Part shown: positions 1-64,000 of the stretch, piece by piece
Position numbering within the stretch: position 1 is the first letter of the stretch
Layout: each line of letters starts with the position of its first letter
Origin: an uncultured Thermoactinomycetaceae bacterium
Lineage (GTDB): Bacteria > Bacillota > Bacilli > Thermoactinomycetales > CALJVA01
DNA length: 64,000 nucleotides
Direction: 5' to 3'
Assembly (NCBI GenBank): GCA_937975135.1
Contig: CALJVA010000067.1
Span: 17,792 to 81,791, forward strand
Position numbers and translations under genes: made by a program
The notes under the pieces: generated by a model
The model's database searches: none
Told to the model about the DNA's origin: nothing
What the model saw: the letters and a program-made list of their open reading frames with translations, nothing else

Positions 1-17
1 AAAAAGTAGGTGATAGC

Positions 18-881
18 TTGGATCATTCCGATGATGTGTTTCAGCGCATTCGTGAGAAGAGCGATGGGATGAGTAAAGCTCAGCAAAAAATTGTTGCTTT
101 CCTTGAATCCCATGCAGATAGTGCCCCTTTCTTGACGGCAGCTAAAATTGCGCAAGGAGCCGAGGTGGGAGAAGCTACGGTGATTCGTTTTGCTACCTAT
201 CTCGGCTATTCCGGCTTTTCAGAGATGCAGTCTGCCTTGCAAAAGCAAATCCGGGAGCGTCTGACAACAGTCGAGCGATTGAAGCTGGCGGAGGATGTCT
301 ATTCTAAAGAGCAACGAGTTGCCTTTGAAGTGCTCAATGATGATCTAGTCAACCTTGAGAAAACGATGCATATGTTAAATACCCCTTCCTTTGTCAAGGC
401 AGTGGAGATGATTGGTAAGGCTAAATCCATTGCAGTGGTTGCCTTTCGTAGCTCCCATGCTCTTGGGTATTTCCTTTCTTTCTATCTGAATCTCATCTTG
501 GAGAACACGAAGTTAATCCGTGACTCTGATACTATGTTTGAAAAACTGGCCCCCCTTCAATCCGAAGACCTCTTAATCGGGATCGGCTTTCCCCGCTATA
601 CAGCCCGGACAATTTCCGCACTACAATATGTGCGCAGTCGTGGAGTACAGACGATGGCGATTACGGATTCTCATAGTTCTCCTCTTGCAAGAGAGGCAGA
701 TGTTTATTTGGTAGCATCCAGTCGATTGCCGTCTTTTGTTGATTCTTATGTTGCTCCACTGAGTCTTATTAACGCCCTGCTTACTGCAGTTGGACAGACG
801 AATGCCAAAAAAATCACTCACCGACTCCAAAAGATGGAGCAATTATGGGAAAAAGAGGGAATTTATTATCCAGAGCCTTAA
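18..881 (+). CDS. RpiR/MurR-family transcriptional regulator (HTH + SIS domain)
   Basis: 287-aa ORF. N-terminal HTH (AAKIAQGAEVGEATVIRFATYLGYSGFSEMQ) followed by a SIS-like sugar-phosphate-binding portion. TTG start after GTAGGTGA. Confidence 0.8.
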   Translation: MDHSDDVFQRIREKSDGMSKAQQKIVAFLESHADSAPFLTAAKIAQGAEVGEATVIRFATYLGYSGFSEMQSALQKQIRERLTTVERLKLAEDVYSKEQRVAFEVLNDDLVNLEKTMHMLNTPSFVKAVEMIGKAKSIAVVAFRSSHALGYFLSFYLNLILENTKLIRDSDTMFEKLAPLQSEDLLIGIGFPRYTARTISALQYVRSRGVQTMAITDSHSSPLAREADVYLVASSRLPSFVDSYVAPLSLINALLTAVGQTNAKKITHRLQKMEQLWEKEGIYYPEP

Positions 882-934
882 TCTTCAGCCAGCATGGTGA
901 AGGCTTTCCTACTGGTAACTGGCAAAACCGCATC

Positions 935-982
935 AAAAACGCCGAATTTTCTCTGATGAAGGGAAAAGTAGGCGTTTTTTTA
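935..982 (+). terminator. Putative rho-independent terminator after the RpiR gene
   Basis: aaaaacgcc ... ggcgttttttt: complementary arms around a large loop, followed by a T-run. Confidence 0.4.
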
Positions 983-1096
983 TTGCGTGATTATAAAGCA
1001 AGCCACTTAGGTTTTTCTATACCGAAATAGAAGAATAGCCACAAAATATTACTATCTATGGTATAATTGGAATATTGGTAATAGAATATAAGAATT

Positions 1097-1921
1097 CTAT
1101 TTTATGTTAAGAGACTGGCGTGTTTGATCAACATCTTTGGCAAATTTGGAATGAGTTAAGCGGAAGAGACGATCAAATAAGGGAGAAAACTCACCGGATA
1201 ACAAATTAAGCCCTTCACGGGTAATCCCACCGGGTACTGCTACCCGCTCCTGCAAACGATTTAATGTGAACTCTTCTTCTGTTAATAAGCGGCCTACACC
1301 CAGCACCATATGGGATACGAGCTCTGACGCAGTCTGACGTGGAAGGGGAGTTACTTCTGTTGCAGCATCGATCATTTGATCCAAGATATTAGCTAAAAAA
1401 GCTGGAGCACAGCTGGCTAAGTCTGAAGCAATGCGTGTATGCTGCTCATCAATCTGAAGGGGTGTACTAATCGCAGAAAACAGCTGTAAAAGAAACTTTT
1501 GATCTTCAGCAGTGATACGTTTGCCTGGAATATATAAAGAAGTTCCTGATAATGAAATGTGTGTAATACTTGGAATGATTTTAGCTATTTTTCCGGACAA
1601 TCGCTCCTCTAGATCGTGGATCATGACAGGACTGGTAATTGAGACTACCAGATGCTCGGGACGAACTATGGATTGAATTTCAGCGATAACCGTTGAGTAA
1701 TCACTCGGTTTTATACATAAAAAGATACATTGGACTTGCTCTACTAATTGAGGATTGCTTTCGGCTACCTGTATTCCTGGAAAAGCGAAAGCAAGCTGCT
1801 CTGCTTTCTTTAGGGTGCGATTGCTAATCACCAGGTCTTCAGGGTGAAGGACCCCGGAGCGAATCCAAGCTTCAATCAAGGTACGCCCCATACTTCCTGT
1901 GCCGATTACACCAATTTTCAC
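1097..1921 (-). CDS. comER: Pyrroline-5-carboxylate reductase family protein, ComER-like
   Basis: Rossmann N-terminus VKIGVIGTGSMGRTL. Divergent from comEA as in the B. subtilis comE locus. I prefer the GTG start at 1921 (AGGAGGG 6 nt upstream) over the track start at 1981. Confidence 0.65.
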   Translation of the reverse strand: MKIGVIGTGSMGRTLIEAWIRSGVLHPEDLVISNRTLKKAEQLAFAFPGIQVAESNPQLVEQVQCIFLCIKPSDYSTVIAEIQSIVRPEHLVVSITSPVMIHDLEERLSGKIAKIIPSITHISLSGTSLYIPGKRITAEDQKFLLQLFSAISTPLQIDEQHTRIASDLASCAPAFLANILDQMIDAATEVTPLPRQTASELVSHMVLGVGRLLTEEEFTLNRLQERVAVPGGITREGLNLLSGEFSPLFDRLFRLTHSKFAKDVDQTRQSLNIK

Positions 1922-2079
1922 AGTTATCCCTCCTGATTGGATGGAAGCGAAGCATTGCTTTTGAGTGATTCCCTTCCCCATGCCTGCGGAAGTAGGGAAC
2001 TTCGGTGCTCGCTCTTTTCCTTTTTGATCTTTATGTCAATCCATTCTCTAATATGTGGAACAGAAAGGTGATCCGCAAA

Positions 2080-2697
2080 ATGATGGATGAAAAATGGACT
2101 CCCTTGGAAAAGAAATTGCTGGGAGGGATTTTACTACTGGGGATTATCGTGATCGGACTTCTCTTTCTTTTTATGCGAAGTTCAAATTCGGATGAGGAGA
2201 TACCTCTTCCAGCATATCAAATAGCAGAAGAACAGTCAGAAAAGGTGGAAAAGGGGGAATCCAATGAGTTGGTAGTGGATGTAAAAGGGGCGGTTAAAAA
2301 TCCGGGTATTTATCGTCTTCCATCTGAAGCCCGTATGATGGACGCAATTACAGAGGCTGGAGGAGCGAGTAAAGAGGCGGACTTGGATCGAGTAAATTTA
2401 GCTGCTCCTCTTTCCGATGGCATGGCCATCTATATCCCGAAAAAAGGGGAAGAAAACCTCCCTATCCCAGGAGTTGAAGCAGGTGGGGAAGGATCTCAAG
2501 GGGGAAAAATAAATATTAATACGGCGGGAATCGATGAGTTGCAGCAACTAAATGGGATTGGACCCTCGAAGGCAGAAGCAATCCTTCGTTACCGGGAGGA
2601 GAATGGCCCCTTTTCCACTGTGGAGGAGCTAACCAATGTACCGGGGATCGGGGAGAAGACTTTGGAAAATCTTCGGGAGCAAGTTACAGTGCGATAA
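2080..2697 (+). CDS. comEA: Competence protein ComEA (membrane anchor, SLBB domain, C-terminal helix-hairpin-helix DNA binding)
   Basis: TM segment, then VDVKGAVKNPGIYRLP (SLBB), then ININTAGIDELQQLNGIGPSKAEAILRYREENGPF (HhH). ATG at 2080 follows AAAGGTGA; the track start at 2005 is probably too far upstream. Confidence 0.85.
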   Translation: MMDEKWTPLEKKLLGGILLLGIIVIGLLFLFMRSSNSDEEIPLPAYQIAEEQSEKVEKGESNELVVDVKGAVKNPGIYRLPSEARMMDAITEAGGASKEADLDRVNLAAPLSDGMAIYIPKKGEENLPIPGVEAGGEGSQGGKININTAGIDELQQLNGIGPSKAEAILRYREENGPFSTVEELTNVPGIGEKTLENLREQVTVR

Positions 2698-2721
2698 AAG
2701 AGGAACTGGGTTTTCCATAAA

Positions 2722-2750
2722 GAAAACCCACCGTAAAAGGTGGGTTTCTC
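2722..2750. terminator. Bidirectional terminator hairpin between convergent comEA and rocD
   Basis: aaacccacc-gtaaaa-ggtgggttt: 9-bp stem lying between the two convergent stop codons. Confidence 0.6.
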
Positions 2751-2751
2751 A

Positions 2752-3945
2752 TCAGGCGTTAAATACTTGGCGGATCCGCTCCAAGCCCCAATCCAACTCC
2801 TCACGGGTAATTGTCAGCGGTGGAGCGAAGCGAATGGTCCGCTCATGGGTTTCTTTACATAGTAAACCTGCTTCCATCAGGCGTTCGCAGTAGGGACGGG
2901 CATCTTCATCCAATTCAAGACCGATAAACAGCCCTTTTCCTCGCACTTCTACGATATGGGGATTATTCAGCTTTGAGAGCTCAGAGAAAAAGTATTCTCC
3001 CAACTCCAGGGAGCGCTCTGGTAGCTTCTCTTCTACCAAGACATCCAAGGCGGCATTGGCAACGGCACAGGCGAGGGGGTTACCTCCAAAGGTGGAACCA
3101 TGAGAGCCTGGAACAAGGAGTCCAAGGATCTCTTTGTCGGCAGCGACGGCAGAGATCGGCATGACACCACCACCTAACGCTTTCCCCATAATATAAATAT
3201 CGGGTGTGACGTTTTCCCAGTCGCAGGCAAACATTTTTCCAGTACGTCCAAACCCAGTCTGAATTTCATCTGCAACAAACAAGACGTTGTTTTCTTTACA
3301 AAGCTGGGCAGCTTCCCGGAGGAATCCTTCTTTTGGCAAGATTACCCCTGCTTCTCCTTGGATCGGTTCCATCATCACGGCAGCGGTATTGGGGGTAATT
3401 GCCTGCCGTAAAGCATCTATATCTCCATAGGGGATAATTTTAAAGCCAGGTGTTAAGGGACCAAAGCCGCGGGTGTTTTCTGGGTTGGAAGAGAAGGAGA
3501 TGACTGTCGTCGTCCGTCCGTGGAAGTTATTTTCAAAGACGATGATTTCCGCTTGATCTTGGGGCACTTTTTTTACTTCGTATGCCCAGCGACGGGCGGC
3601 CTTGATGGCTGTTTCTACTGCTTCTGCTCCAGTATTCATCGGTAAAATCATTTCTTTTCCTGTTAACTTTACCAGCCTTTCATAAAAAGGACCTAACTGA
3701 TCGTTGTGAAAAGCACGAGAAGTTAGGGTTACTCGATCTGCCTGTTCTTTTAAGGCGGCAATCAACCGTGGATGACGATGGCCATGATTTAATGCGGAAT
3801 AAGCACTTAACATATCCATATAACGCTTACCATCTGCGTCTTTTACCCATACTCCTTCTCCTTCTGCGATCACGACGGGGAGAGGATGGTAATTGGGGGC
3901 TCCATATTTCTCTGTTAGTTCAATAATGCTTTGGCTTCTTGACAT
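2752..3945 (-). CDS. rocD: Ornithine aminotransferase (class III PLP aminotransferase)
   Basis: 397 aa. N-terminus [29 protein letters not shown]...[13 protein letters not shown] is typical of RocD-type ornithine-oxo-acid transaminases. Confidence 0.85.
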
Positions 3946-4145
3946 GTTATCACCTCAATGATATGTAATCTGCGAAAATAGAAGCAGTCATTTCCATTTA
4001 TTATATCGCACAGTGAGATCGCTTTCATCTTTTCCAAAGTTCTGCGAAAAGCTTGAGTGACCGAAGTTGTTTTGGATTCGTATAGTCCATTCGGGTAGGG
4101 CTTGTTATAATAGATGGGAGTAAAAAGAAGAAGGAGCTACCGAAG

Positions 4146-4703
4146 ATGACCATCAAGTCGGATAAGTGGATACGCAAAATGGCACTGGAAAAAGGCATGA
4201 TCGATCCCTTTGTCGACCGTAATGTAGGAAAAGGAGAAGCAGTTAGCTATGGCTTAAGTAGCTATGGCTATGATTTACGAGTAGCTGATGAGTTTAAAAT
4301 TTTCCATAATGCCCTCCATACCATTATAGACCCTAAAAATATTGATTCTGATTCTTTTATAGACTTTAAAGGAGATGTATGTATTATACCACCTAATTCC
4401 TTTGCATTGGCCCGTTCGGTGGAATATATCCGGATTCCTGAAAATGTATTGGCTGTTTGTGTTGGTAAGTCTACCTATGCTCGCTGTGGGATTATCACCA
4501 ATGTTACGCCTTTAGAACCGGGTTGGGAAGGGTATGTGACCCTGGAGATTTCCAATACAACTCCTCTTCCTGCTAAAATTTACGCCAATGAAGGGTTGGT
4601 TCAGGTTTTGTTCTATGAGAGCGATGAAGTGTGTGAAGTTTCTTATCGAAAAAAGCAAGGAAAGTATCAGTATCAAAAGGGGATTACTCTGCCTCGAGTT
4701 TGA
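4146..4703 (+). CDS. dcd: dCTP deaminase (short, about 185-aa type)
   Basis: Highly conserved blocks [88 protein letters not shown]. Confidence 0.9.
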
Positions 4704-4829
4704 TCTTCTGTCATAAAGTATCGAAATGATTGTACCTTTAAAGATACATTGAAATGGTATATCCAACCCATTAGGTTCCCTTATTACAAAAAAATAATAA
4801 CATTTTTTTACAATTTACCTCAATTTCCT

Positions 4830-5318
4830 TTAAATCATTGAAAAAATCCTCTGCTTATTCAGCATCTGTATCAAAGCGTAATGCTCTAAAAAGTAAATGA
4901 ACAAGCTGTCATCAACATTTTCGATTGGGGGTGGCACGTAAAATTCGTTGTTACTCACATAAGCCGGCTTTACAACGAATGATACTGTAGATGCAATACA
5001 CCCCCAAATGGTTTCATTTCCCTTATCAACCTCTATGTGGATAACACCATTCCCAATCCCAACACAGATCCAATGCTTTTCGACTTCTACATAACATTCA
5101 CTTTTACTTCATAAGCCGACGATACTTTCCTGATTACCTATGTTCAAATTTAATGATCCCAAGTCAAACAATGATCGCTCTTTTCTTGTCCTTTTTCTCT
5201 CCCGAACTTTGATTTGAGTTATTCTCATGGGGCTGGAAAAAGGAGGTGTATGTCTTTTTCTGTCGAAAAAGTAGTCATATTCCAATCTTTGGGATGTGAT
5301 TAGGAGTGCGGCGGCCAC
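4830..5318 (-). pseudogene. Possible decayed gene: one reading frame interrupted by an in-frame TGA at 5109-5111
   Basis: Track ORF 5109..5318(-) ends at a TGA. The same frame stays open for another 92 codons (SKSECYVEVEKHWICVGIGNGVIHIEVDKGNETIWGC...FIYFLEHYALIQMLNKQRIFSMI*) down to 4830. The downstream part has no usable start codon of its own. Confidence 0.25.
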
Positions 5319-7741
5319 TTATGGCGGTTGCTTTGGGTTGGATCATTGGAATTGTCATAGCGAAGGAACTCTCCTACCCTTGGTGGATCTGGGTAGGACT
5401 TGCGTCACTGGTCGCTCTGCTAGGAGGGGTTATTTATTATTGGTGGTACCGATATCTCACTATAACTCTTCTGATGGTAGGTGTAACCTTAGCTGCTGCT
5501 CATTTTACTTGGGTAGATAAGGCTAATGAATCTCTGATTACTCAGGTTGTGGGGGAAAAAAAGGAGCTGACGGGGAGAATAGGAGGCAGGATTCAATCTG
5601 CTCCAGTGGTTGATGGCAATCGTCTACAGATGATCGTTCGTGTACACCAGTTGCAACTTGGAAGGAATACGATTTTTCCCAAAGAGGATATCCTGCTTCA
5701 GGTACGGATTCTCTCTGAAGAGGAACAGCAAGTGGCCCGCCAATTGCAGCGAGGGATGCAGCTACAATTTATAGGAAAGCTGGAGCTCCCATCTCCTGCG
5801 CGCAATCCAGGAGCCTTTGATTACCAAGCCTATCTGTATCGTCAAGGGATTCATTGGCTCGCAAAGGTAGAAGGAGTAGGTAAACTGCAGGTAGTGGATG
5901 GAGAAGCCAGTCATTGGCGAGCTCCTATCGATCATCTTCGTCAGTATCTGGGGCAACGGATAGAAGAGATATATCCCCAAGAGACTGCAGGCTTAATGCA
6001 AGGGATGTTATTGGGGGATCGGGGAGCTGTACCAAAAGAAGTAGAACGGGATTTTTCTTTGTTAGGCTTGATTCATCTGCTGGCGATATCGGGCTTGCAT
6101 GTGGGCGTTTTTATCGCTTGTTTATATGGGGTGCTCAAACGAATCGGTTTTACCCGAGAAAAAGCTGCTGGGATGGTGATTTTATTTCTACCCGGTTATG
6201 TATTGCTAACCGGTGCAGGACCTCCAGTGATCCGAGCGGCAGTGATGGCTGGACTGGGATTGTTGGCCGTCATTATTCGCCGGTGGAGAGATGGGCTTTC
6301 TTTTTTAGCCGTAGCGGCTCTTCTATTGTTATGGTGGAATCCTTATCTTCTCTTTGAGCCCGGCTTCCAACTTTCTTTTCTGATTACCTTTGCGCTGCTG
6401 GTGGGCGTAGGTCCTTTGAGCCGACTTTTCCCCTTTCCTTGGAAGCGATTCAATCAACTGTTGGCTGTTACCTTGGTGGCTCAGCTGGCCTCATTTCCCA
6501 TCATTATTACTTACTTTCATGAGTACTCCCTTCTTTCTTGGGCGGTCAATTTGTTGCTTGTTCCGGTTGTAAGTGGGATTGTGATTCCCCTAGGATTAGT
6601 GGCTTTAGTTCTCGGGCTTATCCATGCAGGGCTAGCAGCAATACCGGCCATGATCTCATCCTCTATTCTTTCGGGAACAATCTATATAGCCGAGGAGGTC
6701 GCAACTTGGTACCCGTGGCATCGTTCTTGGTCACCTCCAGGAGATTGGTGGTTGGCAGGGTATGCCGTGCTTTGCTGTTATACATTTATCGCTTGGACAG
6801 GTAACCTGATTTTTTCCAAGGTACAACGGGGTCTTTCTCTTCTTTTGTTGGGCGCTCTTGTTGTGTTTTCTTCTTTCCCTGCTTCCACCAAGGGAGAAGT
6901 GAGAGTTACCTTTCTCGATGTAGGACAAGGTGATGCGGCCGTAATTGAAACTCCGAGGGGTCAAGTAATTGTAGTAGATGGTGGGGGTCAGCCCTTTTTT
7001 CCACGTGAACCTTGGGAGCGGCGGAGAAGAGAGAGGGATATAGGAGAACAGATCCTGGTTCCTTACTTAAAGTATCGAGGAATTCAGGAGATTGATTATG
7101 TTGTGATGACCCATGGAGATGCAGACCATATTGAAGGCCTTAAAGCCTTGGCAAAGCGCTTTCCCATCCGCTATGTGATTCGGAATGAACATCCGCCAGG
7201 TACTGCCTTGGAAGAGGAGGTACTGGAACAACTATGGAAAAACGGCGCTCAGATACATACGGTATCTGCCGGAAGCAGCTGGACGCTAGAGCCGGATGTA
7301 TCCTGGCACTTTCTAAATCCAATGGAAGGCACAAAAGGTGTTGTTCAAAGTAGCAATAACAGCTCTGTGGTGTTTCTATTACAGGCATTTGATCAAACTC
7401 TATTGATGACTGGGGATATAGAGGAGGAAGTAGAAGAGCGGCTCGCTGCCCAGTGGAATGCTCCTCCGGTAAATGTGCTAAAGGTGGCCCATCATGGCAG
7501 CCGTACCTCCAGTAGTGAAAAGTGGCTCGATCGGATTCAACCTCAGGTGGCGGTAATTTCCGCAGGAAGGAATAACCGGTTTGGACATCCTTCACCAGAA
7601 GTACTTAAGCGCTTGGCCGAGCGAGGGATTAAAATTTTTCGCACTGACCATCAAGGTGCAATTACTCTGCGGATGACCAAAAGGGGCTTTTTCCTACAAG
7701 AGACAATAAAGAATAAAAAAACAGAATTAACGGATAACTAA
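5306..7741 (+). CDS. comEC: DNA internalization competence protein ComEC/Rec2 (competence domain + metallo-beta-lactamase domain)
   Basis: 811-aa polytopic membrane protein. C-terminal MBL motifs VTFLDVGQGDAAVIE, MTHGDADHIEG, VAHHGS. The exact start is uncertain (GTG 5306 or ATG 5321). Confidence 0.9.
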   Translation: MRRPLMAVALGWIIGIVIAKELSYPWWIWVGLASLVALLGGVIYYWWYRYLTITLLMVGVTLAAAHFTWVDKANESLITQVVGEKKELTGRIGGRIQSAPVVDGNRLQMIVRVHQLQLGRNTIFPKEDILLQVRILSEEEQQVARQLQRGMQLQFIGKLELPSPARNPGAFDYQAYLYRQGIHWLAKVEGVGKLQVVDGEASHWRAPIDHLRQYLGQRIEEIYPQETAGLMQGMLLGDRGAVPKEVERDFSLLGLIHLLAISGLHVGVFIACLYGVLKRIGFTREKAAGMVILFLPGYVLLTGAGPPVIRAAVMAGLGLLAVIIRRWRDGLSFLAVAALLLLWWNPYLLFEPGFQLSFLITFALLVGVGPLSRLFPFPWKRFNQLLAVTLVAQLASFPIIITYFHEYSLLSWAVNLLLVPVVSGIVIPLGLVALVLGLIHAGLAAIPAMISSSILSGTIYIAEEVATWYPWHRSWSPPGDWWLAGYAVLCCYTFIAWTGNLIFSKVQRGLSLLLLGALVVFSSFPASTKGEVRVTFLDVGQGDAAVIETPRGQVIVVDGGGQPFFPREPWERRRRERDIGEQILVPYLKYRGIQEIDYVVMTHGDADHIEGLKALAKRFPIRYVIRNEHPPGTALEEEVLEQLWKNGAQIHTVSAGSSWTLEPDVSWHFLNPMEGTKGVVQSSNNSSVVFLLQAFDQTLLMTGDIEEEVEERLAAQWNAPPVNVLKVAHHGSRTSSSEKWLDRIQPQVAVISAGRNNRFGHPSPEVLKRLAERGIKIFRTDHQGAITLRMTKRGFFLQETIKNKKTELTDN

Positions 7742-7809
7742 AAAAACTGCTGGAACCTTTACAAATACATTTCTCCTATATATAATGATATCATACTGAT
7801 TAAACAGCT

Positions 7810-7980
7810 AAATCAAGATGTCGCTGAATCCCCATCAGGGGAGCGGGGGACCCGTTATCAGTATTTAATCATTTTGATTTAATACTGAAGGGGTGAATCT
7901 CACTATCTTCCAAGTGAGTAGGGAAGCTCTCAGATCCCGAACCCGTCAGCTAACCCCGTAAGCGTACCCGAGAGCGTGAA
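7810..7980 (+). promoter_or_regulatory. c-di-AMP riboswitch (ydaO-yuaA motif) in the SulP leader
   Basis: Both pseudo-symmetric halves are present: tcgctgaatcc-ccatcagg-ggagcgggggaccc, and gaaggggtgaatc...gtagggaag...cccgaacccgtcagctaaccccgtaagcgt. They match my recollection of the B. subtilis ydaO element almost block for block. Confidence 0.8.
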
Positions 7981-8007
7981 TGCTGAAGAATGAGGGATCA
8001 GCCAAGA

Positions 8008-9765
8008 ATGGGTACGCATTTTTTTGAGCAATGGAAGGGATATAACTTCGCCTCCTTCCGCAAAGATCTAATTGCTGGTTTTGTAGTTGGAGTGATTGCC
8101 ATTCCGTTAGGAATGGCTTTTGCGATTGCTGTGGGAGTAAAACCGGAATATGGAATTTACACCACGATTATTGCGGGGATTTTAGTCTCTATTTTCGGCG
8201 GTTCCCGTTTTCAAATCGCCGGGCCAACCGGTGCCTTTATCCCCATCTTATTGGGAGTTACCATGCAATATGGGTATGAAAACCTGTTAATTGCCGGGTT
8301 TATGGCAGGGGTTTTCTTATTGTTGATGGGGGTTTTACGTCTGGGTTCCTTTATCAAGTTTATTCCCCGCTCAGTTACCATTGGTTTTACTTCAGGCATC
8401 GCTGTGATCATTTTTACCGGCCAGATTGGTAATTTCTTGGGCTTGGAAGATCTAGAAAAGCATGAATACCTTGTCCACACGATCCAAGAGATTGGTGCGA
8501 AGATTACCACCTTTAACCCTTATGCGTTGGTAATCTCCCTTCTCTCCTTATTACTTATATTAATTACCCCCAAGTGGTTTCCTAAGGTGCCAGGTTCTCT
8601 GATTGCCATCGTTATTTCCACAATTGTTTCGGTCCTCTTCTTTGAAGGAAAAGTAGCAACGATTGGCTCTGAGTTTGGCGGTATTCCCAACACTTTGCCA
8701 ACGATTAGCATGCCTGAGCTCTCTTGGGATCGCATTTTAATGTTAACCCAACCGGCTCTAATCATCGCTGCCTTGGGAGCGATTGAGTCTTTGCTATCCG
8801 CGGTGGTAGCCGATGGAATGGCAGGAACTCGTCACAATAGTAATCGGGAGCTAGTGGGCCAGGGGATTGCCAATATGGTGGTTCCTCTCTTCGGGGGAAT
8901 TCCGGCTACCGGGGCCATTGCTCGTACTGCCACCAATATTAAAACAGGAGCTGTTACTTCCCTATCCGGAGTGATCCATGGGGTGGTCGTTCTCGTCGTT
9001 GTTCTCCTCTTTGCTCCTTATGCCTCCCATATTCCATTGGCCAGCATGGCACCAGTATTAATGATGGTGGCTTGGAATATGAGTGGGCGCAAAGAGTTTC
9101 TTCACGTATTGCGCACCACCCGTGGAGACGCGATCGTTTTGGTGACGACGTTCCTCCTGACCGTCTTTACAAACCTAACTATTGCTGTCCAGGTAGGTTT
9201 GGTTCTTGCTTTTATTCTCTTTGTCAAAAATATGAGCGATGTCCAAGAGGTGCAGCCGATTTCACCGGATCCCAGCACCAAACATCGAAAAATGGTGATT
9301 GAAAAAAGCGGTTCTGGACGGGAATGTCCGCAAGTAAGCCTCTTTACAGTTGAAGGGCCCCTTTTCTTCGGTGTGGCTCAGCTTTTCGAGAAGCGTGTTA
9401 TGGATACCATTAATCTTCGGCCCAAAGTACTGATCTTGCGGATGAGCCGCGTTCCCTTTCTCGATGCGACAGGAGAAGATTACCTCTCCAGTGTGGTCCA
9501 CCATTTCCGTAAACATGGAGGGGTGATTCTAATCACCGGGATTCAAAAGCAACCTCTTGAGGTGCTCAAGAAGTCCAATTTGTATGAAGTGATCGGTCGA
9601 GAAAATTTCTTCCGTTACACCTACGATGCCATCCATTATGCCACGAAGATCATCGATCATGAACGTTGCAAAGCTTGCCGTCACTTTGCTTTCCATGAGT
9701 GTAATGAATTATCTTTAGAAAGGCAGTCTACGGCGCCGCAAAAGTTGCAAGAGGCTACTTCGTAG
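8008..9765 (+). CDS. SulP-family anion transporter with C-terminal STAS domain
   Basis: Polytopic N-terminal domain (IAGPTGAFIPIL, ESLLSAVVADG) and a C-terminal STAS-like region (LFTVEGPLFFGVA...RVPFLDATGE). ATG 8008 follows GAGGGA; the track start at 7990 is an alternative. The tail is Cys/His-rich (HERCKACRHFAFHEC). Confidence 0.85.
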   Translation: MGTHFFEQWKGYNFASFRKDLIAGFVVGVIAIPLGMAFAIAVGVKPEYGIYTTIIAGILVSIFGGSRFQIAGPTGAFIPILLGVTMQYGYENLLIAGFMAGVFLLLMGVLRLGSFIKFIPRSVTIGFTSGIAVIIFTGQIGNFLGLEDLEKHEYLVHTIQEIGAKITTFNPYALVISLLSLLLILITPKWFPKVPGSLIAIVISTIVSVLFFEGKVATIGSEFGGIPNTLPTISMPELSWDRILMLTQPALIIAALGAIESLLSAVVADGMAGTRHNSNRELVGQGIANMVVPLFGGIPATGAIARTATNIKTGAVTSLSGVIHGVVVLVVVLLFAPYASHIPLASMAPVLMMVAWNMSGRKEFLHVLRTTRGDAIVLVTTFLLTVFTNLTIAVQVGLVLAFILFVKNMSDVQEVQPISPDPSTKHRKMVIEKSGSGRECPQVSLFTVEGPLFFGVAQLFEKRVMDTINLRPKVLILRMSRVPFLDATGEDYLSSVVHHFRKHGGVILITGIQKQPLEVLKKSNLYEVIGRENFFRYTYDAIHYATKIIDHERCKACRHFAFHECNELSLERQSTAPQKLQEATS

Positions 9766-9799
9766 AGGATTATGAAATATAGAGTGCTGCTGGGAAGTG

Positions 9800-9834
9800 G
9801 GCCAGACTAATTAAGGTCTGGCTCTTTGTTTTTT
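9800..9834 (+). terminator. Rho-independent terminator after the SulP gene
   Basis: gccagac-taattaag-gtctggc followed by tctttgtttttt. Confidence 0.6.
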
Positions 9835-10072
9835 AAATGAAGATGATTGTAGTCCAAACGGTGCAGGGGGGCTCCTCTTTCTCTTCTTGTACTTATAAAA
9901 AGGTATTTTCTAGATAATTATATGGAGTTACCGAGTACGGTTAATAGAAGAAGTTTTACAATATAGAATAGTGTTCCTTGAGATTTGAATGGGAACCATG
10001 GTATATAATAGAATAGAAAGGCTTTCTAACAATTGTGCTCGGTATCTATTTTTCGTAGAGGAGGATCAGGTT

Positions 10073-10381
10073 ATGATGATCAACGAATCTCCACCACCAA
10101 ACAGCATAATCGATGTACCTGAGTTGAGCGCCTACGCGAAACTTCTTTACATATATCTATTTCTCTGTGCTGACTCCTCTGGACAAGCTTTTCCCAGTGA
10201 TGAACTTCTGTCTGAGAAGTTGAGTGCCTCTGTTCGGACGGTTAAACAAGCAGTTCGAGAGCTGAAAAAGGTAGAGCTGGTCACTGTGGATCGGCTGAAA
10301 GATGGGGAAGGGAATTTCTTTTATCGCTATACCATTAACCCAGAAAAGTTAGATGACCTGCTTCCAAAAGAAGAGGATTAA
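10073..10381 (+). CDS. Small helix-turn-helix domain protein
   Basis: 102 aa from ATG 10073 (GAGGAGGA upstream). Winged-helix-like segment FPSDELLSEKLSASVRTVKQAVRELKKVELV. Confidence 0.5.
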   Translation: MMINESPPPNSIIDVPELSAYAKLLYIYLFLCADSSGQAFPSDELLSEKLSASVRTVKQAVRELKKVELVTVDRLKDGEGNFFYRYTINPEKLDDLLPKEED

Positions 10382-10459
10382 AGGTTTGTAAGTCCAATGA
10401 AGAAGGAGGACGTGCTTACCTTACGAAAGCTTCTTTTATAGGAAAGGTGCTGTTGGCAT

Positions 10460-11008
10460 ATGAGAGGGAACACCGTCTATTTGCGTCCACTTCAACAGGA
10501 AGATATGGTAAGCCTCTACGAATCAACCAAGGATGAAGAGATCCGGTATATGACCGGGACCAGGGCTACCTTTACCATGGAACAACTATATGCCCATTAT
10601 GAGAAGATTGCCAAGGATGATTCACGCCATGACTTTGCGATTTGTTTAGTAGAGGATGACCGGTTGATCGGCGAGTTATCGATCATGGATATTGAACCGG
10701 AGAATCAAAAAGCAGGTTTTCGGATTGCCCTGAATAACAAGAAAGATTTCAATAAAGGGTATGGGACAGAAGCCGTTCAGTTAGCACTAAAATTTGTCTT
10801 TGAAGAGCTTAAGCTCAATCGTCTGCAACTGGAAGTCTACTCCCACAATATACGGGGCATTAAGGCCTATGAAAAGGCTGGATTTAAACGAGAAGGGGTT
10901 CTCCGTGAATCCTTGTACTACAATAATCAATTTTCAGATGAGATCATCATGGGCATGTTACGAAAGGATTATGAAGAACTGAAAAAGATCGGACAACAGA
11001 CGGAATAA
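10460..11008 (+). CDS. GNAT-family N-acetyltransferase (RimJ/RimL-like)
   Basis: 182 aa. VYLRPLQQEDM start motif and GNAT core NKGYGTEAVQLALKFVFEELKLNRLQLEVYSHNIRGIKAYEKAGFKREG. Confidence 0.85.
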   Translation: MRGNTVYLRPLQQEDMVSLYESTKDEEIRYMTGTRATFTMEQLYAHYEKIAKDDSRHDFAICLVEDDRLIGELSIMDIEPENQKAGFRIALNNKKDFNKGYGTEAVQLALKFVFEELKLNRLQLEVYSHNIRGIKAYEKAGFKREGVLRESLYYNNQFSDEIIMGMLRKDYEELKKIGQQTE

Positions 11009-11130
11009 GAGGCCTTGATGGGTCCTCTTTCCTTTTATTCAGTGGAGTTTTGGAATTTATCTAGTGATAAGCCTAAGTTTCCACTCAGTGAAGAACAAGC
11101 AGCAAATTAGCATAAAAAGAAAAAGCATAT

Positions 11131-11478
11131 GTGGCAATATTTTCTAGTGATGATGAGATTAAGTATGTTGTGGAAATTATGTTTGGCCACTATTACTGTG
11201 GGATTAGGTACTTGACCCCTATACAAAAAAGAACTAAAACGGAAGCCTATGTTAAACATCAAGGTGGATTATTCCTAAGAGAAAAGGCATTTCATCATGA
11301 AAATGGAGGTGCAAAGATTACCTACCTATATGAAACAGATGGGAAGTATCGGAAAACTTTGTTTAATGAAGAGGGAGAGATTATCGAACAAACATTTGAA
11401 ACTATCGATGTAACCAGTCACTTTCGGAATAGGATCAATTTGGGAGAACACTATTCCAGTTGTCCAAAAGATGAGTAG
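11131..11478 (+). CDS. Hypothetical protein
   Basis: 115-aa ORF with a GTG start and no recognisable motif. It lies in an AT-rich, gene-poor stretch. Confidence 0.35.
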   Translation: MAIFSSDDEIKYVVEIMFGHYYCGIRYLTPIQKRTKTEAYVKHQGGLFLREKAFHHENGGAKITYLYETDGKYRKTLFNEEGEIIEQTFETIDVTSHFRNRINLGEHYSSCPKDE

Positions 11479-11956
11479 GCCGTGCTGGCCTGGAGGAACT
11501 CTATACGGCGGGATTCCCTTTATTGCAAAACTTGTCATTCAGGGTCTTATCTCTTTGGTAATCTCACCTTCTACTTTTATAACCTGAAGAAGTTTTTGTT
11601 TTTCGCGGTTTCATGGGATCTATTAATTATCTTAAATGCGTTGTTATCGATTTGGTATGTTGTCACGATGTCTAAACAATCGGAGTAGTTCACCAGTTTT
11701 CTGGATGGAAAGGATTTGGTACACTTCTCGTTGGTTTTTTTATAATATCATTTTTGATGGTTATATTTCGCTCCTAGGTTTTTTGATTTTTGCATTAATT
11801 AAGTGAAATATTTAAGATATGTGGAAAACGAGGATGAAAGAGTATTTGTTTTTGAAGGAATCAAGTGATCAAAAAATATGCTCTTAAAAGGCTGTTTTTA
11901 TAGGAGAGTGACATACGATCCCAGAGAAGAAAGAGGCAGGTTGAGGAGGACTTATC

Positions 11957-12231
11957 ATGAAACAATGGGAGAGATGGTATCCTAAAAAAGGAATTCTAGA
12001 GATACTATATCTTCCACACTGAACATGATATGATTGAAATCCTATCGACGTATGAACCGGAGGTAAAAATCAAGGATAATGTTTAAAGAAAGCGTGCAGG
12101 TCTTATCCTTGACGGGTACTAGTTTGGAGAAAGATAGCTTAGCAATTGATGTAGGAGACGATCTAGAAAATTTCACACATGTGAACAAACTTTTGGTACA
12201 AAGAGTGAATCGAGATATTTTCAAGATATGA
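11957..12231 (+). pseudogene. Fragmented ORF remnants (multiple stops and a frameshift) ending at an intact terminator
   Basis: A strong RBS (GAGGAGGA) plus ATG 11957 gives only 21 codons. Downstream pieces MIEILSTYEPEVKIKDNV* and, in the +1 frame, FKESVQVLSLTGTSLEKDSLAIDVGDDLENFTHVNKLLVQRVNRDIFKI* read like one broken gene. Confidence 0.25.
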
Positions 12232-12288
12232 TCAATTTTATTAGAAGGTATGATGCTATTTTTCTAAGTTTGAGTGAGTAGACCTTTC

Positions 12289-12323
12289 AGCCCAGAGTGA
12301 ATTCTCTGGGCTTTGTTTTTTCT
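12289..12323 (+). terminator. Rho-independent terminator
   Basis: agcccagag-tgaatt-ctctgggct followed by ttgtttttt. Confidence 0.65.
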
Positions 12324-12386
12324 CATAAAATAGGAGATGTATCACAGGAATTTATCCATTCTGAGCAATTATCTGCATCAAAAGGA

Positions 12387-12417
12387 TTGACCTTAACGTT
12401 ACGTAAAGGTGTACAGT
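12387..12417 (+). promoter_or_regulatory. MerR-type promoter with 19-bp spacer
   Basis: TTGACC (12387-12392), a 19-nt spacer containing the palindrome ttacgtaa, then TACAGT (12412-12417), directly upstream of the MerR-family gene. Confidence 0.55.
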
Positions 12418-12442
12418 TTTGAATATCGGGAGGTGATCACAG

Positions 12443-13207
12443 GTGGAGTATACAGTGCAAAAGTTAGCCCAATTGGCAGGAGTTAGTACTCGGACGCTAC
12501 GCTACTATGATGAGATCGGCTTACTTAAACCTGCAAGAATCAATTCGTCAGGATACCGAATATATGGTCAGATAGAAGTGGATAAGTTACAGCAAATCCT
12601 GCTTTACAGGGAGCTACGGCTTAGTTTGGATCGGATTAAAAAAATCGTTAACGATCCTTCTTTTGACAAGGTCAGAGCACTGAAAGAACATCGTGAGCAA
12701 CTCCTCGATAAAAGGAAGCAGTTGGACCTTTTAATCGCCAGTGTAGAAAAAACAATTGCTTTTACTGAGGGGAGAATAAATATGACCGACAAAGAAAAGT
12801 TTGAAGGGTTTAAACAAAAGATGATCGATGAGAACGAGAAGAGGTTTGGTAAAGAAATTCGTGAGAAGTATGGTGATGCCGCTATCGACAGATCCAATGA
12901 GAAGGTAAAGAATATGACTCAGGAAGAGTATGAAGAGATGATTCAATTGGAAAGGAAGATGATGTCCACTTTGGCCGAAGCGATAAAACTTGGGGATCCT
13001 GGCAGCGAAATTGCACAAAAAGCTGCCGCTTTGCACAAACAGTGGTTAGCTTATTTTTGGAGCGAATACAGTAAAGAAGCCCATGCCGGCCTAGCTCAAA
13101 TGTATGTGGATGATGAACGATTTCGAGAGTACTATGATGCGAAGCAACCAGGTTCAGCCAGATTTTTACGAGATGCTATACACATTTATACCGGAATTAA
13201 GGGATAA
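12443..13207 (+). CDS. MerR-family regulator of TipAL/Mta type (N-terminal MerR HTH + C-terminal TipAS antibiotic-recognition domain)
   Basis: YTVQKLAQLAGVSTRTLRYYDEIGLLKP...GYRIY (MerR HTH). The C-terminus HKQWLAYFW...HAGLAQMYVDDERFREYYD resembles the TipAS domain. Confidence 0.8.
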   Translation: MEYTVQKLAQLAGVSTRTLRYYDEIGLLKPARINSSGYRIYGQIEVDKLQQILLYRELRLSLDRIKKIVNDPSFDKVRALKEHREQLLDKRKQLDLLIASVEKTIAFTEGRINMTDKEKFEGFKQKMIDENEKRFGKEIREKYGDAAIDRSNEKVKNMTQEEYEEMIQLERKMMSTLAEAIKLGDPGSEIAQKAAALHKQWLAYFWSEYSKEAHAGLAQMYVDDERFREYYDAKQPGSARFLRDAIHIYTGIKG

Positions 13208-13237
13208 AAAACTAACTCAAATGGATAAAAGCAAAAC

Positions 13238-13263
13238 GAGGCCTTACGGCCTCTTTATTTTTC
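13238..13263 (+). terminator. Rho-independent terminator
   Basis: gaggcc-ttac-ggcctc followed by tttattttt. Confidence 0.7.
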
Positions 13264-13416
13264 TATATGGATCAAACCAAACAAAAGTTGACCCTCACTA
13301 ACATTTGTTAGTACTATAAACATACGTTGAGGAGAAAAACTTTTCTCCAATTCGGCTACAGTACAGAGTAGCTGTTTGTATAGGGATTATCACAATAAAA
13401 TGGGGAGGGTAGGGCG

Positions 13417-14547
13417 GTGAAAGCATTAACTACAATGGAGCAGAAAATCTTAGAGATGATTAAGAGTAATCGGTTTATTTCCCAGAATGAATTGGCCCAA
13501 CAGCTGGGAATCTCTCGTTCTGCTGTGGCAGGTCATATCTCGGGATTGATGCGGAAGGGATTTGTTCTTGGCCGCGCCTATGTTTTAGCCGAAGAGGGAC
13601 GGATCACTTGTCTGGGCGGAGCTCATATTGACCGGAAAGCAAGGACACTCCAAAAGGTCCAATATGGCACCTCCAACCCGGTACAAGTGCAGGAATCCTT
13701 TGGGGGAGTGGCCCGGAACATTGCAGAAAACTTGGGCCGTCTCGGTGCCTCAGTTGCTTTGATTACTGGGGTAGGACGGGATAAAGAAGGTGAAGCGGTA
13801 CTGCAATATTGTCGGCAGCACGGTATTGATGTGAGTCAGTCCGCGATTTTCTCTGAGGGGAAAACAGGAACTTATACAGCTATTTTGGATCCTACCGGGG
13901 AGATGGTCCTTGCCTTAGCGGATATGGCGATCTATGATCTGGTGACCTGGGAGGTAATCGAAAAGAAGTGGACTCATCTTGCTGCATCCTCATGGATCGT
14001 AGTTGATACCAATCTTCCAAAGGAAGTGTTAACCCATCTCGTCGCCCGCTGTCATGAGGAGGAGATTCCTCTCTGTATCGTACCCACCTCGGTTCCCAAA
14101 TTGGATCGGATTCCTGAAAATCTGGAAGGAGTCGAGCTATTTATCGGTAACCGGGATGAAATCGCATCCTTGGTGGGAGAGAACGCACCAAGCCGAGAGC
14201 AAGTTCCGGAGCTATGTCAGCGAGTACTGGATAAAGGGGCAAAACAGGTGATATTAACCATGGGCGCAGAAGGTGTCTTTTTCATAGATGCCCAGGGTGA
14301 TAAGGGCTGGTTAACTCCCGCAGTCCAACCGATTGTTGATGTAACAGGTGCAGGGGATGCCTTTGCGGCGGGCGTTTTGTTTGCCTTGAATCAAGGACAA
14401 GAGTTGTCTGTTGCTTGCCGGACAGGGATGAGTTTGGCTGAACTCACTTTACAAACGGAAGAGAGTGTCCACTCCTCCCTTACACGTTCATTGTTAAAAG
14501 AGCGCTTAGGGGAATGGGGAAGTTACTTGAAGGAAACAGAGGCATAG
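13417..14547 (+). CDS. psuK: HTH-fused PfkB-family sugar kinase, pseudouridine-kinase-like (YeiI/PsuK type)
   Basis: N-terminal winged helix (ISQNELAQQLGISRSAVAGHISGLMRKG) plus PfkB motifs GGVARNIAENLGRLG and DVTGAGDAF. Adjacent to psuG. Confidence 0.65.
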   Translation: MKALTTMEQKILEMIKSNRFISQNELAQQLGISRSAVAGHISGLMRKGFVLGRAYVLAEEGRITCLGGAHIDRKARTLQKVQYGTSNPVQVQESFGGVARNIAENLGRLGASVALITGVGRDKEGEAVLQYCRQHGIDVSQSAIFSEGKTGTYTAILDPTGEMVLALADMAIYDLVTWEVIEKKWTHLAASSWIVVDTNLPKEVLTHLVARCHEEEIPLCIVPTSVPKLDRIPENLEGVELFIGNRDEIASLVGENAPSREQVPELCQRVLDKGAKQVILTMGAEGVFFIDAQGDKGWLTPAVQPIVDVTGAGDAFAAGVLFALNQGQELSVACRTGMSLAELTLQTEESVHSSLTRSLLKERLGEWGSYLKETEA

Positions 14548-14756
14548 CTGACGAGGAATGCATTCCTTTAGTCACAGTAGTAGCAGGCAATGAACGTCTT
14601 TCAATTTTCAAGGCCAAAGGAATATTAAGCTGCATAGCGTTTCCTTGCTACAAAAAGAGATAAATTAGTGAAAATTACCTTCACAAGTAATGAAGTGGAG
14701 TAGCTGATCATGTTTTTGGATTAGTCAAATAGAGATTTGCGGAGGGACATTAATTG

Positions 14757-15683
14757 ATGAGCAAAAAGTTCTTGGTATTTTCAGAAGAGGTTGCCCAGGC
14801 ACAAGCTGAAGGAAAAGCCATCGTCGCTTTGGAATCGACGATCATTGCCCATGGGATGCCTTATCCTGACAATGTGAAAACTGCCCTAGCGGTAGAGGAA
14901 ATTGTCCGTCAGCATGGCGCAGTTCCAGCAACAATCGCTATACTTGATGGCAAAATTAAGATTGGCCTATCAGAAGAGGAGATTCAATTTTTAGCCACCA
15001 GTGACCAGGTTGCCAAAGTGAGCCGCCGTGATCTTCCCTACGTCGTATCCACTGGAAAACATGGAGCAACCACCGTTGCAGCCACAATGATCTGTGCTCA
15101 ACTGGCTGGGATTGAACTCTTTGTCACTGGGGGGATTGGCGGCGTGCACCGTGAGGGCGAAAAGACGATGGATATCTCTGCCGATCTGCAGGAGCTAGCC
15201 CGCACTAACGTTGCCGTTGTTTGTGCCGGAGCCAAGTCAATCCTTGACATCGGCTTAACACTGGAGTATTTGGAGACCCATGGAGTACCTGTAATCGGGG
15301 TGCAAACCGATAGCTTCCCCGCTTTTTATGCCCGTACCAGTGGGTTTTCCGTCGATTATCGCTTGGATACACCGGAAGAAATCGCAAAACTGATTCGTAC
15401 CAAGTGGGATCTTGGATTGGAGGGAGGCGTCGTCATTGCCAATCCTGTCCCGGCATCCGATGCCATGGAAGAGAAGCAGATTGAAGAAATGATTGCCAAA
15501 GCGTTGGAGAAGGCCAAAGAACGGAATATTACGGGGAAAGGGGTTACCCCATTTTTGCTGGATCAAGTGAAAGAGTTAACCGGCGGGGCCAGCTTGAAAA
15601 CGAACATTGCTCTTGTCAAGCATAACGCCCGTGTCGGTGCCGAGATTGCAGTCCAGTTGCAGAAAAAAGTGGGCTCAATTTGA
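14757..15683 (+). CDS. psuG: Pseudouridine-5'-phosphate glycosidase
   Basis: Conserved IndA/PsuG blocks: [67 protein letters not shown]. Confidence 0.9.
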
Positions 15684-16298
15684 GGTATGGTGATCTTGTA
15701 ATCGATAAGGTAAGAAGTGCAGATCGCACCGTATCCTTTGAGTTGCCTCCAGAATCAATTTGGGGTTGTGTTTGTTGAAAGTTATCTGCTTTATATTGGG
15801 TTGCCAGCGCCTATGCTTTTAAGCGATAAAGGGCGTTGGCCCAATTATTTTCCTCACTGAACAATTCCTCATGCTTCTCCTCGATTACTCTTACTATCCC
15901 GCAAATGATTGTTTGAATTTTTTGTAATCTAGTCTTAGAGGAAAGATGACTTATCTAGAAAATATTCGCCGGACGAAAGATTCGAATTCCACCACATAAA
16001 TGGATAAACTTTACCCTTCTATAGCAAAAAGTGAGATGAAAAACATTCCACTTATTAGCAAATACTAACACATATTCTACTAACCTATCAAACAAATAAT
16101 TATATTTCTATATAAATTTTTATGATGAATCAAATGATATCGGCTTTATTGAATCGCTGTTTTCCATAATTGTCATTGTTTTTACTGTACCTGATAACAA
16201 TAAAATAACGATTAAAAGTTAAAAAATATAGATATAATCTAGCTGAGTTTTTTTAATCAATGGTGTTTAATTACTATTCTCAAATGCTTTTTACGGAA

Positions 16299-16327
16299 TT
16301 GACAAGAAAAATATTTTGCCTTAAAAT
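16299..16327 (+). promoter_or_regulatory. Sigma-A-type promoter of the 16.4-23.7 kb operon
   Basis: TTGACA (16299-16304), 17-nt spacer, TAAAAT (16322-16327). Confidence 0.5.
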
Positions 16328-16351
16328 GAGCGCAACGAAAAATAGGAATCC

Positions 16352-16385
16352 AATTCCGAATATCGGAATTATGGGTGTCGGAATT
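16352..16385. promoter_or_regulatory. Candidate operator: perfect palindrome AATTCCGA-ATA-TCGGAATT plus an extra TCGGAATT half-site
   Basis: Palindrome at 16352-16370 and a third half-site at 16378-16385. A further ACGGAATT at 16293-16300 abuts the -35 (its last two bases are the first two of TTGACA). All lie between the promoter and the ATG at 16407. Confidence 0.5.
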
Positions 16386-16406
16386 GTGTAAAAGGAGGAG
16401 AATTAC

Positions 16407-18122
16407 ATGGAGCCAATCTTGAAGCAGAATGATCTTCCTCTGCGTCCGCCTGAGGAAGTCATGAAGCCGGAACGTCTGGGAGCACTCAGATTTACTTCCA
16501 TTAGTTTTAGCCAGAGTATGTTGCGGAAAGTTTTTCGTGAAGGTTGGAAAATTAAGCGGATACAATTCGACTTAGATGACCAGGGGTATGGAGAAGCTTT
16601 ATATTCTATCGAAACCCCCAACGGAGTCTTCTCGTTTATCGTCTTTTCTCAACATGTAGATGATCAAGAGCGAACCGATCGCGTCATCGCACAGAAGTGG
16701 GATGTCACCTTTGCATTGTGTGAGGGATTAATCACCGAAGAGAAAAAGAAACGTCTAAAAGGTGAACTTCCTCACCAAGAGGCAGGACGTGGAGATGCGA
16801 TGGATCTTGTTTGGTCACGAGCAAATCGTAGTACCCGCGTGTTTGAATATGTTGTGGATCAATTAGCAAAGGGAAAACAACCGGATCCAAATATTTTAAA
16901 TCAAGCCGGTTATCTCTTAAGAACCACTGCTGTTTATGGAAACGGGAAATTTGGGATTGCTTCGTATCGAAAGCTAAACCAAGATCATCCTTTTTATGGT
17001 GCTTTCCGGGCACAAATGTTTGCGGTTTGGATGATTCGAGAGTTTAGTTTTGAATTGGTCGAACATATTGCTCGTGCTCGAAGTCCACAAGCGGTGAGAC
17101 TTGATCCGAAATTAAAGCGCTTTCTTGGGATTGGAAATGCGACGGGATTGGGAATGGTGCCCTTCTTGATCTCGCACCCGAAGTTGCTTCATACGTGGAT
17201 TCGATTGCGTGAAAAAGGTCTGGCACGTGTATTACATGTACACGCTTCGAAGGAAGATGGTCAGAAATTACTCGACTACATTGACCGGGGCATTGCTTAT
17301 TTTCGCGAGTCACCCTTTGTTGAACCGAAGGCATTTGCTAAGCCCCAAGAATTAGTTTCTGAACTTCAAATCCTTCGAAGAGTGGTAGAGGAATTTGTAA
17401 ATCAAGGGACGATCGATCAGAAAAAGTCGGACTATCCATGGAAGGAGCTAACGCAATTCGCTAAAAAACGGGTTGGAATCGAGACCCAAGAACTCCTTCA
17501 TTCACTATTGACGGAAGTATACTCAGATTTGCTTTCAGATTTAGGAGAGCAAACAACAATTGATGAAAGGTATGATTTAACCCCTGAAATGAAAATTGGG
17601 GAACTAAAGCACTTAATCCAGACTAGATATGCATGGGCATTTGAGTATGACTTTTCTGATCCCGATGAAATGAAGTATTTCTGGTATCGTTCCCAGGAGA
17701 AAGAAGAACCAAGAATGGGTGAACGGGGAGTTGAGCCGGGAGAAGAAAATGAACTTCCTGTAAATATTGCACAACAAGTACAGCAACTAAGTCGTCAATT
17801 AGAGAATCGACCTAATACAGAAATCGTTGCGAAATTTGTGATTCAGTATCCTGAGTTTAAATGGATTATTCGTCGTATCCAATCTCTTCAGAATGATGAA
17901 TATGCAGAGATTCACGGCAATCTCTTAGCGAAAGGACTCGTTCCAGTCTATCTCTTGCGTTGTAAACTGGCGATTTTCGGAGCAGAACGATTTGATCCAA
18001 AGTCCAATCGTTGGGTACGTGTTACTTTCTTCCAAGGAGCTCCCTTAGTAACCGACATCGGATCTGACTTTAACGACCATTGGTTCTTCCCATTGATTTC
18101 GCAGATGGAGGGTGAGGAATGA
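16407..18122 (+). CDS. Uncharacterized 571-aa protein (no family recognised)
   Basis: Long ORF with RBS AAAGGAGGAG. Its stop overlaps the next start (ATGA at 18119). No motif I can assign. Confidence 0.7.
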   Translation: MEPILKQNDLPLRPPEEVMKPERLGALRFTSISFSQSMLRKVFREGWKIKRIQFDLDDQGYGEALYSIETPNGVFSFIVFSQHVDDQERTDRVIAQKWDVTFALCEGLITEEKKKRLKGELPHQEAGRGDAMDLVWSRANRSTRVFEYVVDQLAKGKQPDPNILNQAGYLLRTTAVYGNGKFGIASYRKLNQDHPFYGAFRAQMFAVWMIREFSFELVEHIARARSPQAVRLDPKLKRFLGIGNATGLGMVPFLISHPKLLHTWIRLREKGLARVLHVHASKEDGQKLLDYIDRGIAYFRESPFVEPKAFAKPQELVSELQILRRVVEEFVNQGTIDQKKSDYPWKELTQFAKKRVGIETQELLHSLLTEVYSDLLSDLGEQTTIDERYDLTPEMKIGELKHLIQTRYAWAFEYDFSDPDEMKYFWYRSQEKEEPRMGERGVEPGEENELPVNIAQQVQQLSRQLENRPNTEIVAKFVIQYPEFKWIIRRIQSLQNDEYAEIHGNLLAKGLVPVYLLRCKLAIFGAERFDPKSNRWVRVTFFQGAPLVTDIGSDFNDHWFFPLISQMEGEE

Positions 18123-19126
18123 TCAAAGATGAGATGCTGTTTATCGATGGGTTACAACTATGTAAGTGGGACCGAGAGTTACTTTTAGATATGCGCGAAG
18201 GGGGTATCAATTGTATTCATGCAAGTATTGGGTTATGGGAGAATGCACGGGAAACTCTAAGTAACATTGGGCAATGGAATCGCTTTTTCCTTGACAATGA
18301 AGACTTAATCCTTCAAGTAAAAAAAGGTGAAGATATCCTTCGGGCCAAAGAGGAAGGGAAAATCGGTGTCATTTTAGGTATGCAAAATGCATCACTTTTT
18401 GAAGATGAGCTTGCCTTGGTGGAGATTTTCAACCAACTGGGCTTAAAAATTGTCCAATTAACTTACAATAACCAAAATTTAATAGGAAGCAGTTGTTATG
18501 AAGAAAACGATCCAGGCCTTTCCCGATTCGGGAAGAATGTGATTGCCGAGATGAATCGAGTAGGCATGCTTATCGATCTTTCCCATTGTGGAGAACGAAC
18601 AACCCTGGATGCCATCAGTGTATCTTCGCGCCCTGTAGCGATTACCCACGCCAATCCGGACTGGATTTATCCAGCCAAGCGGAATAAATCTCGTGAGGTT
18701 CTCCAAGCCCTTCGTGATCATGATGGAATTCTTGGACTTTGCCTTTACCCCTTCTTAATTGGTGGTCCCGATACTACATTGGAAGAGTTTTGCGAAATGG
18801 TTGCTCGTACGGTTGATTTTATGGGAGTTGAACGAGTCGCGATTGGAACCGATTTAACACTAAATCAGGATGAACAATTCTTGAAATGGATGCGGATGGG
18901 ACGATGGACATTTCAAGTTGAATATGGTGCTGGTTCAAAGGATCAGCCGGGATGGCCTCCTTGGCCAAGTTGGTTCCAAAAGCCATCCGACTTTGGTAAC
19001 ATCGCGGAAGGCTTGCAACGACACGGTTTTCATGCGGATGAGGTAGAAGCGATTATGGGTAAAAACTGGCTACGATTCTTTACGGAAAGTTTTAAATCAG
19101 AAAAGGAGTTGAGCCTATGCGTGTAA
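18119..19126 (+). CDS. Peptidase M19 (renal/membrane dipeptidase)-like amidohydrolase, atypical metal site
   Basis: M19-like blocks LIDLSHCGERT, ITHANP, AIGTDL. The N-terminal motif reads FIDGLQL where M19 enzymes have (V/I)DGHxD, and the expected bridging Glu position reads GMQNAS. Confidence 0.75.
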   Translation: MIKDEMLFIDGLQLCKWDRELLLDMREGGINCIHASIGLWENARETLSNIGQWNRFFLDNEDLILQVKKGEDILRAKEEGKIGVILGMQNASLFEDELALVEIFNQLGLKIVQLTYNNQNLIGSSCYEENDPGLSRFGKNVIAEMNRVGMLIDLSHCGERTTLDAISVSSRPVAITHANPDWIYPAKRNKSREVLQALRDHDGILGLCLYPFLIGGPDTTLEEFCEMVARTVDFMGVERVAIGTDLTLNQDEQFLKWMRMGRWTFQVEYGAGSKDQPGWPPWPSWFQKPSDFGNIAEGLQRHGFHADEVEAIMGKNWLRFFTESFKSEKELSLCV

Positions 19127-19815
19127 GCTATCCAGAGTTGCAAGTCCTATGTGAACGAGTTTTACAAGCAAAAGGCTTTCCACTCGGATCCGTAGTGGAA
19201 GGGGCTGAAATGGTTGTATGGGCAGAGGTTGTCGGATCACAGGGACTAAAAAAATTAGTAGAAAAGTTTGATGTGCTGGAAAAGAGTCAGCCGAAAAGGA
19301 TTCAAATTGCAAGTGAGTCTCCACATCTGACAATATTGGATGGTGCCCATCAGACCGATCTCTTAACTGCTCGAGTAGCTGCAGATTTAGCTTACTCTAA
19401 AGCAACCACCAACGGAGTTGGAGTCGTTGAAGTGATCAACTGTCAGGGAAATGACTGGGTGGCGCAAAATGCGTTTCAAGTCGCCAAAAGAGGCATTTCC
19501 TGTATGATCAGTTGGGATAATTATGTAGCAATTGCGCATCCAGATACAGAGCATCCCAGAATCATGAAGAAATCAGAGGCTCAAGAGAATTCAAACAGTA
19601 TTCTAGTCATCTGTTCAAAATCCGCTTATCAGGAAGAAGCAGGACAACAAGTGATTCGAGAACCGCATCAGATCCAAGAGCGTTGGGATGATGCCATTGG
19701 AAATGGACTGGAAGTAGATCCGGATATTTGGAGGAAGTTAGTTGAAAAAGCAAGAGAAATTTTAGTTGAATCAACTGAACTTTCTCGATTAAAAGGAACG
19801 GGTGAACTAGCGTAA
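19117..19815 (+). CDS. Uncharacterized 232-aa protein (weak resemblance to the N-terminal half of Ldh_2-type dehydrogenases)
   Basis: Overlaps the upstream gene by 10 nt and has a GGAG RBS. The resemblance is by eye only (ELQVLCERVLQAKGFP...AEMVVWAEVVGSQGL). Confidence 0.55.
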   Translation: MRVSYPELQVLCERVLQAKGFPLGSVVEGAEMVVWAEVVGSQGLKKLVEKFDVLEKSQPKRIQIASESPHLTILDGAHQTDLLTARVAADLAYSKATTNGVGVVEVINCQGNDWVAQNAFQVAKRGISCMISWDNYVAIAHPDTEHPRIMKKSEAQENSNSILVICSKSAYQEEAGQQVIREPHQIQERWDDAIGNGLEVDPDIWRKLVEKAREILVESTELSRLKGTGELA

Positions 19816-19829
19816 GGAGGGGCTTTTAA

Positions 19830-21299
19830 ATGGCAGAGAAAACCACTTATGAAGTACACAACTTTATCGATGGGGAATTTGTCCGTGGAAGCAGTGATGA
19901 AGTGAAGAAAGACATCAATCCCGCCAATACGGAAGATGTGATCGCGGAATATGTTCCTTCCACTGAGCAGGATGCACTGCGAGCAGTAGAAGCAGCACAA
20001 CAGGCATTTTCCGAATGGCGAAAAGTACCTGCGCCTCAGAGAGGGAACTATCTATTCCGAGTAGCTGATCGACTGGAAGAGAGAGCGGAAGAATTTGCTC
20101 ATCTAATTGTACGTGAGATGGGGAAGCGACTCATTGAGGCACAGAAAGAAGTGGAGTATGCGATCAATATTCTGCGTTTCTATGCCGGGGAAGGTTCTCG
20201 GTTAAATGGTAAATTGATCGCATCGGATCATCCTGATATCCAGGTTCAATTAATCAAAGAACCTTTAGGGGTTGTTTTAGCCGTTACACCATGGAACTTC
20301 CCACTTTCTATTCCGACTTGGAAAATCGCGCCAGCCATCGTGGCGGGCAATACGGTTGTCTTAAAGCCTTCCTCTGAAACACCTTTGGTCAGTGTGAAAT
20401 TGATGGAGATTTTTCAGGAAGTACAACTTCCTAAAGGGGTAGTGAATGCCGTAGTCGGACCTGGAAGATTGGTCTCCAAGATGATTCATCATCCTGCAGT
20501 ACAAGTGATTACATTTACCGGTTCCAATCGGGTTGGTAACCTTATCTATCAAGAAGCAAGTAAAGAGATGAAACGGGTACAACTCGAGATGGGCGGGAAA
20601 AACCCGTTAATTGTCTTGGATGATGCCGATTTGGATCTGGCTGTGGATCTTGCGATTCGTGGTGGATATGGTCAAGCGGGACAAGCTTGTACGGCCACAA
20701 GTCGTGTGATTGTACAATCTTCCATTGCTGAAGAGTTTACTCGTCGGCTGGTCGAGGAAGTAAAGAAATTAAAAGTGGGAAATGGTTTAGATCCCGATGT
20801 GGATATGGGACCACAAGTAAGCGAAGCAGAGTTGTCATCTACACTAGAAGCGATCCAGCAAGCGCTTTCTGATGGAGCAACACTATTATGTGGGGGAGAT
20901 GTTCCCAAAACCACAGAGACTCAACATGGATTTTTCGTCCAACCCACCGTTTTAGGTAATGTAAAACCAGGGACGAAAATCGCGTTGGAAGAGGTTTTTG
21001 GACCTGTGATCGCGATTATGGAAGTCGAAACGGTGGAGGAAGCGATTGAGCTTGCTAATGAGGTCGAATATGGCTTATCGTCTGCCGTCTGCACAAAAAG
21101 CTTGGCCCGGATGAACCAGGTTGTTCAAGGAGTAGAATCCGGTCTTGTGAAGGTAAATATGACGACCACAGGAACTTCATTCCAGGCTCCTTTTGGAGGA
21201 TACAAAAAGTCGAGTAATGGTGTATTTAAGGAATTGGGTAGTGAAGCGATGGATATTTATACACGTACGAAAACTGCCTATATTCATTATACCTCGTAA
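19830..21299 (+). CDS. NAD(P)-dependent aldehyde dehydrogenase
   Basis: 489 aa. ALDH signatures VTPWNFP, LEMGGKNPLIV (catalytic Glu) and GQACTATSR (catalytic Cys). Confidence 0.9.
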   Translation: MAEKTTYEVHNFIDGEFVRGSSDEVKKDINPANTEDVIAEYVPSTEQDALRAVEAAQQAFSEWRKVPAPQRGNYLFRVADRLEERAEEFAHLIVREMGKRLIEAQKEVEYAINILRFYAGEGSRLNGKLIASDHPDIQVQLIKEPLGVVLAVTPWNFPLSIPTWKIAPAIVAGNTVVLKPSSETPLVSVKLMEIFQEVQLPKGVVNAVVGPGRLVSKMIHHPAVQVITFTGSNRVGNLIYQEASKEMKRVQLEMGGKNPLIVLDDADLDLAVDLAIRGGYGQAGQACTATSRVIVQSSIAEEFTRRLVEEVKKLKVGNGLDPDVDMGPQVSEAELSSTLEAIQQALSDGATLLCGGDVPKTTETQHGFFVQPTVLGNVKPGTKIALEEVFGPVIAIMEVETVEEAIELANEVEYGLSSAVCTKSLARMNQVVQGVESGLVKVNMTTTGTSFQAPFGGYKKSSNGVFKELGSEAMDIYTRTKTAYIHYTS

Positions 21300-21313
21300 A
21301 GGAGGAGCGTTAA

Positions 21314-22054
21314 TTGGCAAAATCAGAAAAACCGGACCTATCATCGACCGTATTACGGGCGATCAAGGTGCTAAATTACTTAAAGGAAGCACCGGGTCCC
21401 CAATCCTTATCCGATATAAGCAGAGATACAAAGCTTTCACAGACGGCAGTTCATCGATTGTTGAATACTTTAAAGGTCGAAGGTTTTGTTTATCAACATC
21501 CACAGACCAAATTATACTCACTTGGCATCGCATTCATTGATTTTGCCAACAATTTCTTAACTGATATGCCGATCGCGCCGTTTGTTGAACCACATCTCAG
21601 CCGATTGCGCGATCAATCTGGGGAAACCGTAGGATTTTATGTGCCGATCGGCAATGAACGTGTCTGTGTGTTGGAATTTGAAAGTCAACAGGAAATTCGA
21701 CGAAGTGTTGGTATTGGTCGAAGACATCCTTTGTATCGAGGGGCAAGTGGGCGGGCCTTATTGGCCCATATGCCCAAAGATTATCAAGAGCGAATTCTAT
21801 CTTTTCTCCCTCTTGAGGAAAGAGAGAAGGTTAAAGAATTGCTTGATATCACTCGCAAAGATGGTTATTCCATCAATGAAGGCGAGATTACGGAAAGCGT
21901 AGGTGCGTTATCTGTTCCTGTTTTTGATCAACATCAAAAAGTGATTGGTGCTTTGTCTGTATCAGGACCCCTTTTCCGTTGGAACAAAGAGACGATGCTT
22001 CCCTTTGTTCCAATTTTGAAAGAAGCTTCGAAAACGATTACATCTTCCATGTAA
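21314..22054 (+). CDS. IclR-family transcriptional regulator
   Basis: 246 aa. N-terminal wHTH (VLRAIKVLNYLKEAPGPQSLSDISRDTKLSQTAVHRLLNTL) plus a C-terminal IclR effector domain (GALSVPVFD...IGALSVSGP). Confidence 0.9.
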   Translation: MAKSEKPDLSSTVLRAIKVLNYLKEAPGPQSLSDISRDTKLSQTAVHRLLNTLKVEGFVYQHPQTKLYSLGIAFIDFANNFLTDMPIAPFVEPHLSRLRDQSGETVGFYVPIGNERVCVLEFESQQEIRRSVGIGRRHPLYRGASGRALLAHMPKDYQERILSFLPLEEREKVKELLDITRKDGYSINEGEITESVGALSVPVFDQHQKVIGALSVSGPLFRWNKETMLPFVPILKEASKTITSSM

Positions 22055-22081
22055 TAAAAAATGATAAAAAGGAGGAGGAAA

Positions 22082-23674
22082 ATGAAAAATTCGTTATCCA
22101 AAAAAGCGATTGACTGGCCGGTATTATTGATAAGTGGTGGCTTTTTGGTCTTGTTTGTTATTGGATCCTTAATCAATAGTGATTTTGTCTCAAACCTAGT
22201 GGATCAATCCTTTAACTTTTCGATTGAATACTTCAGCTCCTTTTATCAGTTCCTGGTATTAGCTTATTTCTTCGTGGCCCTCTTTTTAGGAATTTCAAAG
22301 TATGGAAAGATTCGATTGGGCAAACGAGAAAAGCCGGAAATGAGCACATTTCGATGGATTGCCATTATTATGACGACGCTTATGGCCGGAGGTGGCGTAT
22401 TCTGGGCAGCCGCAGAACCCATGTTTCACTTTATGGAGACTCCTCCATACTTTGCTGAGCAAGGAATTAAGTCTTTAACCGAAGCTGCTGTCGTACCTGC
22501 GTTGAGTCAGAGTTATCTCCACTGGGGATTTATCGCTTGGGCGGTGAATGGAACATTAGGAGCCATCATTTTGATGTATGCCCATTACCATCGCGGAGCT
22601 CCATTAAAACCAAGAACACTTCTTTATCCCATCTTTGGGGATCGACTGTTTCGAAAAAATAGTGTGATCGGAGTTCTTGCTGATTCCGTCGCGATGATCG
22701 CTGTAGCAGCAGGAACCATCGGCCCTGTTGGGTTTCTCGGATTGCAGGCAGGATTTGCATTTGAAGAGATCTTTGGCATTCCCAATAACTTCACACTGCA
22801 TACCATCATAATTTTAGGAGTTGTAATCATCGCCGCCATTTCAGCTGCTACAGGTGTTCATAAAGGAATTCAATTTCTAAGCCGATTAAATGTTAATCTC
22901 ACCATCTTTCTTTGCGTCGCCATTTTATTCATTGGTCCAGGTATGTTTATAATCGATAAATTTTTCGGTGCCTTTGGTACCTATATTCAAAATTATATTG
23001 GCCTTGGAACCTATCGGGGTGACCCCGCGTGGTTAGGTGCTTGGACAGTATTCTTTATCGCTTGGTTTGTTGGATATGCACCTATGATGTCCATTTTCGT
23101 CGCTCGCATTTCCCGCGGCCGCTCCATTCGCCAAATCATCATGATCATCGGTGTAATGGCAGGGATTGTGATGAACTTCTGGTTTACTATTGTGGGTGGT
23201 TCGGGAATTTATTACGAGTTGGTCAACCCAGGATCTATTTCCGAAGTGTTGAGTGAGAATGGAATCCCAGCAGCCATGATCTCGATTACACAACAGCTTC
23301 CTTTGGGTTTCCTGTTTTCAGTACTATTTTTGGCAGTAACCATCATCTTTGTATTAACCACTACCGATTCAATTTCCTATACCATGGCCATCACCCTTAC
23401 AGGTGATGAAAACCCACCAAGGGGATTACGAATATTCTGGGCCCTCATCATGGGTGTGATCAGTGTGATTCTGGTCTCCTTTGGTGAAGGTACGATTAGC
23501 TCCTTACAATCGTTTATTGTCGTAACAGCAATTCCTGTATCAATTCTCATGCTTACAAATCTATGGACTGCACCAAAACTATGTGGTCAAATTGCAAAGG
23601 AGATAGGGATCACTCAATCCAGTGAACAGAAGCTCAACCCAACTCAAAAGGAAGCACTTCCAAGTGAATCTTAA
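22082..23674 (+). CDS. BCCT-family (betaine/carnitine/choline-type) transporter
   Basis: Polytopic protein. BCCT signature WTVFFIAWFVGYAPMMSIFVARISRGRSIRQ. ATG 22082 follows AAAGGAGGAGG. Confidence 0.9.
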   Translation: MKNSLSKKAIDWPVLLISGGFLVLFVIGSLINSDFVSNLVDQSFNFSIEYFSSFYQFLVLAYFFVALFLGISKYGKIRLGKREKPEMSTFRWIAIIMTTLMAGGGVFWAAAEPMFHFMETPPYFAEQGIKSLTEAAVVPALSQSYLHWGFIAWAVNGTLGAIILMYAHYHRGAPLKPRTLLYPIFGDRLFRKNSVIGVLADSVAMIAVAAGTIGPVGFLGLQAGFAFEEIFGIPNNFTLHTIIILGVVIIAAISAATGVHKGIQFLSRLNVNLTIFLCVAILFIGPGMFIIDKFFGAFGTYIQNYIGLGTYRGDPAWLGAWTVFFIAWFVGYAPMMSIFVARISRGRSIRQIIMIIGVMAGIVMNFWFTIVGGSGIYYELVNPGSISEVLSENGIPAAMISITQQLPLGFLFSVLFLAVTIIFVLTTTDSISYTMAITLTGDENPPRGLRIFWALIMGVISVILVSFGEGTISSLQSFIVVTAIPVSILMLTNLWTAPKLCGQIAKEIGITQSSEQKLNPTQKEALPSES

Positions 23675-23720
23675 TCAGCTTTAAACTATCTGACTAATTG
23701 TCCCAAGGTGTTGTCATCGT

Positions 23721-23750
23721 AAAAACCTCCCAAGTTAAGGGAGGTTTTTG
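23721..23750 (+). terminator. Rho-independent terminator ending the operon
   Basis: aaaacctccc-aagtta-agggaggtttt followed by tg. Confidence 0.7.
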
Positions 23751-23929
23751 ATGACTTCATACTTAATTTGGTAGGATGCTCTGATAGGTTTTTGCATTTG
23801 GAAAATAAAAATGGCTTAGAGGCTACTAAATAAAGGGAGATAGAGGAGGAAATAACGTTACAAAAGGCTTGTTTTGTTACCCTGAGATCGGACGCAGGGC
23901 TAAAACCCCGCGTCCTAACTTGTTATTGT

Positions 23930-24403
23930 TTAATTAGGAGGATGTTGGTGATCTCCATGTTCACGTATCTCAATTCGGTGAGGTCTTTTGGACTGATCTT
24001 TGGGAATATAGATTGTCAGGATCCCGTTTTTACTTTCTGCAGTGATCTGGTCGACTGCTACATTTTCAGGTAGAGTAAAGGATCGTTGGTAGGAACCATA
24101 GCGACTTTCGATTATATGTGCATGGCGCTGATCCCGTAGCTCTTCTTTTTGTCTGCGTTCCGCTCGAATCGTCAGTGTATTACCATTAATCTCTAGATCA
24201 ATATCTTTTGTTTCAATCCCCGGAAGCTCCGCTTCTACAATGTATTTATCCTTTGTTTCTTCAATATTAAGTGCTGGTAGCAGATGGGATGATTCATTCC
24301 AAAAGGACTCGCCAAAAAAACGATCAAAGGCGCGGTTGATCTCGTTTTGGATGCGAGCAAAAGGATTTCCATCTCGAATTGGATAACGTTGAGGCGTATT
24401 CAT
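23930..24403 (-). CDS. Hsp20/alpha-crystallin small heat-shock protein
   Basis: 157 aa. Alpha-crystallin core PALNIEETKDKYIVEAELPGIETKDIDLEINGNTLTIRAER...SFTLPENV...A.SKNGILTIYIPK. Confidence 0.9.
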   Translation of the reverse strand: MNTPQRYPIRDGNPFARIQNEINRAFDRFFGESFWNESSHLLPALNIEETKDKYIVEAELPGIETKDIDLEINGNTLTIRAERRQKEELRDQRHAHIIESRYGSYQRSFTLPENVAVDQITAESKNGILTIYIPKDQSKRPHRIEIREHGDHQHPPN

Positions 24404-24558
24404 TAGACTTCCTCCTCACAGATTTTGATTCAGACATCCATATTATGAGCAAGTAGTATTCTCTTTATAAAACACTTTTTTGCTGATTTCCCTGTGGTAC
24501 AATATAAAGAACATTTTTTAACGTTATTGGTACATGATTCGCTTGAAGGGATGGGGGG

Positions 24559-25107
24559 TTGGACTTGCTGGAAGAGGAATGGATTGAGCGGGCGAAAACA
24601 GGAGACCAAACCGCTTTAAAGAGAGTTTTGCAGGAGGTGGAGGCTCCGCTATACCGTACAGCACTTTATCTTCTTGGGAATGAACATGATGCCTTAGATG
24701 CCACTCAAGAAGCCCTATTACGAATTTATAAACGATTGGCCACATTTAAGGGGAATTCACGATTTGAAACATGGGCCCAGCGAATCGTAACCAATGTGTG
24801 TATCGATCTTTTGCGGATGAATAAAAGAGCCTACTATATAAAAGAAAATATAGAGTTAATCGATCCCAAGGCAGAGGCGAGAATACAATTTTCCGGTTTC
24901 TCATCTGATTTGAGAGGTGCGATCGAGAAATTGTCATCACTTCAACGTGCGGTAGTTATTTTTCGTTCTGTACATGACTTTACATATGCTGAGATTGCAG
25001 AGGTGCTGGACCTGCCTTTAAATACGGTGAAATCACACCTGTTTCGGGCGAGAAAACAGCTCCGGAAATATCTTTCGGAGTATAAGGAAAGCGGTGTTAT
25101 GCGATGA
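24559..25107 (+). CDS. ECF-type RNA polymerase sigma-70 family factor
   Basis: 182 aa. Region 2 (DALDATQEALLRIYKRLATF...RFETWAQRIVTNVCIDLLR) and region 4 (FTYAEIAEVLDLPLNTVKSHLFRARKQL). Confidence 0.85.
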   Translation: MDLLEEEWIERAKTGDQTALKRVLQEVEAPLYRTALYLLGNEHDALDATQEALLRIYKRLATFKGNSRFETWAQRIVTNVCIDLLRMNKRAYYIKENIELIDPKAEARIQFSGFSSDLRGAIEKLSSLQRAVVIFRSVHDFTYAEIAEVLDLPLNTVKSHLFRARKQLRKYLSEYKESGVMR

Positions 25108-25772
25108 ATTGCGAAGAGGCTCTAGATATGATTCAACGAAATCTAGATGGCGATTTGTCGGATTGGGAAACCGTACTGCTTGAAAAACACCTTTCGGTCT
25201 GTTCGAAATGTGCAAAGGAAAAGCATGATTTGGAAGAACTTTCGAGTAGGTTATCTCGCTTACCACAATCCTTACCGCCGGTTAGTATCGTCGATCAGGT
25301 GTTGATGCAGATCGATCATAATCGTGAAAAACCTTCCCATAGGGGTTCCTTATGGTGGATCATAGGAAGTACGAGTGCAGCTGTAATAATAGGAGGGCTA
25401 CTTTTTTGGCATCTGGAAGGTAGTTCACCAAATGAACAAATGTTGACGACGGAAACAGAAAGCATATCATCGGAACAAATTATGAATAATCAACAAAACC
25501 AAGAGACGGTATTTGAACCTTCTGTACCGCTTTGGTCACCAGATGGACAATACCGTGCTCAAGTGGAAGAACGGCGGGTAGTCATCTATTCTCGGGAAGG
25601 TGAAGTTTATTTTCGTTCTTCGCAATGGGCAGAAGAAGGAGAGACAGAACTCTTCTGGACTGGTGAACAAAAACTCACTCTTCAGTTAAAATGGGAGGAG
25701 AAGCGGATCGAAGTTTGGCAGATTGATTTAAATAAAGAGCCACCCGAGGTGATGATCAAAGATGGCCCATAA
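25104..25772 (+). CDS. Anti-sigma factor (zf-HC2, single TM, extracytoplasmic domain)
   Basis: ATGA overlap with the sigma gene. N-terminal H-x3-C-x2-C motif (HLSVCSKCAKE) and TM segment WWIIGSTSAAVIIGGLLFW. Confidence 0.8.
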   Translation: MNCEEALDMIQRNLDGDLSDWETVLLEKHLSVCSKCAKEKHDLEELSSRLSRLPQSLPPVSIVDQVLMQIDHNREKPSHRGSLWWIIGSTSAAVIIGGLLFWHLEGSSPNEQMLTTETESISSEQIMNNQQNQETVFEPSVPLWSPDGQYRAQVEERRVVIYSREGEVYFRSSQWAEEGETELFWTGEQKLTLQLKWEEKRIEVWQIDLNKEPPEVMIKDGP

Positions 25773-26790
25773 ATTATCCCAGGAGATAGCACATAACAAG
25801 TTTGCCCCAGTCTATGTATTTTATGGGATAGAAGAGTATCGGATCAAAAGAGCGTGTCAGATCATCCGTGAACGACTTGTTCCTGAAGAAGAACGAGAGA
25901 TGAATGAAATACAAGTAAATCTTAGTGAGGTACCTTTGGATGTTTTGATTCAGGAGGCAGAAACACCTCCTTTCTTTGGTAATCGGCGACTGATTATTGG
26001 TCAAAATGCCTTGTTTTTGACAGGAACGAAAGAGAGAACAAAAGTAGAGCATAATATTGAGGAATTGCTTCGATACATTGCCAATCCCCTCGATTCTAGT
26101 GTCGTGATTCTAATTGCTCCAACAGAAAAACTGGATAAAAGGAAAAAGATTGTAAAAGAGCTAGAGAAACATGCCCGGATGGTTAATTTTGAGCCTTTGA
26201 ATGAAAAGGAATTGTCAATTTGGGTGAGAAAACAGATCGAAAAAGAAGGTGCCCAAATTCGGCCAGAAGCAGTGATCCGTCTTATAGAATTGATCGGAAA
26301 TGATTTATATACATTGCACAATGAGTGTAAAAAGCTGTCCACCTATGTAGGAAGGGGAGGAGTCGTTACGCCACAGATGATTGACCAACTTACCCCTCGT
26401 ACATTGGAACAGGATGTTTTTAAGCTTATTGATCAAGTGGCAAGGCGGAAGACGGATCAAGCATTGGCAGTTCTCTATGACTTATTGCAAAATCGGGAAG
26501 AGCCTATTCGAATTCTAGCACTTATCATTCGGCAATTTCGGATCTTACTGCAAGTTTATACCTTAACCAGCCAGGGGAAGAGTGAGCGGGAAATAGCTTC
26601 AATACTAGGACTTCATCCTTATCCGGTTAAACTTGCTGTTCGTCAATGTAGGGCTTTTTCGGAAAAGTCCTTACGAACCCTTTTACGTAAAGCTATTGAA
26701 GCGGATCAAGGAATAAAAACTGGGAGAATCGAAAAGAGATTCGCCTTAGAACATCTTCTATTACAAATCGGAACAAGATCGTCTACATAA
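25762..26790 (+). CDS. holA: DNA polymerase III delta subunit
   Basis: 342 aa. PVYVFYGIEEYRIKRA N-terminus. Sits where holA (yqeN) follows comEC in B. subtilis. Overlaps the anti-sigma gene by 11 nt. Confidence 0.85.
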   Translation: MAHKLSQEIAHNKFAPVYVFYGIEEYRIKRACQIIRERLVPEEEREMNEIQVNLSEVPLDVLIQEAETPPFFGNRRLIIGQNALFLTGTKERTKVEHNIEELLRYIANPLDSSVVILIAPTEKLDKRKKIVKELEKHARMVNFEPLNEKELSIWVRKQIEKEGAQIRPEAVIRLIELIGNDLYTLHNECKKLSTYVGRGGVVTPQMIDQLTPRTLEQDVFKLIDQVARRKTDQALAVLYDLLQNREEPIRILALIIRQFRILLQVYTLTSQGKSEREIASILGLHPYPVKLAVRQCRAFSEKSLRTLLRKAIEADQGIKTGRIEKRFALEHLLLQIGTRSST

Positions 26791-27106
26791 CCCTGGAGAA
26801 CTTGCGAAATAAAGGAAAATCGGTAAAAAGAAGAGGTTTCAAAAGAGCGATTAATATTTTATGATCCCTGGGATTGATCTATGGGAGATCGTATCCCATT
26901 AAGGGGGGTTCTTTTTTTATAATGAAATAGCGAAACGTTTGTAATAATACTGTGAATCATCCCTATATTTTATAAATATTCCCAAACGATTGATGATGAA
27001 ATCGTAATACCAAAATTATAGATTATGCTCATCTTCAAAAAATGATAGGTTTTTCTCTCAAATGAAATAGATCATACACTTATTAACATCAGGAGGGAAC
27101 CATAAA

Positions 27107-27757
27107 ATGTATCCAGTTGAGATTTTTGTAGTTCATTATCCAGACAGCCTATTATCAGGATTGCAGCTCGTGTTGGAACGCGATATTGAAATTGTAAAAA
27201 GAGGAATCCTCGCAAACCTGTCTACTGAGAAAGATACCTTTCTGTCTAAAGTATCTTGGAAATGTTTTGGAAAAGACATAAAAGAAGTTCAGCAGGCGAT
27301 TACTGAAAAGAAAAGCTCAACAAAGGTGATTTTGTACGCCGATTGTTTGCCAGATTACTGGTTTAGTTATCTCTTAAAAGGTGTCAATGCTGTGGTAGCT
27401 ATCAAAGATCATCAGGAGTTACCAATCGCCATACACCTTGTCTCTCTAGGTGGAATTTATCTCAGCAAGGAATATAAAAATTGTTTTCGTAAAGGGCTAT
27501 ACTTCGAAACTGGTTTTGAATTAGCTAAAAATTGTATAGGATTAACTGAAATGGAGATAAAAGTGATTCGGGAAATTGCACAGGACCGTTCAAATAAGGA
27601 AATTGCTGAAGTGCTCTATATTAGTGAGCGGACTGTAGAATATCATATTTCCTCTGCAATGCGGAAAATGGGAGTAAAGTCAAGGGTTGGATTAGTTGTT
27701 AATATACTAAAAATGAATTTGATAGATTTGAAGGAAATACAAAAATTAAACAGTTGA
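27107..27757 (+). CDS. Orphan LuxR/GerE-family regulator with degenerate receiver-like N-terminus
   Basis: C-terminal HTH LTEMEIKVIREIAQDRSNKEIAEVLYISERTVEYHISSAMRKMGVKSR. The N-terminus EIFVVHYPD lacks the acidic DD pocket of NarL-type receivers. No cognate kinase lies nearby. Confidence 0.8.
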   Translation: MYPVEIFVVHYPDSLLSGLQLVLERDIEIVKRGILANLSTEKDTFLSKVSWKCFGKDIKEVQQAITEKKSSTKVILYADCLPDYWFSYLLKGVNAVVAIKDHQELPIAIHLVSLGGIYLSKEYKNCFRKGLYFETGFELAKNCIGLTEMEIKVIREIAQDRSNKEIAEVLYISERTVEYHISSAMRKMGVKSRVGLVVNILKMNLIDLKEIQKLNS

Positions 27758-27896
27758 ATATGCTATCCAGTACTAAGAAACTAGTGTGTTCCGAGGAAAT
27801 GACTGTGGAAAACACGGAAGATCTAAATAGTTGTATGTGATATATATATAATTAATTCATTTGTCTTAAGATTATATCTATATATCTATCAGAACA

Positions 27897-27958
27897 ACGG
27901 AATATTCATATGATTTACTGACGACGGAATACTAGAACTTATTTAAATGAGTTATTAT
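27897..27958 (+). promoter_or_regulatory. Candidate activator-dependent promoter of the precursor genes (direct repeats ACGGAATA x2 + TATTAT -10)
   Basis: ACGGAATA at 27897-27904 and 27924-27931 (27 bp start to start). TATTAT at 27953-27958 has a poor -35 (TACTAG) that abuts the second repeat. Confidence 0.3.
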
Positions 27959-28033
27959 GCAAGAAATGAAATTTGAATCACCCCCGTCGATGATTTCAAA
28001 AAATGCATGTTTTACAGAAAGGGGGTGAAAAGA

Positions 28034-28186
28034 ATGGAACTGAAGGATCTGGAAATCACTGGGTTAGAAGTGATGGAGTTGAATGATGCGACAGCATTGC
28101 CAGAAACCGGAGCATCTTCTGGTTCAACTTCCTGCTCTGCTACCTCCACATGCGGTTCCTCCTCCTGCTGTGGATCTTGCTGGTAA
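28034..28186 (+). CDS. Thiopeptide/lactazole-type RiPP precursor peptide A1 (50 aa)
   Basis: Hand translation: MELKDLEITGLEVMELNDATALPETGA-SSGSTSCSATSTCGSSSCCGSCW*. RBS GGGGGTG 6 nt upstream. Absent from the ORF track because it is shorter than 60 aa. Confidence 0.85.
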   Translation: MELKDLEITGLEVMELNDATALPETGASSGSTSCSATSTCGSSSCCGSCW

Positions 28187-28288
28187 TGGGTGAGGGAATC
28201 TTTGTAATCATCAGTTTAGATTGGTGATTCCAGTAATAAAAGGATAACTTTATACTTCCCTCAATGCCTTTATGAAAGAGGGGATAGT

Positions 28289-28441
28289 ATGGAACTGAAA
28301 GATCTAGAAATCTCAGGTATCGAGATAATGGATCTAAAAGATGCTACAGCATTGCCAGAGACAGGTGCTTCTGCGGGATCGTCTGGCTGCTCTGCTTGCT
28401 CTACCTGTGGTTCTTGTTCTTGCTGTAGCTCTTGTTTCTAA
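28289..28441 (+). CDS. Thiopeptide/lactazole-type RiPP precursor peptide A2 (50 aa)
   Basis: MELKDLEISGIEIMDLKDATALPETGA-SAGSSGCSACSTCGSCSCCSSCF*. RBS GAGGGGA upstream. Confidence 0.85.
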   Translation: MELKDLEISGIEIMDLKDATALPETGASAGSSGCSACSTCGSCSCCSSCF

Positions 28442-28468
28442 GAATCTACTTTGAGAGGAGGTGAAACT

Positions 28469-28618
28469 ATGGAATTGAAAGAGTTGGAAATCACAGGTTT
28501 GGAAGTAATGGACTTGAATGATGCCACTGCATTGCCAGAAACCGGAGCATCTTCAGGCTCCTCTTCTTGCTCCGCTACATCTACTTGTGGTTCTTCTTCC
28601 TGCTGCGGCTCTTGCTAA
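28469..28618 (+). CDS. Thiopeptide/lactazole-type RiPP precursor peptide A3 (49 aa)
   Basis: MELKELEITGLEVMDLNDATALPETGA-SSGSSSCSATSTCGSSSCCGSC*. RBS AGGAGGTG 5 nt upstream. Confidence 0.85.
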   Translation: MELKELEITGLEVMDLNDATALPETGASSGSSSCSATSTCGSSSCCGSC

Positions 28619-28675
28619 GCTATGGAAGAGGATAATGATTGGGGCCTACAACAAAAGTTATTACTTTTACTTACC

Positions 28676-28715
28676 AATGATGTAATCGATGTGTTTTCAC
28701 ATCGGTTACATCATT
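28676..28715 (+). promoter_or_regulatory. 18-bp stem-loop between the precursor genes and the enzyme genes (attenuator or mRNA-stabilising hairpin)
   Basis: aatgatgtaatcgatgtg-tttt-cacatcggttacatcatt: 17 Watson-Crick pairs plus one G-U. Followed by tatgtattt, a weak U-tract. Confidence 0.5.
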
Positions 28716-28776
28716 TATGTATTTAAGCAATTTTTCACATAATCTAGATAATTAGTTAAAAGTAAGGAGGATTATA

Positions 28777-31509
28777 GTGGCGCAGGCAGGAGTTGCCCTT
28801 TCAACACCCTCAAGGAAACAAGTCATTGATTTGCCTCTATTTATGCTCCGTGTGGCGGGAATGCCTATTCATGAGCTTCTGCGAATGCGGATTCCGCTGA
28901 CGATGAAGTGTCTTAAAGAAATGACCGAAAATCAAAGGTGGATTGAGGCCAACACCCAATGGATTATAGAAAAAATTGAGCAGGAAGTTCCTAAACAGAA
29001 GGATGATAAAATACGTAATCAGCTAATTCAATATAAAAGGGATATTTTTAACAATCGCTTTCCTAAAAAACGCTCCGATCACTTTCACTCTGTTTTACCT
29101 TCTTCCCTACTTGAGCAGATGAAACAATGGGAAGAAGTTTGGCTTACCATTAAAAAATTGAAAGAGGAAGCAAGTCAACATTTTCCCCAAGAGCTTACTA
29201 AGAATCGGGAAGTACTACAGGAAATTATTCAGGATCCGAACTTATTGAGAGGCGTTGTTTTAACAAGCCGCGATTTGTACTACAAGGTGAAAAAATATAT
29301 TGAAACACCGATTCCCAAGCAAAAAGCGAGATTACGAAAAGTAGAGTATTCCCTGAGCAAGTATATTTCTCGTGTAGCAGCTAAAACCAGCCCTTTTAGC
29401 ACATTCACATCTGTAGGGATTGGAGAATGGAGCTCAGAGCATAAGGATGGAAAGCTTCATATTGCCTCTCTTCAGCATAAGAGCCATGTTCAGCTGAATT
29501 ATGCAAACCTTTTGCGGGTAGTGGATGGACTGGTTAAGCAACCGGCGGTAAGAAAACATCTGTCTTACAAAGTAAACCCAACACTGATTGTCGATGAGGG
29601 CAAAGTGAAGTATATTCGACGGTTGGATGATTCTCAAAGAAGAGCCCGCGTTTTCAAGACATTGGAAACACCTGTTTCTTTGAATTTAAATCCAGCGATT
29701 CAAGCAGTGTTTTCTATTCTTCAATCGGAAGATCAGGGTAAAATCGGTTTTATTGAGTTAGCAAAAAGGCTAACTGAACAATTGTCTACTGCCCCAGAAA
29801 ATGTAGAAAAGTTTCTACATCAATTGATTGACTTAGCGATCCTTGTTCCTGATCTTCATTTATATGAACAGACAAATGAGATTATTCCATCCATATTAGA
29901 ATTAATTAAGGAATGGCCGGAAGAAATTGCACAGCGAACTGGAAGTCGATTACAAGACATGGAAGACATTCTGGCCCAATATGGCTCAGCTTCAGTTGAG
30001 GAGCGTGCCGCTTATTTGCAGCGCGTTAAAGAAATTTATCGAGATATATGCACAGACCTTCAGATTGAAATTTCGGAGACCTCTCTGGGACTCTTAGTCT
30101 ATGAAGACGCAATTTTGCAGGAAAAATCATCCTTTTCACTAGATAATTGGAAAGAGTATCTTAATGATCTAGTGGCCTACCAGTCAATTGCCCCTATTTT
30201 TGATGTTAAATTCCGCATTCAATCTGCAATTGCCCAGAAGTTTATCGAAATGTATGGGGAGGATGGAGTGTGTGATAAACCAGGGCAGTTTCTAAGTACT
30301 GTCGTTCCAACATTAACAGAGTTTTATTCTGCCTTTTTACCTACTGCCTTGCCAAAGGATTTGGAGCTTAAGAATGAGTTGAAGCCAATTCGGATATTAA
30401 ACGAGTTACAAAGAGAAATGGGCGAGTTATTATTAGAACGATTTAAGAATGAACAGGAAGAAGTCCACCTTACTCATGAAGAATTGACTTCCTTTGCAGA
30501 GCGGATTCCAAAGGAGATTGCGAGACGGCCTCTGTCCCATGACTGCTTTGTGCAACTGGTTTCCCGTAGTGATGGTGAGGATCTACTCGTACTTAACCAG
30601 ATGTATTTGGGGAATACCACCTTTTTTACACGATTTCTTTCTTATTTTCCAGAGGAAGAGATCACCCAACTACTTCGAAATTATCTATCTACTCTCTATG
30701 AAAAAGAAGGGGTACTGGCAGAAATTTCGGGCGTATATGGTTTTAATGCCAACCTTCATCCTCCTTTGACGCCGTATGAGCTGTCACTTCCCATGTTATC
30801 ACCTACAAGAGATAAAGGAGAAAAAATTAATTGGGAAGACTTGGTGATGGTATACAACAAAGAAAAAGATCGTGTGATTCTTCGTCATCCTGAACTGGGT
30901 GAAGTGACAACACTATTTTTAGGTACCCTGATTCCCATGTTGATTCCCTTTGTGGTTAATTTTATGGCAACCAATTTTAGTAATGGACATTTTTCTAATT
31001 GGTTTCATTTGTTTGCAGAACAAAAATTAACAGAGGAAGAGAAGCAGCAAGTGCGAGTCTATCCTCGTATTTCTGTCGGACGGGTAGTTGTTGCACGTAA
31101 AAAGTGGATTTTTCCCCGCTCCCAACTGGTATATCGTGAAGCGAGGGATGATGAATTTTCCTACTTTACACGAGTGCATGAGTGGAGAAAGAAGTGGGAC
31201 TTACCAGATCGTCTCTTTTTCCGTTTGGCGGCTGAGCGTCAATCAGAGGAATCAACGTTCTCTTTGGATCCCCAAGCAACAGCCAATACAGAGGAGATCG
31301 ATTTTACGGACTTTAAACCCCAATACCTTGACTTCGAAAATCCTTTATTAGTACGTATGTTTGGAAAAATGATCGCAGACAATTCTTACTATGTCATTAT
31401 GGAAGAAATGTTGCCTGATATTGATAATCTGGCTTTATCGAGTGATGGTAGTTCTTATGTTTCAGAACTTTTAGTAGAACTTAGTCGACCAGGATTGAGG
31501 GAGGAATAG
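28777..31509 (+). CDS. LanB-type dehydratase, N-terminal glutamylation domain protein (Lant_dehydr_N)
   Basis: 910 aa. N-terminal FMLRVAGMPIHEL motif and size are typical of split class I lanthipeptide/thiopeptide dehydratases (TclK/LazB-like). GTG start after AAGGAGGA. Confidence 0.8.
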   Translation: MAQAGVALSTPSRKQVIDLPLFMLRVAGMPIHELLRMRIPLTMKCLKEMTENQRWIEANTQWIIEKIEQEVPKQKDDKIRNQLIQYKRDIFNNRFPKKRSDHFHSVLPSSLLEQMKQWEEVWLTIKKLKEEASQHFPQELTKNREVLQEIIQDPNLLRGVVLTSRDLYYKVKKYIETPIPKQKARLRKVEYSLSKYISRVAAKTSPFSTFTSVGIGEWSSEHKDGKLHIASLQHKSHVQLNYANLLRVVDGLVKQPAVRKHLSYKVNPTLIVDEGKVKYIRRLDDSQRRARVFKTLETPVSLNLNPAIQAVFSILQSEDQGKIGFIELAKRLTEQLSTAPENVEKFLHQLIDLAILVPDLHLYEQTNEIIPSILELIKEWPEEIAQRTGSRLQDMEDILAQYGSASVEERAAYLQRVKEIYRDICTDLQIEISETSLGLLVYEDAILQEKSSFSLDNWKEYLNDLVAYQSIAPIFDVKFRIQSAIAQKFIEMYGEDGVCDKPGQFLSTVVPTLTEFYSAFLPTALPKDLELKNELKPIRILNELQREMGELLLERFKNEQEEVHLTHEELTSFAERIPKEIARRPLSHDCFVQLVSRSDGEDLLVLNQMYLGNTTFFTRFLSYFPEEEITQLLRNYLSTLYEKEGVLAEISGVYGFNANLHPPLTPYELSLPMLSPTRDKGEKINWEDLVMVYNKEKDRVILRHPELGEVTTLFLGTLIPMLIPFVVNFMATNFSNGHFSNWFHLFAEQKLTEEEKQQVRVYPRISVGRVVVARKKWIFPRSQLVYREARDDEFSYFTRVHEWRKKWDLPDRLFFRLAAERQSEESTFSLDPQATANTEEIDFTDFKPQYLDFENPLLVRMFGKMIADNSYYVIMEEMLPDIDNLALSSDGSSYVSELLVELSRPGLREE

Positions 31510-31512
31510 TTT

Positions 31513-32652
31513 TTGTGGAAAGCGATTCATATTTATTATTACCAAGATGATAAAGAAGGTTTGTTACTGGATGGCATTCGTCCTGTAGTCAAAAGTTTGC
31601 GCGATACATACCAGGTTGAACGTATTTATCTAAAGAGACATTGGAAATTGGGTCCTCACATTATTTTATATGTCGATGCTTTGGAAGAAAGATTTGAAAA
31701 AGTACTTTATCCCTTTATTGAACAAGAAATTTACAAGTATCTTAAGGAACACCCATCGACACAGGTGATCGATCCCGTTGCTTATGTAAAGCAATCAGAA
31801 ACATTGGGTGCGTGGGAGCTGGAACCAGGCCCTTATGAACCGCTTGAACCAGACAATTCCATCAGTGTTAAGCCTGTTCGATCTCGAGCTGAATTGGTCA
31901 ATGGGGAAGAAGTAGCTCATCTCATTGAGAACTTTATGGTAGACAGTGTTGATCTTGTGTTTGACTGTTTGGATTCTACTCGAGGTCAAATTAATCAGCG
32001 GTATGGAAAACTGATTCAGATGATGGCTGTAATTGGCCAAATGTATCCCGTTGATGGGATTATCCGTGGTCATCTTTCTTATCGATCCCATGTTGAAGGG
32101 TATTTGCATTCTTTTGATAAAGAGGGAAAGATTCGACAAGTTTTTTTAGAAAATGAACGTGGAATGATGAAGACCGTCGATCATCTTGTACGGGATATTA
32201 TGGACCATACAAATGAGGATGGTACTTACGGAGGGGACGACCCCTTTTTACAGTCCTGGTCAGAAGTTCTTTCTAAATTGTATCAAGAAGCATTCCCTCT
32301 GGCTCAAGCAGGAAAAATTAACGCTGACACATCCCACTATAGAGAGATTGCCGCTAGAATAGGGGAACAAGCAAAAAAGCGTTGGGATCTAACACAGGAT
32401 CAAAGCGATTTTCACCGGCATCTTCAATCGGAAGAAGAAGGTTTGCGTGTTTTAAACAGTCCTGAATTTGCAACCTATCGTATCTTGGTAAATAATTTTT
32501 ATTCCTTGTTGCCTCTTTTGGGAATTAATCCAAATGTAAAGCACTTACTCTGTTTTCTGGTTGCCAATTCTGTAGAGAGAATTGCACAAGTAACATGGCA
32601 GGAACTTATGGGATATCAAAAGGGTGAGAATACTTATGAAACCAAAACTTAA
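31513..32652 (+). CDS. Thiopeptide-type bacteriocin biosynthesis domain protein (SpaB_C / Lant_dehydr_C): glutamate-elimination partner or pyridine synthase
   Basis: 379 aa. Family hallmark W..IHIYYY....LLLDGIRPVV...YLKRHWKLGPHIILYV. Confidence 0.75.
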   Translation: MWKAIHIYYYQDDKEGLLLDGIRPVVKSLRDTYQVERIYLKRHWKLGPHIILYVDALEERFEKVLYPFIEQEIYKYLKEHPSTQVIDPVAYVKQSETLGAWELEPGPYEPLEPDNSISVKPVRSRAELVNGEEVAHLIENFMVDSVDLVFDCLDSTRGQINQRYGKLIQMMAVIGQMYPVDGIIRGHLSYRSHVEGYLHSFDKEGKIRQVFLENERGMMKTVDHLVRDIMDHTNEDGTYGGDDPFLQSWSEVLSKLYQEAFPLAQAGKINADTSHYREIAARIGEQAKKRWDLTQDQSDFHRHLQSEEEGLRVLNSPEFATYRILVNNFYSLLPLLGINPNVKHLLCFLVANSVERIAQVTWQELMGYQKGENTYETKT

Positions 32653-34498
32653 ACAGACTGTTCACTTCGCACCAACAGAAGACGGGGTATATTTTAAGAC
32701 ATGGACCGGTGAATTTGCGATCAAAGGCAAAGGGTTGTATCAATGGATTGAACAGATGGTACCTTATTTAGATGGAAATAGAACCATTGAAGAGCTGGTG
32801 GAACCTTTATCTCCCGAACAAGAACAGTTTGTGAGGCATCTCATTAATCAGCTGGTACAGCGTGGTGTAATTAAAGATGCGACTGAGGAATCCCATGTAG
32901 TCTTATCGGAGCGGGAAAAAGAGCTTTATCAACAGACTATCCTGTACTTAGAAGAGTATGCTTCTGATGGACGAAAACAATTTCAACGGTTTCGGCACAG
33001 TCAATGGATGGTTTTTGGTTCTGGATTAAGTTACCGTTCCTGTGTTCGTTCAGTAATTTCCCTTGGAGTAAAAACACTTTACTTAGAAAAGACAGAAGAT
33101 ATCACCTTGATTCGTTGGATCGAAAAGTGGCAAAAGAAAGATCCTGAATTTAAAGTGACATGGATCTCCAGTGAGAAAGAAGAGGAAATTCTAGATACAG
33201 TTGTCGATAAGCAACTTGATCTAGCAATCTATGTGAGTGATCAGTATGATTCCGAGCGGATTTCTTCTTTGATCCAGTTCCTTGGAAAACATGAGATAGA
33301 TCTTCTGATCACCAGCAATATCGAAAACCGAGGGATTGTAGGTCCTATCATTACTAAAGAAGAACCAACAAGTTGGTACAGTCTACAGGATCGTCTGCAT
33401 CCAAAGAAGGAGGTTGCTGCTTCTCCTCCTCCTACTTTTTATCTCATGCTTGGCAATCTTGCTGCTTTGGAGGCATTTAAGTTTGTCAATGGATTGCCAG
33501 ATCAAGGGGTAGTGGATGGAGTTGTTATTTTGACGCCGGAGCAACTGGAGACGAAGCGTCATCCTGTTTTGTCATCTCCCTTCTTTAACAAGAAGGAGAG
33601 TGTGGATGAAGAAGAATGGCTACATCGTTTTCAGAAGAAATCAGAGGAAGAGGATCAAGAGGTATTCCTAGAACAAATTGCAGAGATCAGTGATCCACAG
33701 CTTGGAATCCTTCATCCAGTTCATCCTGGGGATCTCTGGCAGATTCCACTTCTTTTTATGGGAGCAACGCTTCATTTTCCTCGTTCTATGAATCGTGAAA
33801 TCAAGCAATTTGTAGCAGGGAAAGAAAATGTATCAGATGCAACGGAGCAAGTGATCCGAGATGCACTCACTTATTATGCTCAAACGATTCACGAATACGA
33901 AGGAGATGAAGAGCTTGCTGCTACGTCATATGTTTGGGAAAACGGACGAACTTTTGCTGAATGGTTGGGCAGAGGCGCCTTGAAGGCTTGGGCTCAGATG
34001 GTGAAACAGTCAGCACCAGCCAAGGAGCTGCCTTTGGAGATTCCCTCCTTAAAAATTGGTACCTATGTAAAAATGTTATCCCTTCGTTATGGGTGTAACA
34101 TCCGCTTAATTGAAGTGGATCTAGGTTTACCTTCTTCCCATTATGTACAAGTATTGGACAATGGAAACATATTGGCAGAAAGTGTGGGTCGTACTCAGGA
34201 TGAAGCGGTTGAACTCGCCTTGGTACAGGGAATCAGCCAAATGCAGTTGAAAAATCATCATCCGGAACTTTGTGATCCTTTGGAACCCTCTTGGTTTGCT
34301 AGATCACTTGAAGTAGGTGAGTGGGAAAATAAGCAACCCATACCTTCCTGGCAGGAATGGAAAAGGAATGCAGAAGAGTATTGGAAAGAAAAGGGATGGG
34401 AGCTGATTGTAAAACCCTGGTATCGTGACCCAGCTTGCTATGAAGCAGGTTTGTTGATTGGGCGGATCGGATTTAAAGAAGGGAGAGGGGTTGAATGA
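32636..34498 (+). CDS. TOMM/thiopeptide leader-peptide-binding (RRE / E1-like) cyclodehydratase partner protein
   Basis: The N-terminus KLKQTVHFAPTEDGVYFKTWTGEFAIKGKGLYQWIEQMVPYLDGNRTIEELV is typical of PqqD-like RRE N-termini of azoline-forming C proteins. The C-terminal GRTQDEAVELALVQGI weakly recalls a YcaO motif. Confidence 0.6.
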   Translation: MKPKLKQTVHFAPTEDGVYFKTWTGEFAIKGKGLYQWIEQMVPYLDGNRTIEELVEPLSPEQEQFVRHLINQLVQRGVIKDATEESHVVLSEREKELYQQTILYLEEYASDGRKQFQRFRHSQWMVFGSGLSYRSCVRSVISLGVKTLYLEKTEDITLIRWIEKWQKKDPEFKVTWISSEKEEEILDTVVDKQLDLAIYVSDQYDSERISSLIQFLGKHEIDLLITSNIENRGIVGPIITKEEPTSWYSLQDRLHPKKEVAASPPPTFYLMLGNLAALEAFKFVNGLPDQGVVDGVVILTPEQLETKRHPVLSSPFFNKKESVDEEEWLHRFQKKSEEEDQEVFLEQIAEISDPQLGILHPVHPGDLWQIPLLFMGATLHFPRSMNREIKQFVAGKENVSDATEQVIRDALTYYAQTIHEYEGDEELAATSYVWENGRTFAEWLGRGALKAWAQMVKQSAPAKELPLEIPSLKIGTYVKMLSLRYGCNIRLIEVDLGLPSSHYVQVLDNGNILAESVGRTQDEAVELALVQGISQMQLKNHHPELCDPLEPSWFARSLEVGEWENKQPIPSWQEWKRNAEEYWKEKGWELIVKPWYRDPACYEAGLLIGRIGFKEGRGVE

Positions 34499-36462
34499 AG
34501 CGGCAGATTTGGGTAGTTGGAGAGGGAACCTTTGCTGACCAGGTATTGAAGCAAATCGAAGTAAATGCTTCACTAATCCAAAAATGTATCGCCGATTTAC
34601 ATGAAGCAAATGATCAACATCAACCAGATGTAATTCTAAGTTTGCTTGATTACCGTGGAATTGAAGAGGAGTTGGAGATCCAAAGAATTGCAGGTCGCTT
34701 GCAAGTACCCTACTTACGTGCTCACTTATATACGGATCGGGCCTATATTGGGCCTTGGGTAATGCCCGAGAAAGAAGGATGTATTCGCTGTGCAGAGTAT
34801 CGGATGAGGACGGCCCATCCACATCGTGACATGGAAGAGGGAATGGTGAAGGCACAAAAAAGTGTACGTTATCTAGAAGCAAAAAAGTGCTGGAGCGTTC
34901 CCTTTCTTTCCTATTGTAGTGTGTTGATTGAAGGAGAATTGCAACAGTGGATTTCTGGAGGGCCATTGCAATTGATTGAGCAGATGTATGTGGGTTACGA
35001 TCATTTACTCACCGGACAGCTTCATCGGTTTCAGCCGAATCCAGTCTGCCCCGAATGCAGTCCTCTTCCCGATGATACCCCCGAGCTTTGCCAGTTAAAT
35101 CTTGTTCCACGACGCAAACCATCTCCACGAACCTATCGCTTACCCAATCCGAATCTGTCCAGAGAAAATTTGCGTCGTCAATTTTATGACTGGCGGATGG
35201 GAATATTTCGTCATATCTACCGGGATATTTATTCAAGTTTGTTACCGATTTGTGGGTCGGAACTACCTTTGGATGATCGGATGATCGAACGTGGTTTTGG
35301 GCGGACGACAACATTTAATGATTCGGAAAAGACCGCAATGTTGGAAGCTCTAGAAAGGTATGCTGGTATGAAACCGCGGGGCAAACGGACCGTGGTTCGA
35401 GGTTCTTATCGGGAGCTAAAAGATCGGGCGATTCACCCCCCGTCATTGGGCCTTCATGATCCAAAACAAGCGAATGAGCCAGGGTATAATTATCGGCCCT
35501 ACGATGATGATACTCCCTTTAACTGGGTTTGGGCCTATTCCTGGAAAGAAAAAAAGCCCGTTTTGATTCCAGAACAAATGGTTTATTACCGCTCCACAGA
35601 AACGAAGGATCGCTTTGTTTATGAAACCTCTAATGGTTGTGCGATGGGAGGGTCCTTAGAAGAAGCAATCTTCTATGCATTGTTGGAAGTGATTGAGCGG
35701 GATGCTTTCTTGATTGCTTGGTATAATCGCTTGCCTTTGGTTCATTTGGATATTGAAGATGTGAAAGATCCCAATATTTTGTTGGTTAAAGATCGCGTTA
35801 CTGCGATGGGATATCAGCTCCACTTTTTCGATATGACCATGGATAGTAAGGTTCCAAGTATATGGGCTACTTTGATCAATCCCGCTGAAGATGCTGGAGT
35901 GAAAACCTATTCCGCCGCCGGAGCTCACCCTGATCCCGAAAAGGCACTAATGGGGGCAATGGTGGAAGTTGTTACCTCTGTACCAATTTATGAACAAACC
36001 ATGCCACAACAGCGGGATCGTGCAACAGAGATGGTAAAGGATCCAGGAAAAGTTCAATTGATGGAAGATCATGTATTGCTTTATTCCCATCCTGATACGC
36101 TGAGTCGGTTTGATTTTTTGTTTACAGAACAAAGTAAAACAAAAAAAATGCGGGAGGCATATCGGGACTGGTATGAAAAGACACCCCCAGAAGATTTGAC
36201 AGAAGAACTTACGGCTTTAGTTGAGCGAATCCTCCAGAATAACCATGATCTTCTAATTGTTGATGAAACCACTCCCGAACTACGAAAAGTAGGAATTTAT
36301 GCGGTAAAGGTTTTTGTTCAAGGAATGCTTACGATGTCCTTCGGTCATCAGTATCGCAGGATTATTCTTGACCGTGTACAACAAGCCCCCATTTTGGCTG
36401 GCTATCGTACACATCCGATCAAGGAAGAAGAGATCAATCTTCATCCTCACCCCTTTCCGTGA
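34495..36462 (+). CDS. YcaO-family cyclodehydratase (azoline synthase) with N-terminal E1-like/zinc-ribbon region
   Basis: 655 aa. YcaO motifs GFGRTTTFNDSEKTAMLEALERYAG and ETSNGCAMGGSLEEAIFYALLEVIERDAF. N-terminal CIRC...CPEC cysteine pairs. ATGA overlap with the upstream gene. Confidence 0.85.
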   Translation: MKRQIWVVGEGTFADQVLKQIEVNASLIQKCIADLHEANDQHQPDVILSLLDYRGIEEELEIQRIAGRLQVPYLRAHLYTDRAYIGPWVMPEKEGCIRCAEYRMRTAHPHRDMEEGMVKAQKSVRYLEAKKCWSVPFLSYCSVLIEGELQQWISGGPLQLIEQMYVGYDHLLTGQLHRFQPNPVCPECSPLPDDTPELCQLNLVPRRKPSPRTYRLPNPNLSRENLRRQFYDWRMGIFRHIYRDIYSSLLPICGSELPLDDRMIERGFGRTTTFNDSEKTAMLEALERYAGMKPRGKRTVVRGSYRELKDRAIHPPSLGLHDPKQANEPGYNYRPYDDDTPFNWVWAYSWKEKKPVLIPEQMVYYRSTETKDRFVYETSNGCAMGGSLEEAIFYALLEVIERDAFLIAWYNRLPLVHLDIEDVKDPNILLVKDRVTAMGYQLHFFDMTMDSKVPSIWATLINPAEDAGVKTYSAAGAHPDPEKALMGAMVEVVTSVPIYEQTMPQQRDRATEMVKDPGKVQLMEDHVLLYSHPDTLSRFDFLFTEQSKTKKMREAYRDWYEKTPPEDLTEELTALVERILQNNHDLLIVDETTPELRKVGIYAVKVFVQGMLTMSFGHQYRRIILDRVQQAPILAGYRTHPIKEEEINLHPHPFP

Positions 36463-36472
36463 GGTGGACTTA

Positions 36473-38020
36473 ATGAATCGAGATCTTACCATCGGTCGCA
36501 CTTTTATTCACAATAAAACCTATTACCGTTTTCGGACGGCTCAAGATTTAAAATTGCGATCAGTTCCGGAAAGGTTTGTAACTGAGAAACCCGCAAAAAA
36601 AATGATTCCTTTAACGTGGGATGTATATCCTGATTTGGGGGAGATGGAGAGCTTTGGTCCGTTAAAAGTCCCATCTTTTGAGAGGAGAATAGCAACGCTT
36701 CTTTACTATACAATGGGACTTCTCCGTTATGAGGTGAATAGTCCACGGGCGTTTCATCGCCCTTTTCCTTCTCCTCGTGGTCTCTACGCATCGGAGATTT
36801 ACCTCTCTCTTCCTCAAGAAATAATCGGGGAAGCTGGTATCTATCGCTACAATCCGCTTTACCACGCTGTGGAAAAAAGGCGTTCGTTTACAGGATGGCA
36901 ACAGATTGAAGCAGCAATTGGTATCTCGCTTACAGATGCACAAGGTGTACTCGTGTTAGGTATTGACTTTTGGCGCATCGCCCATGTCTACGATGATTTT
37001 GCGCTAAATTTGGCCACGATAGAGGCAGGGCATGCTTTGGGACAGATCCTCCTTACGGCCCAACGTTTATCATGGGATGTTTCTGTTCATTACACCTTCA
37101 TAGATCAAGAGATTTTATCCTTATTTGGGTTGAACGAAGCGGAAGAAGCTCCGTTGGCCGTAATTGTTTTATGGCCTGCAGGGAAGAAAAAAATTGAGCC
37201 GGCCACCAAATTCTTTGCTCCATCGTTACCGCCCTTCACCGTCCATTCCCGCTATAGCCGGGAAATGGCACAGTGCAAGGAGATGCTGGAAATGGTACGA
37301 GCCTCTCGATTGCGTCGAGGGGATCCCTTTCCCTTAATAGAGATAGAGAAGGGTATATTCGAAGGAGATAAAAAAAGAATGGATTGGGTGCCGTTTCAAG
37401 TAGTAGGAGCAGAGTGGCATGATCCCAGTTGGCTAGAAGCGGTGAAAAGGCGAAGTTCGGGAAATGATCTGGGGGGGATGATGGCAGCCAGTACGTCCCT
37501 TAGCTTTACCCAGTTATCGAAGATGTTGCTCTTATTATTAGGGGAAAAACAATGGGAATGGCAAGTGGCATTAAAACATGTGAAAATTTTTGTGGTGGCT
37601 AATCGGGTGAATAATCTTAGGTCAGGTATTTATCGGGTAGTAAGAGAGCCGGATGGATTGATCCCTTACCGACAAGGATCTATGGGGGAATTACTGCAGA
37701 AATTGAGTATTTATTCTCCACAAAGTTGGAATGCCCATTCTTTTCCCGTCTCTATTTTTCTGGCGGTCGACTATCAAAGTGTACTGGAACGGTATGGAAA
37801 TCGCGGTTTTCAGATGGTTCAGCTGTGGATGGGTCAGATTAGCCAACATCTATCCTTATCAGCTGCTGCGATGGACTTTTTCTTACGTCCCCTTAAAAGC
37901 TTCTACGAAGAAGAAGTTGAACATGCTTTTGGTTTGTTATCAACGAAGGATACAATTGCTTATCAACTTATTTTGGGAAAAAATAAAACACCTTATTTAT
38001 CTTTCGATCTTGGATTTTAA
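36473..38020 (+). CDS. SagB-type (nitroreductase-fold, FMN) azoline dehydrogenase, two-lobed 515-aa form
   Basis: ATG 36473 follows GAGGTGG. PSPRGLYASEIYL and RRSSGNDL motifs are typical of SagB/McbC-type dehydrogenases. The track start at 36314 would overlap the YcaO gene by about 150 nt. Confidence 0.75.
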   Translation: MNRDLTIGRTFIHNKTYYRFRTAQDLKLRSVPERFVTEKPAKKMIPLTWDVYPDLGEMESFGPLKVPSFERRIATLLYYTMGLLRYEVNSPRAFHRPFPSPRGLYASEIYLSLPQEIIGEAGIYRYNPLYHAVEKRRSFTGWQQIEAAIGISLTDAQGVLVLGIDFWRIAHVYDDFALNLATIEAGHALGQILLTAQRLSWDVSVHYTFIDQEILSLFGLNEAEEAPLAVIVLWPAGKKKIEPATKFFAPSLPPFTVHSRYSREMAQCKEMLEMVRASRLRRGDPFPLIEIEKGIFEGDKKRMDWVPFQVVGAEWHDPSWLEAVKRRSSGNDLGGMMAASTSLSFTQLSKMLLLLLGEKQWEWQVALKHVKIFVVANRVNNLRSGIYRVVREPDGLIPYRQGSMGELLQKLSIYSPQSWNAHSFPVSIFLAVDYQSVLERYGNRGFQMVQLWMGQISQHLSLSAAAMDFFLRPLKSFYEEEVEHAFGLLSTKDTIAYQLILGKNKTPYLSFDLGF

Positions 38021-38047
38021 ATTAAGACGAGGTGACGGTTAACTCAT

Positions 38048-39019
38048 ATGAAACGGGATTGGCATGCTTATCACATTTTTTATCATCGGTTTGATAAACA
38101 AGACTCACTATTGCTAGACTGTATTGCTCCACTAGTAGCTGAGGTTCAGGAAAAAAACTTATGCAAGGATTGGTTTTTTATCCGCTATTGGGAAGGTGGA
38201 CCTCATATCCGTCTTCGTTTTTTGGATCCGGATCCTTTGGTTGAAACGATGATCCATGAGAGAATCACTGATTTTATTACAGCTTATCCACCTAAAGAAG
38301 AGATCACTCGGGATCAGTATTATCGAAATCATAAGTTTGATGGAGAACCCGTTGATCCAGACACCTTGCCATGGTATCCCAATGGAAGTATTGTGAAACT
38401 TCCTTATGAGCCGGAATATCAGCGCTATGGTGGAAAAGATGCGATGGCAATCAGTGAGAAAATCTTTACCTATTCTAGTGAAATGGCTTTGAAGGTGATG
38501 GGAGAGTCCGCTGGAGATTTGGCCAAACGATTAAATTTGGCCATGGATTTGATGATTTTAACCGCTAGGTGTTTAGATGTAAGGTTCGAAGAGCTTGCCG
38601 GTTATTTTAAGCGCTATGCAGATTATTGGGGTGGGTTTTTGGATCAACCCAAAGAAGCAGTACAAAAAATTGAATTTACATTTTCTAAGCAGGCTGAGCG
38701 ACTTGTAAAACGATTAGCCATATTGGAGAAGATCCATGATTCTCAAGAAGAGGTGCCACTTTATCGAATATGGGTGGAGCAATTAAAGTCAGCCCAACAA
38801 AGTTACCATCAGTTGGCAAGCGAAGGAAAGTTGATATCCCCTATTTCGATTCCTAATAAGAAAGGGGATCAAACGCGATTTGCCGTTTCAGCGATTGCTT
38901 TTTCTCAGATCCATATGACCAATAATCGTCTTGGACTTGCGCCTCCCTTTGAACATTATCTAGGTTATATGATTTATTTAATTGCGCAACATCGCCAATC
39001 TTCAATAAATGCTTCCTGA
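38048..39019 (+). CDS. Second thiopeptide-type bacteriocin biosynthesis domain protein (SpaB_C-like): candidate [4+2] pyridine synthase (TclM/LazC-like) or elimination domain
   Basis: 323 aa. Hallmark WHAYHIFYH...SLLLDCIAPLV...WFFIRYWEGGPHIRLRF. Confidence 0.7.
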   Translation: MKRDWHAYHIFYHRFDKQDSLLLDCIAPLVAEVQEKNLCKDWFFIRYWEGGPHIRLRFLDPDPLVETMIHERITDFITAYPPKEEITRDQYYRNHKFDGEPVDPDTLPWYPNGSIVKLPYEPEYQRYGGKDAMAISEKIFTYSSEMALKVMGESAGDLAKRLNLAMDLMILTARCLDVRFEELAGYFKRYADYWGGFLDQPKEAVQKIEFTFSKQAERLVKRLAILEKIHDSQEEVPLYRIWVEQLKSAQQSYHQLASEGKLISPISIPNKKGDQTRFAVSAIAFSQIHMTNNRLGLAPPFEHYLGYMIYLIAQHRQSSINAS

Positions 39020-39064
39020 AATCGTTGAGAGAGTATAAAGTGGACTGGAAAGGAGGCTTCTGTA

Positions 39065-39946
39065 ATGAAAAAATCAACACAGTGGATGTTCGCTTCTTTA
39101 AACAGCCTTACACCAGCAGAGCGGTTAAAACGGAAGGGAAAGGATTTCCCTAATCCTTTTTCACTGGCAGAGTTGTATCACGAAAACAGCAAGTATCATC
39201 CGAACTTGATGTCATACCAGATGCCCCTACATCAGTATGCAACACCCGATTACGCCAAAATGCGAAGGAAAGATTATGTGGACCTTCCTTCATTAAAGGA
39301 GCTGCCATCGTTACCTGTCCCATTAGGAGAAGTATTGAAGCGGAGGCGAAGCGAGTGGGACTTTGCCTTGCCAGTTACCTTTGAGCAACTGGCACAAGTA
39401 CTGCAGCATGCTTGGGGTGTTTCGGCTTACAAGCCTGTGCAAGATCATGACGGCAGCACCTTTGATCTTCGGTTACGAACCTACCCGTCAGGGGGGGCTC
39501 TATATCCCATTCAAATGATTATCTATGCACAACAAGTGGAAGGGCTTCAGTCCGGTTTATATCAATTTTCAGCTTTCGACAATCGGTTATATCGAATTTC
39601 AGGTGAACTGGACCCCGATTCTTTTTCTCGCTTAACCCCCTCCACGGATCCGGACCGCAATCCCATTTATCCTGGAAGTGACTTTCGTAAGGCGGCCTTT
39701 TTTTGCTTTTTATATGCGGACTTTACCAATCAAGCGGATAAGTATGGACTGCGGGCCTATCGTCTCGCACTGTTGGAAGCAGGACATGCAGCACAAAATT
39801 TACTCCTAGTCACTACGGCATTACAGTTGAAGAGTGTTCCTCTGGCGGGTTTTTATGATGATCGAGCCCATCAGCTGTTGCAGCTAAATGGTGTTGATCA
39901 AGCTTTGTTATATATAATTCCTGTGGGCAAATCGAAGGAGACTTAA
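39065..39946 (+). CDS. SagB/ThcOx-family dehydrogenase (293 aa)
   Basis: LYHENSKY, RRRSEWDF, TYPSGGALYP and AGHAAQNLLL motifs of the SagB-type dehydrogenase domain. Confidence 0.8.
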   Translation: MKKSTQWMFASLNSLTPAERLKRKGKDFPNPFSLAELYHENSKYHPNLMSYQMPLHQYATPDYAKMRRKDYVDLPSLKELPSLPVPLGEVLKRRRSEWDFALPVTFEQLAQVLQHAWGVSAYKPVQDHDGSTFDLRLRTYPSGGALYPIQMIIYAQQVEGLQSGLYQFSAFDNRLYRISGELDPDSFSRLTPSTDPDRNPIYPGSDFRKAAFFCFLYADFTNQADKYGLRAYRLALLEAGHAAQNLLLVTTALQLKSVPLAGFYDDRAHQLLQLNGVDQALLYIIPVGKSKET

Positions 39947-39948
39947 GA

Positions 39949-41070
39949 ATGATAAACAAAGAAACGCATGAGGAATGGTTGGATAAGGTATATCAATTGC
40001 GTCCTGGATATTTCTTTTCCTTTCCGAAGCCCCATGAGATGCAGATTCGCTTGAAAAGCTGGGGAGAGAGTCTGATTTGGCTGCGCGGTCGTGAAGGAGA
40101 GGACTGGGTATCTCACTTTTTCAGTGGGCTTGATGGCTTTCATCGGTTGAGGGAGCTTATTCAAAGAGTACCCAGAGAATATCATGAAAATGTATTTAAG
40201 ATACTCGCTGCTCTAAGACCTCGCTTTCTTATAGAATCAACCCTTAGCACTACAACTCGAATAGAAAAACGTTGGCAACAGATACTGGGAGTGAGAGCAA
40301 CAGCGATGGAGGAATATCAAAAAGCTTTAGCAGAAGCTCGCGTCTTAATCTTTGGAGCAGGTAAGTTAGGAAGTCGCTTTGCAACGAGCTTGGCCCAATG
40401 GAATCCACAGCAGCTTATGATTGTGGATGATGAAAAGATTACTCGAAATGATATTGAAGAAAGCCCTGCTTATGCTTTTTTTGAGGTAGGGGAGAACCGG
40501 GGAGAAGCTTTGGCCAAAACGATTAATCGGATGGCTGGGCGCACCTTAGCCGAAGGTGTGAACCTATCTTACGAAGACTTACAAGGTTTACGGGAGAGAA
40601 TCGAAAATTCAACACATGTTTTTGTGGCTATTGATCGCTATTCACCTGCTTTATATGATAAGGTTAATCATATCGCACTGGAGAAAAAAGTGCGTTGGTC
40701 TTTTCTGTTGGTAGATGGATGGGACTTATATGTTGGGCCTACTTTTTTTCCTGAACAATCGGGATGCTATCATTGTTTGGAACTGACCAAAAAGAGTGAT
40801 ATGCAAAAACCTGCTTCTTATGAAGCTTTCCGTGAAAGTTTGATCAGAGGAGAAAAAGCGCCTGATTTATGTAGTCCGATCGCTGCAGATTTGGCAGCGG
40901 GATTTTTGGCTGCGGATGCCATTCATCTCTTTGGGTTGATGCCCCAACGGATTGAAGCGGAAGCTAGTTTAACAATCGGTAGACAGCTCCATGTAAATTT
41001 ACGTACCTTTGACGCTTATTTTCATCCAATGATTAAGAAGCCTCGGTGTACAGTGTGTGGCACAGTCTAG
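39949..41070 (+). CDS. ThiF/E1-like protein with N-terminal RRE-like region (ocin-ThiF-like)
   Basis: Rossmann RVLIFGAGKLGSRFATSLAQ...MIVDDEKITRNDI, paired cysteines CYHC ... CTVC, and an N-terminal wHTH-like segment. Confidence 0.65.
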   Translation: MINKETHEEWLDKVYQLRPGYFFSFPKPHEMQIRLKSWGESLIWLRGREGEDWVSHFFSGLDGFHRLRELIQRVPREYHENVFKILAALRPRFLIESTLSTTTRIEKRWQQILGVRATAMEEYQKALAEARVLIFGAGKLGSRFATSLAQWNPQQLMIVDDEKITRNDIEESPAYAFFEVGENRGEALAKTINRMAGRTLAEGVNLSYEDLQGLRERIENSTHVFVAIDRYSPALYDKVNHIALEKKVRWSFLLVDGWDLYVGPTFFPEQSGCYHCLELTKKSDMQKPASYEAFRESLIRGEKAPDLCSPIAADLAAGFLAADAIHLFGLMPQRIEAEASLTIGRQLHVNLRTFDAYFHPMIKKPRCTVCGTV

Positions 41071-41087
41071 AAAGGGGAGAAGAGAAC

Positions 41088-41828
41088 ATGGCAAAGAAAA
41101 CTGTCATCGAAGTGGATGCAGTTGAAAAAGCTTACGGAACAACCAAAGCAGTGGATGGGATATCCTTTACAGTATCTCAGCAGGAGATTTTTGGTGTAAT
41201 TGGTGCCAATGGAGCAGGCAAGACAACCACATTGGAAATGATCATGGGCCTTAGGGTTCCAGATAAAGGAAATATCAAGGTGTTGGGGCATGATGTGGTC
41301 AAAAATACAGATCAAATCAAGCAAAAAATTGGTATTCAATTACAGCAAACATCGTTGTATGACCGCATTAAGGTTAAGGAAGCGCTAGAGTTGTTTGCTT
41401 CCTATTATGATAAAACAAGGGACCCACAAGAGATTATTCAGCTTCTGGGGTTAGAGCCCTATTTAAATAAATATGTAAAGAAGTTATCTGGTGGTTGGCA
41501 ACAGAGGACTGCATTGGCCCTTGCTTTAATCAATGATCCTGACATTATATTCCTAGATGAACCAACAACAGGACTCGATCCACAGGCACGGCGGGATTTG
41601 TGGGACGTGATTTTAAAGTTGCGTGATGAGGGGAAAACAATTGTTCTTTCGACACACTATATGGAAGAAGCACAACGCCATTGTGATCGAATCGCGGTAA
41701 TAAAAAAAGGACGGCTCGTCGATTGTGATACACCTGAAGGATTGATTCGCCGTCTACCAGAAGGCAAAGGGACAATGGATGATGTATACCTTCAACTAGC
41801 GGTGGAGCAGAAGGAGGAATCGGCATAA
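41088..41828 (+). CDS. ABC transporter ATP-binding protein
   Basis: Walker A GANGAGKTT, signature LSGGWQQR, Walker B IIFLDEPTTGLD. ATG 41088 follows GGGGAGAAGAG. Confidence 0.9.
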   Translation: MAKKTVIEVDAVEKAYGTTKAVDGISFTVSQQEIFGVIGANGAGKTTTLEMIMGLRVPDKGNIKVLGHDVVKNTDQIKQKIGIQLQQTSLYDRIKVKEALELFASYYDKTRDPQEIIQLLGLEPYLNKYVKKLSGGWQQRTALALALINDPDIIFLDEPTTGLDPQARRDLWDVILKLRDEGKTIVLSTHYMEEAQRHCDRIAVIKKGRLVDCDTPEGLIRRLPEGKGTMDDVYLQLAVEQKEESA

Positions 41829-41829
41829 G

Positions 41830-42570
41830 ATGCAGGCGTTATGGACACATACCAAAACTGAGATGAAGCTCTTTTTTCGTGAACCGATTGCGGTCTTTTT
41901 TACGCTGTTATTGCCGGGTGTTATGTTTGTTATTATGGGTAAAATTTTCGGTACGGAGACATATAGTATCGGGGACTATTTCGAAGTTTATATTCCCAAT
42001 ATGATAGGCATTGTTATTTTTGCTACCGGTTTTTTTGCAATTGGTCTCCAAATTGTCATTGATCGGGAAAAAGGAGTGTATAAAAGGCTAAAAGGAACTC
42101 CTCTTAATCCCATCTATGTGTTCACAGCACTGGTCGTGAAGGGATGTTTGGCCGTTTATTTAGGCGTGATTGAGATTTTAATTTTGGCCAAAGTTGTATT
42201 TGATGTGTCCTTGTCCTCTAGTCTTTTTCAGTTCTTTTTAGGTGTTACCCTATCCCTTCTCGCTTTTTTAGGTCTTGGTTTTTTGGTCGCCAGTATTTCG
42301 AAGCGAATGCAGACAGCCATGGCGATTGGCTTTATTGCCATGTATCCAATGATGTTTTTGTCAGGAGCTTGGTTTCCAATCGATAATTTTTCCCCTTTTT
42401 GGAAGTCGATGTCAAAAATAATTCCTTTAACTTATGCCAATGATATGATGCGTTTAGGATGGCAAGGGAAGCTGTATACTCAGGAAGGACTGGTTGCAAC
42501 CATAGTTCTTTTTGGGATCCTACTGGTGAGTGCTTTTATAGGTGTTCGTTTTTTCCGTTGGGATCCCTAA
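41830..42570 (+). CDS. ABC-2-type transporter permease
   Basis: 246 aa with six predicted TM segments. The start lies 1 nt after the ATPase stop, with an AGGAGG RBS. Confidence 0.85.
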   Translation: MQALWTHTKTEMKLFFREPIAVFFTLLLPGVMFVIMGKIFGTETYSIGDYFEVYIPNMIGIVIFATGFFAIGLQIVIDREKGVYKRLKGTPLNPIYVFTALVVKGCLAVYLGVIEILILAKVVFDVSLSSSLFQFFLGVTLSLLAFLGLGFLVASISKRMQTAMAIGFIAMYPMMFLSGAWFPIDNFSPFWKSMSKIIPLTYANDMMRLGWQGKLYTQEGLVATIVLFGILLVSAFIGVRFFRWDP

Positions 42571-42590
42571 AATAGAATAAAATCCCTTTG

Positions 42591-42627
42591 AGATCGGGTA
42601 TGGTCATTCCATACCTGATCTTTTTTA
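42591..42627 (+). terminator. Strong rho-independent terminator closing the RiPP operon
   Basis: agatcgggtatgg-tcatt-ccatacctgatct (13-bp stem, one G-U) followed by tttttt. Confidence 0.8.
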
Positions 42628-42726
42628 TGGCATAAACCCTCCATTCCTTCTATTGCAAGGGTTGTTTCTGTTGGGTAAGCTACTAAATTGATGGGTCCAG
42701 TGCAGAATGAAAAAAGGAGGATCTTG

Positions 42727-43191
42727 ATGATCATCGTTAGCGCATGCTTTGCAGGTATTTGTTGCCGTTATGATCAAAAGCATAATCGAATTGCGGAGAT
42801 TCAAAAGTTAATCCGGGAAGGAAAAGCAGTTCCTGTATGTCCAGAGCAGATGGGAGGATTACCCACACCACGCAATCCTGCGGAAATTGTAGGAGGAGAT
42901 GGGGAGGATGTGCTCGATGGTCGAGCCCGGGTTATTGACTGTGAAGGAAAGGATGTTACATCACAGTTTTTGGCTGGGGCAAGAGAAACGTTAAAGATAG
43001 CCCAGGACGTGGGAGCAAAAAAGGCGATTTTGAAAGAGAATAGCCCTTCCTGTGGAAGTCAGATGATTTATGATGGTACATTTAGTAAGAAAAAAAAGAG
43101 TGGGGTGGGTGTGACAGCGGCATTGCTTCGTAGGCATGGGATTGAAGTGTATTCTGAGAATACGTGGCCTGGAATAGAAGGGCAAGTCTAA
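42727..43191 (+). CDS. DUF523 family protein (TudS-like Fe-S protein family)
   Basis: MIIVSACFAGICCRYD N-terminus and PSCGS motif. ATG 42727 follows AAAAGGAGGA. Confidence 0.65.
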   Translation: MIIVSACFAGICCRYDQKHNRIAEIQKLIREGKAVPVCPEQMGGLPTPRNPAEIVGGDGEDVLDGRARVIDCEGKDVTSQFLAGARETLKIAQDVGAKKAILKENSPSCGSQMIYDGTFSKKKKSGVGVTAALLRRHGIEVYSENTWPGIEGQV

Positions 43192-43201
43192 AATTAACGT
43201 G

Positions 43202-43711
43202 CTAAGAAGTTACTTCTCGTTGGGAAGAGTTTTTCTCTTTCACGACCTTTTGAAATCGAAAATACATTGAGATCCGCCAAGTAATTATCATGCCAAAAGC
43301 TAAAATGAAGAAAATAGAAGCGGTCTGTTCAATTGTAAGATACTGTTCCACATAATTACGTAATAGTAGGCGAAGTAAAAATAAGCCAAGGAGAATAAAA
43401 ATGAATGCTTTGGATCGGGTAAGATAAATCTGATTATCAGTGATGCGAAATTTCGTTGTACGTATTAAGGGATAAGATAAAAAGATACTACCGATAGTGA
43501 AAGCAATAACTGCCCATGATAGTGGTATATGGGTAGGAGGGTAAAGAAACATTAAAAAACCTGTACTCATCCCTAGAGGAGCCAGGAGTATTCTTTTCGT
43601 CGTGATGGGACGTTGTGTCGCTCGGAGCCGAATAAAGATCGCCAAGATAGCCATCCCGATAAAGCCAATGGTGAGGATCCATTCAATGGGAAAAGGGAGA
43701 GTAAAATCCAT
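43202..43711 (-). CDS. CcdC-like (DUF1453) integral membrane protein
   Basis: 169 aa from ATG 43711 (GGAGG 5 nt upstream). Four TM segments and YPLIRTTKFRITDNQIYLTRSKAF, as in CcdC-family proteins. Confidence 0.55.
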   Translation of the reverse strand: MDFTLPFPIEWILTIGFIGMAILAIFIRLRATQRPITTKRILLAPLGMSTGFLMFLYPPTHIPLSWAVIAFTIGSIFLSYPLIRTTKFRITDNQIYLTRSKAFIFILLGLFLLRLLLRNYVEQYLTIEQTASIFFILAFGMIITWRISMYFRFQKVVKEKNSSQREVTS

Positions 43712-43834
43712 CGTATCCTCCAAATATTGTAGTTTAGAAAGGTGGAGATCCACCAGAGGTAATCAGACTTGCGTTACATCACTCTTCTTTGTATGATTAG
43801 TATAACGTAATACAAGTAAACATCAAAGGCGAGG

Positions 43835-45110
<1,276 letters not shown>

Positions 45111-45115
45111 ATTCA

Positions 45116-45143
45116 ACCTGGGCGGTGATGCCCAGGTTTTTTT
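45116..45143 (+). terminator. Rho-independent terminator after trpS
   Basis: acctgggc-ggtgat-gcccaggt followed by tttttt. Confidence 0.8.
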
Positions 45144-45195
45144 ATGGAATAAGGGCCCAAATCTTTAAGTCGGAAAATTTTTGTAAAAAAAATCA

Positions 45196-45233
45196 TTTAC
45201 AGGAGAGATCGATTTAGTTTATAATAATTATAA
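45196..45233 (+). promoter_or_regulatory. Promoter (TTTACA-18-TATAAT) overlapped by a perfect PerR-box-type 7-1-7 repeat TTATAATAATTATAA
   Basis: TTATAAT-A-ATTATAA at 45219-45233 equals the B. subtilis PerR consensus TTATAATnATTATAA. -35 TTTACA at 45196-45201, -10 TATAAT at 45220-45225. Confidence 0.65.
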
Positions 45234-45304
45234 ATAGAGAAGATCTGTAGTTAAGTCTAAAGATGAAACCACTTATAAAAAGTATATAGGTTCTTTTTGT
45301 AAAG

Positions 45305-45330
45305 CATGTCGCCCTTTTTGGGGCGACATG
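45305..45330 (+). other. Perfect 10-bp GC-rich hairpin in the ATPase leader
   Basis: catgtcgccc-tttttg-gggcgacatg. Followed by tcgcatttta, with no clean U-tract. Confidence 0.4.
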
Positions 45331-45400
45331 TCGCATTTTATACGGGTTAAGAATGATCTTTATTCTCATTTCAGTGCAGAATAATAAGTAAAGGCGGTGG

Positions 45401-47344
45401 ATGAAGGTGCTTGAAGTACCTAGAGAGAGACTTCAATCATTCATGTTCAGCCATTTACAGTTGAGAAAGGACAATAAACTCATGCGATTTCTAAGAAAGC
45501 ATGGTGAAGGACTTGCAGCAATAGCCAGTGGCTTTCTAATGCTAAGTGCATGGTTTGTAGAAAAGTATATCGGTGTTGGCGCAGCACTATTATATTTAAT
45601 TTCATATGTGGTAGGTGGGTTTGCTTCCGCGCGCCAAGGGGTAATGGTGCTTATAAAAGAGCGAAAGCTGGATGTCAACATGTTGATGATTCTCGCGGCG
45701 TTCGGAGCTGCAAGTATTGGCTATTGGCTGGAGGGTGCGATCTTAATCTTTATCTTTTCCTTAAGTGGTGCTCTAGAGAGTTATGCTGAGGCACGTAGCC
45801 GGAGTGACCTTTCCGCTTTGATGAAGATGAAGCCTAAAGAAGCCCTGCGAATTCAAAATGGTGAAGAGAAACGGGTACCGATTGAAGAGTTGCGCGTCGG
45901 CGACCATATTTTAGTTAAGCCAGGGGAGCAGATTCCTGCAGATTCCAAGGTTATTTGGGGAACATCTACTGTAAATCAGGCGTCAATCACCGGAGAATCT
46001 CTTCCTGTTGAAAAAGAGATCGGAGATGAGGTTTATGCTGGATCGATAAACGAACGTGGTTCACTCCAATTAGAGGTAATCCGACTAAGTGAGGAAAGTG
46101 TGTTTTCCAAAATTATTTCTCTCGTGGAGCAAGCGCAGCAGCAAAAGCCTCGCTCACAGCATCGTATTGAGCGTTTTGAGCAGTATTATGCTACGAGTGT
46201 CGTTTTGATAACGCTTCTTCTTATACTTTTTCCTCCTCTTTTTCTTAATTGGAGCTGGAGTGATTCACTGTACAAGGCGATGGTTTTTATCGTTGTCGCT
46301 TCTCCCTGTGCGATTGTGGCTTCAATAATGCCCGCTACCTTATCGGCAATATCCAATGGTGCACGCAAGGGTTTACTTTTTAAAGGAGGGAGTTACTTAC
46401 AATCCCTTTCTGAGATTAAAGTGGTCGCCTTTGATAAGACAGGCACTTTAACCATGGGACAACCAACAGTAACAGATATCGTTGCTGCTCCGGGATATGA
46501 AGCTGAAAAGGTGCTCCAAGTAGCAGCTTCACTAGAAAGCTTATCCGAACATCCTTTAGCGGAGGCAATCATAACCAAAGCGAAGGAAACGGGTTTGCAG
46601 GTAGAAACCCCAGGCCAATTTGAATCAATTACTGGAAAAGGAATTACTGGGATGATCGGAAATGAACAATGGTGGCTGGGAAAAGCAACATTCATCACTG
46701 AGAAGTTTACTTCCAATCAAAAATGGATTGCAAAAATTGATGCGCTGGAAAACCAAGGGAAAACAGTGATACTGTTAAGCAATCGTGAGGGGATCTGTGG
46801 AGGAATTGCTATTCGGGATACTTTACGGCCACAGGCGAAAGAGGCCATCAAACGGTTGAAAAAGATGGGGATTTTTGTAGTGATGTTGACTGGAGACCAG
46901 GAGAAAACAGCGAAGGCGGTTGCGAAAGAAGCGGGGATCGACGATGTGCGAGCTAACCTATTACCCGAAGAAAAAGTGGAGGCAATTCGGGAGATAGAAC
47001 AAAAGTATGGACCTTTATTAATGGTAGGCGAAGGAGTGAACGATGCCCCTGCTCTTGGTTCGGCAACGGTTGGCATGGCGATGGGGGTTGCTGGAACTGA
47101 TGTCTCTTTGGAGGTAGCGCAGATCGTTTTAATGAAGGATGATCTCGATAAAGTTCCCATTGCGGTAAAAATGGCGCGAAAAACGGGAAGGGTTATCAAA
47201 CAAAATCTTATCTTTGCATCTTTGGTTATCTGTTCATTGATCGGAGCCAACTTCTTCGGTGAAATAACACTTCCCTTTGGTGTGATTGGTCATGAAGGAA
47301 GTACAATTCTCGTTATTCTTAATGGCTTACGGCTTCTCCGTTAA
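45401..47344 (+). CDS. pfeT: P1B-4-type heavy-metal P-type ATPase (PfeT/ZosA-like Fe(II)/Co(II) exporter)
   Basis: 647 aa with no N-terminal CxxC metal-binding domain. The TM metal motif is SPC (VVASPCAIV), with DKTGTLT phosphorylation site, TGD and GEGVNDAP. A PerR box lies upstream. Confidence 0.7.
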   Translation: MKVLEVPRERLQSFMFSHLQLRKDNKLMRFLRKHGEGLAAIASGFLMLSAWFVEKYIGVGAALLYLISYVVGGFASARQGVMVLIKERKLDVNMLMILAAFGAASIGYWLEGAILIFIFSLSGALESYAEARSRSDLSALMKMKPKEALRIQNGEEKRVPIEELRVGDHILVKPGEQIPADSKVIWGTSTVNQASITGESLPVEKEIGDEVYAGSINERGSLQLEVIRLSEESVFSKIISLVEQAQQQKPRSQHRIERFEQYYATSVVLITLLLILFPPLFLNWSWSDSLYKAMVFIVVASPCAIVASIMPATLSAISNGARKGLLFKGGSYLQSLSEIKVVAFDKTGTLTMGQPTVTDIVAAPGYEAEKVLQVAASLESLSEHPLAEAIITKAKETGLQVETPGQFESITGKGITGMIGNEQWWLGKATFITEKFTSNQKWIAKIDALENQGKTVILLSNREGICGGIAIRDTLRPQAKEAIKRLKKMGIFVVMLTGDQEKTAKAVAKEAGIDDVRANLLPEEKVEAIREIEQKYGPLLMVGEGVNDAPALGSATVGMAMGVAGTDVSLEVAQIVLMKDDLDKVPIAVKMARKTGRVIKQNLIFASLVICSLIGANFFGEITLPFGVIGHEGSTILVILNGLRLLR

Positions 47345-47375
47345 AACAACCCCCGGGTATTCCCCGGGGGTTGTT
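47345..47375. terminator. GC-rich hairpin between convergent ATPase and rpsT genes
   Basis: aacaacccccgg-gtattcc-ccgggggttgtt, a 12-bp stem immediately after the ATPase stop codon. Confidence 0.5.
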
Positions 47376-47387
47376 CCAAATAAAATC

Positions 47388-47409
47388 GCTGTTGACTTTG
47401 TCAACAGCT
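47388..47409 (-). terminator. rpsT terminator
   Basis: On the minus strand: gctgttga-caaag-tcaacagc followed by gattttattt. Confidence 0.6.
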
Positions 47410-47419
47410 GGCTGCCTCT

Positions 47420-47686
47420 TTAACCATTTAGGACATGGAATTTTTGATATAGACGGGACTTTTTACGTGCACCTGCATTTTTGTGAATTAAGCCTTTGCT
47501 AACAGCTTTATCCACGGCTCGTGTTGCTTGACGTAGTAATTCAGCTGCTTTTTCTTTTTCTTCATTTTCAACTGCCAGGTTGAACTTTTTGATCATTGTA
47601 CGCATGGCTGACTTTTGTGCAGCACGATGGAGGCGCTTTTTTTCATTTTGCTTGGCCCGCTTAATTGCAGATTTGATATTTGCCAT
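47420..47686 (-). CDS. rpsT: 30S ribosomal protein S20
   Basis: [29 protein letters not shown] 47686 follows GGAGGTG. The track start at 47695 adds 3 codons. Confidence 0.95.
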
Positions 47687-47974
47687 CACTTTCACCTCCT
47701 GAGAAGGAATCAGCGTCCATTTATTAGGCGTCCATTGATTAAGAGAACACGGACAATTTTATCACGGAGAATAAGAAAATGCAAGAGAGAGAATAAAGGC
47801 TGTCGAGCATGGGTCATACTGAAATGACTGGAACTTTTTCTAAAAAGAAGATTCTTAGATTGGGATTTAGGGACATCCGATATTTCATTTTTCTAAGCAA
47901 ATGATTTAGGCAAAATAGCATGCTATTAGCATCTTTCTTACAAGGATTTAAGACGATAGTAGGAGTGGATTTTG

Positions 47975-49075
47975 ATGAGAGAAGCTGATCATCTTGATTT
48001 AGAAGGAATGTCTATTCGAACCGATTTGGCCTTGGAAGCACACGATCTGGCTCTGAAAAAAAGAAAAGATTACAGTGAAATACCTGGAGTTCGTAAGTAT
48101 GATTATGAGGAAGATGGGATCAGAGTAAGTTGGATTCAGATAGAAAATGAGCAGGGAGCACAGGAAGTGGGGAAAGATCCCGGGAGTTATCTCACTCTGG
48201 AGGTCCCTGGTCTTAAGGGACGTGACTCTAATCTGCAAAAGCGAGTAACAGCATGTTTTGCTGAAGAGTTTGCTCACTTTTTACGTGAGCTGAAAGTGGG
48301 ACCTAAGGAAAAAATACTTGTTATTGGTTTGGGTAACCGAGATGTAACAGCTGATGCACTTGGTCCTTTTGTAGTTAAGCATACTTTGGTAACACGCCAC
48401 TTGTTTCAAATGTTTCCCGAACAAGTGGAAGAAGGATATCGCCCGGTAAGTGCTGTCTCACCGGGTGTTTTGGGTACGACTGGAATTGAAACCAGTGAAA
48501 TTGTGCATGGAATTGTAGAAAAAACGCAACCCGATTTGGTGATCGCTATTGATGCTCTCGCTTCTCGTGCCTTATCCCGGGTTTATACAACAATTCAGGT
48601 AGCTAGTAATGGAATCAGTCCCGGTTCGGGGGTGGGCAATAAACGAAAGGCGCTTAATAAGGAAACTTTAGGAATTCCAGTGATTGCTATAGGTGTTCCC
48701 ACAGTAGTTGATGCTGTTACCATCGCCCACGATACCATTGAGCTGGTGTTAGGCCATCTTAATCGCGAAATGACTCAGAAAAAGCCTAGCAATCCCTTAG
48801 ATCCTATGAATCGACCGAATATGAAGGAATTAGAAGAACAACAAATTCAACAAGAAACAAGGCAACACTTTATGGGATTGGTAGGTAGCTTAGAGCCTCA
48901 AGATAAGCGAAACCTTATTGAAGAGGTATTAAGTCCACTAGGGCAAAATCTGATTGTTACTCCTAAGGAAGTAGATGCTTTTATTGGAGACATGGCCAAA
49001 ATTATCGCTGATGGGCTTAATTGTGCCCTTCATGAAGCAGTAACCATGGAGAATGTTTCGGCCCATGCCGATTAG
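47975..49075 (+). CDS. gpr: Germination protease (spore endopeptidase)
   Basis: IRTDLALEAH N-terminal block, GLGNRDVTADALGP, AIDALASR. Conserved position next to rpsT. Confidence 0.9.
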   Translation: MREADHLDLEGMSIRTDLALEAHDLALKKRKDYSEIPGVRKYDYEEDGIRVSWIQIENEQGAQEVGKDPGSYLTLEVPGLKGRDSNLQKRVTACFAEEFAHFLRELKVGPKEKILVIGLGNRDVTADALGPFVVKHTLVTRHLFQMFPEQVEEGYRPVSAVSPGVLGTTGIETSEIVHGIVEKTQPDLVIAIDALASRALSRVYTTIQVASNGISPGSGVGNKRKALNKETLGIPVIAIGVPTVVDAVTIAHDTIELVLGHLNREMTQKKPSNPLDPMNRPNMKELEEQQIQQETRQHFMGLVGSLEPQDKRNLIEEVLSPLGQNLIVTPKEVDAFIGDMAKIIADGLNCALHEAVTMENVSAHAD

Positions 49076-49111
49076 CTGCTCTTAATATCTACTGTTTAAG
49101 CAATTGCTAGT

Positions 49112-50353
49112 TTGATGGCCTATCTATTTATCGTTCTATTAATCTCTCCTCCAACATATATTGTGATGAGACAAGCCTATAAGGGGGGAGAGAGATTGGG
49201 CCATCGTTACCGAGGATTTAAAATTGTTAATATGACTGGAGCCCAGATACGGCAGATTCTTGTGATTACTATCTTGTCCGCGGCGGTCATCTTTATCTTT
49301 ACTGGAATCTTTGCGACAACACAGGCAGAACGTCACGTGCAGTCTGATCTGGGGAGGATTACAGCCCACTTTTCTTCCTCTACTCTTTTGCAACTGATGG
49401 GTTTAGAAGTTCCATACTTGTCCACAATTGTACAAGTGCAAGAAAAAGAAGGAGCATTATCACGGATCTTTTTTGAATTGGCAACCAGTATTGATCTTGA
49501 AGATCCGCGTAGTTTCTTAGGCCAAGAGTTGCCGGGTTTTGCTCTTTTTGATACTGAAATTGTCATTGCTGGGGAAGGAGTTGATTATACCTCGGTTCCA
49601 ATCGAGTCTCCTCCTCCCCCTGAATTGGAAGAGGAACTTGTAAATCGACCTCGTTCAATGCCTGAGTCGGAAGAGACTCCAGAAAAAAAGGTGCCCCCAG
49701 TTGGAGGAAAGAAGCAGGTTTTTATTTACCATACACATTACACTGAATCCTACCTGCCCTCTCTAGAAGGAATTAATAAACCTAATCGCGCCTATGACAA
49801 CAAACAAAACATAACGCTCGTTGGAAAGCGATTTGGCGAGGCTTTGGAGCGACGCGGCATTGGTGCCGAAGTATCATCGAAACAATATAAGGATAGCTGG
49901 AATCGCTTATATAGAGCTTCTCGAAAAACTGTAGTGCAAGCGATGAATCAAAATAAAAATCTGGAGTATTTTTTCGATATACACCGTGATTCTCAACGTC
50001 GAAATAAGACTACAAAGGTGATCGATGGACAGCCTTATGCGCGCGTCGCATTCGTGATTGGGACAGCACATAAGAATTGGCAGAAAAATGAGCAGTTTGC
50101 AAGAGAAATGCATAAAAAGCTTGACGAATTGTATCCTGGATTATCAAAAGGTGTTTTTCGAAAAAGTAGAGCTACTGGAAATGGAGAATATAACCAATCG
50201 CTCTCGCCGCGAAGTATCTTGATTGAAGTGGGAGGGGTTGACAATACATTTGAAGAGGCTTACCGCACAGCTGAAGCTTTGGCTCACGCATTAGCGGAGA
50301 TTCATTTTCAGGCAGTGCCTGTTGATGCACCTGCTGGCGGAAATGATTCATAA
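49112..50353 (+). CDS. spoIIP: Stage II sporulation protein P
   Basis: SpoIIP amidase-like C-terminus (VFIYHTHYTESY, FFDIHRDS, ILIEVGG). Follows gpr as in Bacillus. The start is uncertain; 49166 is an alternative. Confidence 0.85.
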   Translation: MMAYLFIVLLISPPTYIVMRQAYKGGERLGHRYRGFKIVNMTGAQIRQILVITILSAAVIFIFTGIFATTQAERHVQSDLGRITAHFSSSTLLQLMGLEVPYLSTIVQVQEKEGALSRIFFELATSIDLEDPRSFLGQELPGFALFDTEIVIAGEGVDYTSVPIESPPPPELEEELVNRPRSMPESEETPEKKVPPVGGKKQVFIYHTHYTESYLPSLEGINKPNRAYDNKQNITLVGKRFGEALERRGIGAEVSSKQYKDSWNRLYRASRKTVVQAMNQNKNLEYFFDIHRDSQRRNKTTKVIDGQPYARVAFVIGTAHKNWQKNEQFAREMHKKLDELYPGLSKGVFRKSRATGNGEYNQSLSPRSILIEVGGVDNTFEEAYRTAEALAHALAEIHFQAVPVDAPAGGNDS

Positions 50354-50411
50354 AGAGTATAACTTTGTTCCAGAGAACCTTTATGCTAACGATTTATAAA
50401 TTTTATAGTAG

Positions 50412-50777
50412 GTGGATAGAATGAGATTTACTTTACAAGCGATCTCTCTTTTGCTGGCAACGATATTTGGAATCTTTCTAGGAATTGATACAGCGGAGAA
50501 AAACATGCAAAAAATGCAAGGAAGTGAAGGAGCACCACGGGCCCTCCAAATCACACCGGAAAATGGACGTTTGGAAATCTCTGTATTAGGTCATGTATAT
50601 GAATCAGAGAATCCGCTCCCTAAAGAAAAAGTAACAAAAAAGATGGAGCAAACCAACTTCGTAGAGAAATCGCAGGAAGAAAACTTACTATCCCGAATTG
50701 GCAATGGAGTGGGACAGGGATTGGAACAAGGTACACGAAAAGCCTTGGAGGCGTTAGTTTCTTTATTAGATCAATAA
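50412..50777 (+). CDS. Small membrane-anchored protein, positional equivalent of yqxA
   Basis: 121 aa with an N-terminal TM segment. Follows spoIIP as yqxA does in B. subtilis. Confidence 0.5.
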   Translation: MDRMRFTLQAISLLLATIFGIFLGIDTAEKNMQKMQGSEGAPRALQITPENGRLEISVLGHVYESENPLPKEKVTKKMEQTNFVEKSQEENLLSRIGNGVGQGLEQGTRKALEALVSLLDQ

Positions 50778-50778
50778 T

Positions 50779-50815
50779 AAAAGCAGCCGATCCTTAAGGA
50801 TCGGCTGCTTTTATT
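50779..50815. terminator. Bidirectional rho-independent terminator
   Basis: aaaagcagccgatcc-ttaa-ggatcggctgctttt, flanked by A/T runs on both sides. Confidence 0.85.
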
Positions 50816-51526
50816 TTATGGCCAGGGTGTTTGGTCCATGAGAATATGGTGAGTGTAAATCCATTCGCCAGTTGAGCTTTTTTGTTTGTATAATTCCATG
50901 ATTAAAGCTCCGTTGATGGGCATTTTTTCTAAAGGAATCGTGATCTTCTCTGTGAAGATTCCCCAATCTGAGCTTGTGGCAGAAGCTGCTCCGATTCCTT
51001 CGACTAAATAATCATGTCCTTCTTGAACGGCGTATTTATAAAATCCACCAGGTGTTTTAGCTTCTCCATATACATAGTAGATTACATGGGGTTTATTGAT
51101 TTGAACATCTTTGAATGCCTCGTTGGTAACTGGAGAATCTCCTTCCTGAAGTGGTATAACCAACTTATTTATTTCAGAGCCATCCTTTGCAGAAATCTCA
51201 AACATTTCAAGGGTTAAATCTGTTTTAAGTGCAGATCTACTCTTTGGTAGATGGATCGATACATGAAAGTTTCCCCATTCTGGTGCACCTACAGAGGTCA
51301 TGGTCCATCCGGTGATCAATATTCGGTTTTTATCTTTAACACGATAATGGAATGTCCCTTCGTAAATTCGGGCTTTTCCGTTGACGATATATTCTACGAA
51401 TGGTTCGGTTACTTCCAAATTGCGAAAAGAGCTGTTCTCTTCTTGGTTGGCTTGGGCCGCTTCGATAGAGGGGATCATTCCTAGCATCAAGAGAAATGCG
51501 ATGAAAACAATTGACCATCTTCTCAA
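50816..51526 (-). CDS. Secreted protein with two tandem Gmad2-like immunoglobulin-like domains
   Basis: Signal peptide RRWSIVFIAFLLMLGMIPSIEA. Two repeats (GKARIYEGTFHYRV...GAPEWGNFHVSIHLP and GEAKTPGGFYKYAV...SSDWGIFTEKITIP). TTG 51526 follows GGAGGA. Confidence 0.55.
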   Translation of the reverse strand: MRRWSIVFIAFLLMLGMIPSIEAAQANQEENSSFRNLEVTEPFVEYIVNGKARIYEGTFHYRVKDKNRILITGWTMTSVGAPEWGNFHVSIHLPKSRSALKTDLTLEMFEISAKDGSEINKLVIPLQEGDSPVTNEAFKDVQINKPHVIYYVYGEAKTPGGFYKYAVQEGHDYLVEGIGAASATSSDWGIFTEKITIPLEKMPINGALIMELYKQKSSTGEWIYTHHILMDQTPWP

Positions 51527-51958
51527 TGGATTTCCTCCATTCTGTCTATGATTCGTTTTTACAAGGAGTAAAAAGGTGCCTTTCCTTTGGATACTGAACA
51601 ATAACTAGATAGACCAAAGGAAGTATGTACCAACTGAGAGGGAAATTGGGCACAGTAGCGGATAAAATCTCCGCTACTGTAAGATCCCAACATTTCTAGA
51701 ATCATTGTGAAATATTGTATTCACACACAATCTTAAATTATCAATACTACTATGTCAAGGCTTTTATGAAAAAAGAACGATAATGTAAAAATATTTTACA
51801 GTACTTATTTCCTAATACCAATAATAATCGGCGTTAATGGTATTGTCACCTAATAATTTTAATAAAAAATACATTCATTTATAATAAAAAATATTTTGTA
51901 TCCACTCTTAATAAAACAAGTCTTATATAAAGAAACTTATTTTATCTAGGGGGAGTAT

Positions 51959-52360
51959 TTATGCACGGTGGAATTTAGATCGGTACCAAGTAAATAACAA
52001 TCGCCATAGCAAAATAAAGGAAAAAACGGCTGCCCATGAAGCATACAGAAAACTGAGATCTGTAGGCCGACCAAGAATAAGCTGACGAAGTAAAATCGCT
52101 AAGGGAACGGCAATCAGAGTATTTAAAGCTACTTTTTTGATCATTACCCAAATCTGGAGATGAATGTTTTGAGAAAAAACACCGATCAACAGACCGATGA
52201 ATATCCAGAAAAAGAGAAAAGGAAGAGTCGTGAGAAGAAAAGAAGAAAAGTCAAACTCCATCTTGTGGAAGGATCTTCCCAGCAAAGAAAATAGGATCAA
52301 AACAGTAATATCACCCATCACGAATACAGGAGAAAGTAGCGTTATCTTATTGAGATTCAC
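51959..52360 (-). CDS. Small integral membrane protein (four TM segments)
   Basis: 133-aa hydrophobic ORF. The family is not confidently recognised. Confidence 0.5.
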   Translation of the reverse strand: MNLNKITLLSPVFVMGDITVLILFSLLGRSFHKMEFDFSSFLLTTLPFLFFWIFIGLLIGVFSQNIHLQIWVMIKKVALNTLIAVPLAILLRQLILGRPTDLSFLYASWAAVFSFILLWRLLFTWYRSKFHRA

Positions 52361-52638
52361 TTTTTTCCCTCTTTTCCGTGGAAGTTATCTTTATATTTTA
52401 TATCGTAAGCTTCCTGATCACACAAACCTTCCCTTTAGAGCATTGAGTAATGTATTTTATGTTTATCTTTTTGCTAAATAGAGATTTTGCATCCACATTT
52501 TTATTTCCCATAATGAATCAAAGGATGAATCACATTGTAATTCGCCCATCCTCTAGAGGGGCCTGTATCATAGGTGTGGCTTTTTTGATATAATAAAAAA
52601 ATGCAGTTTTCCCCGTCGAAAGCAGGAGGGAACTATAA

Positions 52639-54450
52639 ATGGATAAACGGCAAAAGAAAATCCGTAACTTTTCTATCATCGCACATATTGACCATGGTAA
52701 ATCTACTTTAGCGGATCGTATTTTGGAGGCAACCGGTGCGCTAACTGAACGTGAGAAAACAGATCAGTTTTTAGATCAGATGGATTTAGAACGTGAACGG
52801 GGAATTACCATTAAGCTCAATTCGGTTCGTCTCACTTATAAGGCAAAAGATGGGGAGGAATATATATTAAACCTCATCGATACACCTGGTCATGTTGACT
52901 TTACCTATGAGGTATCACGAAGCCTAGAGGCCTGTGAAGGAGCCTTGCTCGTTGTGGATGCAGCCCAGGGAGTAGAGGCCCAGACATTGGCCAATGTTTA
53001 CTTAGCTCTGGAAGGGGACTTGGAGATCATTCCAGTGATCAATAAGATAGATTTGCCCAGTGCTGATCCGGACCGGGTACGGCAAGAAATTGAAGATGTG
53101 ATTGGCTTGGATGCAAGTGAAGCAGTCCTCGCGTCAGCGAAGGAGAATATTGGCATTGAAGAGATTTTAGAACAAGTAGTAGAAAAGGTGCCTCCTCCAG
53201 CTGGGGATCCAGAAGCACCCTTAAAGGCGTTGATTTTTGATTCGGTTTATGATCCATATCGGGGTGTAATCACCTATATTCGTATCGTTGATGGTGTCTT
53301 GAAAAAGGGAATGCGGATTAAAATGATGGCTACAGGAAAGACCTTTGAGGTCACAGAGGTAGGAACTTTTACTCCGCGACCTGTAGAGGTAGATGAATTG
53401 GTAGCAGGGGAAGTAGGGTTTGTTGTAGCCGGTATTAAAAATGTGCGGGATACCCATGTAGGAGATACCATCACGGATGAAGAGCGGCCTGCTGAGACGC
53501 CATTGCCTGGATATCGGCGGATCAACCCGATGGTTTATTGTGGAATTTACCCGATTGATTCTTCCGATTATGATGACCTGCGAGAGGCGTTGGAGAAATT
53601 GGAGCTAAACGATGCTTCTCTCTCTTATGAGCCAGAGACTTCTGGAGCACTTGGTTTTGGGTTTCGGTGTGGTTTTTTAGGGTTGCTTCATATGGAAATT
53701 ATCCAAGAACGGATCGAGCGGGAATTTGATATTCCAATTATTACAACTGCCCCCAGTGTTGTTTATCGCGTTCATAAAACTGATGGGACTATGGTTGAGA
53801 TCGAAAACCCGACCCATATGCCTCCCCAGCAGGAAATTGACTTTGTTGAAGAGCCCATGGTTCGTGCAAGTATTATGACACCACAAGAGTATGTGGGCTC
53901 TGTAATGGAGCTAAGTCAAAATAAAAGAGGTACCTTTATCGATATGCAATACCTAGACGAAAACAGGGTAAATATTATTTATGAATTGCCCTTGGCGGAA
54001 ATTGTCTACGACTTTTTTGATCAGTTAAAATCGGGAACCAGAGGATATGCTTCCTTTGATTATGAATTGATCGGATATAAAACCTCCAAACTGGTGAAAA
54101 TGGACATTCTTTTAAATGGCGAACCAGTTGATGCTCTCTCCTTTATCGTCCACAAGGACCATGCTTATCATCGTGGCCGACAACTTGTAGAGAAGCTTAG
54201 GGAGCTAATTCCTCGACAAATGTTTGAGATCCCGATACAGGCGGCAATAGGAAACCGAGTTATTGCTCGGGAAACAATTCGCGCCATGCGTAAAAACGTG
54301 TTGGCCAAATGTTACGGTGGGGATGTGAGTCGGAAAAGAAAACTCTTAGAAAAGCAAAAAGAGGGTAAAAAGCGAATGAAGCATGTGGGAAGTGTGGAGG
54401 TACCTCAAGAAGCCTTTATGGCCGTACTAAAAATTGATGAGAGCAAGTAA
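52639..54450 (+). CDS. lepA: Translation elongation factor 4
   Basis: [33 protein letters not shown], and a conserved LepA C-terminal domain. Confidence 0.95.
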
Positions 54451-54553
54451 TCGCTTGAAAAAGATACAAAATCATAAGCAGCTGTTGGGCCAGAATCAAT
54501 CAAGGGTTGGAAAAGAAAATCACAGGAGGCCAGACCTGAAAGAAGGATGTTTT

Positions 54554-55708
54554 ATGTTGCCACGAGCAATCTATCTTCATATTCCTTTTTGTACGAACAT
54601 CTGTCATTATTGCGACTTTAACACGTATGTAGTTCGTGGTCAGCCCGTGGACGATTATCTGTTAGCATTGGAACGGGAAATGGCCAATACAGTAGAGCGA
54701 TATCCACCTGACCGGATTGACTCTATCTTTATTGGTGGGGGAACACCAACGGTTCTTGAGCCAGACCAATTAGAACGTTTACTTGAGGCGATTCAACGAT
54801 ATTTTCCAGTGTGGTCTGAGCAGATTGAATTTACTGTGGAGGCCAACCCGGGAACGACACAGTTGGAGAAGCTAAAGGTAATGAAAGCGGGAGGTGTCAA
54901 CCGCCTTAGTTTTGGAGCCCAAACATTTCGACCCGATTTGTTGCGACGAATTGGCCGGATCCATAACGCAGAGGATATTGTTCGTAGCGTCGAAGATGCT
55001 CGTGCTGTAGGGTTTGATAATCTATCTCTTGATCTGATGTTTGGTCTTCCTGACCAGCGAATTGCTGACTTGGAACAAACATTGCTACGAACAGTAAGTT
55101 TATCTCCGTCTCATATCTCCTTATATAGCCTGCAGATTGAAGAGGGGACACCTTTTCATACCTTACACCACCAAGGTAAATTGCCCCTGCCCTCTGAGGA
55201 TGAAGAGCTGGCTATGTACAAATTGGCTCAAGAATTTTTGTCAAAAGCAGGTTACAAACAATACGAAGTGAGCAATTTTGCTCAACCTGGGAGAGAGAGT
55301 CGACACAATTTAACCTATTGGCACAACGGGGCTTATTATGGATTTGGGGCTGGGGCTCACGGTTACATTCATGGAATTCGTTATGCTAATGTAAAGGGGA
55401 TTAAAGAGTATATAAAATGTAGCAATCGTGGGATGCGACCGGTTGGAGAAGAAAGAGCAGTTACTGACGAAGAGTCGATGGAAGACTTTTTGATTCTAGG
55501 CTTGCGACTTTTAGAAGGTGTATCGAAAGAACGCTTTTTTCATCGATATCGTCGTTCCCTGGATGAAGTTTTTGGACATGTTATAAAATCATTGGAAAGT
55601 CGTGGCCTACTGTTAGCAGATGAAGCGCGGATTAAGTTGACATCTCAAGGATTACTATTTGGAAATGAGGTATTTGCTGCCTTTATAGGTGAGGCAGGTA
55701 AAGCCTGA
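54554..55708 (+). CDS. hemW: Radical SAM heme chaperone HemW / HemN-like protein
   Basis: YLHIPFCTNICHYCDF (CxxxCxxC). Sits after lepA as in Bacillus. ATG 54554; the track start at 54434 overlaps lepA. Confidence 0.85.
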   Translation: MLPRAIYLHIPFCTNICHYCDFNTYVVRGQPVDDYLLALEREMANTVERYPPDRIDSIFIGGGTPTVLEPDQLERLLEAIQRYFPVWSEQIEFTVEANPGTTQLEKLKVMKAGGVNRLSFGAQTFRPDLLRRIGRIHNAEDIVRSVEDARAVGFDNLSLDLMFGLPDQRIADLEQTLLRTVSLSPSHISLYSLQIEEGTPFHTLHHQGKLPLPSEDEELAMYKLAQEFLSKAGYKQYEVSNFAQPGRESRHNLTYWHNGAYYGFGAGAHGYIHGIRYANVKGIKEYIKCSNRGMRPVGEERAVTDEESMEDFLILGLRLLEGVSKERFFHRYRRSLDEVFGHVIKSLESRGLLLADEARIKLTSQGLLFGNEVFAAFIGEAGKA

Positions 55709-55757
55709 GTAAACATTGACAATGACCTGTCCCTTTGGTACTTTTAAAGAAAGCATT

Positions 55758-55784
55758 TTAGCACTCGGTCACTGGGAGTGCTAA
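55758..55784. promoter_or_regulatory. CIRCE operator (HrcA binding site)
   Basis: Perfect TTAGCACTC-N9-GAGTGCTAA. A TTGACA -35 lies at 55716-55721 upstream. Confidence 0.95.
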
Positions 55785-55800
55785 CAAGGAGGTGGGGCAG

Positions 55801-56826
55801 ATGTTATCCCAAAGGCAGCGGCTCATTCTTCAATCGGTTGTGGATGATTATATTCGTACAGCTGAACCTGTAGGATCACGTAGTATTTCTAAGCGTAAAG
55901 ATGTGGGCTTTAGTGCTGCAACAATAAGGAATGAAATGGCTGATTTAGAAGAACTTGGATACCTAGAGCAGCCGCACACATCCGCTGGCCGTATTCCCTC
56001 TAACTTGGGGTATCGTTTCTATGTGGACCATCTGATCCCGACAGTTCGTCCTCCACGGAATGAAATTAAAGCGCTGCGAAATCTATTTGCGCTTAAAATT
56101 GATGAATTGGAACAGATGATCGCAGAAACAGCTAAAATACTTGCTCAGATTACCAACTACACGACGATTATTTTGGGACCACAGGTTTTTGGAACTAAGC
56201 TGAAACATATTCAGGTAGTTCCATTATCTGAACGAGTCGCCGTCTCGGTTATAGTGACAGATACGGGACATGTAGAGAAACGGCGTATTAAGGTGCCAGA
56301 AGGGATTTCCCTTACTTCCATTGAAAAGCTGGTAAATCTTTTAAATGCCAAACTAGTAGGGGTTCCTTTGTACAAGTTAAAAGATACCGTCTATGAAAAG
56401 TTGCGAGAAGAATTGTTACGACATGTAGATCAATGTGAGTATGTCCTTGATCTCGCAGCTGAACTGTTGCAAGCGGATCCCAATGTAAAGGTCCACTTTA
56501 GTGGAACGACCAATATGCTCGATCAACCTGAATTTCGTGATCTGGAAAAAATGAAGGGGATATTAAGTCTATTTGAAGAGGGAAAAACGGTTCTGCAACT
56601 TTTTCCTTTGATGGAAGAAGGGGTCCAAGTTCGAATCGGTCATGAAAACAATTTAGAGGAAGTAAGTCAATGCAGCATTGTTTCGGCAACCTACACACTA
56701 AAAGGACGCCCATTGGGTATTATAGGTGTGTTGGGTCCCACTCGTATGAACTATAAAAAGGTAATTGGTCTTTTAGATATCTTAACCAAAGATTTTTCCG
56801 AACATCTCCGACGCCTTTATGGTTGA
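55801..56826 (+). CDS. hrcA: Heat-inducible transcription repressor HrcA
   Basis: LSQRQRLILQSVVDDYIRTAEPVGSRSI N-terminus. ATG 55801 follows AAGGAGGTGGGG. Confidence 0.95.
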   Translation: MLSQRQRLILQSVVDDYIRTAEPVGSRSISKRKDVGFSAATIRNEMADLEELGYLEQPHTSAGRIPSNLGYRFYVDHLIPTVRPPRNEIKALRNLFALKIDELEQMIAETAKILAQITNYTTIILGPQVFGTKLKHIQVVPLSERVAVSVIVTDTGHVEKRRIKVPEGISLTSIEKLVNLLNAKLVGVPLYKLKDTVYEKLREELLRHVDQCEYVLDLAAELLQADPNVKVHFSGTTNMLDQPEFRDLEKMKGILSLFEEGKTVLQLFPLMEEGVQVRIGHENNLEEVSQCSIVSATYTLKGRPLGIIGVLGPTRMNYKKVIGLLDILTKDFSEHLRRLYG

Positions 56827-57075
56827 GAGCGGAGAAATTAGAGGGTTGGATGCCAAGGCATCTTTCCTATGTATTTAAAGTATGTGGACTTATGTCTTAT
56901 TCATTTATTTCAATCTGTTTCGGATCAAAAATTTAATGAGGGATCATGCATCCTGATATAAGTTTAGATCAAGGCTTGGCAGGAGCTATCTCATCCTCAT
57001 GCCATGTCCTAAGGGTATATTTACAATTCAGTATGAATTGCTTTTTGCGGGGAGAATCGCTACCCCGCTCTCCCT

Positions 57076-58653
57076 ATGCCCAAGGAAAGCGAGGAGAGTT
57101 ATTTGGAGCGTCACAAAGAACTGGAGAGTGCAGATCCCGGGGAAGCACGGATGAACGCCTTGCAAAGCAATGCTACTGCTGTCCGTGCTGTAGCTGCTGC
57201 TGTTGAAGGTACGCTAGGCCCCAAAGGGCTGGATACCATGTTGGTCAATGGCCGAGGAGAGGTTGTTGTCACCAACGACGGGGTAACGATATTAGAACGT
57301 ATGGATGTAAAGCATCCTGCCGCACAAATGGTGGTTAATATTGCACGCGCTCAGCAGGAAGAAGTGGGTGATGGAACGACTACTGCTACTCTGTTAGCGG
57401 CGGCATTGGTAGATGAAGGGGTTAAGCAGGTAAAGCGAGGTGTTCCGGTTGCAAAAGTAATCGCCGGGATCCAATATGGTGTCCGCTTTGCCTTGGAGCA
57501 AATGCAGATGAAAGCACGTCCAATATGGGATTTAGAGGATGAGTGGCTGCAACGAATTGCTTTTACCGCTGGTCGTGAACAGGAGGATATCACCAACCTG
57601 GTAATGGAAGCTGCCCACCTTGTCGGTCGAGAAAAGCTTTTGGAAAAAAACTTTAAGCTATCAGATACCGTGGTGGCTCACCCTCGAGTGGAGAGTGGAG
57701 TTTTTTCTGGTGTACTTCTTAATAAAGGACGGCTTAATGTACAAATGCCTTCTTTTTTGGAAAATCCGCGGGTGTTGGTCGTAGCGGATGCGTTGGAGCC
57801 AGAGCAATTGGAGGAAGAGGTATTACGTACAGAGGCCGGCTTTTCAAAGTATATGGAGTTAAAAGAAGCATTTCGCAAAACCATTGAGCAGCTGGTTGAA
57901 TTAGATGTAGGACTTGTCGTTGTAGGGCAAGGTGTAGACCCTGTGGCTGAGGAGATACTGACAGAGGCCTCGGTCATTGTTGTGAATCGGGTCAAAAAAA
58001 GCGACTTAATAAAAGTAGCTGAACATACCGGTGCACGAATGGTGAAGCGAACCGGTCTGGATAGGTCCCCTGAAGAGCTAGAGGAAATTTTGGGTTCCTG
58101 TGCTACAGTTGAAGAGGATGAGCGTTTTCAGCGGATCCGGATTACAGGAGGTACAGGAAAACCTTCAGCGACCATCTTAGTAGGAGCGGCTACAGAGGAA
58201 GTGGTCGGCGAGCGGGAGCGCATATGTAAGGATGCTGCGGCTGCTGTGCAGGCGGCATTACGAGGAGGATTTATTCCGGGGGGAGGAGCCACGGAACTGG
58301 CACTCGCCCGAGATGTTGAAAAGTATGGGGATACCGTTCAGGGAATGGAAGGATTCGGAATCGCTGCGGTTGCTGAAGCTTTACAACGGCCAATGGCTCA
58401 AGTGGTTGCTAATGCAGGTTTTAATCCATTGGAAAAGGTGGAAGAAGTAAAAGCATTACAATGGAAACGCCGTTCTGACTCTCTAGGCATTGACTGTGAC
58501 CGCGGTACGGTTGTGGATATGATTGAAATGGGTGTTGTGGATTCTTTATTGGTAAAGTATCATGCTTTACAGGCGGCAAGTGAAGTAAGTACTGCAATCC
58601 TCCGAATCCACACGGTGGTGCGGATGCGTGACGAAGAATACTTGTCGGAGTAG
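57076..58653 (+). CDS. Group II-like (thermosome/CCT-type, 'group III' bacterial) chaperonin
   Basis: TCP-1/cpn60 family signatures of the archaeal type: TLGPKGLDTMLV, VVVTNDGVTILERMDVKHPAAQMVV, QEEEVGDGTTTATLLA, GGGATELAL. 525 aa. The stop lies 16 nt before the grpE start. Confidence 0.85.
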   Translation: MPKESEESYLERHKELESADPGEARMNALQSNATAVRAVAAAVEGTLGPKGLDTMLVNGRGEVVVTNDGVTILERMDVKHPAAQMVVNIARAQQEEVGDGTTTATLLAAALVDEGVKQVKRGVPVAKVIAGIQYGVRFALEQMQMKARPIWDLEDEWLQRIAFTAGREQEDITNLVMEAAHLVGREKLLEKNFKLSDTVVAHPRVESGVFSGVLLNKGRLNVQMPSFLENPRVLVVADALEPEQLEEEVLRTEAGFSKYMELKEAFRKTIEQLVELDVGLVVVGQGVDPVAEEILTEASVIVVNRVKKSDLIKVAEHTGARMVKRTGLDRSPEELEEILGSCATVEEDERFQRIRITGGTGKPSATILVGAATEEVVGERERICKDAAAAVQAALRGGFIPGGGATELALARDVEKYGDTVQGMEGFGIAAVAEALQRPMAQVVANAGFNPLEKVEEVKALQWKRRSDSLGIDCDRGTVVDMIEMGVVDSLLVKYHALQAASEVSTAILRIHTVVRMRDEEYLSE

Positions 58654-58669
58654 GAAGGAGAGTCAGGTA

Positions 58670-59254
58670 ATGAGTTTAGATAATAAGGATCGTCAGGAAA
58701 AGCAAAACGACGAGACCAAAGAAGAAGTGAAGAAAGAAGAAGTACATATGTCTGATGATACCGCAGAAGTACACGTTGATTCAGATGAGAAGAAGGATTC
58801 TCCTCAAGAGGAGGAGATTGATTGGAAGAAAAAGGCGGAGGAGTACCACGGTAAGTACCTAAAGGCATTGGCGGATTTGGAAAATTACCGTAGACGTACC
58901 CGCAGGGAGCGAGAAGAGCTGATTAAGTATGCTGCAGGACCATTGCTAGAAAAGTTGTTACCTGTTGTAGATAATTTAGAACGTGCTCTTTCGGCTAGCA
59001 AGGAAAGTGGTCAAGAAGAAGCACTGCATCAGGGAGTGGACATTATTTATCGTCAGTTTATGCAAGTGCTTAAAGAGAGTGGTCTTACCCCAATCGAATC
59101 GGTAGGCCAACCTTTTGATCCCCATGTGCACAATGCTGTAGCTCAAGTGGAAAGTGATAAATACGAATCAGGAATAGTAGTTGAGGAGCTACAAAAGGGT
59201 TACCGATTTAAAGACCGAGTATTAAGACCTGCGATGGTACAGGTAAGTATTTAA
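58670..59254 (+). CDS. grpE: Nucleotide exchange factor GrpE
   Basis: KALADLENYRRRTRRERE and C-terminal GYRFKDRVLRPAMV. ATG 58670 follows GGAAGGAGAG. Confidence 0.95.
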   Translation: MSLDNKDRQEKQNDETKEEVKKEEVHMSDDTAEVHVDSDEKKDSPQEEEIDWKKKAEEYHGKYLKALADLENYRRRTRREREELIKYAAGPLLEKLLPVVDNLERALSASKESGQEEALHQGVDIIYRQFMQVLKESGLTPIESVGQPFDPHVHNAVAQVESDKYESGIVVEELQKGYRFKDRVLRPAMVQVSI

Positions 59255-59296
59255 CTTAAATAGAGGTTTAATTCTAGACTGGGAGGATAGGTTGTC

Positions 59297-61135
59297 ATGG
59301 GAAAAGTAATCGGAATTGACCTGGGAACGACCAATTCATGTGTCGCATTTATGGATGGAGATGAACCAGTTGTAATTCCCAATGCCGAAGGAGGTCGTAC
59401 CACAGCCTCTGTCGTCGGTTTTTCTAAAAGCGGAGAGCGCTTGATTGGTGAAGCAGCCAAACGACAAGCAATTACCAATCCAGATAAGACGATCATGTCC
59501 ATAAAACGACACATGGGTAGTGATTATAAAGTAAAGATTGATGAGAAAACATACACACCACAGGAAATTTCATCGATGATTCTGCAAAAGCTGAAGACGG
59601 ATGCAGAAGCTTACCTCGGCGAAAAGGTAACACAAGCAGTGATTACTGTTCCTGCTTATTTTAACGACAGCCAGCGACAAGCCACCAAAGATGCAGGGCG
59701 AATTGCTGGCTTGGAAGTACTACGAATTATTAACGAACCGACAGCTGCAGCCCTGGCATATGGTATGGATAAGACAGATGATCAGACGATTTTGGTCTTT
59801 GACTTGGGTGGAGGAACCTTTGACGTTTCCATCTTGGAGATGGGAGATGGCTTTTTTGAAGTAAAAGCTACAAGTGGCGACAACCAATTAGGTGGCGATG
59901 ATTTTGATCAAGTGATCATCGATTATCTTGTAGCGGAATTTAAAAAAGAGCATGGAATTGATCTTTCTAAAGATCGGATGGCACTTCAGCGGATGAAAGA
60001 TGCAGCAGAGAAAGCAAAGCATGATCTATCAGGTGTATTGACGACCACGATTTCACTACCTTTCTTAACTGCAGATGAAACTGGTCCCAAGCACCTTGAA
60101 GTTACGTTAAGCCGTGCCAAGTTTGAGGAGCTATCCGCTCACTTGGTGGAACGGACCATGGGACCAACCCGCCAAGCGCTTAAAGATGCAGGATTGTCGC
60201 CAAGTGATGTTGATAAGGTAATCCTAGTAGGAGGTTCCACACGAATTCCCGCTGTACAAGAAGCGATTAAGGAATTGACAGGTAAAGAGCCCAGCAAGGG
60301 CGTAAACCCTGACGAAGTCGTTGCGATGGGTGCAGCTATCCAAGGTGGTGTCCTATCAGGAGAGGTAAAAGACGTAGTCTTGCTGGACGTAACTCCCTTA
60401 TCTCTCGGGATTGAAACCTTGGGTGGAGTCTTCACTACGCTGATTGAGCGAAATACCACGATTCCGACTGAGAAATCCCAAATTTTCTCCACAGCTGCAG
60501 ATAATCAAACGGTAGTCGATATTCATGTTCTCCAGGGAGAGCGGCCCATGGCCAAGGATAATAAAACTTTGGGTCGTTTTCAGCTTCAGGATATCCCACC
60601 TGCTCCCCGGGGCGTTCCACAAATCGAGGTTACCTTTAAAATTGATGCCAACGGAATTGTGAATGTGTCCGCTCAAGACAAAGCGACAGGAAAGAGTAAA
60701 GATATCACCATTCAATCATCGAGCGGGTTGACAGAAGAGGAGATTCAACGCATGATCCGTGAGGCAGAAGAGCATGCCGAAGAGGATCAGAAGCGTAAAG
60801 AGGAAGTGGAGTTAAGAAACCGTGCTGATCAAATGATTTTCACCACTGAAAAAACATTGAAAGACCTTGAGGATAAAGTGGAGAAATCTGATGTTGATCA
60901 GGCCAATGAGAAGAAGGAAGCGCTAAAGAAAGCATTAGAAGGATCGGATACTGAAGAAATCAAAAAAGCACTGGAAGAACTGGAGCAAGTGGTACAGCAG
61001 CTTTCCGTGAAGTTGTACGAGAAAGCAGCTCAAGAAGCAAAGCAAGCGCAAACTGACACAAAGGATGAAAAAGAGAAAGATGATGTAGTAGATGCCGACT
61101 ATGAAGTCGTCGACGATGATAAAAAAGAGAAGTAA
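59297..61135 (+). CDS. dnaK: Molecular chaperone DnaK (Hsp70)
   Basis: [26 protein letters not shown], and the full-length Hsp70 pattern. Confidence 0.98.
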
Positions 61136-61157
61136 CTTTCCGCTTTTTTCTATAGAG

Positions 61158-61210
61158 GTCAAAGCCATGGTGAAAATCACCGATGGCTTTGACTTTTCCC
61201 GTTTTTTCTG
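61158..61210 (+). terminator. Long hairpin plus T-runs between dnaK and dnaJ (partial terminator/attenuator)
   Basis: gtcaaagccat-ggtga-aaa-tcacc-g-atggctttgac followed by ttttcccgttttttc. Confidence 0.6.
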
Positions 61211-61258
61211 TTTTGGGATTCATCACACCATTTCTTATGGTGAAAAGGGGGTGATCCG

Positions 61259-62374
61259 GTGAGTAAACGTGACTATTATGAAGTGCTGGGGGTCGGAAGA
61301 GATGCTAGTCAGGAGGAAATCCGGAAAGCGTACCGCAAATTAGCACGGAAGTACCATCCTGATGTCAATAAATCACCGGATGCTGAAGAAAAATTTAAAG
61401 AAGTGAAAGAGGCATATGAGGTTTTAAGTGATCCCCAGAAAAAAGCGAGATATGATCAATTTGGTCATACGGATCCTGGAGCTGCCGGTGGAGGTGGCTT
61501 TGGTGGCTTTGGTAGTACTGACTTTGGTTTTGGTGATATTTTTGATATGTTTTTTGGCGGACAGCGAAGGGATCCCAATGCACCGAGAAGTGGAGCCGAT
61601 CTGGAATATCGGTTAAAAATATCGTTTAAAGATGCTGCCTTTGGGAAAGAAATGGATATAATCGTTCCTCGAACCGAAACGTGTCGCACTTGTAACGGAA
61701 GTGGTGCAAGACCCGGAACCTCCCCTGAAACATGTGCAACTTGTCGTGGAACGGGAGAAGAAGAAAGGGCACAAAATACTCCCTTTGGTCGGATTGTAAA
61801 TCGTCGTCCTTGTTACACATGTGGTGGAAAAGGAACGATTATCCGTGATAAATGTACAACGTGTAGTGGCAGTGGAAGAGAGCGACGAAAAAGAAAAATT
61901 CATATCAAAATTCCTGCTGGAATTCACGATGGAGCACAATTGCGTGTGACAGGTGAAGGAGAGCCGGGAATAAATGGTGGCCGTCCTGGAGACTTGTATA
62001 TATTGATTGAAGTAGAACCTCATGAGATGTTTACGCGCGAAGATAATGACGTGGTTTGTGAACTCCCGGTCACCTTTACCCAAGTTGCATTGGGAGATGA
62101 AGTTGTTGTTCCTACATTGGATGGGCGTGCCAAGATTAAGATCCCCCCAGGAACTCAGAGCGGAGTAGAGTTCCGTCTACGAGGAAAGGGAATCCCTCAC
62201 CTCCGCGGTTACGGCAAAGGGGACCAGCGGGTGCGGATTCGAGTAGTTACGCCAACCAATCTGACAGAGGAACAAAAACAGCTGCTTCGTAAGTTTGCTA
62301 AAGTAAGTGGCGATTATGTCAATGAACAAAAAGAGGGCTTTTTTGACAAGTGGAGAAAACTTATGCGTGATTAG
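61259..62374 (+). CDS. dnaJ: Molecular chaperone DnaJ (Hsp40)
   Basis: J domain [10 protein letters not shown]...YHPD, a G/F-rich region, and four CxxCxGxG zinc-finger repeats. Confidence 0.97.
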
Positions 62375-62583
62375 TTTTCTTCTTGCACGAATGGAAAAAA
62401 TAAGTGATGAAACAAGACGAATTGGTCTATTGATACCACTTTTAGAGGCTGATGGTATTGGGTGTGCCTAAATTCCTCTTTTTGTAAGTAACAAAGTAGA
62501 GGGGCCACCCTTATCAAGTGTATCAACCTTTCCAGAAGATCTGTAAAGTTGGAATAAATGAAGATATGGTTTGGAAGGTGTTG

Positions 62584-62609
62584 GACGGGCAGTGGCCCGT
62601 CTTTTATTT
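62584..62609 (+). terminator. Rho-independent terminator upstream of prmA
   Basis: gacgggc-agtg-gcccgtc followed by ttttattt. Confidence 0.7.
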
Positions 62610-62631
62610 ACTATAGGAGGGGCGGGTTAGA

Positions 62632-63585
62632 TTGAACAAGAATTGGCTTGAAATAAGTGTCCATACCAGCAGTGAAGCAGTAGAGGCTGTTACAAATAAG
62701 ATGCTAGAACTGGGGCTAAATGGGGTTGCGATTGAGGACTCAGAAGTGCTTACCCGGGACTGGGAGAGCCCTTATGGAGAGATCATCTCCCTTTCTGAAG
62801 ATGATTATCCAGCGGAAGGAGCCATTGTAAAGGGCTATCTACCCGGTAACTGTAACCACTCTGAACTAGTACAGCAGATAAAAAAATTGGTGGATAACTT
62901 GAAAGGATATGGACTTGATCCGGGGCCCGGTCGCGTTATGTTGCGGAACGTGACAGAGGAGTCTTGGGCTCATGCGTGGAAAAAGTTTTATAAACCGATT
63001 CGGGTGACAGAAAAGTTAACCGTGAAGCCTCGCTGGGAAGAGTATACACCACAAACAACAGGAGAGATTGTGATTGAGTTAGACCCTGGTATGGCCTTTG
63101 GGACTGGAACCCATCCTACAACACTTCAGTGCTTGCGCTTGTTAGAAAAGTGGCTTCAGCCAGGAATGCACATAATTGATGTAGGCTGTGGAAGTGGGAT
63201 TTTAAGCATAGCGGCTGCAAAGATGGGGGCTAAGACCGTCTTAGCCATTGATCTGGATGAAATTGCAGTAAAAAGTGCAAAAGAGAATGTTCTTTTAAGC
63301 GGACATGAACACCAGATACAGGTTTTGCAAGGGGATCTTTTACAGTGTCAGGAAAAGCCTGCTCATCTAATTGTCGCCAACCTACTCGCAGAAATTATTC
63401 TGCGTTTGGTAGAAGACCTGCCATCTGCGCTTCAACCCGGAGGAATATTTATCGGGGCGGGAATTGTGGCGAATAAAGCCGATTTGGTGGAAAAAGCACT
63501 GTCAGAAGTGGGTCTAAAAATAATGGAAAGGATTCACGATGAGGATTGGGTAGCAATTGTAGCAAAAAAAATGGTAGAATGTTAG
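62632..63585 (+). CDS. prmA: Ribosomal protein L11 methyltransferase
   Basis: WLEISVHT N-terminus, GMAFGTGTHPTT, and SAM motif IDVGCGSGILSIAA. Confidence 0.93.
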   Translation: MNKNWLEISVHTSSEAVEAVTNKMLELGLNGVAIEDSEVLTRDWESPYGEIISLSEDDYPAEGAIVKGYLPGNCNHSELVQQIKKLVDNLKGYGLDPGPGRVMLRNVTEESWAHAWKKFYKPIRVTEKLTVKPRWEEYTPQTTGEIVIELDPGMAFGTGTHPTTLQCLRLLEKWLQPGMHIIDVGCGSGILSIAAAKMGAKTVLAIDLDEIAVKSAKENVLLSGHEHQIQVLQGDLLQCQEKPAHLIVANLLAEIILRLVEDLPSALQPGGIFIGAGIVANKADLVEKALSEVGLKIMERIHDEDWVAIVAKKMVEC

Positions 63586-63596
63586 GAGCTTGAGTT

Positions 63597-64000
63597 ATGC
63601 AACGCTATTTTTTCTCCCCAAAACAGATCGATGGAAATGAGATCATCATCCAAGGGGATGATGTTCACCATATAAAAAATGTGATGCGCTTTCAGCCTGG
63701 AGATACGATCCTACTTTGTGATGGAGCGGGATTTGATTATCTAGCGGAAATTGTCCAAATCCAAAAGGAAGGGGTAATATGCTCCATTAAGAGAAAGACA
63801 CCCTCTAGGGGAGAGCCGCGACTACAGATTACTGTGGCCCAGTCTTTACCCAAAGGGGATAAGATGGATTGGGTATTGCAAAAGGGAACAGAGCTTGGTG
63901 TAACCTCTTTTTTTCCTTTTTCCTCTCAACACACCATTGTCCAATTATCCCCCAATAAAGCGGAGAGACGGCTTCAGCGCTGGCAGCGAATTGTGAAGGA
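63597..64000 (+). CDS. rsmE: 16S rRNA (uracil1498-N3)-methyltransferase, 5' partial (runs off the window)
   Basis: Hand translation MQRYFFSPKQIDGNEIIIQGDDVHHIKNVMRFQPGD...ITVAQSLPKGDKMDWVLQKGTELGV. Absent from the ORF track because it has no stop codon in the window. Follows prmA as in Bacillus. Confidence 0.85.
   Translation, partial: MQRYFFSPKQIDGNEIIIQGDDVHHIKNVMRFQPGDTILLCDGAGFDYLAEIVQIQKEGVICSIKRKTPSRGEPRLQITVAQSLPKGDKMDWVLQKGTELGVTSFFPFSSQHTIVQLSPNKAERRLQRWQRIVK

Follow-up and report, generated by a model that had tools for sequence, protein, structure and literature searches.

A probable hom-type operon for homarine breakdown in a Bacillales genome

Organization of the operon

The window analyzed here, a stretch of 64,000 nucleotides from a Thermoactinomycetaceae bacterium, contains six co-directional open reading frames on the + strand (Table 1). 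An earlier note on this DNA had described a six-gene operon at these positions with a promoter, a palindromic operator and a terminator, and all of these elements were found. Adjacent genes overlap at the start of the operon: the gene of a 571-aa protein (hereafter X) is joined to an M19-like gene by an ATGA overlap, and the latter shares 10 nt with the gene of a 232-aa protein (hereafter Y). The transporter is counted from its first ATG in Table 1; public gene calls place its start at 22082, which yields a protein of 530 aa. The genes of the four enzymes, the regulator and the transporter are all part of a single transcription unit.

The first start codon lies 80 nt downstream of the promoter. 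Within the putative operator, we identified a perfect palindrome, AATTCCGA-ATA-TCGGAATT, at positions 16352-16370 and a third half-site, TCGGAATTG, at 16378-16386; a fourth half-site, CGGAATTG (16294-16301), overlaps the -35 hexamer. The motif TTCCGA-N3-TCGGAA, or one of its half-sites, is also present upstream of the orthologous operons with an IclR-type regulator in Brevibacillus (two loci), Planococcus and Salinicoccus. The putative operator is thus conserved and does not reflect a chance match. The IclR protein would be the one that binds this palindrome. At the other end of the operon, the terminator hairpin (AAAAACCUCCC-loop-GGGAGGUUUUU) has a minimum free energy of -29.5 kcal/mol (z -4.56), and none of 200 shuffled sequences presented an equally good fold; a simple terminator scan did not pick up this hairpin.

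Table 1. Features of the operon, with positions counted from the first letter of the window.
Feature	Position	Strand	Basis
Sigma-A type promoter, TTGACA-17 nt-TAAAAT	16299..16327	+	11/12 match; top site in 9-kb scan
Putative IclR operator	16352..16386	.	Inverted repeats I4, I6, I11
X, HomB homologue, 571 aa	16407..18122	+	Synteny with Halomonadaceae loci and PMC13236597
HomC homologue, M19-like amidohydrolase, 335 aa	18119..19126	+	Pfam PF01244, E 7e-76
Y, HomA homologue, 232 aa, DUF3726	19117..19815	+	Pfam Ldh_2 (E 7e-11) and DUF3726
HomD homologue, NAD(P)-dependent aldehyde dehydrogenase, 489 aa	19830..21299	+	Pfam Aldedh, E 6e-170
IclR-family regulator, 246 aa, TTG start	21314..22054	+	Pfam HTH_IclR and IclR_C
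HomT-like BCCT-family transporter, 537 aa	22061..23674	+	Pfam BCCT, E 2e-140
Intrinsic terminator	23722..23750	+	10-bp G+C-rich stem, then U tract

Protein families encoded in the operon

Pfam assigned no family to X, as the earlier note had anticipated, nor to 33 of its relatives, and a sequence search of the PDB with X returned no match. The structural check that had been proposed for this protein was conducted: the AF2 model of X is confident (pLDDT 88.8, pTM 0.90) and Foldseek found no match to it in the PDB at E<0.001. Judging from this model, the fold of X is apparently new. The description of X as an orphan is refuted by its homologues, which form 6,727 clusters at 90% identity and 1,677 clusters at 50% identity; about 80 residues are invariant in the family. 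The closest named homologues belong to Ammoniphilus and Brevibacillus (61-65% identity), and full-length identity between X and the protein in the homB position of Halomonadaceae, Ruegeria, Vibrio and Pseudomonas clusters is 41-47%.

Y had also been listed as unknown, and this did not hold either: it is a DUF3726 protein with an Ldh_2-like fold according to Pfam and Foldseek. Its AF2 model (pLDDT 75.8) was found similar to type-2 malate/lactate, ureidoglycolate and Pip2C dehydrogenases (E 1e-11, probability 1.0). The fold is common to Y and the Ldh_2 family (malate/lactate and ureidoglycolate dehydrogenases, the Pip2C/Pyr2C reductase DpkA, N-methyl-amino-acid dehydrogenase), but Y is about 100 residues shorter, poorly conserved and devoid of the catalytic His of the 'SHG' motif. 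Members of this family with oxidoreductase function possess this His and measure ~330-360 aa; Y has neither the residue nor the length. A two-residue deletion falls exactly at the SH of 'SHG' and recurs in every other Y domain that was inspected (47 fused, 65 separate), and the 'xSHG' insertion missing in Y is found in every full-length Ldh neighbor. Y is a reduced version of the Ldh_2 fold in which the catalytic His is missing, and it is probably a structural partner, not a dehydrogenase.

Among the 150 best representatives of the family, 49 are 740-960 aa long, of which 47 end in a Y domain at the C-terminus; natural X-Y fusions thus make up about one third of these representatives. In the present operon, Y is translationally coupled and the M19-like gene sits between X and Y, as in other Firmicute copies. 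It had been proposed from the overlaps among the first three genes that their products form a complex or catalyze consecutive steps, and a physical partnership of X and Y is backed by their common natural fusions and by the published AlphaFold heterodimer of HomA and HomB (ipTM+pTM = 0.95; PMC13236597).

The M19-like protein had been called an M19-like hydrolase. Its membership in the M19 family stands, but it is no canonical binuclear-zinc dipeptidase, since four active-site residues are replaced. Its nearest solved structure is 2i5g (E 1e-74), and true dipeptidases were matched at E 1e-19. The canonical residues H20/D22/E125/H152, which we take to be numbered as in human DPEP1, correspond to L12/L14/Q89/Y116, and H156/H177/D245 are retained. 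The binuclear zinc site of renal dipeptidase (HxD of strand 1, bridging Glu, two His, catalytic His and Asp) is therefore incomplete in this protein: both ligands of the alpha metal, the bridging Glu and the catalytic His are all substituted. The E-to-Q change is also visible in the HMMER alignment to Sco3058 (3id7). The pattern L, L/Y, Q, Y is found across the 2i5g/PA5396 subfamily and does not vary among the roughly 70 homologues linked to the clusters. In Pseudomonas, Vibrio and Ralstonia, the same ligand-degenerate subfamily, with identical replacements at the canonical sites of metal binding and catalysis, is part of the dgc (dimethylglycine) operons (PMC13492115, PMC12093977), where the protein is partnered by a DUF5943+V4R protein and DgcAB, whereas its partners here are X and Y.

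For the aldehyde dehydrogenase (ALDH), the top NCBIfam models were those of 2,5-dioxovalerate / alpha-ketoglutarate-semialdehyde dehydrogenase, with a score of 570 bits, which is below their cut-offs of 750-770 bits. ALDHs from the clusters of Ruegeria, Pseudomonas, Aminobacter, Planococcus and Rubrobacteraceae gave the same ranking. The BCCT transporter scores below every NCBIfam equivalog cut-off. The IclR regulator is also found in Brevibacillus, Lentibacillus, Salinicoccus, Planococcus, Natrinema and a pSymB paralogue of S. meliloti.

Relation to the homarine operon and to other candidate substrates

We analyzed 89 related loci of Firmicutes, Chloroflexota, Actinomycetota and Alpha- and Gammaproteobacteria; a Natrinema plasmid was examined separately. 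M19-like genes occur in 72 of the 89 loci and BCCT genes in 39, with an OpuA-type ABC transporter in others. Y was present in 65 loci, ALDH in 54, LysR in 45, RidA in 27 and a full-length member of the Ldh_2 family in 12. The set conserved across several phyla consists of X, Y, the M19-like protein, ALDH and a betaine-type transporter. Some loci add RidA, which, like full-length Ldh, is absent from the present copy. Identities to members of proteobacterial clusters reach 46-54% for the M19-like protein, 35-42% for ALDH and 42-55% for BCCT. Divergent X-Y paralogues are found with a PotD-type ABC transporter and an aminotransferase or with M24 and EutA-like genes, which indicates that the family has more than one substrate.

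Other genes were found near these clusters. Ruegeria TM1040 and Phaeobacter have sarcosine oxidase-annotated genes next to the cluster; in the 64-kb window, tblastn detected no gene resembling sox or mgdABCD, the latter encoding N-methylglutamate dehydrogenase. In five loci, the cluster is flanked or immediately followed by genes for formate dehydrogenase alpha (TIGR01591, above cut-off), FdhF/YdeP-family proteins and FdhD, and a related molybdo-oxidoreductase gene set is located a few kb away in two further loci. EutA-like genes, TRAP transporters and an M24 gene occur near some X-Y fusion loci.

Homarine is an N-methylated betaine common in the sea and in plants. Its operon, homABCDER with homT, was described in Cobetia sp. 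OBi1 and Ruegeria pomeroyi DSS-3 and was shown genetically to turn homarine (N-methylpicolinate) into N-methylglutamate (Ferrer-Gonzalez et al., Nat Microbiol, March 2026, PMC13236597). The hom set is needed for growth on homarine in Cobetia and R. pomeroyi, and homB, homC and homD mutants lose this growth; homarine growth or induction, or conversion to N-methylglutamate, is documented for Cobetia, R. pomeroyi and nine isolates only (PMC13236597). The order of the genes in Cobetia is homR-homD-homC-homT-homB-homA-homE (PMC13236597), and two Halomonadaceae loci match it gene for gene (LysR<ALDH-M19-BCCT-X-Y-RidA). Because of this match, X corresponds to HomB, Y to HomA, the M19-like protein to HomC and ALDH to HomD. 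This mapping is based on synteny, family identity and the published descriptions (homB being ACFLL8_11500 / SPO3189, HomC a peptidase, HomD an ALDH and HomT a glycine-betaine-type transporter; PMC13236597); HomR was assigned to the LysR type by its position in related proteobacterial loci. Published HMM E-values reach down to 1e-240 for homB and are weak for homA (PMC13236597), which is consistent with a long conserved X beside a short fast-evolving Y, and the two genes are adjacent in 97.7% of the published genomes (PMC13236597).

The enzyme set of the present operon is the conserved hom set, with identical enzyme families. Genes of the homC and homD types are in the same operon, and their products come from the subfamilies seen in proteobacterial clusters; in Cobetia as here, a BCCT/betaine-type transporter lies inside the operon, and X appears closely coupled to Y. 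These two proteins, which had been singled out as the likely novel catalysts, are the pathway-defining components of this set, corresponding to HomB and HomA. In contrast, the order here is homB-homC-homA-homD-R-homT, against R<D-C-T-B-A-E in Cobetia. The present copy also differs by its Firmicute host, by the lack of homE (RidA) and of nearby mgd genes, and by its regulator: no LysR-type homR was matched in this operon, and IclR stands in for the LysR-type HomR of Proteobacteria. Alpha- or Gammaproteobacteria account for 95.7% of published hom genomes (PMC13236597). Several observations count against the homarine reading: the moderate identities, the other regulator family, the other gene order with homC between homB and homA, the lack of sox/mgd-like genes in the 64-kb window and of RidA and full-length Ldh in this copy, the other gene contexts of divergent X-Y paralogues, and the relation of the host to soil genera (Ammoniphilus and Brevibacillus), in whose habitat homarine is not known to be plentiful. 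We nevertheless consider it likely that the region represents a hom-type operon for the catabolism of homarine, carried by a Bacillales host, as a Gram-positive counterpart of the published one. The earlier proposal of a catabolic route for a betaine-class solute is supported by the gene set, which predicts homarine as substrate (PMC13236597), and the exclusion of choline, carnitine, ectoine and proline betaine agrees with this assignment; the operon is presumably inducible by its substrate. The route is no longer novel: the gene set was defined genetically in 2026 as that of homABCDER and homT (PMC13236597), and this refutes in part the earlier reading of two unknowns outside any well-characterized pathway.

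Alternatively, the same enzyme family might act on another N-methylated heteroaromatic or cyclic betaine, such as trigonelline or a plant or soil pyridinium carboxylate. X is only 41-47% identical to its counterparts in proteobacterial clusters, regulator family and gene order differ, the nearest relatives of the host are soil genera and paralogous X-Y subfamilies occur in other gene contexts. This substrate is unlikely, although it deserves consideration: the full set of BCCT, X, Y, M19-like protein and ALDH of the same subfamily is that of hom and not a paralogue context, hom operons have also been surveyed from soil, food and clinical genomes (PMC13236597), and trigonelline has a separate tgn pathway (cited in PMC13236597). 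Another model would be a demethylation module for glycine betaine, dimethylglycine or sarcosine in which X, Y and the M19-like protein free formaldehyde and ALDH converts it to formate. The M19-like subfamily is indeed shared with dgc operons (PMC13492115, PMC12093977), and sarcosine oxidase-annotated or dimethylglycine dehydrogenase (DMGDH)-like, ETF and formate dehydrogenase genes are found near the cluster. However, the M19-like protein alone is in common, the small dgc protein being DUF5943+V4R and not DUF3726, and the sox-annotated neighbors may equally encode N-methylglutamate dehydrogenase, as those of Cobetia and R. pomeroyi do (PMC13236597). The failure of homB, homC and homD mutants on homarine (PMC13236597) further makes this model improbable. 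In addition, ALDH is of the dicarboxylate-semialdehyde type and is no known formaldehyde dehydrogenase.

BCCT carriers are able to import ectoine, and the distribution of the family is rich in halophiles. Together with the EutA-like, TRAP and M24 genes near some X-Y fusion loci, this would fit an alternative route for ectoine, hydroxyectoine or N-acetyl-diaminobutyrate, with X-Y as a ring hydrolase, the M19-like protein as a deacetylase and ALDH as an aspartate-semialdehyde dehydrogenase. We regard this route as very improbable: the M24 protein reaches 49 bits where DoeA requires 613, the scores of the EutA-like proteins also fall short of the cut-off, these contexts belong to divergent paralogues, and direct genetic and isotope evidence favors homarine (PMC13236597). 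The least probable substrate is an ordinary dipeptide or modified amino acid cleaved by a true dipeptidase. The strong Pfam Peptidase_M19 match would be expected for such an enzyme, but the four canonical active-site residues are replaced across the subfamily, and transport is by a BCCT or OpuA type, not by a peptide carrier.

A proposed pathway for homarine degradation

With homarine as substrate, the BCCT carrier would import the compound, and an IclR repressor bound to the TTCCGA-N3-TCGGAA palindrome, a short way past the promoter, would be freed by homarine or an intermediate. HomB, together with HomA as a catalytically degenerate Ldh_2-fold partner, would then open the pyridinium ring with the N-methyl group kept. 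Cleavage between C5 and C6 would turn C5 into an aldehyde, while C6 would remain attached to the nitrogen in the form of an N-formyl group. HomD, whose nearest relatives act on 2,5-dioxopentanoate, would oxidize this aldehyde to N-formyl-N-methyl-dehydroglutamate (C7H9NO5). HomC, from a family known for dehydropeptide hydrolysis, would strip the formyl group as formate and yield N-methyl-dehydroglutamate / N-methyl-2-iminoglutarate (C6H9NO4). The latter would be reduced to N-methylglutamate or, with a RidA-type HomE, hydrolyzed to 2-oxoglutarate and methylamine; an N-methylglutamate dehydrogenase encoded elsewhere would produce glutamate. Both formulas, C7H9NO5 and C6H9NO4, are among those published for intermediates of homarine breakdown, and the passage from C7 to C6 implies that one carbon must be lost (PMC13236597). 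The formula arithmetic of the proposed steps closes, and the formate dehydrogenase neighbors and the C7 and C6 intermediates point to the release of formate.

In the tgn pathway of Acinetobacter baylyi, trigonelline (N-methylnicotinate) is degraded by the flavin reductase/oxygenase TgnAB, the ALDHs TgnC/E and the hydrolase TgnF. The tgn and hom routes have in common that an N-methylpyridinium carboxylate is opened with its N-methyl group kept and that ALDH and amide-hydrolase steps follow, but X and Y are unlike a flavin reductase or a flavin-dependent oxygenase. HomAB has been suggested to be a TgnAB-like flavin oxygenase pair (PMC13236597). Our results lend this candidate no support: no flavin, FAD or oxygenase Pfam domain was found in X or Y, Y is related to Ldh_2 and X has no PDB neighbor. 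The missing domains and these structures lower the case for a Tgn-type HomAB, although an O2-dependent ring opening is still compatible with them. In nicotinate/picolinate pathways, 2,5-dihydroxypyridine is cleaved by the dioxygenase NicX, followed by the N-formylmaleamate deformylase NicD. These enzymes offer a precedent for C5-C6 cleavage that leaves an N-formyl group and later formate; the analogy is one of mechanism only, as the enzyme families are unrelated and these pathways involve no N-methyl group.

Jointly, we tentatively propose that X and Y may constitute a new pyridinium ring-opening enzyme, in which X would be the catalytic protein, with a fold unseen in solved structures and perhaps a metal site of invariant His and carboxylate residues, and Y a dehydrogenase-derived pseudoenzyme constantly paired with it or fused to it, while the M19-like protein would be an N-formyl-enamide deformylase releasing C6 as formate. 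If this is true, the published TgnAB-like flavin model would be wrong, and the X-Y(-M19) module and its paralogues would represent a general, hitherto unrecognized system of C-N/C-C cleavage for nitrogenous solutes.

Probable correspondence with the homarine operon

All six ORFs of the operon lie on the + strand, exactly at the coordinates that the earlier note had assigned to them. An ATGA overlap joins the gene of the 571-aa protein (X) to the M19-like gene, a 10-nt overlap joins the latter to the gene of the 232-aa protein (Y), and the other intergenic gaps span 6-14 nt. A locus identical to the operon region was found on 26 public contigs, and the host appears to belong to the Bacillales. 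The genes flanking the operon are unrelated to it: a pair resembling a pseudouridine kinase/glycosidase lies directly upstream, and an Hsp20 gene, an ECF sigma/anti-sigma pair and holA lie downstream. The window also holds a thiopeptide biosynthetic gene cluster (27107-42000, +).

The palindrome next to the promoter appears to be a conserved operator, because in two Brevibacillus species, Planococcus and Salinicoccus the orthologous operons carry TTCCGA-N3-TCGGAA or a half-site after the promoter and ahead of the start codon. The protein that binds it is presumably the operon's own IclR.

Coordinates of the features in the window and at related loci (L-numbers: loci from other genomes, plasmids or metagenome contigs)
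Feature	Sequence	Position	Strand	Remarks
c-di-AMP riboswitch	window	7812-7979	+	97 bits
HTH+PfkB kinase	window	13417-14547	+	directly upstream of operon
Indigoidine_A protein	window	14754-15683	+	partner of the kinase
Spacer, 720 nt	window	15684-16406		AT-rich, ORF-free; Indigoidine_A gene to operon
Promoter TTGACA-17-TAAAAT	window	16299-16327	+	top promoter-like site in 9-kb scan
Perfect palindrome AATTCCGA-ATA-TCGGAATT	window	16352-16370		just 3' of promoter; further half-sites at 16294, 16378
X (HomB homologue)	window	16407-18122	+	571 aa; no Pfam match
M19-like (HomC homologue)	window	18119-19126	+	335 aa; Peptidase_M19, E 7e-76
Y (HomA homologue)	window	19117-19815	+	232 aa; Ldh_2 N-terminal part + DUF3726
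ALDH (HomD homologue)	window	19830-21299	+	489 aa; Aldedh
IclR regulator	window	21314-22054	+	246 aa; HTH_IclR + IclR_C
BCCT transporter (HomT-like)	window	22061-23674	+	537 aa; BCCT
Terminator hairpin, strong	window	23722-23750		z -4.6; closes operon
Thiopeptide cluster: GerE/LuxR regulator	window	27107-27757	+
Thiopeptide cluster: two Thiopep_pre precursors	window	28007-28186, 28289-28441	+
Thiopeptide cluster: third small ORF	window	28518-28685	+	no Pfam match
Thiopeptide cluster: split LanB-type dehydratase	window	28777-31509, 31513-32652	+
Thiopeptide cluster: YcaO	window	34495-36462	+
Thiopeptide cluster: nitroreductase-like	window	36314-38020	+
Thiopeptide cluster: Lant_dehydr_C protein	window	38048-39019	+
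Thiopeptide cluster: ThiF-like	window	39949-41070	+
T-box leader	window	43823-44088	+	136 bits; extends into ORF 44037-45110
Haloarchaeal cluster	L094, Natrinema versiforme plasmid pNVE500	3530-14285		outside the 89-locus count
Formate dehydrogenase genes	L017/L019	2066-6570		by hom-type cluster
Formate dehydrogenase genes	L056	12931-17648		by hom-type cluster
Formate dehydrogenase genes	L065	12481-15566		by hom-type cluster
Formate dehydrogenase genes	L101	11418-13655		by hom-type cluster
Divergent X-Y(-M19) paralogues	L013, S. meliloti pSymB	11223-23167		PotD-type ABC transporter, class III aminotransferase, two RidA
Divergent X-Y(-M19) paralogues	L098	70-10739		divergent M24, EutA-like, TRAP genes
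Divergent X-Y(-M19) paralogues	L102	7980-15497		Amidohydro_2, TctC
M19-like in dgc operon	L099, Ralstonia solanacearum megaplasmid	7992-13687		beside DUF5943+V4R protein
M19-like in dgc operon	L100, Salipiger abyssi plasmid	7992-13672		beside DUF5943+V4R protein

An oxo-acid-semialdehyde ALDH, a dehydropeptidase-family amide hydrolase and an imine deaminase led us to suspect ring opening of an N-methylpyridinium carboxylate, as did the occasional DpkA-type reductase, the handling of C1 units or formate and the betaine carrier. The homarine (N-methylpicolinate) paper (Ferrer-Gonzalez et al., Nat Microbiol 2026; PMC13236597) describes an operon homABCDER plus homT, ordered homE-homA-homB-homT-homC-homD-homR in Cobetia sp. 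OBi1 and represented by SPO3188-3192 in R. pomeroyi. The predicted functions there are peptidase (HomC), ALDH (HomD) and glycine-betaine-type transporter (HomT), and homB, homC, homD and homR mutants lose growth on homarine. According to the same source, isotope tracing shows that the ring is opened while the N-methyl group is kept; the intermediates are C7H9NO5, C6H9NO4 and C6H9NO3, followed by N-methylglutamate, from which N-methylglutamate dehydrogenase, whose genes are mostly mis-annotated as sarcosine oxidase, makes glutamate.

Two Halomonadaceae loci, from Onishia and Vreelandella, present the arrangement LysR<ALDH-M19-BCCT-X-Y-RidA, which is gene for gene that of Cobetia. By gene order, X corresponds to HomB, Y to HomA, the M19-like protein to HomC, the ALDH to HomD, RidA to HomE and BCCT to HomT. 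This mapping also fits published observations (PMC13236597): HMM matches are very strong for homB and weak for homA, the profiles of homC and homD lack specificity, 97.7% of 11,755 genomes have homA beside homB, and HomA and HomB form a heterodimer in an AlphaFold prediction. The window operon differs from its proteobacterial counterparts in that its regulator is IclR rather than LysR, its order is homB-homC-homA-homD-R-homT rather than that of Cobetia, and its X is 41-47% identical to theirs. This Firmicute layout is shared with Brevibacillus, Lentibacillus, Salinicoccus and Planococcus. No homE, full-length Ldh or mgd gene was detected within the 64-kb window.

Several other routes were weighed because of particular neighbours: HpbD-like epimerases on a Pseudomonas plasmid, DHDPS-like and HyuAB genes in Natrinema, and, near loci with X-Y fusions, EutA-like and M24 genes, whose proteins score far below the equivalog cut-offs. 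None of the routes for ectoine/hydroxyectoine, (hydroxy)proline betaine, carnitine, choline-to-betaine synthesis or creatinine covers the whole conserved set. Dimethylglycine demethylation was dropped as well, as dgc operons share the M19-like protein only; a supposed Y counterpart among them (PA5397 of P. aeruginosa as DUF3726) proved wrong, the small protein of the Ralstonia dgc operon being DUF5943+V4R with no match to the Y-family HMM. We consider it likely that the operon is of the hom type and that its substrate is homarine or a very close analogue. The earlier reading, a catabolic route for a betaine- or ectoine-like solute or a modified amino acid with X and Y as likely novel catalysts, was largely right, and its novelty has been overtaken by the 2026 publication (PMC13236597). 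What is added here is a hom-type system whose phylum and type of regulator are both new.

The HomB, HomA and HomC homologues

X had been taken for an orphan and is not one: at 90% identity its homologues form 6,727 clusters, all of them labelled 'hypothetical', and at 50% identity 1,677. Among 34 diverse members, about 80 residues do not vary. We found no solved relative of its fold, and literature searches by domain, locus or structure name returned nothing on the family. The predicted model of Y (pLDDT 75.8) presents the fold of type-2 malate/lactate dehydrogenases (Ldh_2), matching 1v9n, 2x06, 4fjs and 1wtj (Foldseek E 1e-11, probability 1.0). Y is fast-evolving and about 100 residues shorter than these enzymes, and a two-residue deletion falls exactly on the catalytic 'SHG' His, which is kept in every full-length Ldh neighbour. 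Judged from its sequence, Y appears to be a dead dehydrogenase, and it is often fused to X. When the X family is clustered at 50% identity, 49 of its 150 best representatives are 740-960 aa long, and 47 of these carry a C-terminal Y-family domain (our own HMM; Pfam DUF3726 in several); three fusion genes were verified on contigs. These Rosetta-stone fusions support the earlier proposal that the products of the overlapping genes form a complex.

HomA and HomB have been likened to the flavin reductase/oxygenase pair TgnAB, with FAD-binding motifs in HomA (PMC13236597). Pfam searches of X and Y and a Foldseek search of Y returned no flavin or oxygenase domain. The sequence and structure data thus do not support the TgnAB-like proposal, and are compatible with oxygen-dependent chemistry.

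The M19-like protein is closest to the structural-genomics 'amidohydrolase' 2i5g (E 1e-74, against 1e-19 for real dipeptidases), whose 325 aa equal the size of PA5396. At the canonical M19 active-site positions of the human reference sequence, L, L/Y, Q and Y take the place of both alpha-metal ligands, of the bridging Glu and of the catalytic His in this protein and about 70 cluster-linked homologues; both beta-site His residues and the Asp of strand 8 are retained. The E-to-Q change is directly visible in the HMMER alignment to Sco3058 (3id7). On these replacements a canonical dipeptidase role was rejected; the HomC-type 'peptidase' lacks most of the canonical metal site. The M19-like proteins of dgc operons belong to the same subfamily and are also ligand-degenerate, with L, I, Q and Y replacing H, D, E and H; in Salipiger, the hydantoinase/oxoprolinase genes HyuAB lie a few genes away.

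Neighbourhoods of related loci

We surveyed 89 related loci from genome contigs, annotated plasmids and metagenome contigs. X was accompanied by the M19-like gene at 72 loci, Y at 65, ALDH at 54, LysR at 45, BCCT at 39, an Arg-type RidA at 27 and a full-length Ldh at 12; some loci present an OpuA-type betaine ABC transporter in place of BCCT. The clusters occur in Firmicutes, Chloroflexota, Rubrobacteraceae and many Alpha- and Gammaproteobacteria. The haloarchaeal cluster of Natrinema encodes X, a long (317 aa) Y-like protein, BCCT, a betaine-aldehyde-dehydrogenase-type ALDH, a DHDPS-family protein, IclR and HyuAB, with no M19-like gene annotated. For the ALDHs of five phylogenetically distant bacterial loci, the top models were 2,5-dioxovalerate/alpha-ketoglutarate-semialdehyde dehydrogenases, always below the equivalog cut-off.

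Formate dehydrogenase genes adjoin the cluster or lie directly downstream at five loci (TIGR01591 alpha subunit above cut-off and accompanied by NuoE/F-like partners, FdhF/YdeP-family, FdhD), some of them translationally coupled to it, and two further loci carry a related molybdo-oxidoreductase gene set a few kb away. This suggests that formate is a product of the pathway; the text of the homarine paper (PMC13236597) does not mention these neighbours. In Roseobacters and Ectothiorhodospiraceae, sarcosine-oxidase-annotated or dimethylglycine dehydrogenase (DMGDH)-like genes and ETF genes adjoin the cluster. Finally, three divergent X-Y(-M19) paralogue clusters, with X about 33% identical, probably represent uncharacterised pathways for other nitrogenous substrates.

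Proposed pathway and its implications

Operon structure, family assignments and the coupling of X and Y were observed in this analysis; the requirement of the gene set for homarine use and N-methylglutamate as product come from the homarine paper (PMC13236597). In our model, homarine would be imported by BCCT, and homarine or an intermediate would free IclR from the palindrome. HomB/HomA may open the ring at C5-C6, turning C6 into an N-formyl group and C5 into an aldehyde, whose oxidation by HomD would give N-formyl-N-methyl-dehydroglutamate (C7H9NO5 = homarine + O2 + H2O). HomC would then remove formate, yielding C6H9NO4, which would be reduced to N-methylglutamate (C6H11NO4). Alternatively to reduction, the RidA-type HomE may hydrolyse the imine tautomer to 2-oxoglutarate and methylamine, which would explain why an mgd-less Vibrio isolate grows on homarine (PMC13236597). 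The proposed order of steps would explain why the ALDHs resemble alpha-ketoglutarate-semialdehyde dehydrogenases and why formate dehydrogenase genes lie near the cluster, and it includes the loss of one carbon that the published formulas require.

Homarine is among the most abundant small nitrogen compounds of marine plankton and invertebrates. Its bacterial breakdown route was first identified in 2026, and 95.7% of the genomes surveyed were Alpha- or Gammaproteobacteria (PMC13236597). Our results place the hom gene set in Gram-positive bacteria as well, with another regulator and layout, and the related loci add Chloroflexota, Actinomycetota and a haloarchaeal plasmid, which suggests a greater age and a wider distribution of the pathway than that mostly proteobacterial survey indicates. 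A concrete and testable order of steps emerges when the formate dehydrogenase genes that recur near the cluster are combined with the published formulas. The analysis of sequence and structure makes the biochemical question sharper: the two core proteins do not resemble the proposed flavin oxygenase pair. The interest that remains is in the enzymology of HomA, HomB and HomC, on which this analysis makes specific testable predictions.

What the first reader, a model, noticed from the sequence alone, without database searches (positions are those of the whole stretch)
27107..42627. Roughly 15.5-kb thiopeptide-like RiPP gene cluster with an unusual enzyme complement
The order is: LuxR regulator, three precursors, LanB N-terminal glutamylation protein (910 aa), SpaB_C-type protein (379 aa), RRE/E1-like protein (about 620 aa), YcaO (655 aa), SagB dehydrogenase (515 aa), second SpaB_C-type protein (323 aa), second SagB/ThcOx dehydrogenase (293 aa), ThiF/E1-like protein (373 aa), ABC ATPase, ABC-2 permease, strong terminator. 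Genes from 28777 to 42570 are separated by 46 nt or less, or overlap (ATGA junctions), which implies one operon. A split LanB plus a second SpaB_C-like protein plus YcaO and dehydrogenase is the thiopeptide signature, with one SpaB_C protein eliminating glutamate and the other acting as the [4+2] pyridine synthase. No leader protease is present. That fits leader removal by the pyridine synthase. No P450, methyltransferase, amidase, extra L11 or EF-Tu immunity gene is present either. The doubled dehydrogenases and extra E1-like proteins go beyond the minimal lactazole set (lazB-F).
Basis: partly seen in the sequence, partly recalled or inferred. Interest (0 to 1): 0.85.

Follow-up and report, generated by a model that had tools for sequence, protein, structure and literature searches.

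The report
Uncharacterised lactazole-like thiopeptide gene cluster
This is a real, intact gene cluster for a thiopeptide antibiotic (a ribosomal peptide with thiazole rings and a central pyridine) from an uncultured spore-forming bacterium; it belongs to an unstudied but conserved family with a long serine/cysteine-rich core and two extra helper proteins, which makes it a good discovery lead but not a new kind of system.

Summary
Window 27107-42622 (+) holds a LuxR regulator, three precursor genes, ten tightly packed biosynthesis and export genes, and a strong terminator. HMM, PDB and paralogue-partition tests place 31513-32652 with the [4+2] pyridine synthases (TbtD class). They place 38048-39019 with the glutamate-elimination proteins (TbtC class). 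A goadsporin-like linear product is therefore very unlikely.

The gene order is collinear with lazA-F, with LazF split into an elimination gene and SagB2. Two genes are inserted:
- a divergent two-lobed SagB protein (36473-38020) that lacks the catalytic Lys;
- a 373-aa RRE plus E1-like protein (39949-41070). Its distant full-length relatives are TOMM "C" leader-binding proteins in SagB-C-YcaO operons. It lacks the E1 ATP motif.

SagB2 keeps the McbC Lys-Tyr dyad, so it is probably the main azoline dehydrogenase.

The same architecture and a nearly invariant core (SSGSxSCSxxSTCGSSSCCxSC) occur in Staphylospora, Tumebacillus and Paenibacillus. A related core occurs in a Streptosporangiaceae MAG. 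The invariant [S/C/T]16-S17-C18 triad mirrors the lactazole Ser11-Ser12-Cys13 site. If Ser1 pairs with Ser17, the ring would have 47 members, against 26-35 in known natural thiopeptides.

I found no published product. My verdict is a new variant of a known kind, of moderate interest.

The parts
27107..27757 (+). LuxR/GerE-type transcriptional regulator (216 aa)
   Evidence: PF00196 GerE 65 bits at residues 146-198. A GerE regulator sits at the same place in Staphylospora marina and in JGI relatives.
28034..28186 (+). Precursor A1. Leader MELKDLEITGLEVMELNDATALPETGA, core SSGSTSCSATSTCGSSSCCGSCW.
   Evidence: PF19409 Thiopep_pre 59 bits, covering the whole 36-position model. Sequence read. The exact peptide is on 28 public contigs.
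28289..28441 (+). Precursor A2. Core SAGSSGCSACSTCGSCSCCSSCF.
   Evidence: NF033400 58 bits (cut-off 30) and TIGR03892 44.9 bits (cut-off 25).
28469..28618 (+). Precursor A3. Core SSGSSSCSATSTCGSSSCCGSC.
   Evidence: NF033400 58.7 bits and TIGR03892 40.3 bits.
28676..28715 (+). 18-bp stem-loop between the last precursor gene and the enzyme genes. It is a likely partial terminator or mRNA-stabilising hairpin that keeps precursor transcripts in excess. The role is inferred.
   Evidence: Terminator-like scan. RNA fold of 28619-28776 gives -38.4 kcal/mol, z = -4.4, and 0 of 200 shuffles fold as well.
28777..31509 (+). Split LanB glutamylation protein (910 aa, TbtB/LazB type). It would perform tRNA-Glu-dependent Ser/Thr activation.
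   Evidence: PF04738 162.8 bits. It aligns over its full length with PDB 6EC7, which I recall to be TbtB, at E = 1.1e-43, and with a goadsporin biosynthetic protein at 1.7e-8.
31513..32652 (+). [4+2] pyridine synthase (379 aa, TbtD/LazC role). It would macrocyclise the peptide and expel the leader.
   Evidence: NF045556 288.6 bits (equivalog cut-off 325). PDB TbtD 1e-35 and PbtD 1.5e-21. It matches the TbtD-position paralogue in other loci.
32636..34498 (+). Ocin-ThiF-like F protein (620 aa) with an N-terminal RRE. It is the leader-binding partner of the YcaO.
   Evidence: TIGR03693 E = 1.5e-31. Residues 5-80 match the PbtF RRE domain (PDB 8T19) at 3e-11.
34495..36462 (+). YcaO cyclodehydratase (655 aa) with an RRE-less E1-like N-terminal domain. 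It is the only YcaO in the cluster.
   Evidence: PF02624 289 bits; TIGR03604 359 bits; TIGR03882 at residues 72-238. The C-terminus is HPHPFP, a PxPxP-type end.
36473..38020 (+). SagB1, a divergent two-lobed SagB-family protein (515 aa). Its role is uncertain.
   Evidence: TIGR03605 117 bits in two stretches. The Tyr of the McbC Lys-Tyr dyad is kept in the N-lobe but the Lys is not, and the dyad is not conserved in either lobe among orthologues.
38048..39019 (+). Glutamate-elimination protein (323 aa, TbtC role; corresponds to the LazF elimination domain).
   Evidence: PF14028 165.6 bits and TIGR03891 106.7 bits. It matches the TbtC-position paralogue in other loci. It is fused to a SagB2-like domain in L015.
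39065..39946 (+). SagB2, a canonical single-domain FMN azoline dehydrogenase (293 aa; corresponds to the LazF dehydrogenase domain).
   Evidence: TIGR03605 111 bits. It aligns with McbC with K-Y at the Lys201-Tyr202 position and with RTYPSGGALYP at the FMN Arg117 motif (PMC6395948).
39949..41070 (+). ThiF2, an RRE plus E1-like protein (373 aa). It is most likely a TOMM C-type leader-binding scaffold.
   Evidence: - PF00899 72 bits; TIGR03603 58 bits (below cut-off); TIGR03882 40.9 bits (above cut-off).
- Best PDB matches are MccB and PaaA.
- The E1 NLxRQ motif is absent.
- Distant homologues sit in SagB-C-YcaO operons.
41088..41828 (+). ABC transporter ATPase (DrrA-like)
   Evidence: PF00005 111 bits; TIGR01188 245.6 bits.
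41830..42570 (+). ABC-2 permease (DrrB-like). With the ATPase it would provide export or self-protection; this role is inferred.
   Evidence: TIGR01247 61.8 bits; PF01061 and PF12698 on identical copies.
42590..42622 (+). Intrinsic terminator closing the operon
   Evidence: 14-bp stem with 6 GC pairs, followed by TTTTTATGG.

Best explanation
The region is an intact chromosomal thiopeptide biosynthetic operon. Its layout is that of the lactazole cluster (A-B-C-D-E-F) with two inserted genes.

Proposed pathway (the order of steps is inferred from the thiomuracin and lactazole literature, not shown here):
1. LuxR drives transcription. The hairpin after A3 keeps precursor mRNA in excess.
2. [quoted passage not shown] The YcaO cyclodehydrates Cys, and probably selected Ser/Thr, to azolines.
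3. SagB2, which keeps the McbC Lys-Tyr dyad, oxidises the azolines to azoles.
4. LanB_N glutamylates the remaining Ser/Thr with Glu-tRNA, and the 323-aa elimination protein converts them to Dha/Dhb.
5. The 379-aa pyridine synthase joins Dha1 to a downstream Dha in a formal [4+2] reaction. The best candidate is Ser17, inside the invariant azole16-Ser17-Cys18 triad; the alternative is Ser11. This closes the macrocycle and ejects the leader as an amide, so no protease is needed.
6. The ABC-2 pump exports the product.

The two genes that go beyond the laz set are interpreted as follows.
- ThiF2 is a second, C-protein-type leader-binding scaffold. It forms a B-C module with the adjacent SagB2 and borrows the single YcaO. 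This plausibly extends azole formation to Ser/Thr or to a second stretch of the unusually long core.
- SagB1 is a divergent SagB paralogue placed next to the YcaO. It has lost the catalytic Lys and may be accessory or structural.
For: Identity of the cluster:
- PDB relatives are TbtD/PbtD, 6EC7 (TbtB from my memory), PbtF-RRE and McbC.
- The two SpaB_C paralogues partition cleanly across about 40 loci.

Conservation:
- The same 10-gene order, including SagB2 and ThiF2, occurs in Staphylospora marina, Tumebacillus avium, T. lipolyticus, Paenibacillus tarimensis and five metagenome contigs, at 37-87% identity.
- More than 20 precursors share S1, S11-T12-C13, S15, S17-C18-C19 and S21-C22. Positions 10 and 16 only ever toggle among Cys, Ser and Thr. 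This is what is expected if these positions become azoles in every variant.

Link to lactazole:
- S15-S16-S17-C18 matches the essential LazA Ser10-Ser11(oxazole)-Ser12(pyridine)-Cys13(thiazole) motif (PMC7210931).
- The elimination gene and SagB2 are adjacent here and are fused, like LazF, in L015.

The extra genes:
- SagB2 carries K-Y and the FMN motif aligned to McbC (PMC6395948).
- ThiF2 has an N-terminal strand-then-helix domain compatible with an RRE in the AF2 model.
- Fifty of 52 ThiF2 relatives match the SagC-family model.
- Halomicrobium and Rhizobium homologues of ThiF2 are annotated TOMM leader-binding proteins and sit beside SagB and YcaO genes.
- The sulfomycin system is a precedent for several scaffold and dehydrogenase complexes in one thiopeptide pathway (bioRxiv 10.1101/2023.10.23.563616).
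Against: - No product, transcript or activity data exist.
- The pyridine-synthase score (288.6 bits) is below the NCBIfam equivalog cut-off of 325.
- ThiF2's best solved relatives are the catalytic enzymes MccB and PaaA, not McbB. ThiF2 also keeps a Gly-rich loop plus D160, R184 and D229, so ATP use is not excluded.
- The AF2 model of ThiF2 is weak (mean pLDDT 63; the C-terminal third is below 50).
- SagB1 keeps the catalytic Tyr and the FMN Arg, so it may still be an active dehydrogenase. The division of labour between SagB1 and SagB2 is therefore unresolved.
- The first core residue is Thr in the actinobacterial relative L015. The ring register (Ser1 versus Ser2, partner Ser17 versus Ser11) rests on motif analogy only.
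- Some metagenome copies carry split LanB_N, YcaO or elimination genes.
Confidence: 0.75

Rival explanations
1. Sulfomycin-like division of labour. The Ocin-ThiF-like protein, the YcaO and SagB1 make the thiazoles. ThiF2 and SagB2, with the same YcaO, form a separate complex dedicated to oxazoles and methyloxazoles from Ser/Thr. On this reading both dehydrogenases are catalytic.
For: - SagB1 passes the SagB family cut-off (117 bits against 78.4) and keeps the Tyr and the FMN Arg.
- Core positions 7, 10 and 16 toggle among Cys, Ser and Thr, which implies that both thiazoles and oxazoles are made.
- Sulfomycin uses three such complexes (bioRxiv 10.1101/2023.10.23.563616).
Against: - The Lys of the Lys-Tyr dyad is absent and not conserved in SagB1 orthologues.
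- L015 has a near-identical core motif but no ThiF2.
- LazDEF makes both azole types with one scaffold and one dehydrogenase (PMC7210931).
Confidence: 0.3
2. ThiF2 is a catalytic E1-like enzyme of the MccB/PaaA type. It would adenylate a carboxylate of the peptide, for example the C-terminal Cys22 or thiazole carboxylate, for a tailoring step such as amidation, cyclisation or thiocarboxylation.
For: - Its best sequence and fold matches among solved structures are MccB (E = 4.6e-10) and PaaA (Foldseek 6e-13).
- The Gly-rich loop, D160, R184 and D229 are conserved.
- The clade that has ThiF2 has cores ending in S-C, with or without one further residue. The relative L015, which lacks ThiF2, has a core ending in SAED.
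Against: - The E1 NLxRQ phosphate-binding motif is absent in every member of the subfamily.
- Relatives score best on the SagC and TOMM leader-binding models.
- Distant homologues sit in SagB-C-YcaO operons.
- The correlation with the C-terminus rests on a single locus.
Confidence: 0.18
3. The product is a linear azole/dehydroalanine peptide (goadsporin-like), or the cluster is silent or decaying.
For: - LanB_N also hits a goadsporin biosynthetic protein (PDB 9JHQ) weakly.
- Some public copies have split genes.
- The pyridine-synthase score is below the equivalog cut-off.
Against: - A TbtD-class paralogue, distinct from the elimination paralogue, is present and conserved across genera.
- All ORFs are intact in the window.
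- The operon and the core are conserved at 37-87% protein identity across at least four genera.
Confidence: 0.05

Closest known systems
Lactazole cluster lazA-F (Streptomyces lactacystinaeus; PMC7210931)
   Same: - The gene order is the same: precursor, LanB_N, pyridine synthase, RRE partner, YcaO, then elimination plus dehydrogenase.
- The leader is removed by the pyridine synthase and there are no tailoring genes.
- The core Ser-Ser-Ser-Cys site (positions 15-18) matches the essential LazA Ser10-Ser11-Ser12-Cys13 motif.
- Core residue 2 is not a Cys.
   Different: - LazF is split here into two genes.
- Two genes are added (SagB1 and ThiF2), together with an ABC pump and a LuxR regulator.
- There are three precursor variants.
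- The core has 22-23 residues against 16.
- If Ser1 pairs with Ser17 the ring would have 47 members rather than 32.
- The host belongs to the Bacillales.
- I could not compare directly with the LazC sequence.
Thiomuracin/GE2270 enzymes TbtB-G and PbtD/PbtF
   Same: The nearest solved relatives of the window proteins come from this system:
- pyridine synthase: TbtD at 1e-35;
- LanB_N: PDB 6EC7, which I recall to be TbtB, at 1e-43;
- RRE of the Ocin-ThiF-like protein: PbtF at 3e-11.

The system also shares the arrangement of an F protein plus a YcaO with an RRE-less E1-like domain.
   Different: The gene order and the core differ (thiomuracin: SCNCFCYICCSCSSA, from my own memory, 29-membered ring). 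Thiomuracin was reconstituted with six proteins and no discrete C protein (from my own memory of Hudson et al. 2015; not checked here).
Thiocillin/micrococcin tcl system (Bacillus, Macrococcus)
   Same: - It is also a Firmicute system with tandem multi-copy precursors.
- The leader is similar in style (LEI..D..MPE..GA).
- An S-C-C follows the second pyridine Ser.
- TclI, TclJ and TclN follow the same scaffold, YcaO and dehydrogenase logic (bioRxiv 10.1101/2023.10.23.563616).
   Different: The window cluster has no L11 immunity genes and no TclP, TclS or TclO tailoring genes. Its core is much longer and Ser-rich, and it has the extra C-type scaffold and a second SagB protein.
Sulfomycin Sul azole-forming machinery
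   Same: It is a thiopeptide pathway with several RRE/E1/Ocin-ThiF-like proteins and more than one dehydrogenase, which form alternative complexes for thiazole, oxazole and methyloxazole.
   Different: Sul has two YcaO proteins, whereas this cluster has one.
Canonical TOMM B-C-D synthetases (McbBCD; the Halomicrobium and Rhizobium operons L061 and L062)
   Same: SagB2 followed by ThiF2 looks like the B-C pair of such operons. SagB2 has the Lys-Tyr dyad. ThiF2 has an RRE-like N-terminus, an E1-like domain and two CxxC pairs.
   Different: There is no dedicated D (YcaO) for this pair. ThiF2 keeps a longer E1-like segment than those C proteins, and McbB is not among its detectable PDB relatives.

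Membership tests
Thiopeptide (pyridine-forming) RiPP gene cluster | Precursor of the thiazolylpeptide type, with a Cys/Ser/Thr-rich core after a ...GA junction | tested here: met
   PF19409 59 bits, NF033400 58 bits (cut-off 30) and TIGR03892 40-45 bits (cut-off 25).
Thiopeptide (pyridine-forming) RiPP gene cluster | Split LanB: a glutamylation protein plus a separate elimination protein | tested here: met
   PF04738 162.8 bits and PDB 6EC7 at 1e-43 for the glutamylation protein. PF14028 165.6 bits and TIGR03891 106.7 bits for the elimination protein.
Thiopeptide (pyridine-forming) RiPP gene cluster | A second SpaB_C paralogue of the [4+2] pyridine-synthase class | tested here: met
   NF045556 288.6 bits, which is strong but below the equivalog cut-off of 325. 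TbtD in the PDB at 1e-35. Consistent partition from the elimination class across about 40 loci.
Thiopeptide (pyridine-forming) RiPP gene cluster | YcaO cyclodehydratase with an RRE partner and an FMN azoline dehydrogenase | tested here: met
   TIGR03604 359 bits; TIGR03693 1.5e-31 and the PbtF RRE at 3e-11; SagB2 with the K-Y dyad.
Thiopeptide (pyridine-forming) RiPP gene cluster | The product contains a six-membered nitrogen heterocycle within a macrocycle | not testable with these tools
   This needs MS/NMR of the product.
Lactazole-type (laz-like) minimal cluster | Five enzymes only, with the elimination and dehydrogenase domains fused in LazF | tested here: not met
   The two are separate genes here (38048-39019 and 39065-39946), and two more proteins are present, SagB1 and ThiF2. 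The fusion is present in relative L015.
Lactazole-type (laz-like) minimal cluster | Core with Ser1 and a downstream Ser-Ser-Ser-Cys macrocyclisation motif | tested here: met
   S1 and S15-[S/C/T]16-S17-C18 are conserved in all Bacillales precursors examined. The motif is defined in PMC7210931.
TOMM B-C-D azole synthetase (for SagB2 plus ThiF2) | B protein: SagB/McbC fold with the Lys-Tyr dyad and the FMN Arg | tested here: met
   The alignment to McbC places K-Y at positions 201-202 and RTYPSGG at Arg117 (PMC6395948).
TOMM B-C-D azole synthetase (for SagB2 plus ThiF2) | C protein: N-terminal RRE plus a non-adenylating E1-like domain | tested here: inconclusive
   TIGR03882 40.9 bits is above its cut-off of 36.9, but TIGR03603 58 bits is below its cut-off of 187.65. 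The AF2 N-terminal domain (strands then helices) is compatible with an RRE, but the whole model has pLDDT 63. NLxRQ is absent. The nearest structures are MccB and PaaA.
TOMM B-C-D azole synthetase (for SagB2 plus ThiF2) | A dedicated YcaO (D) partner gene for the pair | tested here: not met
   Only one YcaO is present in the operon, and it is already paired with an F protein.
MccB/PaaA-type adenylating E1-like enzymes (for ThiF2) | Intact E1 nucleotide-binding set: Gly loop plus D..D....NLxRQ...K | tested here: not met
   MccB has DNDQIENTNLTRQ where ThiF2 has DDEKITRNDIEES. The Arg-Gln is absent in all 7 close and 52 distant relatives.
Goadsporin-like linear azole peptide cluster | Split LanB plus YcaO/dehydrogenase but no pyridine synthase | tested here: not met
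   A TbtD-class paralogue is present.

The most novel reading that the evidence does not exclude
This conserved family may make a natural thiopeptide whose pyridine joins Ser1 to Ser17. That would give a macrocycle of about 47 members (50 for the 24-residue cores). It would be far larger than the 26-35-membered rings of all known natural thiopeptides and would contain mixed thiazoles and oxazoles. Assembly would use a single YcaO served by two different leader-binding scaffolds, one F-type and one C-type, together with two SagB paralogues.
Probability: 0.3. Interest if true: 0.7.

Novelty: new variant of a known kind. Interest (0 to 1): 0.5.

Why it matters
Thiopeptides are potent inhibitors of translation, and their enzymes are used for peptide engineering.

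This family has several useful features:
- It offers a compact, laz-like enzyme set from Firmicutes that has no tailoring genes.
- Its natural cores are 22-24 residues long.
- Each genome encodes several core variants.
- Its macrocyclisation site points to a ring larger than any known natural example.

It is also a natural test case for two questions: how one YcaO can be shared between an Ocin-ThiF-type scaffold and a classical C-type scaffold, and what the Lys-less two-lobed SagB paralogues found in many thiopeptide clusters actually do.

The host is an uncultured lineage, so the product could only be reached by heterologous expression.

Tried and rejected
1. The word-indexed homologue search for ThiF2 returned only 4-5 proteins, alone or as a profile. 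This reflects the index, not rarity. The exhaustive HMMER search found 3610 relatives, 41 of them below 1e-30.
Genomic context for distant relatives came from a plasmid tblastn instead.
3. Full-text searches for the core peptide strings found nothing. A search for Tumebacillus plus thiopeptide gave only incidental mentions, judged from titles and abstracts.
4. The key survey of thiopeptide clusters (Schwalen et al. 2018, PMC6070396) is not held. I could not check whether this family was already catalogued there.
5. My recollection that 'paenithopeptins' were Paenibacillus thiopeptides appears to be wrong: the term occurs only in papers on lanthipeptides.
6. The function of the PDB entry TsrE (7CWW), the best solved match of the elimination protein, could not be confirmed from the literature. 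I did not use it as evidence.
7. The idea that precursor A2 is missing in some strains was rejected. All copies contain it and the gene callers simply skipped it.
8. trpS just downstream was considered as a resistance gene and rejected. It lies beyond the terminator and two unrelated genes, and it has its own T-box.
9. Retention of the Gly-rich loop in ThiF2 was considered as evidence for catalysis and rejected as uninformative. TOMM-annotated C-protein homologues in SagB/YcaO operons keep the loop too.

Full report
**What is there**

ORF listing and translation confirm a co-directional block from 27107 to 42570 on the + strand. It holds a LuxR/GerE regulator, three small precursor genes read directly from the sequence, ten larger genes, and an intrinsic terminator at 42590-42622.

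An 18-bp stem-loop at 28676-28715 separates the last precursor gene from the enzyme genes. The 158-nt spacer folds at -38.4 kcal/mol, with z = -4.4 against shuffles. This is the usual way a RiPP operon keeps precursor transcripts in excess, but that role is inferred.

**Family assignments**

- Pfam and NCBIfam place the proteins as expected: LanB_N (PF04738, 162.8 bits), YcaO (PF02624, 289 bits; TIGR03604, 359 bits, with a TIGR03882 domain at residues 72-238), an Ocin-ThiF-like protein (TIGR03693, 1.5e-31), two SagB-family proteins (TIGR03605, 117 and 111 bits), a ThiF-like protein (PF00899, 72 bits), and a DrrA/DrrB-like ABC-2 exporter.
- The precursors pass the curated cut-offs of the thiazolylpeptide precursor models (PF19409 59 bits; NF033400 58 bits against 30; TIGR03892).
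- LanB_N aligns over its full length with PDB 6EC7, which I recall to be the thiomuracin glutamylation enzyme TbtB (1.1e-43).
- The N-terminus of the Ocin-ThiF-like protein matches the PbtF RRE domain (3e-11).
- The YcaO ends in HPHPFP. From my own knowledge, this is the PxPxP-type C-terminus typical of azoline-forming YcaOs.

Both fall in PF14028, but they are not equivalent.
- 31513-32652 scores 288.6 bits on the TbtD/PbtD pyridine-synthase model (cut-off 325) and nothing on TIGR03891. It hits TbtD at 1e-35 and PbtD at 1.5e-21 in the PDB.
- 38048-39019 scores 106.7 bits on TIGR03891 (cut-off 48). It scores only 127 bits on the pyridine-synthase model and 7e-6 against TbtD.

I fetched 49 related loci from species-representative genomes and scored every ORF with both window proteins. 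In each locus that carries both paralogues, one paralogue scores higher with the window elimination protein and the other scores higher with the window pyridine synthase. In most of these loci the first lies just upstream of the second, which is the TbtC-then-TbtD arrangement. The cluster therefore carries one enzyme of each class. The goadsporin-like alternative fails.

**Who has it**

- Exact copies of the proteins occur on dozens of metagenome and SRA contigs and on a 1.09-Mb ENA/NCBI contig, always between holA and the same downstream genes.
- The window's DnaK and LepA have no relative at 90% identity or above apart from these contigs. No species representative in the genome scan was closer than 47% at the pyridine synthase. 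The host is therefore an uncultured spore-former: gpr, spoIIP, comEC, holA, lepA and dnaK flank the cluster.
- The complete ten-gene order, including SagB2 and ThiF2, recurs at 37-87% protein identity in Staphylospora marina, Tumebacillus avium, T. lipolyticus, Paenibacillus tarimensis and five further metagenome contigs.

**The core peptide**

More than twenty precursors from these loci align without ambiguity. The leaders end in PET[GA]A. In the Bacillales, the cores begin with an invariant Ser1 and read SSGSxSCSxxSTCGSSSCCxSC, with an optional W, F, Q or longer extension.

Tumebacillus and Paenibacillus share an identical core although their enzymes are only about 40-50% identical to the window's. 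This indicates strong selection on the product.

Invariant positions are S1, G3, S11, T12, C13, S15, S17, C18, C19, S21 and C22. Positions 10 (T/C/S) and 16 (S/C/T) vary only among cyclisable residues. That is the pattern expected if they are azoles in every variant, so oxazoles or methyloxazoles are made as well as thiazoles. This is an inference.

**Relation to lactazole**

The gene order precursor, LanB_N, pyridine synthase, RRE partner, YcaO, elimination, dehydrogenase is that of lazA-F, with LazF split into two genes. A Streptosporangiaceae MAG (L015) has a related core, TSGSSSCKSCSTCGSSSCCSAED. It carries the elimination and SagB2-like domains fused as in LazF.

Published in-vitro work shows that LazA needs Ser1, Ser10, Ser11 (oxazole), Ser12 (pyridine) and Cys13 (thiazole). 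It also shows that known natural thiopeptide rings span 26-35 members, and that Laz enzymes can close rings of up to 62 members (PMC7210931).

The invariant S15-[S/C/T]16-S17-C18 of this family matches that motif. If Ser1 pairs with Ser17, the ring has 32 + 5 x 3 = 47 members. The alternative partner, Ser11 (preceded by the cyclisable residue 10), gives 29. Sequence alone cannot decide between them.

**The extra proteins**

SagB2 (293 aa):
- It aligns with McbC so that its K-Y falls on the catalytic Lys201-Tyr202.
- Its RTYPSGGALYP falls on the FMN-binding Arg117 region (PMC6395948).

SagB1 (515 aa, two nitroreductase-like lobes):
- It keeps the Tyr but not the Lys in its N-lobe.
- Neither lobe has a conserved dyad among its orthologues.

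In other thiopeptide loci (L014, L017, L027 and others) a SagB1-like protein with R-Y lies beside the YcaO, and a K-Y two-lobed dehydrogenase lies after the pyridine synthase. A second SagB-like gene is therefore not unique to this cluster. Here SagB2 is the best candidate for the working azoline oxidase.

ThiF2 (373 aa):
- An exhaustive HMMER search of 1.84 billion representatives found 3610 relatives. Most of the 150 listed are full-length proteins of 340-410 aa.
- Fifty of 52 sampled relatives match the SagC-family model, and 49 match the TOMM leader-binding model.
- On plasmids, its full-length homologues are annotated TOMM precursor leader peptide-binding proteins. They sit in SagB-C-YcaO (Halomicrobium) or C-YcaO-x-SagB (Rhizobium) operons.
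- Its AF2 model is weak (pLDDT 63), but the N-terminal strand-then-helix domain compatible with an RRE and the Rossmann-like domain have higher confidence (block means mostly 70-95).
- Foldseek and phmmer rank PaaA and MccB first.
- The E1 phosphate-binding motif, NLTRQ in MccB, is replaced by NDIEE. It is absent in all 7 close and 52 distant relatives.
- The Gly-rich loop is kept, but the TOMM-annotated C-protein homologues keep it too.

I therefore read SagB2-ThiF2 as a B-C module of a classical azole synthetase that lacks its own YcaO. ThiF2 would be a second leader-binding scaffold beside the Ocin-ThiF-like protein.

Published work gives a framework for this:
- In the micrococcin pathway, the scaffold TclI presents the substrate alternately to the YcaO and to the dehydrogenase.
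- Sulfomycin uses several scaffold and dehydrogenase complexes for thiazole, oxazole and methyloxazole (bioRxiv 10.1101/2023.10.23.563616).

A catalytic, MccB-like role for ThiF2 at the peptide C-terminus is not excluded. I give it about 0.18.

**Verdict**

The cluster is not a new kind of system. It is an uncharacterised, conserved, laz-like thiopeptide family with three distinctive points: a long Ser/Cys core with a macrocyclisation motif that may imply a very large ring, a discrete C-type scaffold in addition to the F-type one, and a Lys-less SagB paralogue. I found no published product, but I could not consult the main thiopeptide genome survey. I score interest at 0.5.

Noticed in passing
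L013 8819-12882 (Paenibacillus roseus) and L012 (P. pinihumi): A histidine kinase and a LuxR-type response regulator are followed by a pyridine-synthase homologue (377 aa, 37% identical to window 31513-32652) and by an ABC ATPase and ABC-2 permease (53-62% identical). No precursor, LanB_N, YcaO, SagB or ThiF gene lies within 10 kb. This may be a remnant of a cluster, or a sensing and export (resistance) island that keeps the synthase-like protein for another role.
   Followed up: partly
L015 4340-17890 (Streptosporangiaceae MAG DASYAT010000074): An actinobacterial relative has the core TSGSSSCKSCSTCGSSSCCSAED, a SagB1-like protein between the YcaO and a LazF-like elimination::dehydrogenase fusion, and no ThiF2. 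It links the Bacillales family to lactazole-type clusters.
   Followed up: partly
L014, L017, L023, L027, L030 (Chloroflexi and actinomycete thiopeptide loci): Several of these loci (shown by alignment for L014, L017 and L027) carry two two-lobed SagB-family proteins. One lies next to the YcaO and has R-Y and PSARC motifs. The other lies after the pyridine synthase and has the canonical K-Y and PSGG motifs. The role of the first type is unknown to me.
   Followed up: partly
window 43823-44088 and 44037-45110: A T-box leader (136 bits) lies directly upstream of a tryptophan-tRNA ligase gene (TIGR00233, 379 bits). The real start of trpS is probably near 44124, because 328-aa versions exist. It lies outside the operon and is not an obvious resistance gene.
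   Followed up: partly
window 7812-7979: A c-di-AMP riboswitch (RF00379, 97 bits) lies upstream of a 591-aa ORF (7990-9765).
   Followed up: no
L001, L004, L008 (metagenome copies of the same cluster): Some otherwise identical copies have LanB_N, YcaO, the elimination gene or LuxR split into two ORFs. The cause could be assembly or sequencing errors, or decay within the population. All of these genes are intact in the window.
   Followed up: no
window 34304-34966 (- strand): A 220-aa antisense ORF overlaps the junction of the Ocin-ThiF-like and YcaO genes. The gene callers on the identical metagenome copies did not call it, and I treated it as spurious.
   Followed up: no
window 25762-26790 and 47972-50353: The cluster, together with a thiouracil desulfurase-family gene, ccdC, trpS and a heavy-metal P-type ATPase, lies between holA and gpr-spoIIP. 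My recollection is that this stretch is compact in Bacillus, which would suggest an insertion hotspot. A 65%-identity relative keeps the same downstream genes (L058).
   Followed up: partly

What the first reader, a model, noticed from the sequence alone, without database searches (positions are those of the whole stretch)
28034..28618. Three tandem, unannotated precursor-peptide genes with almost fully modifiable Ser/Thr/Cys cores
Three small ORFs lie just upstream of the LanB/YcaO enzymes. The six-frame track misses them because they are 50, 50 and 49 aa. Each has its own Shine-Dalgarno sequence. Hand translation gives nearly identical 27-residue leaders (MELKDLEITGLEVMELNDATALPETGA). The cores are SSGSTSCSATSTCGSSSCCGSCW, SAGSSGCSACSTCGSCSCCSSCF and SSGSSSCSATSTCGSSSCCGSC. 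The leader end L-x-D-x-x-ALPE-x-GA followed by Ser resembles the lactazole precursor LazA as I recall it (...LRDHVALPENGA-SWGSCSC...). In core A1, 18 of 23 residues are Ser, Thr or Cys, so they are potential Dha/Dhb/azole sites; in A2 it is 17 of 23. None of the three cores matches a thiopeptide, goadsporin-type or lanthipeptide core that I can recall. Nearly every residue could be rewritten post-translationally, which points to an extremely dense polyazole/dehydroamino-acid product.
Basis: partly seen in the sequence, partly recalled or inferred. Interest (0 to 1): 0.92.

Follow-up and report, generated by a model that had tools for sequence, protein, structure and literature searches.

The report
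Three lactazole-type thiopeptide precursor genes
Three small tandem genes encode precursor peptides of a known but chemically unstudied family of thiopeptide natural products (relatives of lactazole); they are real and intact, but the same kind of gene cluster is already present and annotated in several cultured bacteria.

Summary
Three + strand ORFs (28034-28186, 28289-28441, 28469-28618) encode 50-, 50- and 49-residue peptides exactly as transcribed, and each has a Shine-Dalgarno site. They are real genes. All three exceed the curated cut-offs of Pfam PF19409 and NCBIfam NF033400. The paralogues differ mostly at synonymous sites (dN/dS 0.02-0.10). A sister species keeps all three.

The downstream operon encodes a full thiopeptide enzyme set in laz order.

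The cores are not unique. About 90 distinct variants of SSGxxxCxxxSTCGSSSCC occur in Bacillota, Actinomycetota, Pseudomonadota and Deinococcus. The complete 11-gene architecture is found in Staphylospora marina, Tumebacillus avium and Paenibacillus tarimensis, where NCBI already names the peptides.

I found no characterised product. The near-invariant [S/T/C]16-Ser17-Cys18 motif suggests pyridine closure between Ser1 and Ser17. That would give a 47-membered ring, against 26-35 in known thiopeptides, but it is inference only. An MccB-like adenylating enzyme conserved in the Bacilli clusters is unexplained.

Verdict: new member of a known kind, of moderate interest.

The parts
27107..27757 (+). 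LuxR/GerE-type transcription regulator, probably specific to the cluster
   Evidence: Pfam GerE 65 bits. It is kept next to the precursors in the sister species and in Paenibacillus tarimensis.
28034..28186 (+). Precursor A1: 27-residue leader plus core SSGSTSCSATSTCGSSSCCGSCW
   Evidence: NF033400 60.9 bits (cut-off 30); PF19409 59 bits (cut-off 23.5). The exact peptide is indexed in 48 blocks of public assemblies. SD GGGGGTG at 28021-28027.
28289..28441 (+). Precursor A2: core SAGSSGCSACSTCGSCSCCSSCF; the fast-evolving copy
   Evidence: NF033400 58.0 bits; PF19409 62.5 bits. dN/dS against A1 is 0.10. The orthologue in the sister species has a different core, SSGISGCSASSTCSSTSCCGSCF. SD AAGAGGGG at 28276-28283.
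28469..28618 (+). Precursor A3: core SSGSSSCSATSTCGSSSCCGSC
   Evidence: NF033400 58.7 bits; PF19409 61 bits. dN/dS against A1 is 0.02 with dS saturated. SD GGAGGTG at 28457-28463.
28676..28715 (+). 18-bp stem-loop between the last precursor gene and lanB; probably an attenuator or processing/stability hairpin that sets the precursor-to-enzyme ratio (inferred)
   Evidence: Fold z-score -4.4. It is kept with one loop change in the sister species. A strong hairpin sits at the same position in Staphylospora, Tumebacillus and Paenibacillus.
28777..31509 (+). Split LanB, glutamylation domain (LazB/TbtB type)
   Evidence: Pfam Lant_dehydr_N 162.8 bits. PDB 6ec7, the thiomuracin dehydratase (deposited as 'lantibiotic dehydratase domain protein'), E 1e-43 over the full length.
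31513..32652 (+). Pyridine synthase homologue (LazC/TbtD type)
   Evidence: NF045556 288.6 bits over the full length, below the equivalog cut-off of 325. PDB TbtD E 1e-35, PbtD E 1.5e-21.
32636..34498 (+). Ocin-ThiF-like protein with an N-terminal leader-binding (RRE) domain (LazD/TbtF type). The start is as called on public contigs; the longest ORF starts at 32624.
   Evidence: TIGR03693 109 bits. The N-terminal 9-84 matches PbtF (8t19), E 2e-11.
34495..36462 (+). YcaO cyclodehydratase with an N-terminal E1-like domain (LazE/TbtG type)
   Evidence: Pfam YcaO 289 bits; TIGR03604 359 bits; TIGR03882 90.5 bits. PDB TruD, MusD and LynD, E 1e-26 to 1e-28.
36473..38020 (+). Long SagB-type FMN dehydrogenase (SagB1, 515 aa); an extra enzyme relative to laz
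   Evidence: TIGR03605 116.8 bits. The start is confirmed by sequence and by gene calls on public contigs. Homologues lie at the same position in Tumebacillus, Staphylospora and Paenibacillus (same position and length class) and in Glaciecola (496-aa nitroreductase), with a weak blastp match in Deinococcus.
38048..39019 (+). Split LanB, glutamate-elimination domain (N-terminal half of LazF / TbtC type)
   Evidence: Pfam Lant_dehydr_C 165.6 bits; TIGR03891 106.7 bits.
39065..39946 (+). Short SagB-type azoline dehydrogenase (SagB2; corresponds to the C-terminal half of LazF)
   Evidence: TIGR03605 111 bits. In Deinococcus arcticus it is fused to the elimination domain as a single 579-aa protein. 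PDB 3eo7, McbC.
39949..41070 (+). MccB/PaaA-like E1 adenylating enzyme (ThiF2); role in this pathway unknown
   Evidence: Pfam ThiF 72 bits. Family profile against PDB: MccB E 2e-25 over nearly the full length. Conserved GAGxLGSR, Asp160, Asp229 and two CxxC pairs. Present in all Bacilli clusters that were seen whole.
41046..41828 (+). ABC transporter ATPase (export or immunity)
   Evidence: Pfam ABC_tran 111 bits; DrrA-like 245 bits.
41830..42570 (+). ABC-2 permease (export or immunity)
   Evidence: Pfam ABC2_membrane 98.9 bits.

Best explanation
A1, A2 and A3 are three paralogous, functional lazA-type thiopeptide precursor genes. They form the first genes of a roughly 15-kb operon (27.1-42.6 kb) in an uncultured spore-forming member of the Bacilli.

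Proposed pathway, by homology with the reconstituted lactazole and thiomuracin pathways:
1. The leader, ending ...DATALPETGA, is bound by the RRE domain of the ocin-ThiF-like protein and by LanB.
2. The YcaO enzyme converts Cys, and selected Ser/Thr, to azolines. The two SagB-type dehydrogenases oxidise these to azoles.
3. The split LanB dehydrates Ser/Thr to Dha/Dhb. The 910-aa protein performs tRNA-Glu-dependent glutamylation and the 323-aa protein performs elimination.
4. The TbtD-like pyridine synthase joins Dha1 and a downstream Dha in a [4+2] reaction, releasing the leader as a carboxamide.
5. The ABC transporter exports the product.

The downstream Dha is most probably Ser17, flanked by an azole at position 16 and a thiazole at position 18. 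That would give a 47-membered macrocycle with a short C-terminal tail.

Shown here: the genes, their family membership, purifying selection, synteny and conservation. Inferred: every chemical step, the ring size, and which residues are modified.
For: - Sequence and Shine-Dalgarno sites.
- Curated family models are passed by all three peptides and by LazA itself. hhalign of LazA against the family profile gives 98.5% probability.
- dN/dS of 0.02-0.10 between paralogues.
- All three genes are orthologously retained in a sister species at 86% nucleotide identity.
- Peptides are identical on five of six independent public contigs. The sixth has one leader substitution in A3.
- The full enzyme set has close structural-family matches: TbtB 1e-43, TbtD 1e-35, PbtF RRE 2e-11, TruD/LynD 1e-28. 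It forms a tight co-directional operon.
- The same 11-gene architecture occurs in Staphylospora marina, Tumebacillus avium and Paenibacillus tarimensis, in unrelated genomic neighbourhoods.
- Across 92 distinct family cores, [S/T/C]16-S17-C18 is nearly invariant, while position 12 varies between T, S and C.
- A2 and its orthologue change residue 16 among S, C and T, all of which can form azoles.
- In LazA, Ser1, Ser10-12 and Cys13 are the indispensable residues, and oxazole11-Dha12 is the minimal recognition motif (PMC7210931).
Against: - There is no expression or mass-spectrometry evidence.
- The pyridine-synthase homologue scores 288.6 bits, below NCBIfam's equivalog cut-off of 325.
- The register against LazA is ambiguous. 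HMM alignment is gapless and puts the LazA SSSC over T10-S11-T12-C13. MAFFT puts a 5-residue gap and aligns it with S15-S16-S17-C18.
- Some family members begin the core with Thr rather than Ser.
- No natural thiopeptide ring larger than 35 atoms is known (PMC7210931).
- No sigma-70-like promoter was found directly upstream of A1.
Confidence: 0.85

Rival explanations
1. The product is a linear azole- and dehydroalanine-containing peptide (goadsporin-like) and is not macrocyclised. On this reading the TbtD-like protein is inactive or has another role.
For: - The pyridine-synthase homologue is below the NCBIfam equivalog cut-off, 288.6 against 325.
- LanB has a weak match to a goadsporin enzyme, 9jhq, E 1.7e-8.
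- The predicted ring would be unprecedentedly large.
Against: - The TbtD match covers the full length, at E 1e-35.
- The homologue is retained in every related cluster.
- LanB is far closer to the thiomuracin dehydratase structure 6ec7 (1e-43) than to the goadsporin enzyme.
- The precursors belong to the LazA family.
- Laz enzymes close rings of up to 62 atoms in vitro (PMC7210931).
Confidence: 0.08
2. A macrocyclic thiopeptide is made, but with a ring of conventional size, because a different Ser pair is used. Candidates are Ser6-Ser17 (32-membered, the lactazole spacing) or Ser1-Ser11/Thr12. The rest of the core would form a tail or part of the leaving group.
For: - HMM and hhalign align LazA Ser10-Ser11-Ser12-Cys13 gaplessly with T10-S11-T12-C13.
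- Proteobacterial members carry C10-S11-S12-C13.
- Ser6 to Ser17 has the same 11-residue spacing as LazA Ser1 to Ser12.
- All known natural rings have 26-35 atoms.
Against: - Position 12 is Thr in the Bacilli and Cys in many actinobacterial members, so it cannot always be Dha.
- Position 6 is Gly in A2 and Pro, Asn or Gly in others.
- Ser17-Cys18, with an azole-capable residue at 16, is the only such motif conserved family-wide.
Confidence: 0.25
3. Only one of the three genes is the real substrate; the others are decaying duplicates or decoys.
For: - A2 is the most divergent copy and is often missed by gene callers.
- Most relatives carry identical copies rather than variants.
Against: - All three have intact Shine-Dalgarno sites, start codons and leaders.
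- dN/dS is 0.02-0.10 with saturated dS.
- All three are retained in the sister species, with conservative or azole-preserving changes.
- Staphylospora marina also carries at least four different cores.
Confidence: 0.07
4. The three ORFs are chance open frames or a non-coding repeat.
For: None beyond their small size.
Against: - HMM E-values of 1e-16 to 1e-17 against two curated models.
- The synonymous-biased divergence.
- More than 140 homologous clusters in public data.
Confidence: 0

Closest known systems
LazA and the laz cluster (lactazole A, Streptomyces lactacystinaeus)
   Same: - Same curated precursor families, NF033400 and PF19409.
- The leader end is (L/M)xDxxALPE(T/N)GA, followed by Ser-x-Gly-Ser.
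- A Ser-Ser-Ser-Cys block is present in A1 and A3.
- The enzyme order is B (glutamylation), C (pyridine synthase), D (E1-like/RRE), E (YcaO), F (elimination plus dehydrogenase).
   Different: - The core is longer: the SSSC block sits at 15-18 instead of 10-13.
- It is far richer in Ser/Thr/Cys, 17-18 of 22-23 residues.
- Position 2 is Ser or Ala, not Trp.
- LazF is split into two proteins.
- There are two extra enzymes, the long SagB1 and the MccB-like ThiF2, plus an ABC exporter and a LuxR regulator.
- There are three precursor genes instead of one.
- The host is a low-GC member of the Bacilli.
Unnamed, uncharacterised clusters of Staphylospora marina CP034118, Tumebacillus avium CP021434 and Paenibacillus tarimensis CP166298
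   Same: - An identical 11-gene architecture with tandem precursors.
- Cores differ by only a few residues, e.g. SSGSTSCSASSTCGSSSCCASC and SSGSSSSSGCSTCGSSSCCGSC.
- NCBI annotates the peptides as thiazolylpeptide-type bacteriocins.
   Different: - Enzymes are 37-61% identical.
- The genomic locations differ.
- Tumebacillus and Paenibacillus carry identical copies, whereas this window carries three different cores.
Thiomuracin (Tbt) and thiocillin (Tcl) pathways
   Same: - Split LanB, TbtD-type pyridine synthase, TbtF-type RRE protein, YcaO and a long dehydrogenase.
- Several tandem precursor genes, as in tclE-H (PMC5100339).
   Different: - The window peptides give no listed hit (E up to 0.1) to the thiomuracin (NF033399) or thiocillin/thiostrepton (NF033401) precursor models.
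- The gene order differs.
- The cores are unrelated.
MccB (microcin C7) and PaaA (pantocin A) peptide-adenylating E1-like enzymes; relevant to ThiF2 only
   Same: A near full-length profile match at E 2e-25 to MccB, with the Gly-rich loop and both CxxC pairs aligned.
   Different: ThiF2 sits inside a thiopeptide cluster. The substrate and chemistry are unknown, and the N-terminal 70 residues do not align at the sequence level.

Membership tests
Lactazole-type thiopeptide precursor (NCBIfam NF033400 thiazolyl_B / Pfam PF19409 Thiopep_pre) | Score above the curated cut-off of the family model | tested here: met
   A1, A2 and A3 score 60.9, 58.0 and 58.7 bits against a cut-off of 30. In PF19409 they score 59, 62.5 and 61 bits against 23.5, covering 36 of 36 model positions.
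Lactazole-type thiopeptide precursor (NCBIfam NF033400 thiazolyl_B / Pfam PF19409 Thiopep_pre) | The prototype LazA falls in the same model | tested here: met
   LazA (from the supplementary data of PMC7210931) scores 66.7 bits in NF033400 and 51.1 bits in PF19409. hhalign gives 98.5% probability.
Lactazole-type thiopeptide precursor (NCBIfam NF033400 thiazolyl_B / Pfam PF19409 Thiopep_pre) | Leader ends ...DxxALPE(T/N)GA directly before the first core Ser | tested here: met
   The window has NDATALPETGA|S and KDATALPETGA|S. LazA has RDTVALPENGA|S.
Lactazole-type thiopeptide precursor (NCBIfam NF033400 thiazolyl_B / Pfam PF19409 Thiopep_pre) | Core residues shown to be indispensable in LazA: Ser1, then Ser-Ser-Ser-Cys around the 4-pi site | tested here: inconclusive
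   Ser1 is present in all three. S15-S16-S17-C18 is present in A1 and A3, and S15-C16-S17-C18 in A2. The block lies 5 residues further from Ser1 than in LazA, and the alignment register is ambiguous.
Thiopeptide biosynthetic gene cluster | Split LanB dehydratase, YcaO cyclodehydratase with an E1-like/RRE partner, azoline dehydrogenase and a pyridine synthase adjacent to the precursor | tested here: met
   The pyridine synthase homologue is full length but is below the NCBIfam equivalog cut-off, 288.6 against 325.
Thiopeptide (the natural-product class) | The mature product contains a six-membered nitrogen heterocycle closing a macrocycle, with azoles and dehydroamino acids | not testable with these tools
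   This needs LC-HRMS/MS or NMR of the product.
Thiocillin/thiostrepton (NF033401) or thiomuracin/GE37468 (NF033399) precursor families | Score above the model cut-off | tested here: not met
   No hit at E up to 0.1 for A1-A3. LazA itself reaches 30.8 bits in NF033399.
Goadsporin-type linear azole peptide | Azole and Dha machinery without a pyridine synthase | tested here: not met
   A TbtD-like protein is present and conserved in relatives. LanB matches the thiomuracin dehydratase structure 6ec7 at 1e-43, against 1.7e-8 for the goadsporin enzyme.
Class I lanthipeptide | A LanC cyclase next to LanB | tested here: not met
   No LanC-like domain was found in any of the cluster ORFs scanned.

The most novel reading that the evidence does not exclude
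The conserved-core clade, SSGxxxCxxxSTCGSSSCC, makes a thiopeptide whose pyridine joins Ser1 and Ser17. That would be a 47-membered, almost fully heterocyclised and dehydrated macrocycle, well outside the 26-35-membered range of all known natural thiopeptides.

In the Bacilli, the product would be further modified by an MccB-like adenylating enzyme, for instance at the C-terminal carboxylate. That chemistry has not been described for thiopeptides.

The cross-phylum near-identity of the core would then point to a conserved, non-classical target or function.
Probability: 0.25. Interest if true: 0.7.

Novelty: new member of a known kind. Interest (0 to 1): 0.4.

Why it matters
Lactazole-like clusters make up about half of all predicted thiopeptide clusters (251 of 508). 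As of 2020 only lactazole itself had been characterised, and its function is unknown (PMC7210931).

This window adds a well-preserved example of one sub-clade with three naturally different cores. That sub-clade has a strikingly conserved core and an unexplained MccB-like enzyme.

Solving one product of this clade would show whether nature makes very large thiopeptide rings, and what the extra enzymes do. Cultured strains that carry the same cluster are better starting points than this uncultured organism: Staphylospora marina, Tumebacillus avium, Paenibacillus tarimensis and Bacillus atrophaeus.

Tried and rejected
- Source organism. The GTDB scan with the precursor alignment found 31 related loci but not the source genome. 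The 90% clusters of DnaK, LepA, TrpRS, LanB and YcaO carry no names. I can therefore say only that the host is an uncultured spore-forming member of the Bacilli, from the holA...trpS-rpsT-gpr-spoIIP synteny.
- Literature. No held paper contains CGSSSCC, ALPETGASSG, SSGSSSCS or GSSSCCGSC. None describes thiopeptide rings of 38-50 atoms. None links MccB to thiopeptides. The Schwalen 2018 survey (PMC6070396) is not held. Sequences printed only in figures are not searchable, so prior display of these cores cannot be excluded.
- ThiF2 homologue search. The word-indexed search found only four close relatives. Orthologues in named genomes were reached only through LanB-C homologues and their contexts.
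- ThiF2 structure. AlphaFold2 with a 5-sequence alignment gave a mean pLDDT of 52, with only the Rossmann core confident. I did not use it for a fold search.
- Promoter. The scan found no sigma-70-like promoter directly upstream of A1.
- Longer alternative starts. I rejected ATG 28007 for A1 and TTG 28451 for A3, because the Shine-Dalgarno sites and all orthologues support the MELK starts.
Full report
**Observation**

The region 28034-28618 contains three + strand ORFs: A1 at 28034-28186 (50 aa), A2 at 28289-28441 (50 aa) and A3 at 28469-28618 (49 aa).

Each start codon has a Shine-Dalgarno core 5-6 nt upstream: GGGGGTG at 28021-28027, AAGAGGGG at 28276-28283 and GGAGGTG at 28457-28463.

The three genes form a 153-nt direct-repeat family with 74-82% nucleotide identity. 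Their differences are overwhelmingly synonymous:
- Nei-Gojobori dN/dS is 0.02 for A1 against A3, 0.10 for A1 against A2 and 0.09 for A2 against A3, with synonymous sites near saturation.
- In the A1 and A3 cores there are 13 synonymous differences and 1 non-synonymous difference.

These are old duplicates, each held under purifying selection on the peptide. They are not chance ORFs.

**What they are**

All three peptides pass two independently curated family models:
- NCBIfam NF033400 'thiazolyl_B': 58.0-60.9 bits against a cut-off of 30. They also pass TIGR03892.
- Pfam PF19409 'Thiopep_pre': 59-62.5 bits against a cut-off of 23.5, covering all 36 model positions.

I took the LazA sequence from the supplementary data of Vinogradov et al. 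2020 (PMC7210931): MSDITASRVESLDLQDLDLSELTVTSLRDTVALPENGA|SWGSCSCQASSSCAQP. It scores 66.7 bits in NF033400 and 51.1 bits in PF19409. It aligns to a profile of this family with 98.5% probability.

The recalled leader differed by one residue from the published construct.

The window peptides give no hit to the thiomuracin (NF033399) or thiocillin/thiostrepton (NF033401) precursor models.

**Surroundings**

From 27107 to 42570, everything is on the + strand with short or overlapping junctions. The genes, in order:
- a LuxR-type regulator
- the three precursors
- an 18-bp stem-loop at 28676-28715 (fold z-score -4.4)
- LanB glutamylation domain (PDB 6ec7, the thiomuracin dehydratase, E 1e-43)
- a TbtD-like pyridine synthase (E 1e-35; NF045556 288.6 bits, below the equivalog cut-off of 325)
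- an ocin-ThiF-like protein whose N-terminus matches the PbtF RRE (E 2e-11)
- a YcaO with an E1-like N-terminal domain
- a long SagB-type dehydrogenase, SagB1
- the LanB elimination domain
- a short SagB-type dehydrogenase, SagB2
- a ThiF-family protein, ThiF2
- an ABC ATPase and an ABC permease

The order glutamylation, pyridine synthase, E1-like, YcaO, elimination plus dehydrogenase is that of lazB-F (the laz order is from established knowledge of the laz cluster). In Deinococcus arcticus the elimination and short dehydrogenase domains are fused into one 579-aa LazF-like protein. The window therefore carries a split LazF.

The flanks are housekeeping genes: holA upstream; trpS with its T-box, a P-type ATPase, gpr and further genes downstream.

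**Relatives**

*Same organism.* The exact A1 peptide is indexed in 48 blocks of public assemblies. Six contigs that I inspected show the same synteny. The three peptides are identical on five of them, and the sixth has one leader substitution in A3. Gene callers on those contigs always called A1 and A3 but called A2 on only two of six. Under-annotation of A2 is therefore real, though trivial.

*Sister species.* A sister species at 86% nucleotide identity keeps the cluster in the same chromosomal slot, and all three genes are orthologous. Its cores are:
- A1': SSGSTSCSASSTCGSSSCCGSCW
- A2': SSGISGCSASSTCSSTSCCGSCF
- A3': SSGSSSCSASSTCGSSSCCGSC

A1 and A3 each change by one conservative residue. 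A2 changes at six positions and is the fast-evolving copy. The hairpin is kept with one change in its loop.

*Same architecture in cultured strains.* The complete 11-gene architecture, with tandem precursors, also occurs in three cultured strains, in unrelated genomic neighbourhoods:
- Staphylospora marina (Thermoactinomycetaceae): at least four different cores.
- Tumebacillus avium (Alicyclobacillaceae): three identical cores.
- Paenibacillus tarimensis: two cores.

Bacillus atrophaeus has the same set minus the long dehydrogenase. NCBI names these peptides 'thiazolylpeptide-type bacteriocin'. Enzyme identities to the window proteins are 37-61%.

*Wider distribution.* The homology search and a GTDB scan recovered 92 distinct cores. 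They come from Bacillota, Actinomycetota, Pseudomonadota and Deinococcus. Nearly all follow [S/T]-S-G-x3-[C/S/T]-x3-[S/C]-[S/T/C]-C-[G/A]-x-[S/T/C]-S-C-[C/V/S/T].

The 19-residue block SSGSSSCSATSTCGSSSCC of A3 is identical in Deinococcus arcticus (P0013). An exhaustive HMMER search of 1.84 billion cluster representatives found 142 clusters at E up to 1e-3, and 39 at E up to 1e-10.

The same leader also precedes ordinary lactazole-like cores, such as SASTSAVWQWLGYSSCAAQILQ in Micromonospora. It even co-occurs with the S/C-rich type in one Streptosporangium/Nonomuraea locus.

**Mechanism**

All steps are inferred by homology with the reconstituted lactazole and thiomuracin pathways:
1. Leader binding by the RRE protein and LanB.
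2. YcaO-dependent azoline formation, then oxidation by the SagB-type dehydrogenases.
3. Glutamyl-tRNA-dependent dehydration of Ser/Thr by the split LanB.
4. [4+2] pyridine formation, with loss of the leader as a carboxamide.
5. Export by the ABC transporter.

In LazA, Ser1, Ser10, Ser11, Ser12 and Cys13 are indispensable, and oxazole11-Dha12 is the minimal motif recognised by the pyridine synthase (PMC7210931).

In this family, the only motif of that kind conserved across all 92 cores is [S/T/C]16-Ser17-Cys18. Residue 16 switches between Ser, Cys and Thr in A1/A3, A2 and A2', and all three can form azoles. Position 12 is what aligns with LazA Ser12 in a gapless HMM alignment. It is Thr, Ser or Cys, so it cannot always become Dha.

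A MAFFT alignment instead places a 5-residue gap and aligns LazA A9-S10-S11-S12-C13 with G14-S15-S16-S17-C18.

I therefore favour closure between Ser1 and Ser17, which gives a 47-membered ring. Known natural rings span 26-35 atoms, although Laz enzymes make rings of 14-62 atoms in vitro (PMC7210931). I hold this assignment at roughly 40-45% confidence. A conventional ring from another Ser pair remains a serious rival.

Not every Ser/Thr need be modified. Lactazole A keeps Ser4.

**Unexplained accessory**

ThiF2 (39949-41070) is not a degenerate TOMM 'C protein'. A profile of seven orthologues matches MccB over nearly its full length (E 2e-25) and matches PaaA (E 2e-14).

The alignment conserves the Gly-rich loop GAGxLGSR, Asp160, Asp229 and both CxxC pairs. 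It occurs in every Bacilli cluster I could see whole. It is absent from the Deinococcus, Glaciecola and actinobacterial versions.

An AlphaFold model was too poor to use, with pLDDT 52. A peptide-adenylating role, for example at the C-terminal carboxylate, is plausible but untested.

**Comparison and novelty**

The peptides are members of the lactazole-type precursor family, and the cluster is a thiopeptide cluster by every sequence criterion I could test. The chemical criterion, a pyridine macrocycle, cannot be tested here.

The literature held here reports no product for this core type:
- Lactazole-like clusters were 251 of 508 predicted thiopeptide clusters, with only laz characterised as of 2020 (PMC7210931).
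- Of 80 Bacillus thiopeptide clusters, only thiocillin was known in 2017 (PMC5686519).

The finding is therefore real and correctly interpreted in kind. It is a new member of a known, already catalogued family rather than something unprecedented. The interesting open points belong to the whole clade and can be addressed in cultured strains: ring size, the cross-phylum conservation of the core, and the MccB-like enzyme.

Interest 0.4.

Noticed in passing
window 39949-41070: An MccB/PaaA-like E1 adenylating enzyme (ThiF2) sits inside the thiopeptide operon. Its Gly-rich loop, Asp residues and two CxxC pairs are intact. It is conserved in all Bacilli versions of the cluster and absent from the Deinococcus, Glaciecola and actinobacterial versions. 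Its role is unknown, and no held paper links MccB to thiopeptides.
   Followed up: partly
window 36473-38020 and 39065-39946: The cluster has two SagB-type dehydrogenases. The short one, together with the elimination domain, equals a split LazF; the two are fused in Deinococcus arcticus (L049 18815-20195). The long one is additional to the laz enzyme set and is missing in Bacillus atrophaeus (L046).
   Followed up: partly
window 28676-28715: An 18-bp stem-loop lies between the last precursor gene and lanB. A strong hairpin occupies the same position in Staphylospora, Tumebacillus and Paenibacillus, though their sequences are unrelated. A second 10-bp hairpin follows A1, at about 28205-28228.
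   Followed up: partly
window 27838-27931: An AT-rich palindrome (TGATATATATATA...TATATATCTATCA, 27838-27891) and a direct repeat (ACAACGGAATA / ACGACGGAATA at 27894 and 27921, 27-nt spacing) lie upstream of A1. The left arm of the palindrome (the AT-rich block around 27834-27862) and the direct repeat are kept in the sister species (L047), where part of the right arm is deleted. They are candidate binding sites for the adjacent LuxR-type regulator.
   Followed up: no
L046 2381-2545; L033, L034 and L036 precursors: Some family members begin the core with Thr instead of Ser (TSGS...): Bacillus atrophaeus, Lysinibacillus, the B. cereus group and Actinokineospora. This is awkward if residue 1 must become the Dha used for the pyridine. 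Either Ser2 is used or a Dhb takes part.
   Followed up: no
L016, L017, L018 (Streptosporangium, Nonomuraea): One locus carries both a conserved S/C-rich precursor (SSGSSSCGGCSTCGSSSCCGGTEIE, on the opposite strand) and three ordinary lactazole-like precursors with the same leader. Two enzyme sets appear to be present.
   Followed up: no
L045 15136-19631 (Glaciecola sp. MH2013): Directly downstream of the proteobacterial version of the cluster lie a JAB protease, a ThiS-rhodanese-ThiF fusion, a second YcaO and TfuA. This looks like a thioamidation or sulfur-transfer module.
   Followed up: no
window 43823-44088 and 7812-7979: A T-box leader lies upstream of the Trp/Tyr-type tRNA synthetase gene (136 bits). 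A c-di-AMP riboswitch is also present (97 bits).
   Followed up: no
window 44037-61135 (whole-window housekeeping genes): The 90%-identity clusters of DnaK, LepA and TrpRS hold no named member, and the GTDB species set does not contain this genome. The host is an uncultured spore-forming member of the Bacilli, known only from metagenome and SRA assemblies such as ENA ERZ25039577.
   Followed up: partly
L002 10743-13474 and 16460-18142: On the 1.09-Mb ENA contig that carries the same DNA, lanB is called as two pieces (439 + 445 aa) and ycaO is truncated (560 aa). These are probably assembly indels rather than biology, since the other contigs are intact.
   Followed up: no
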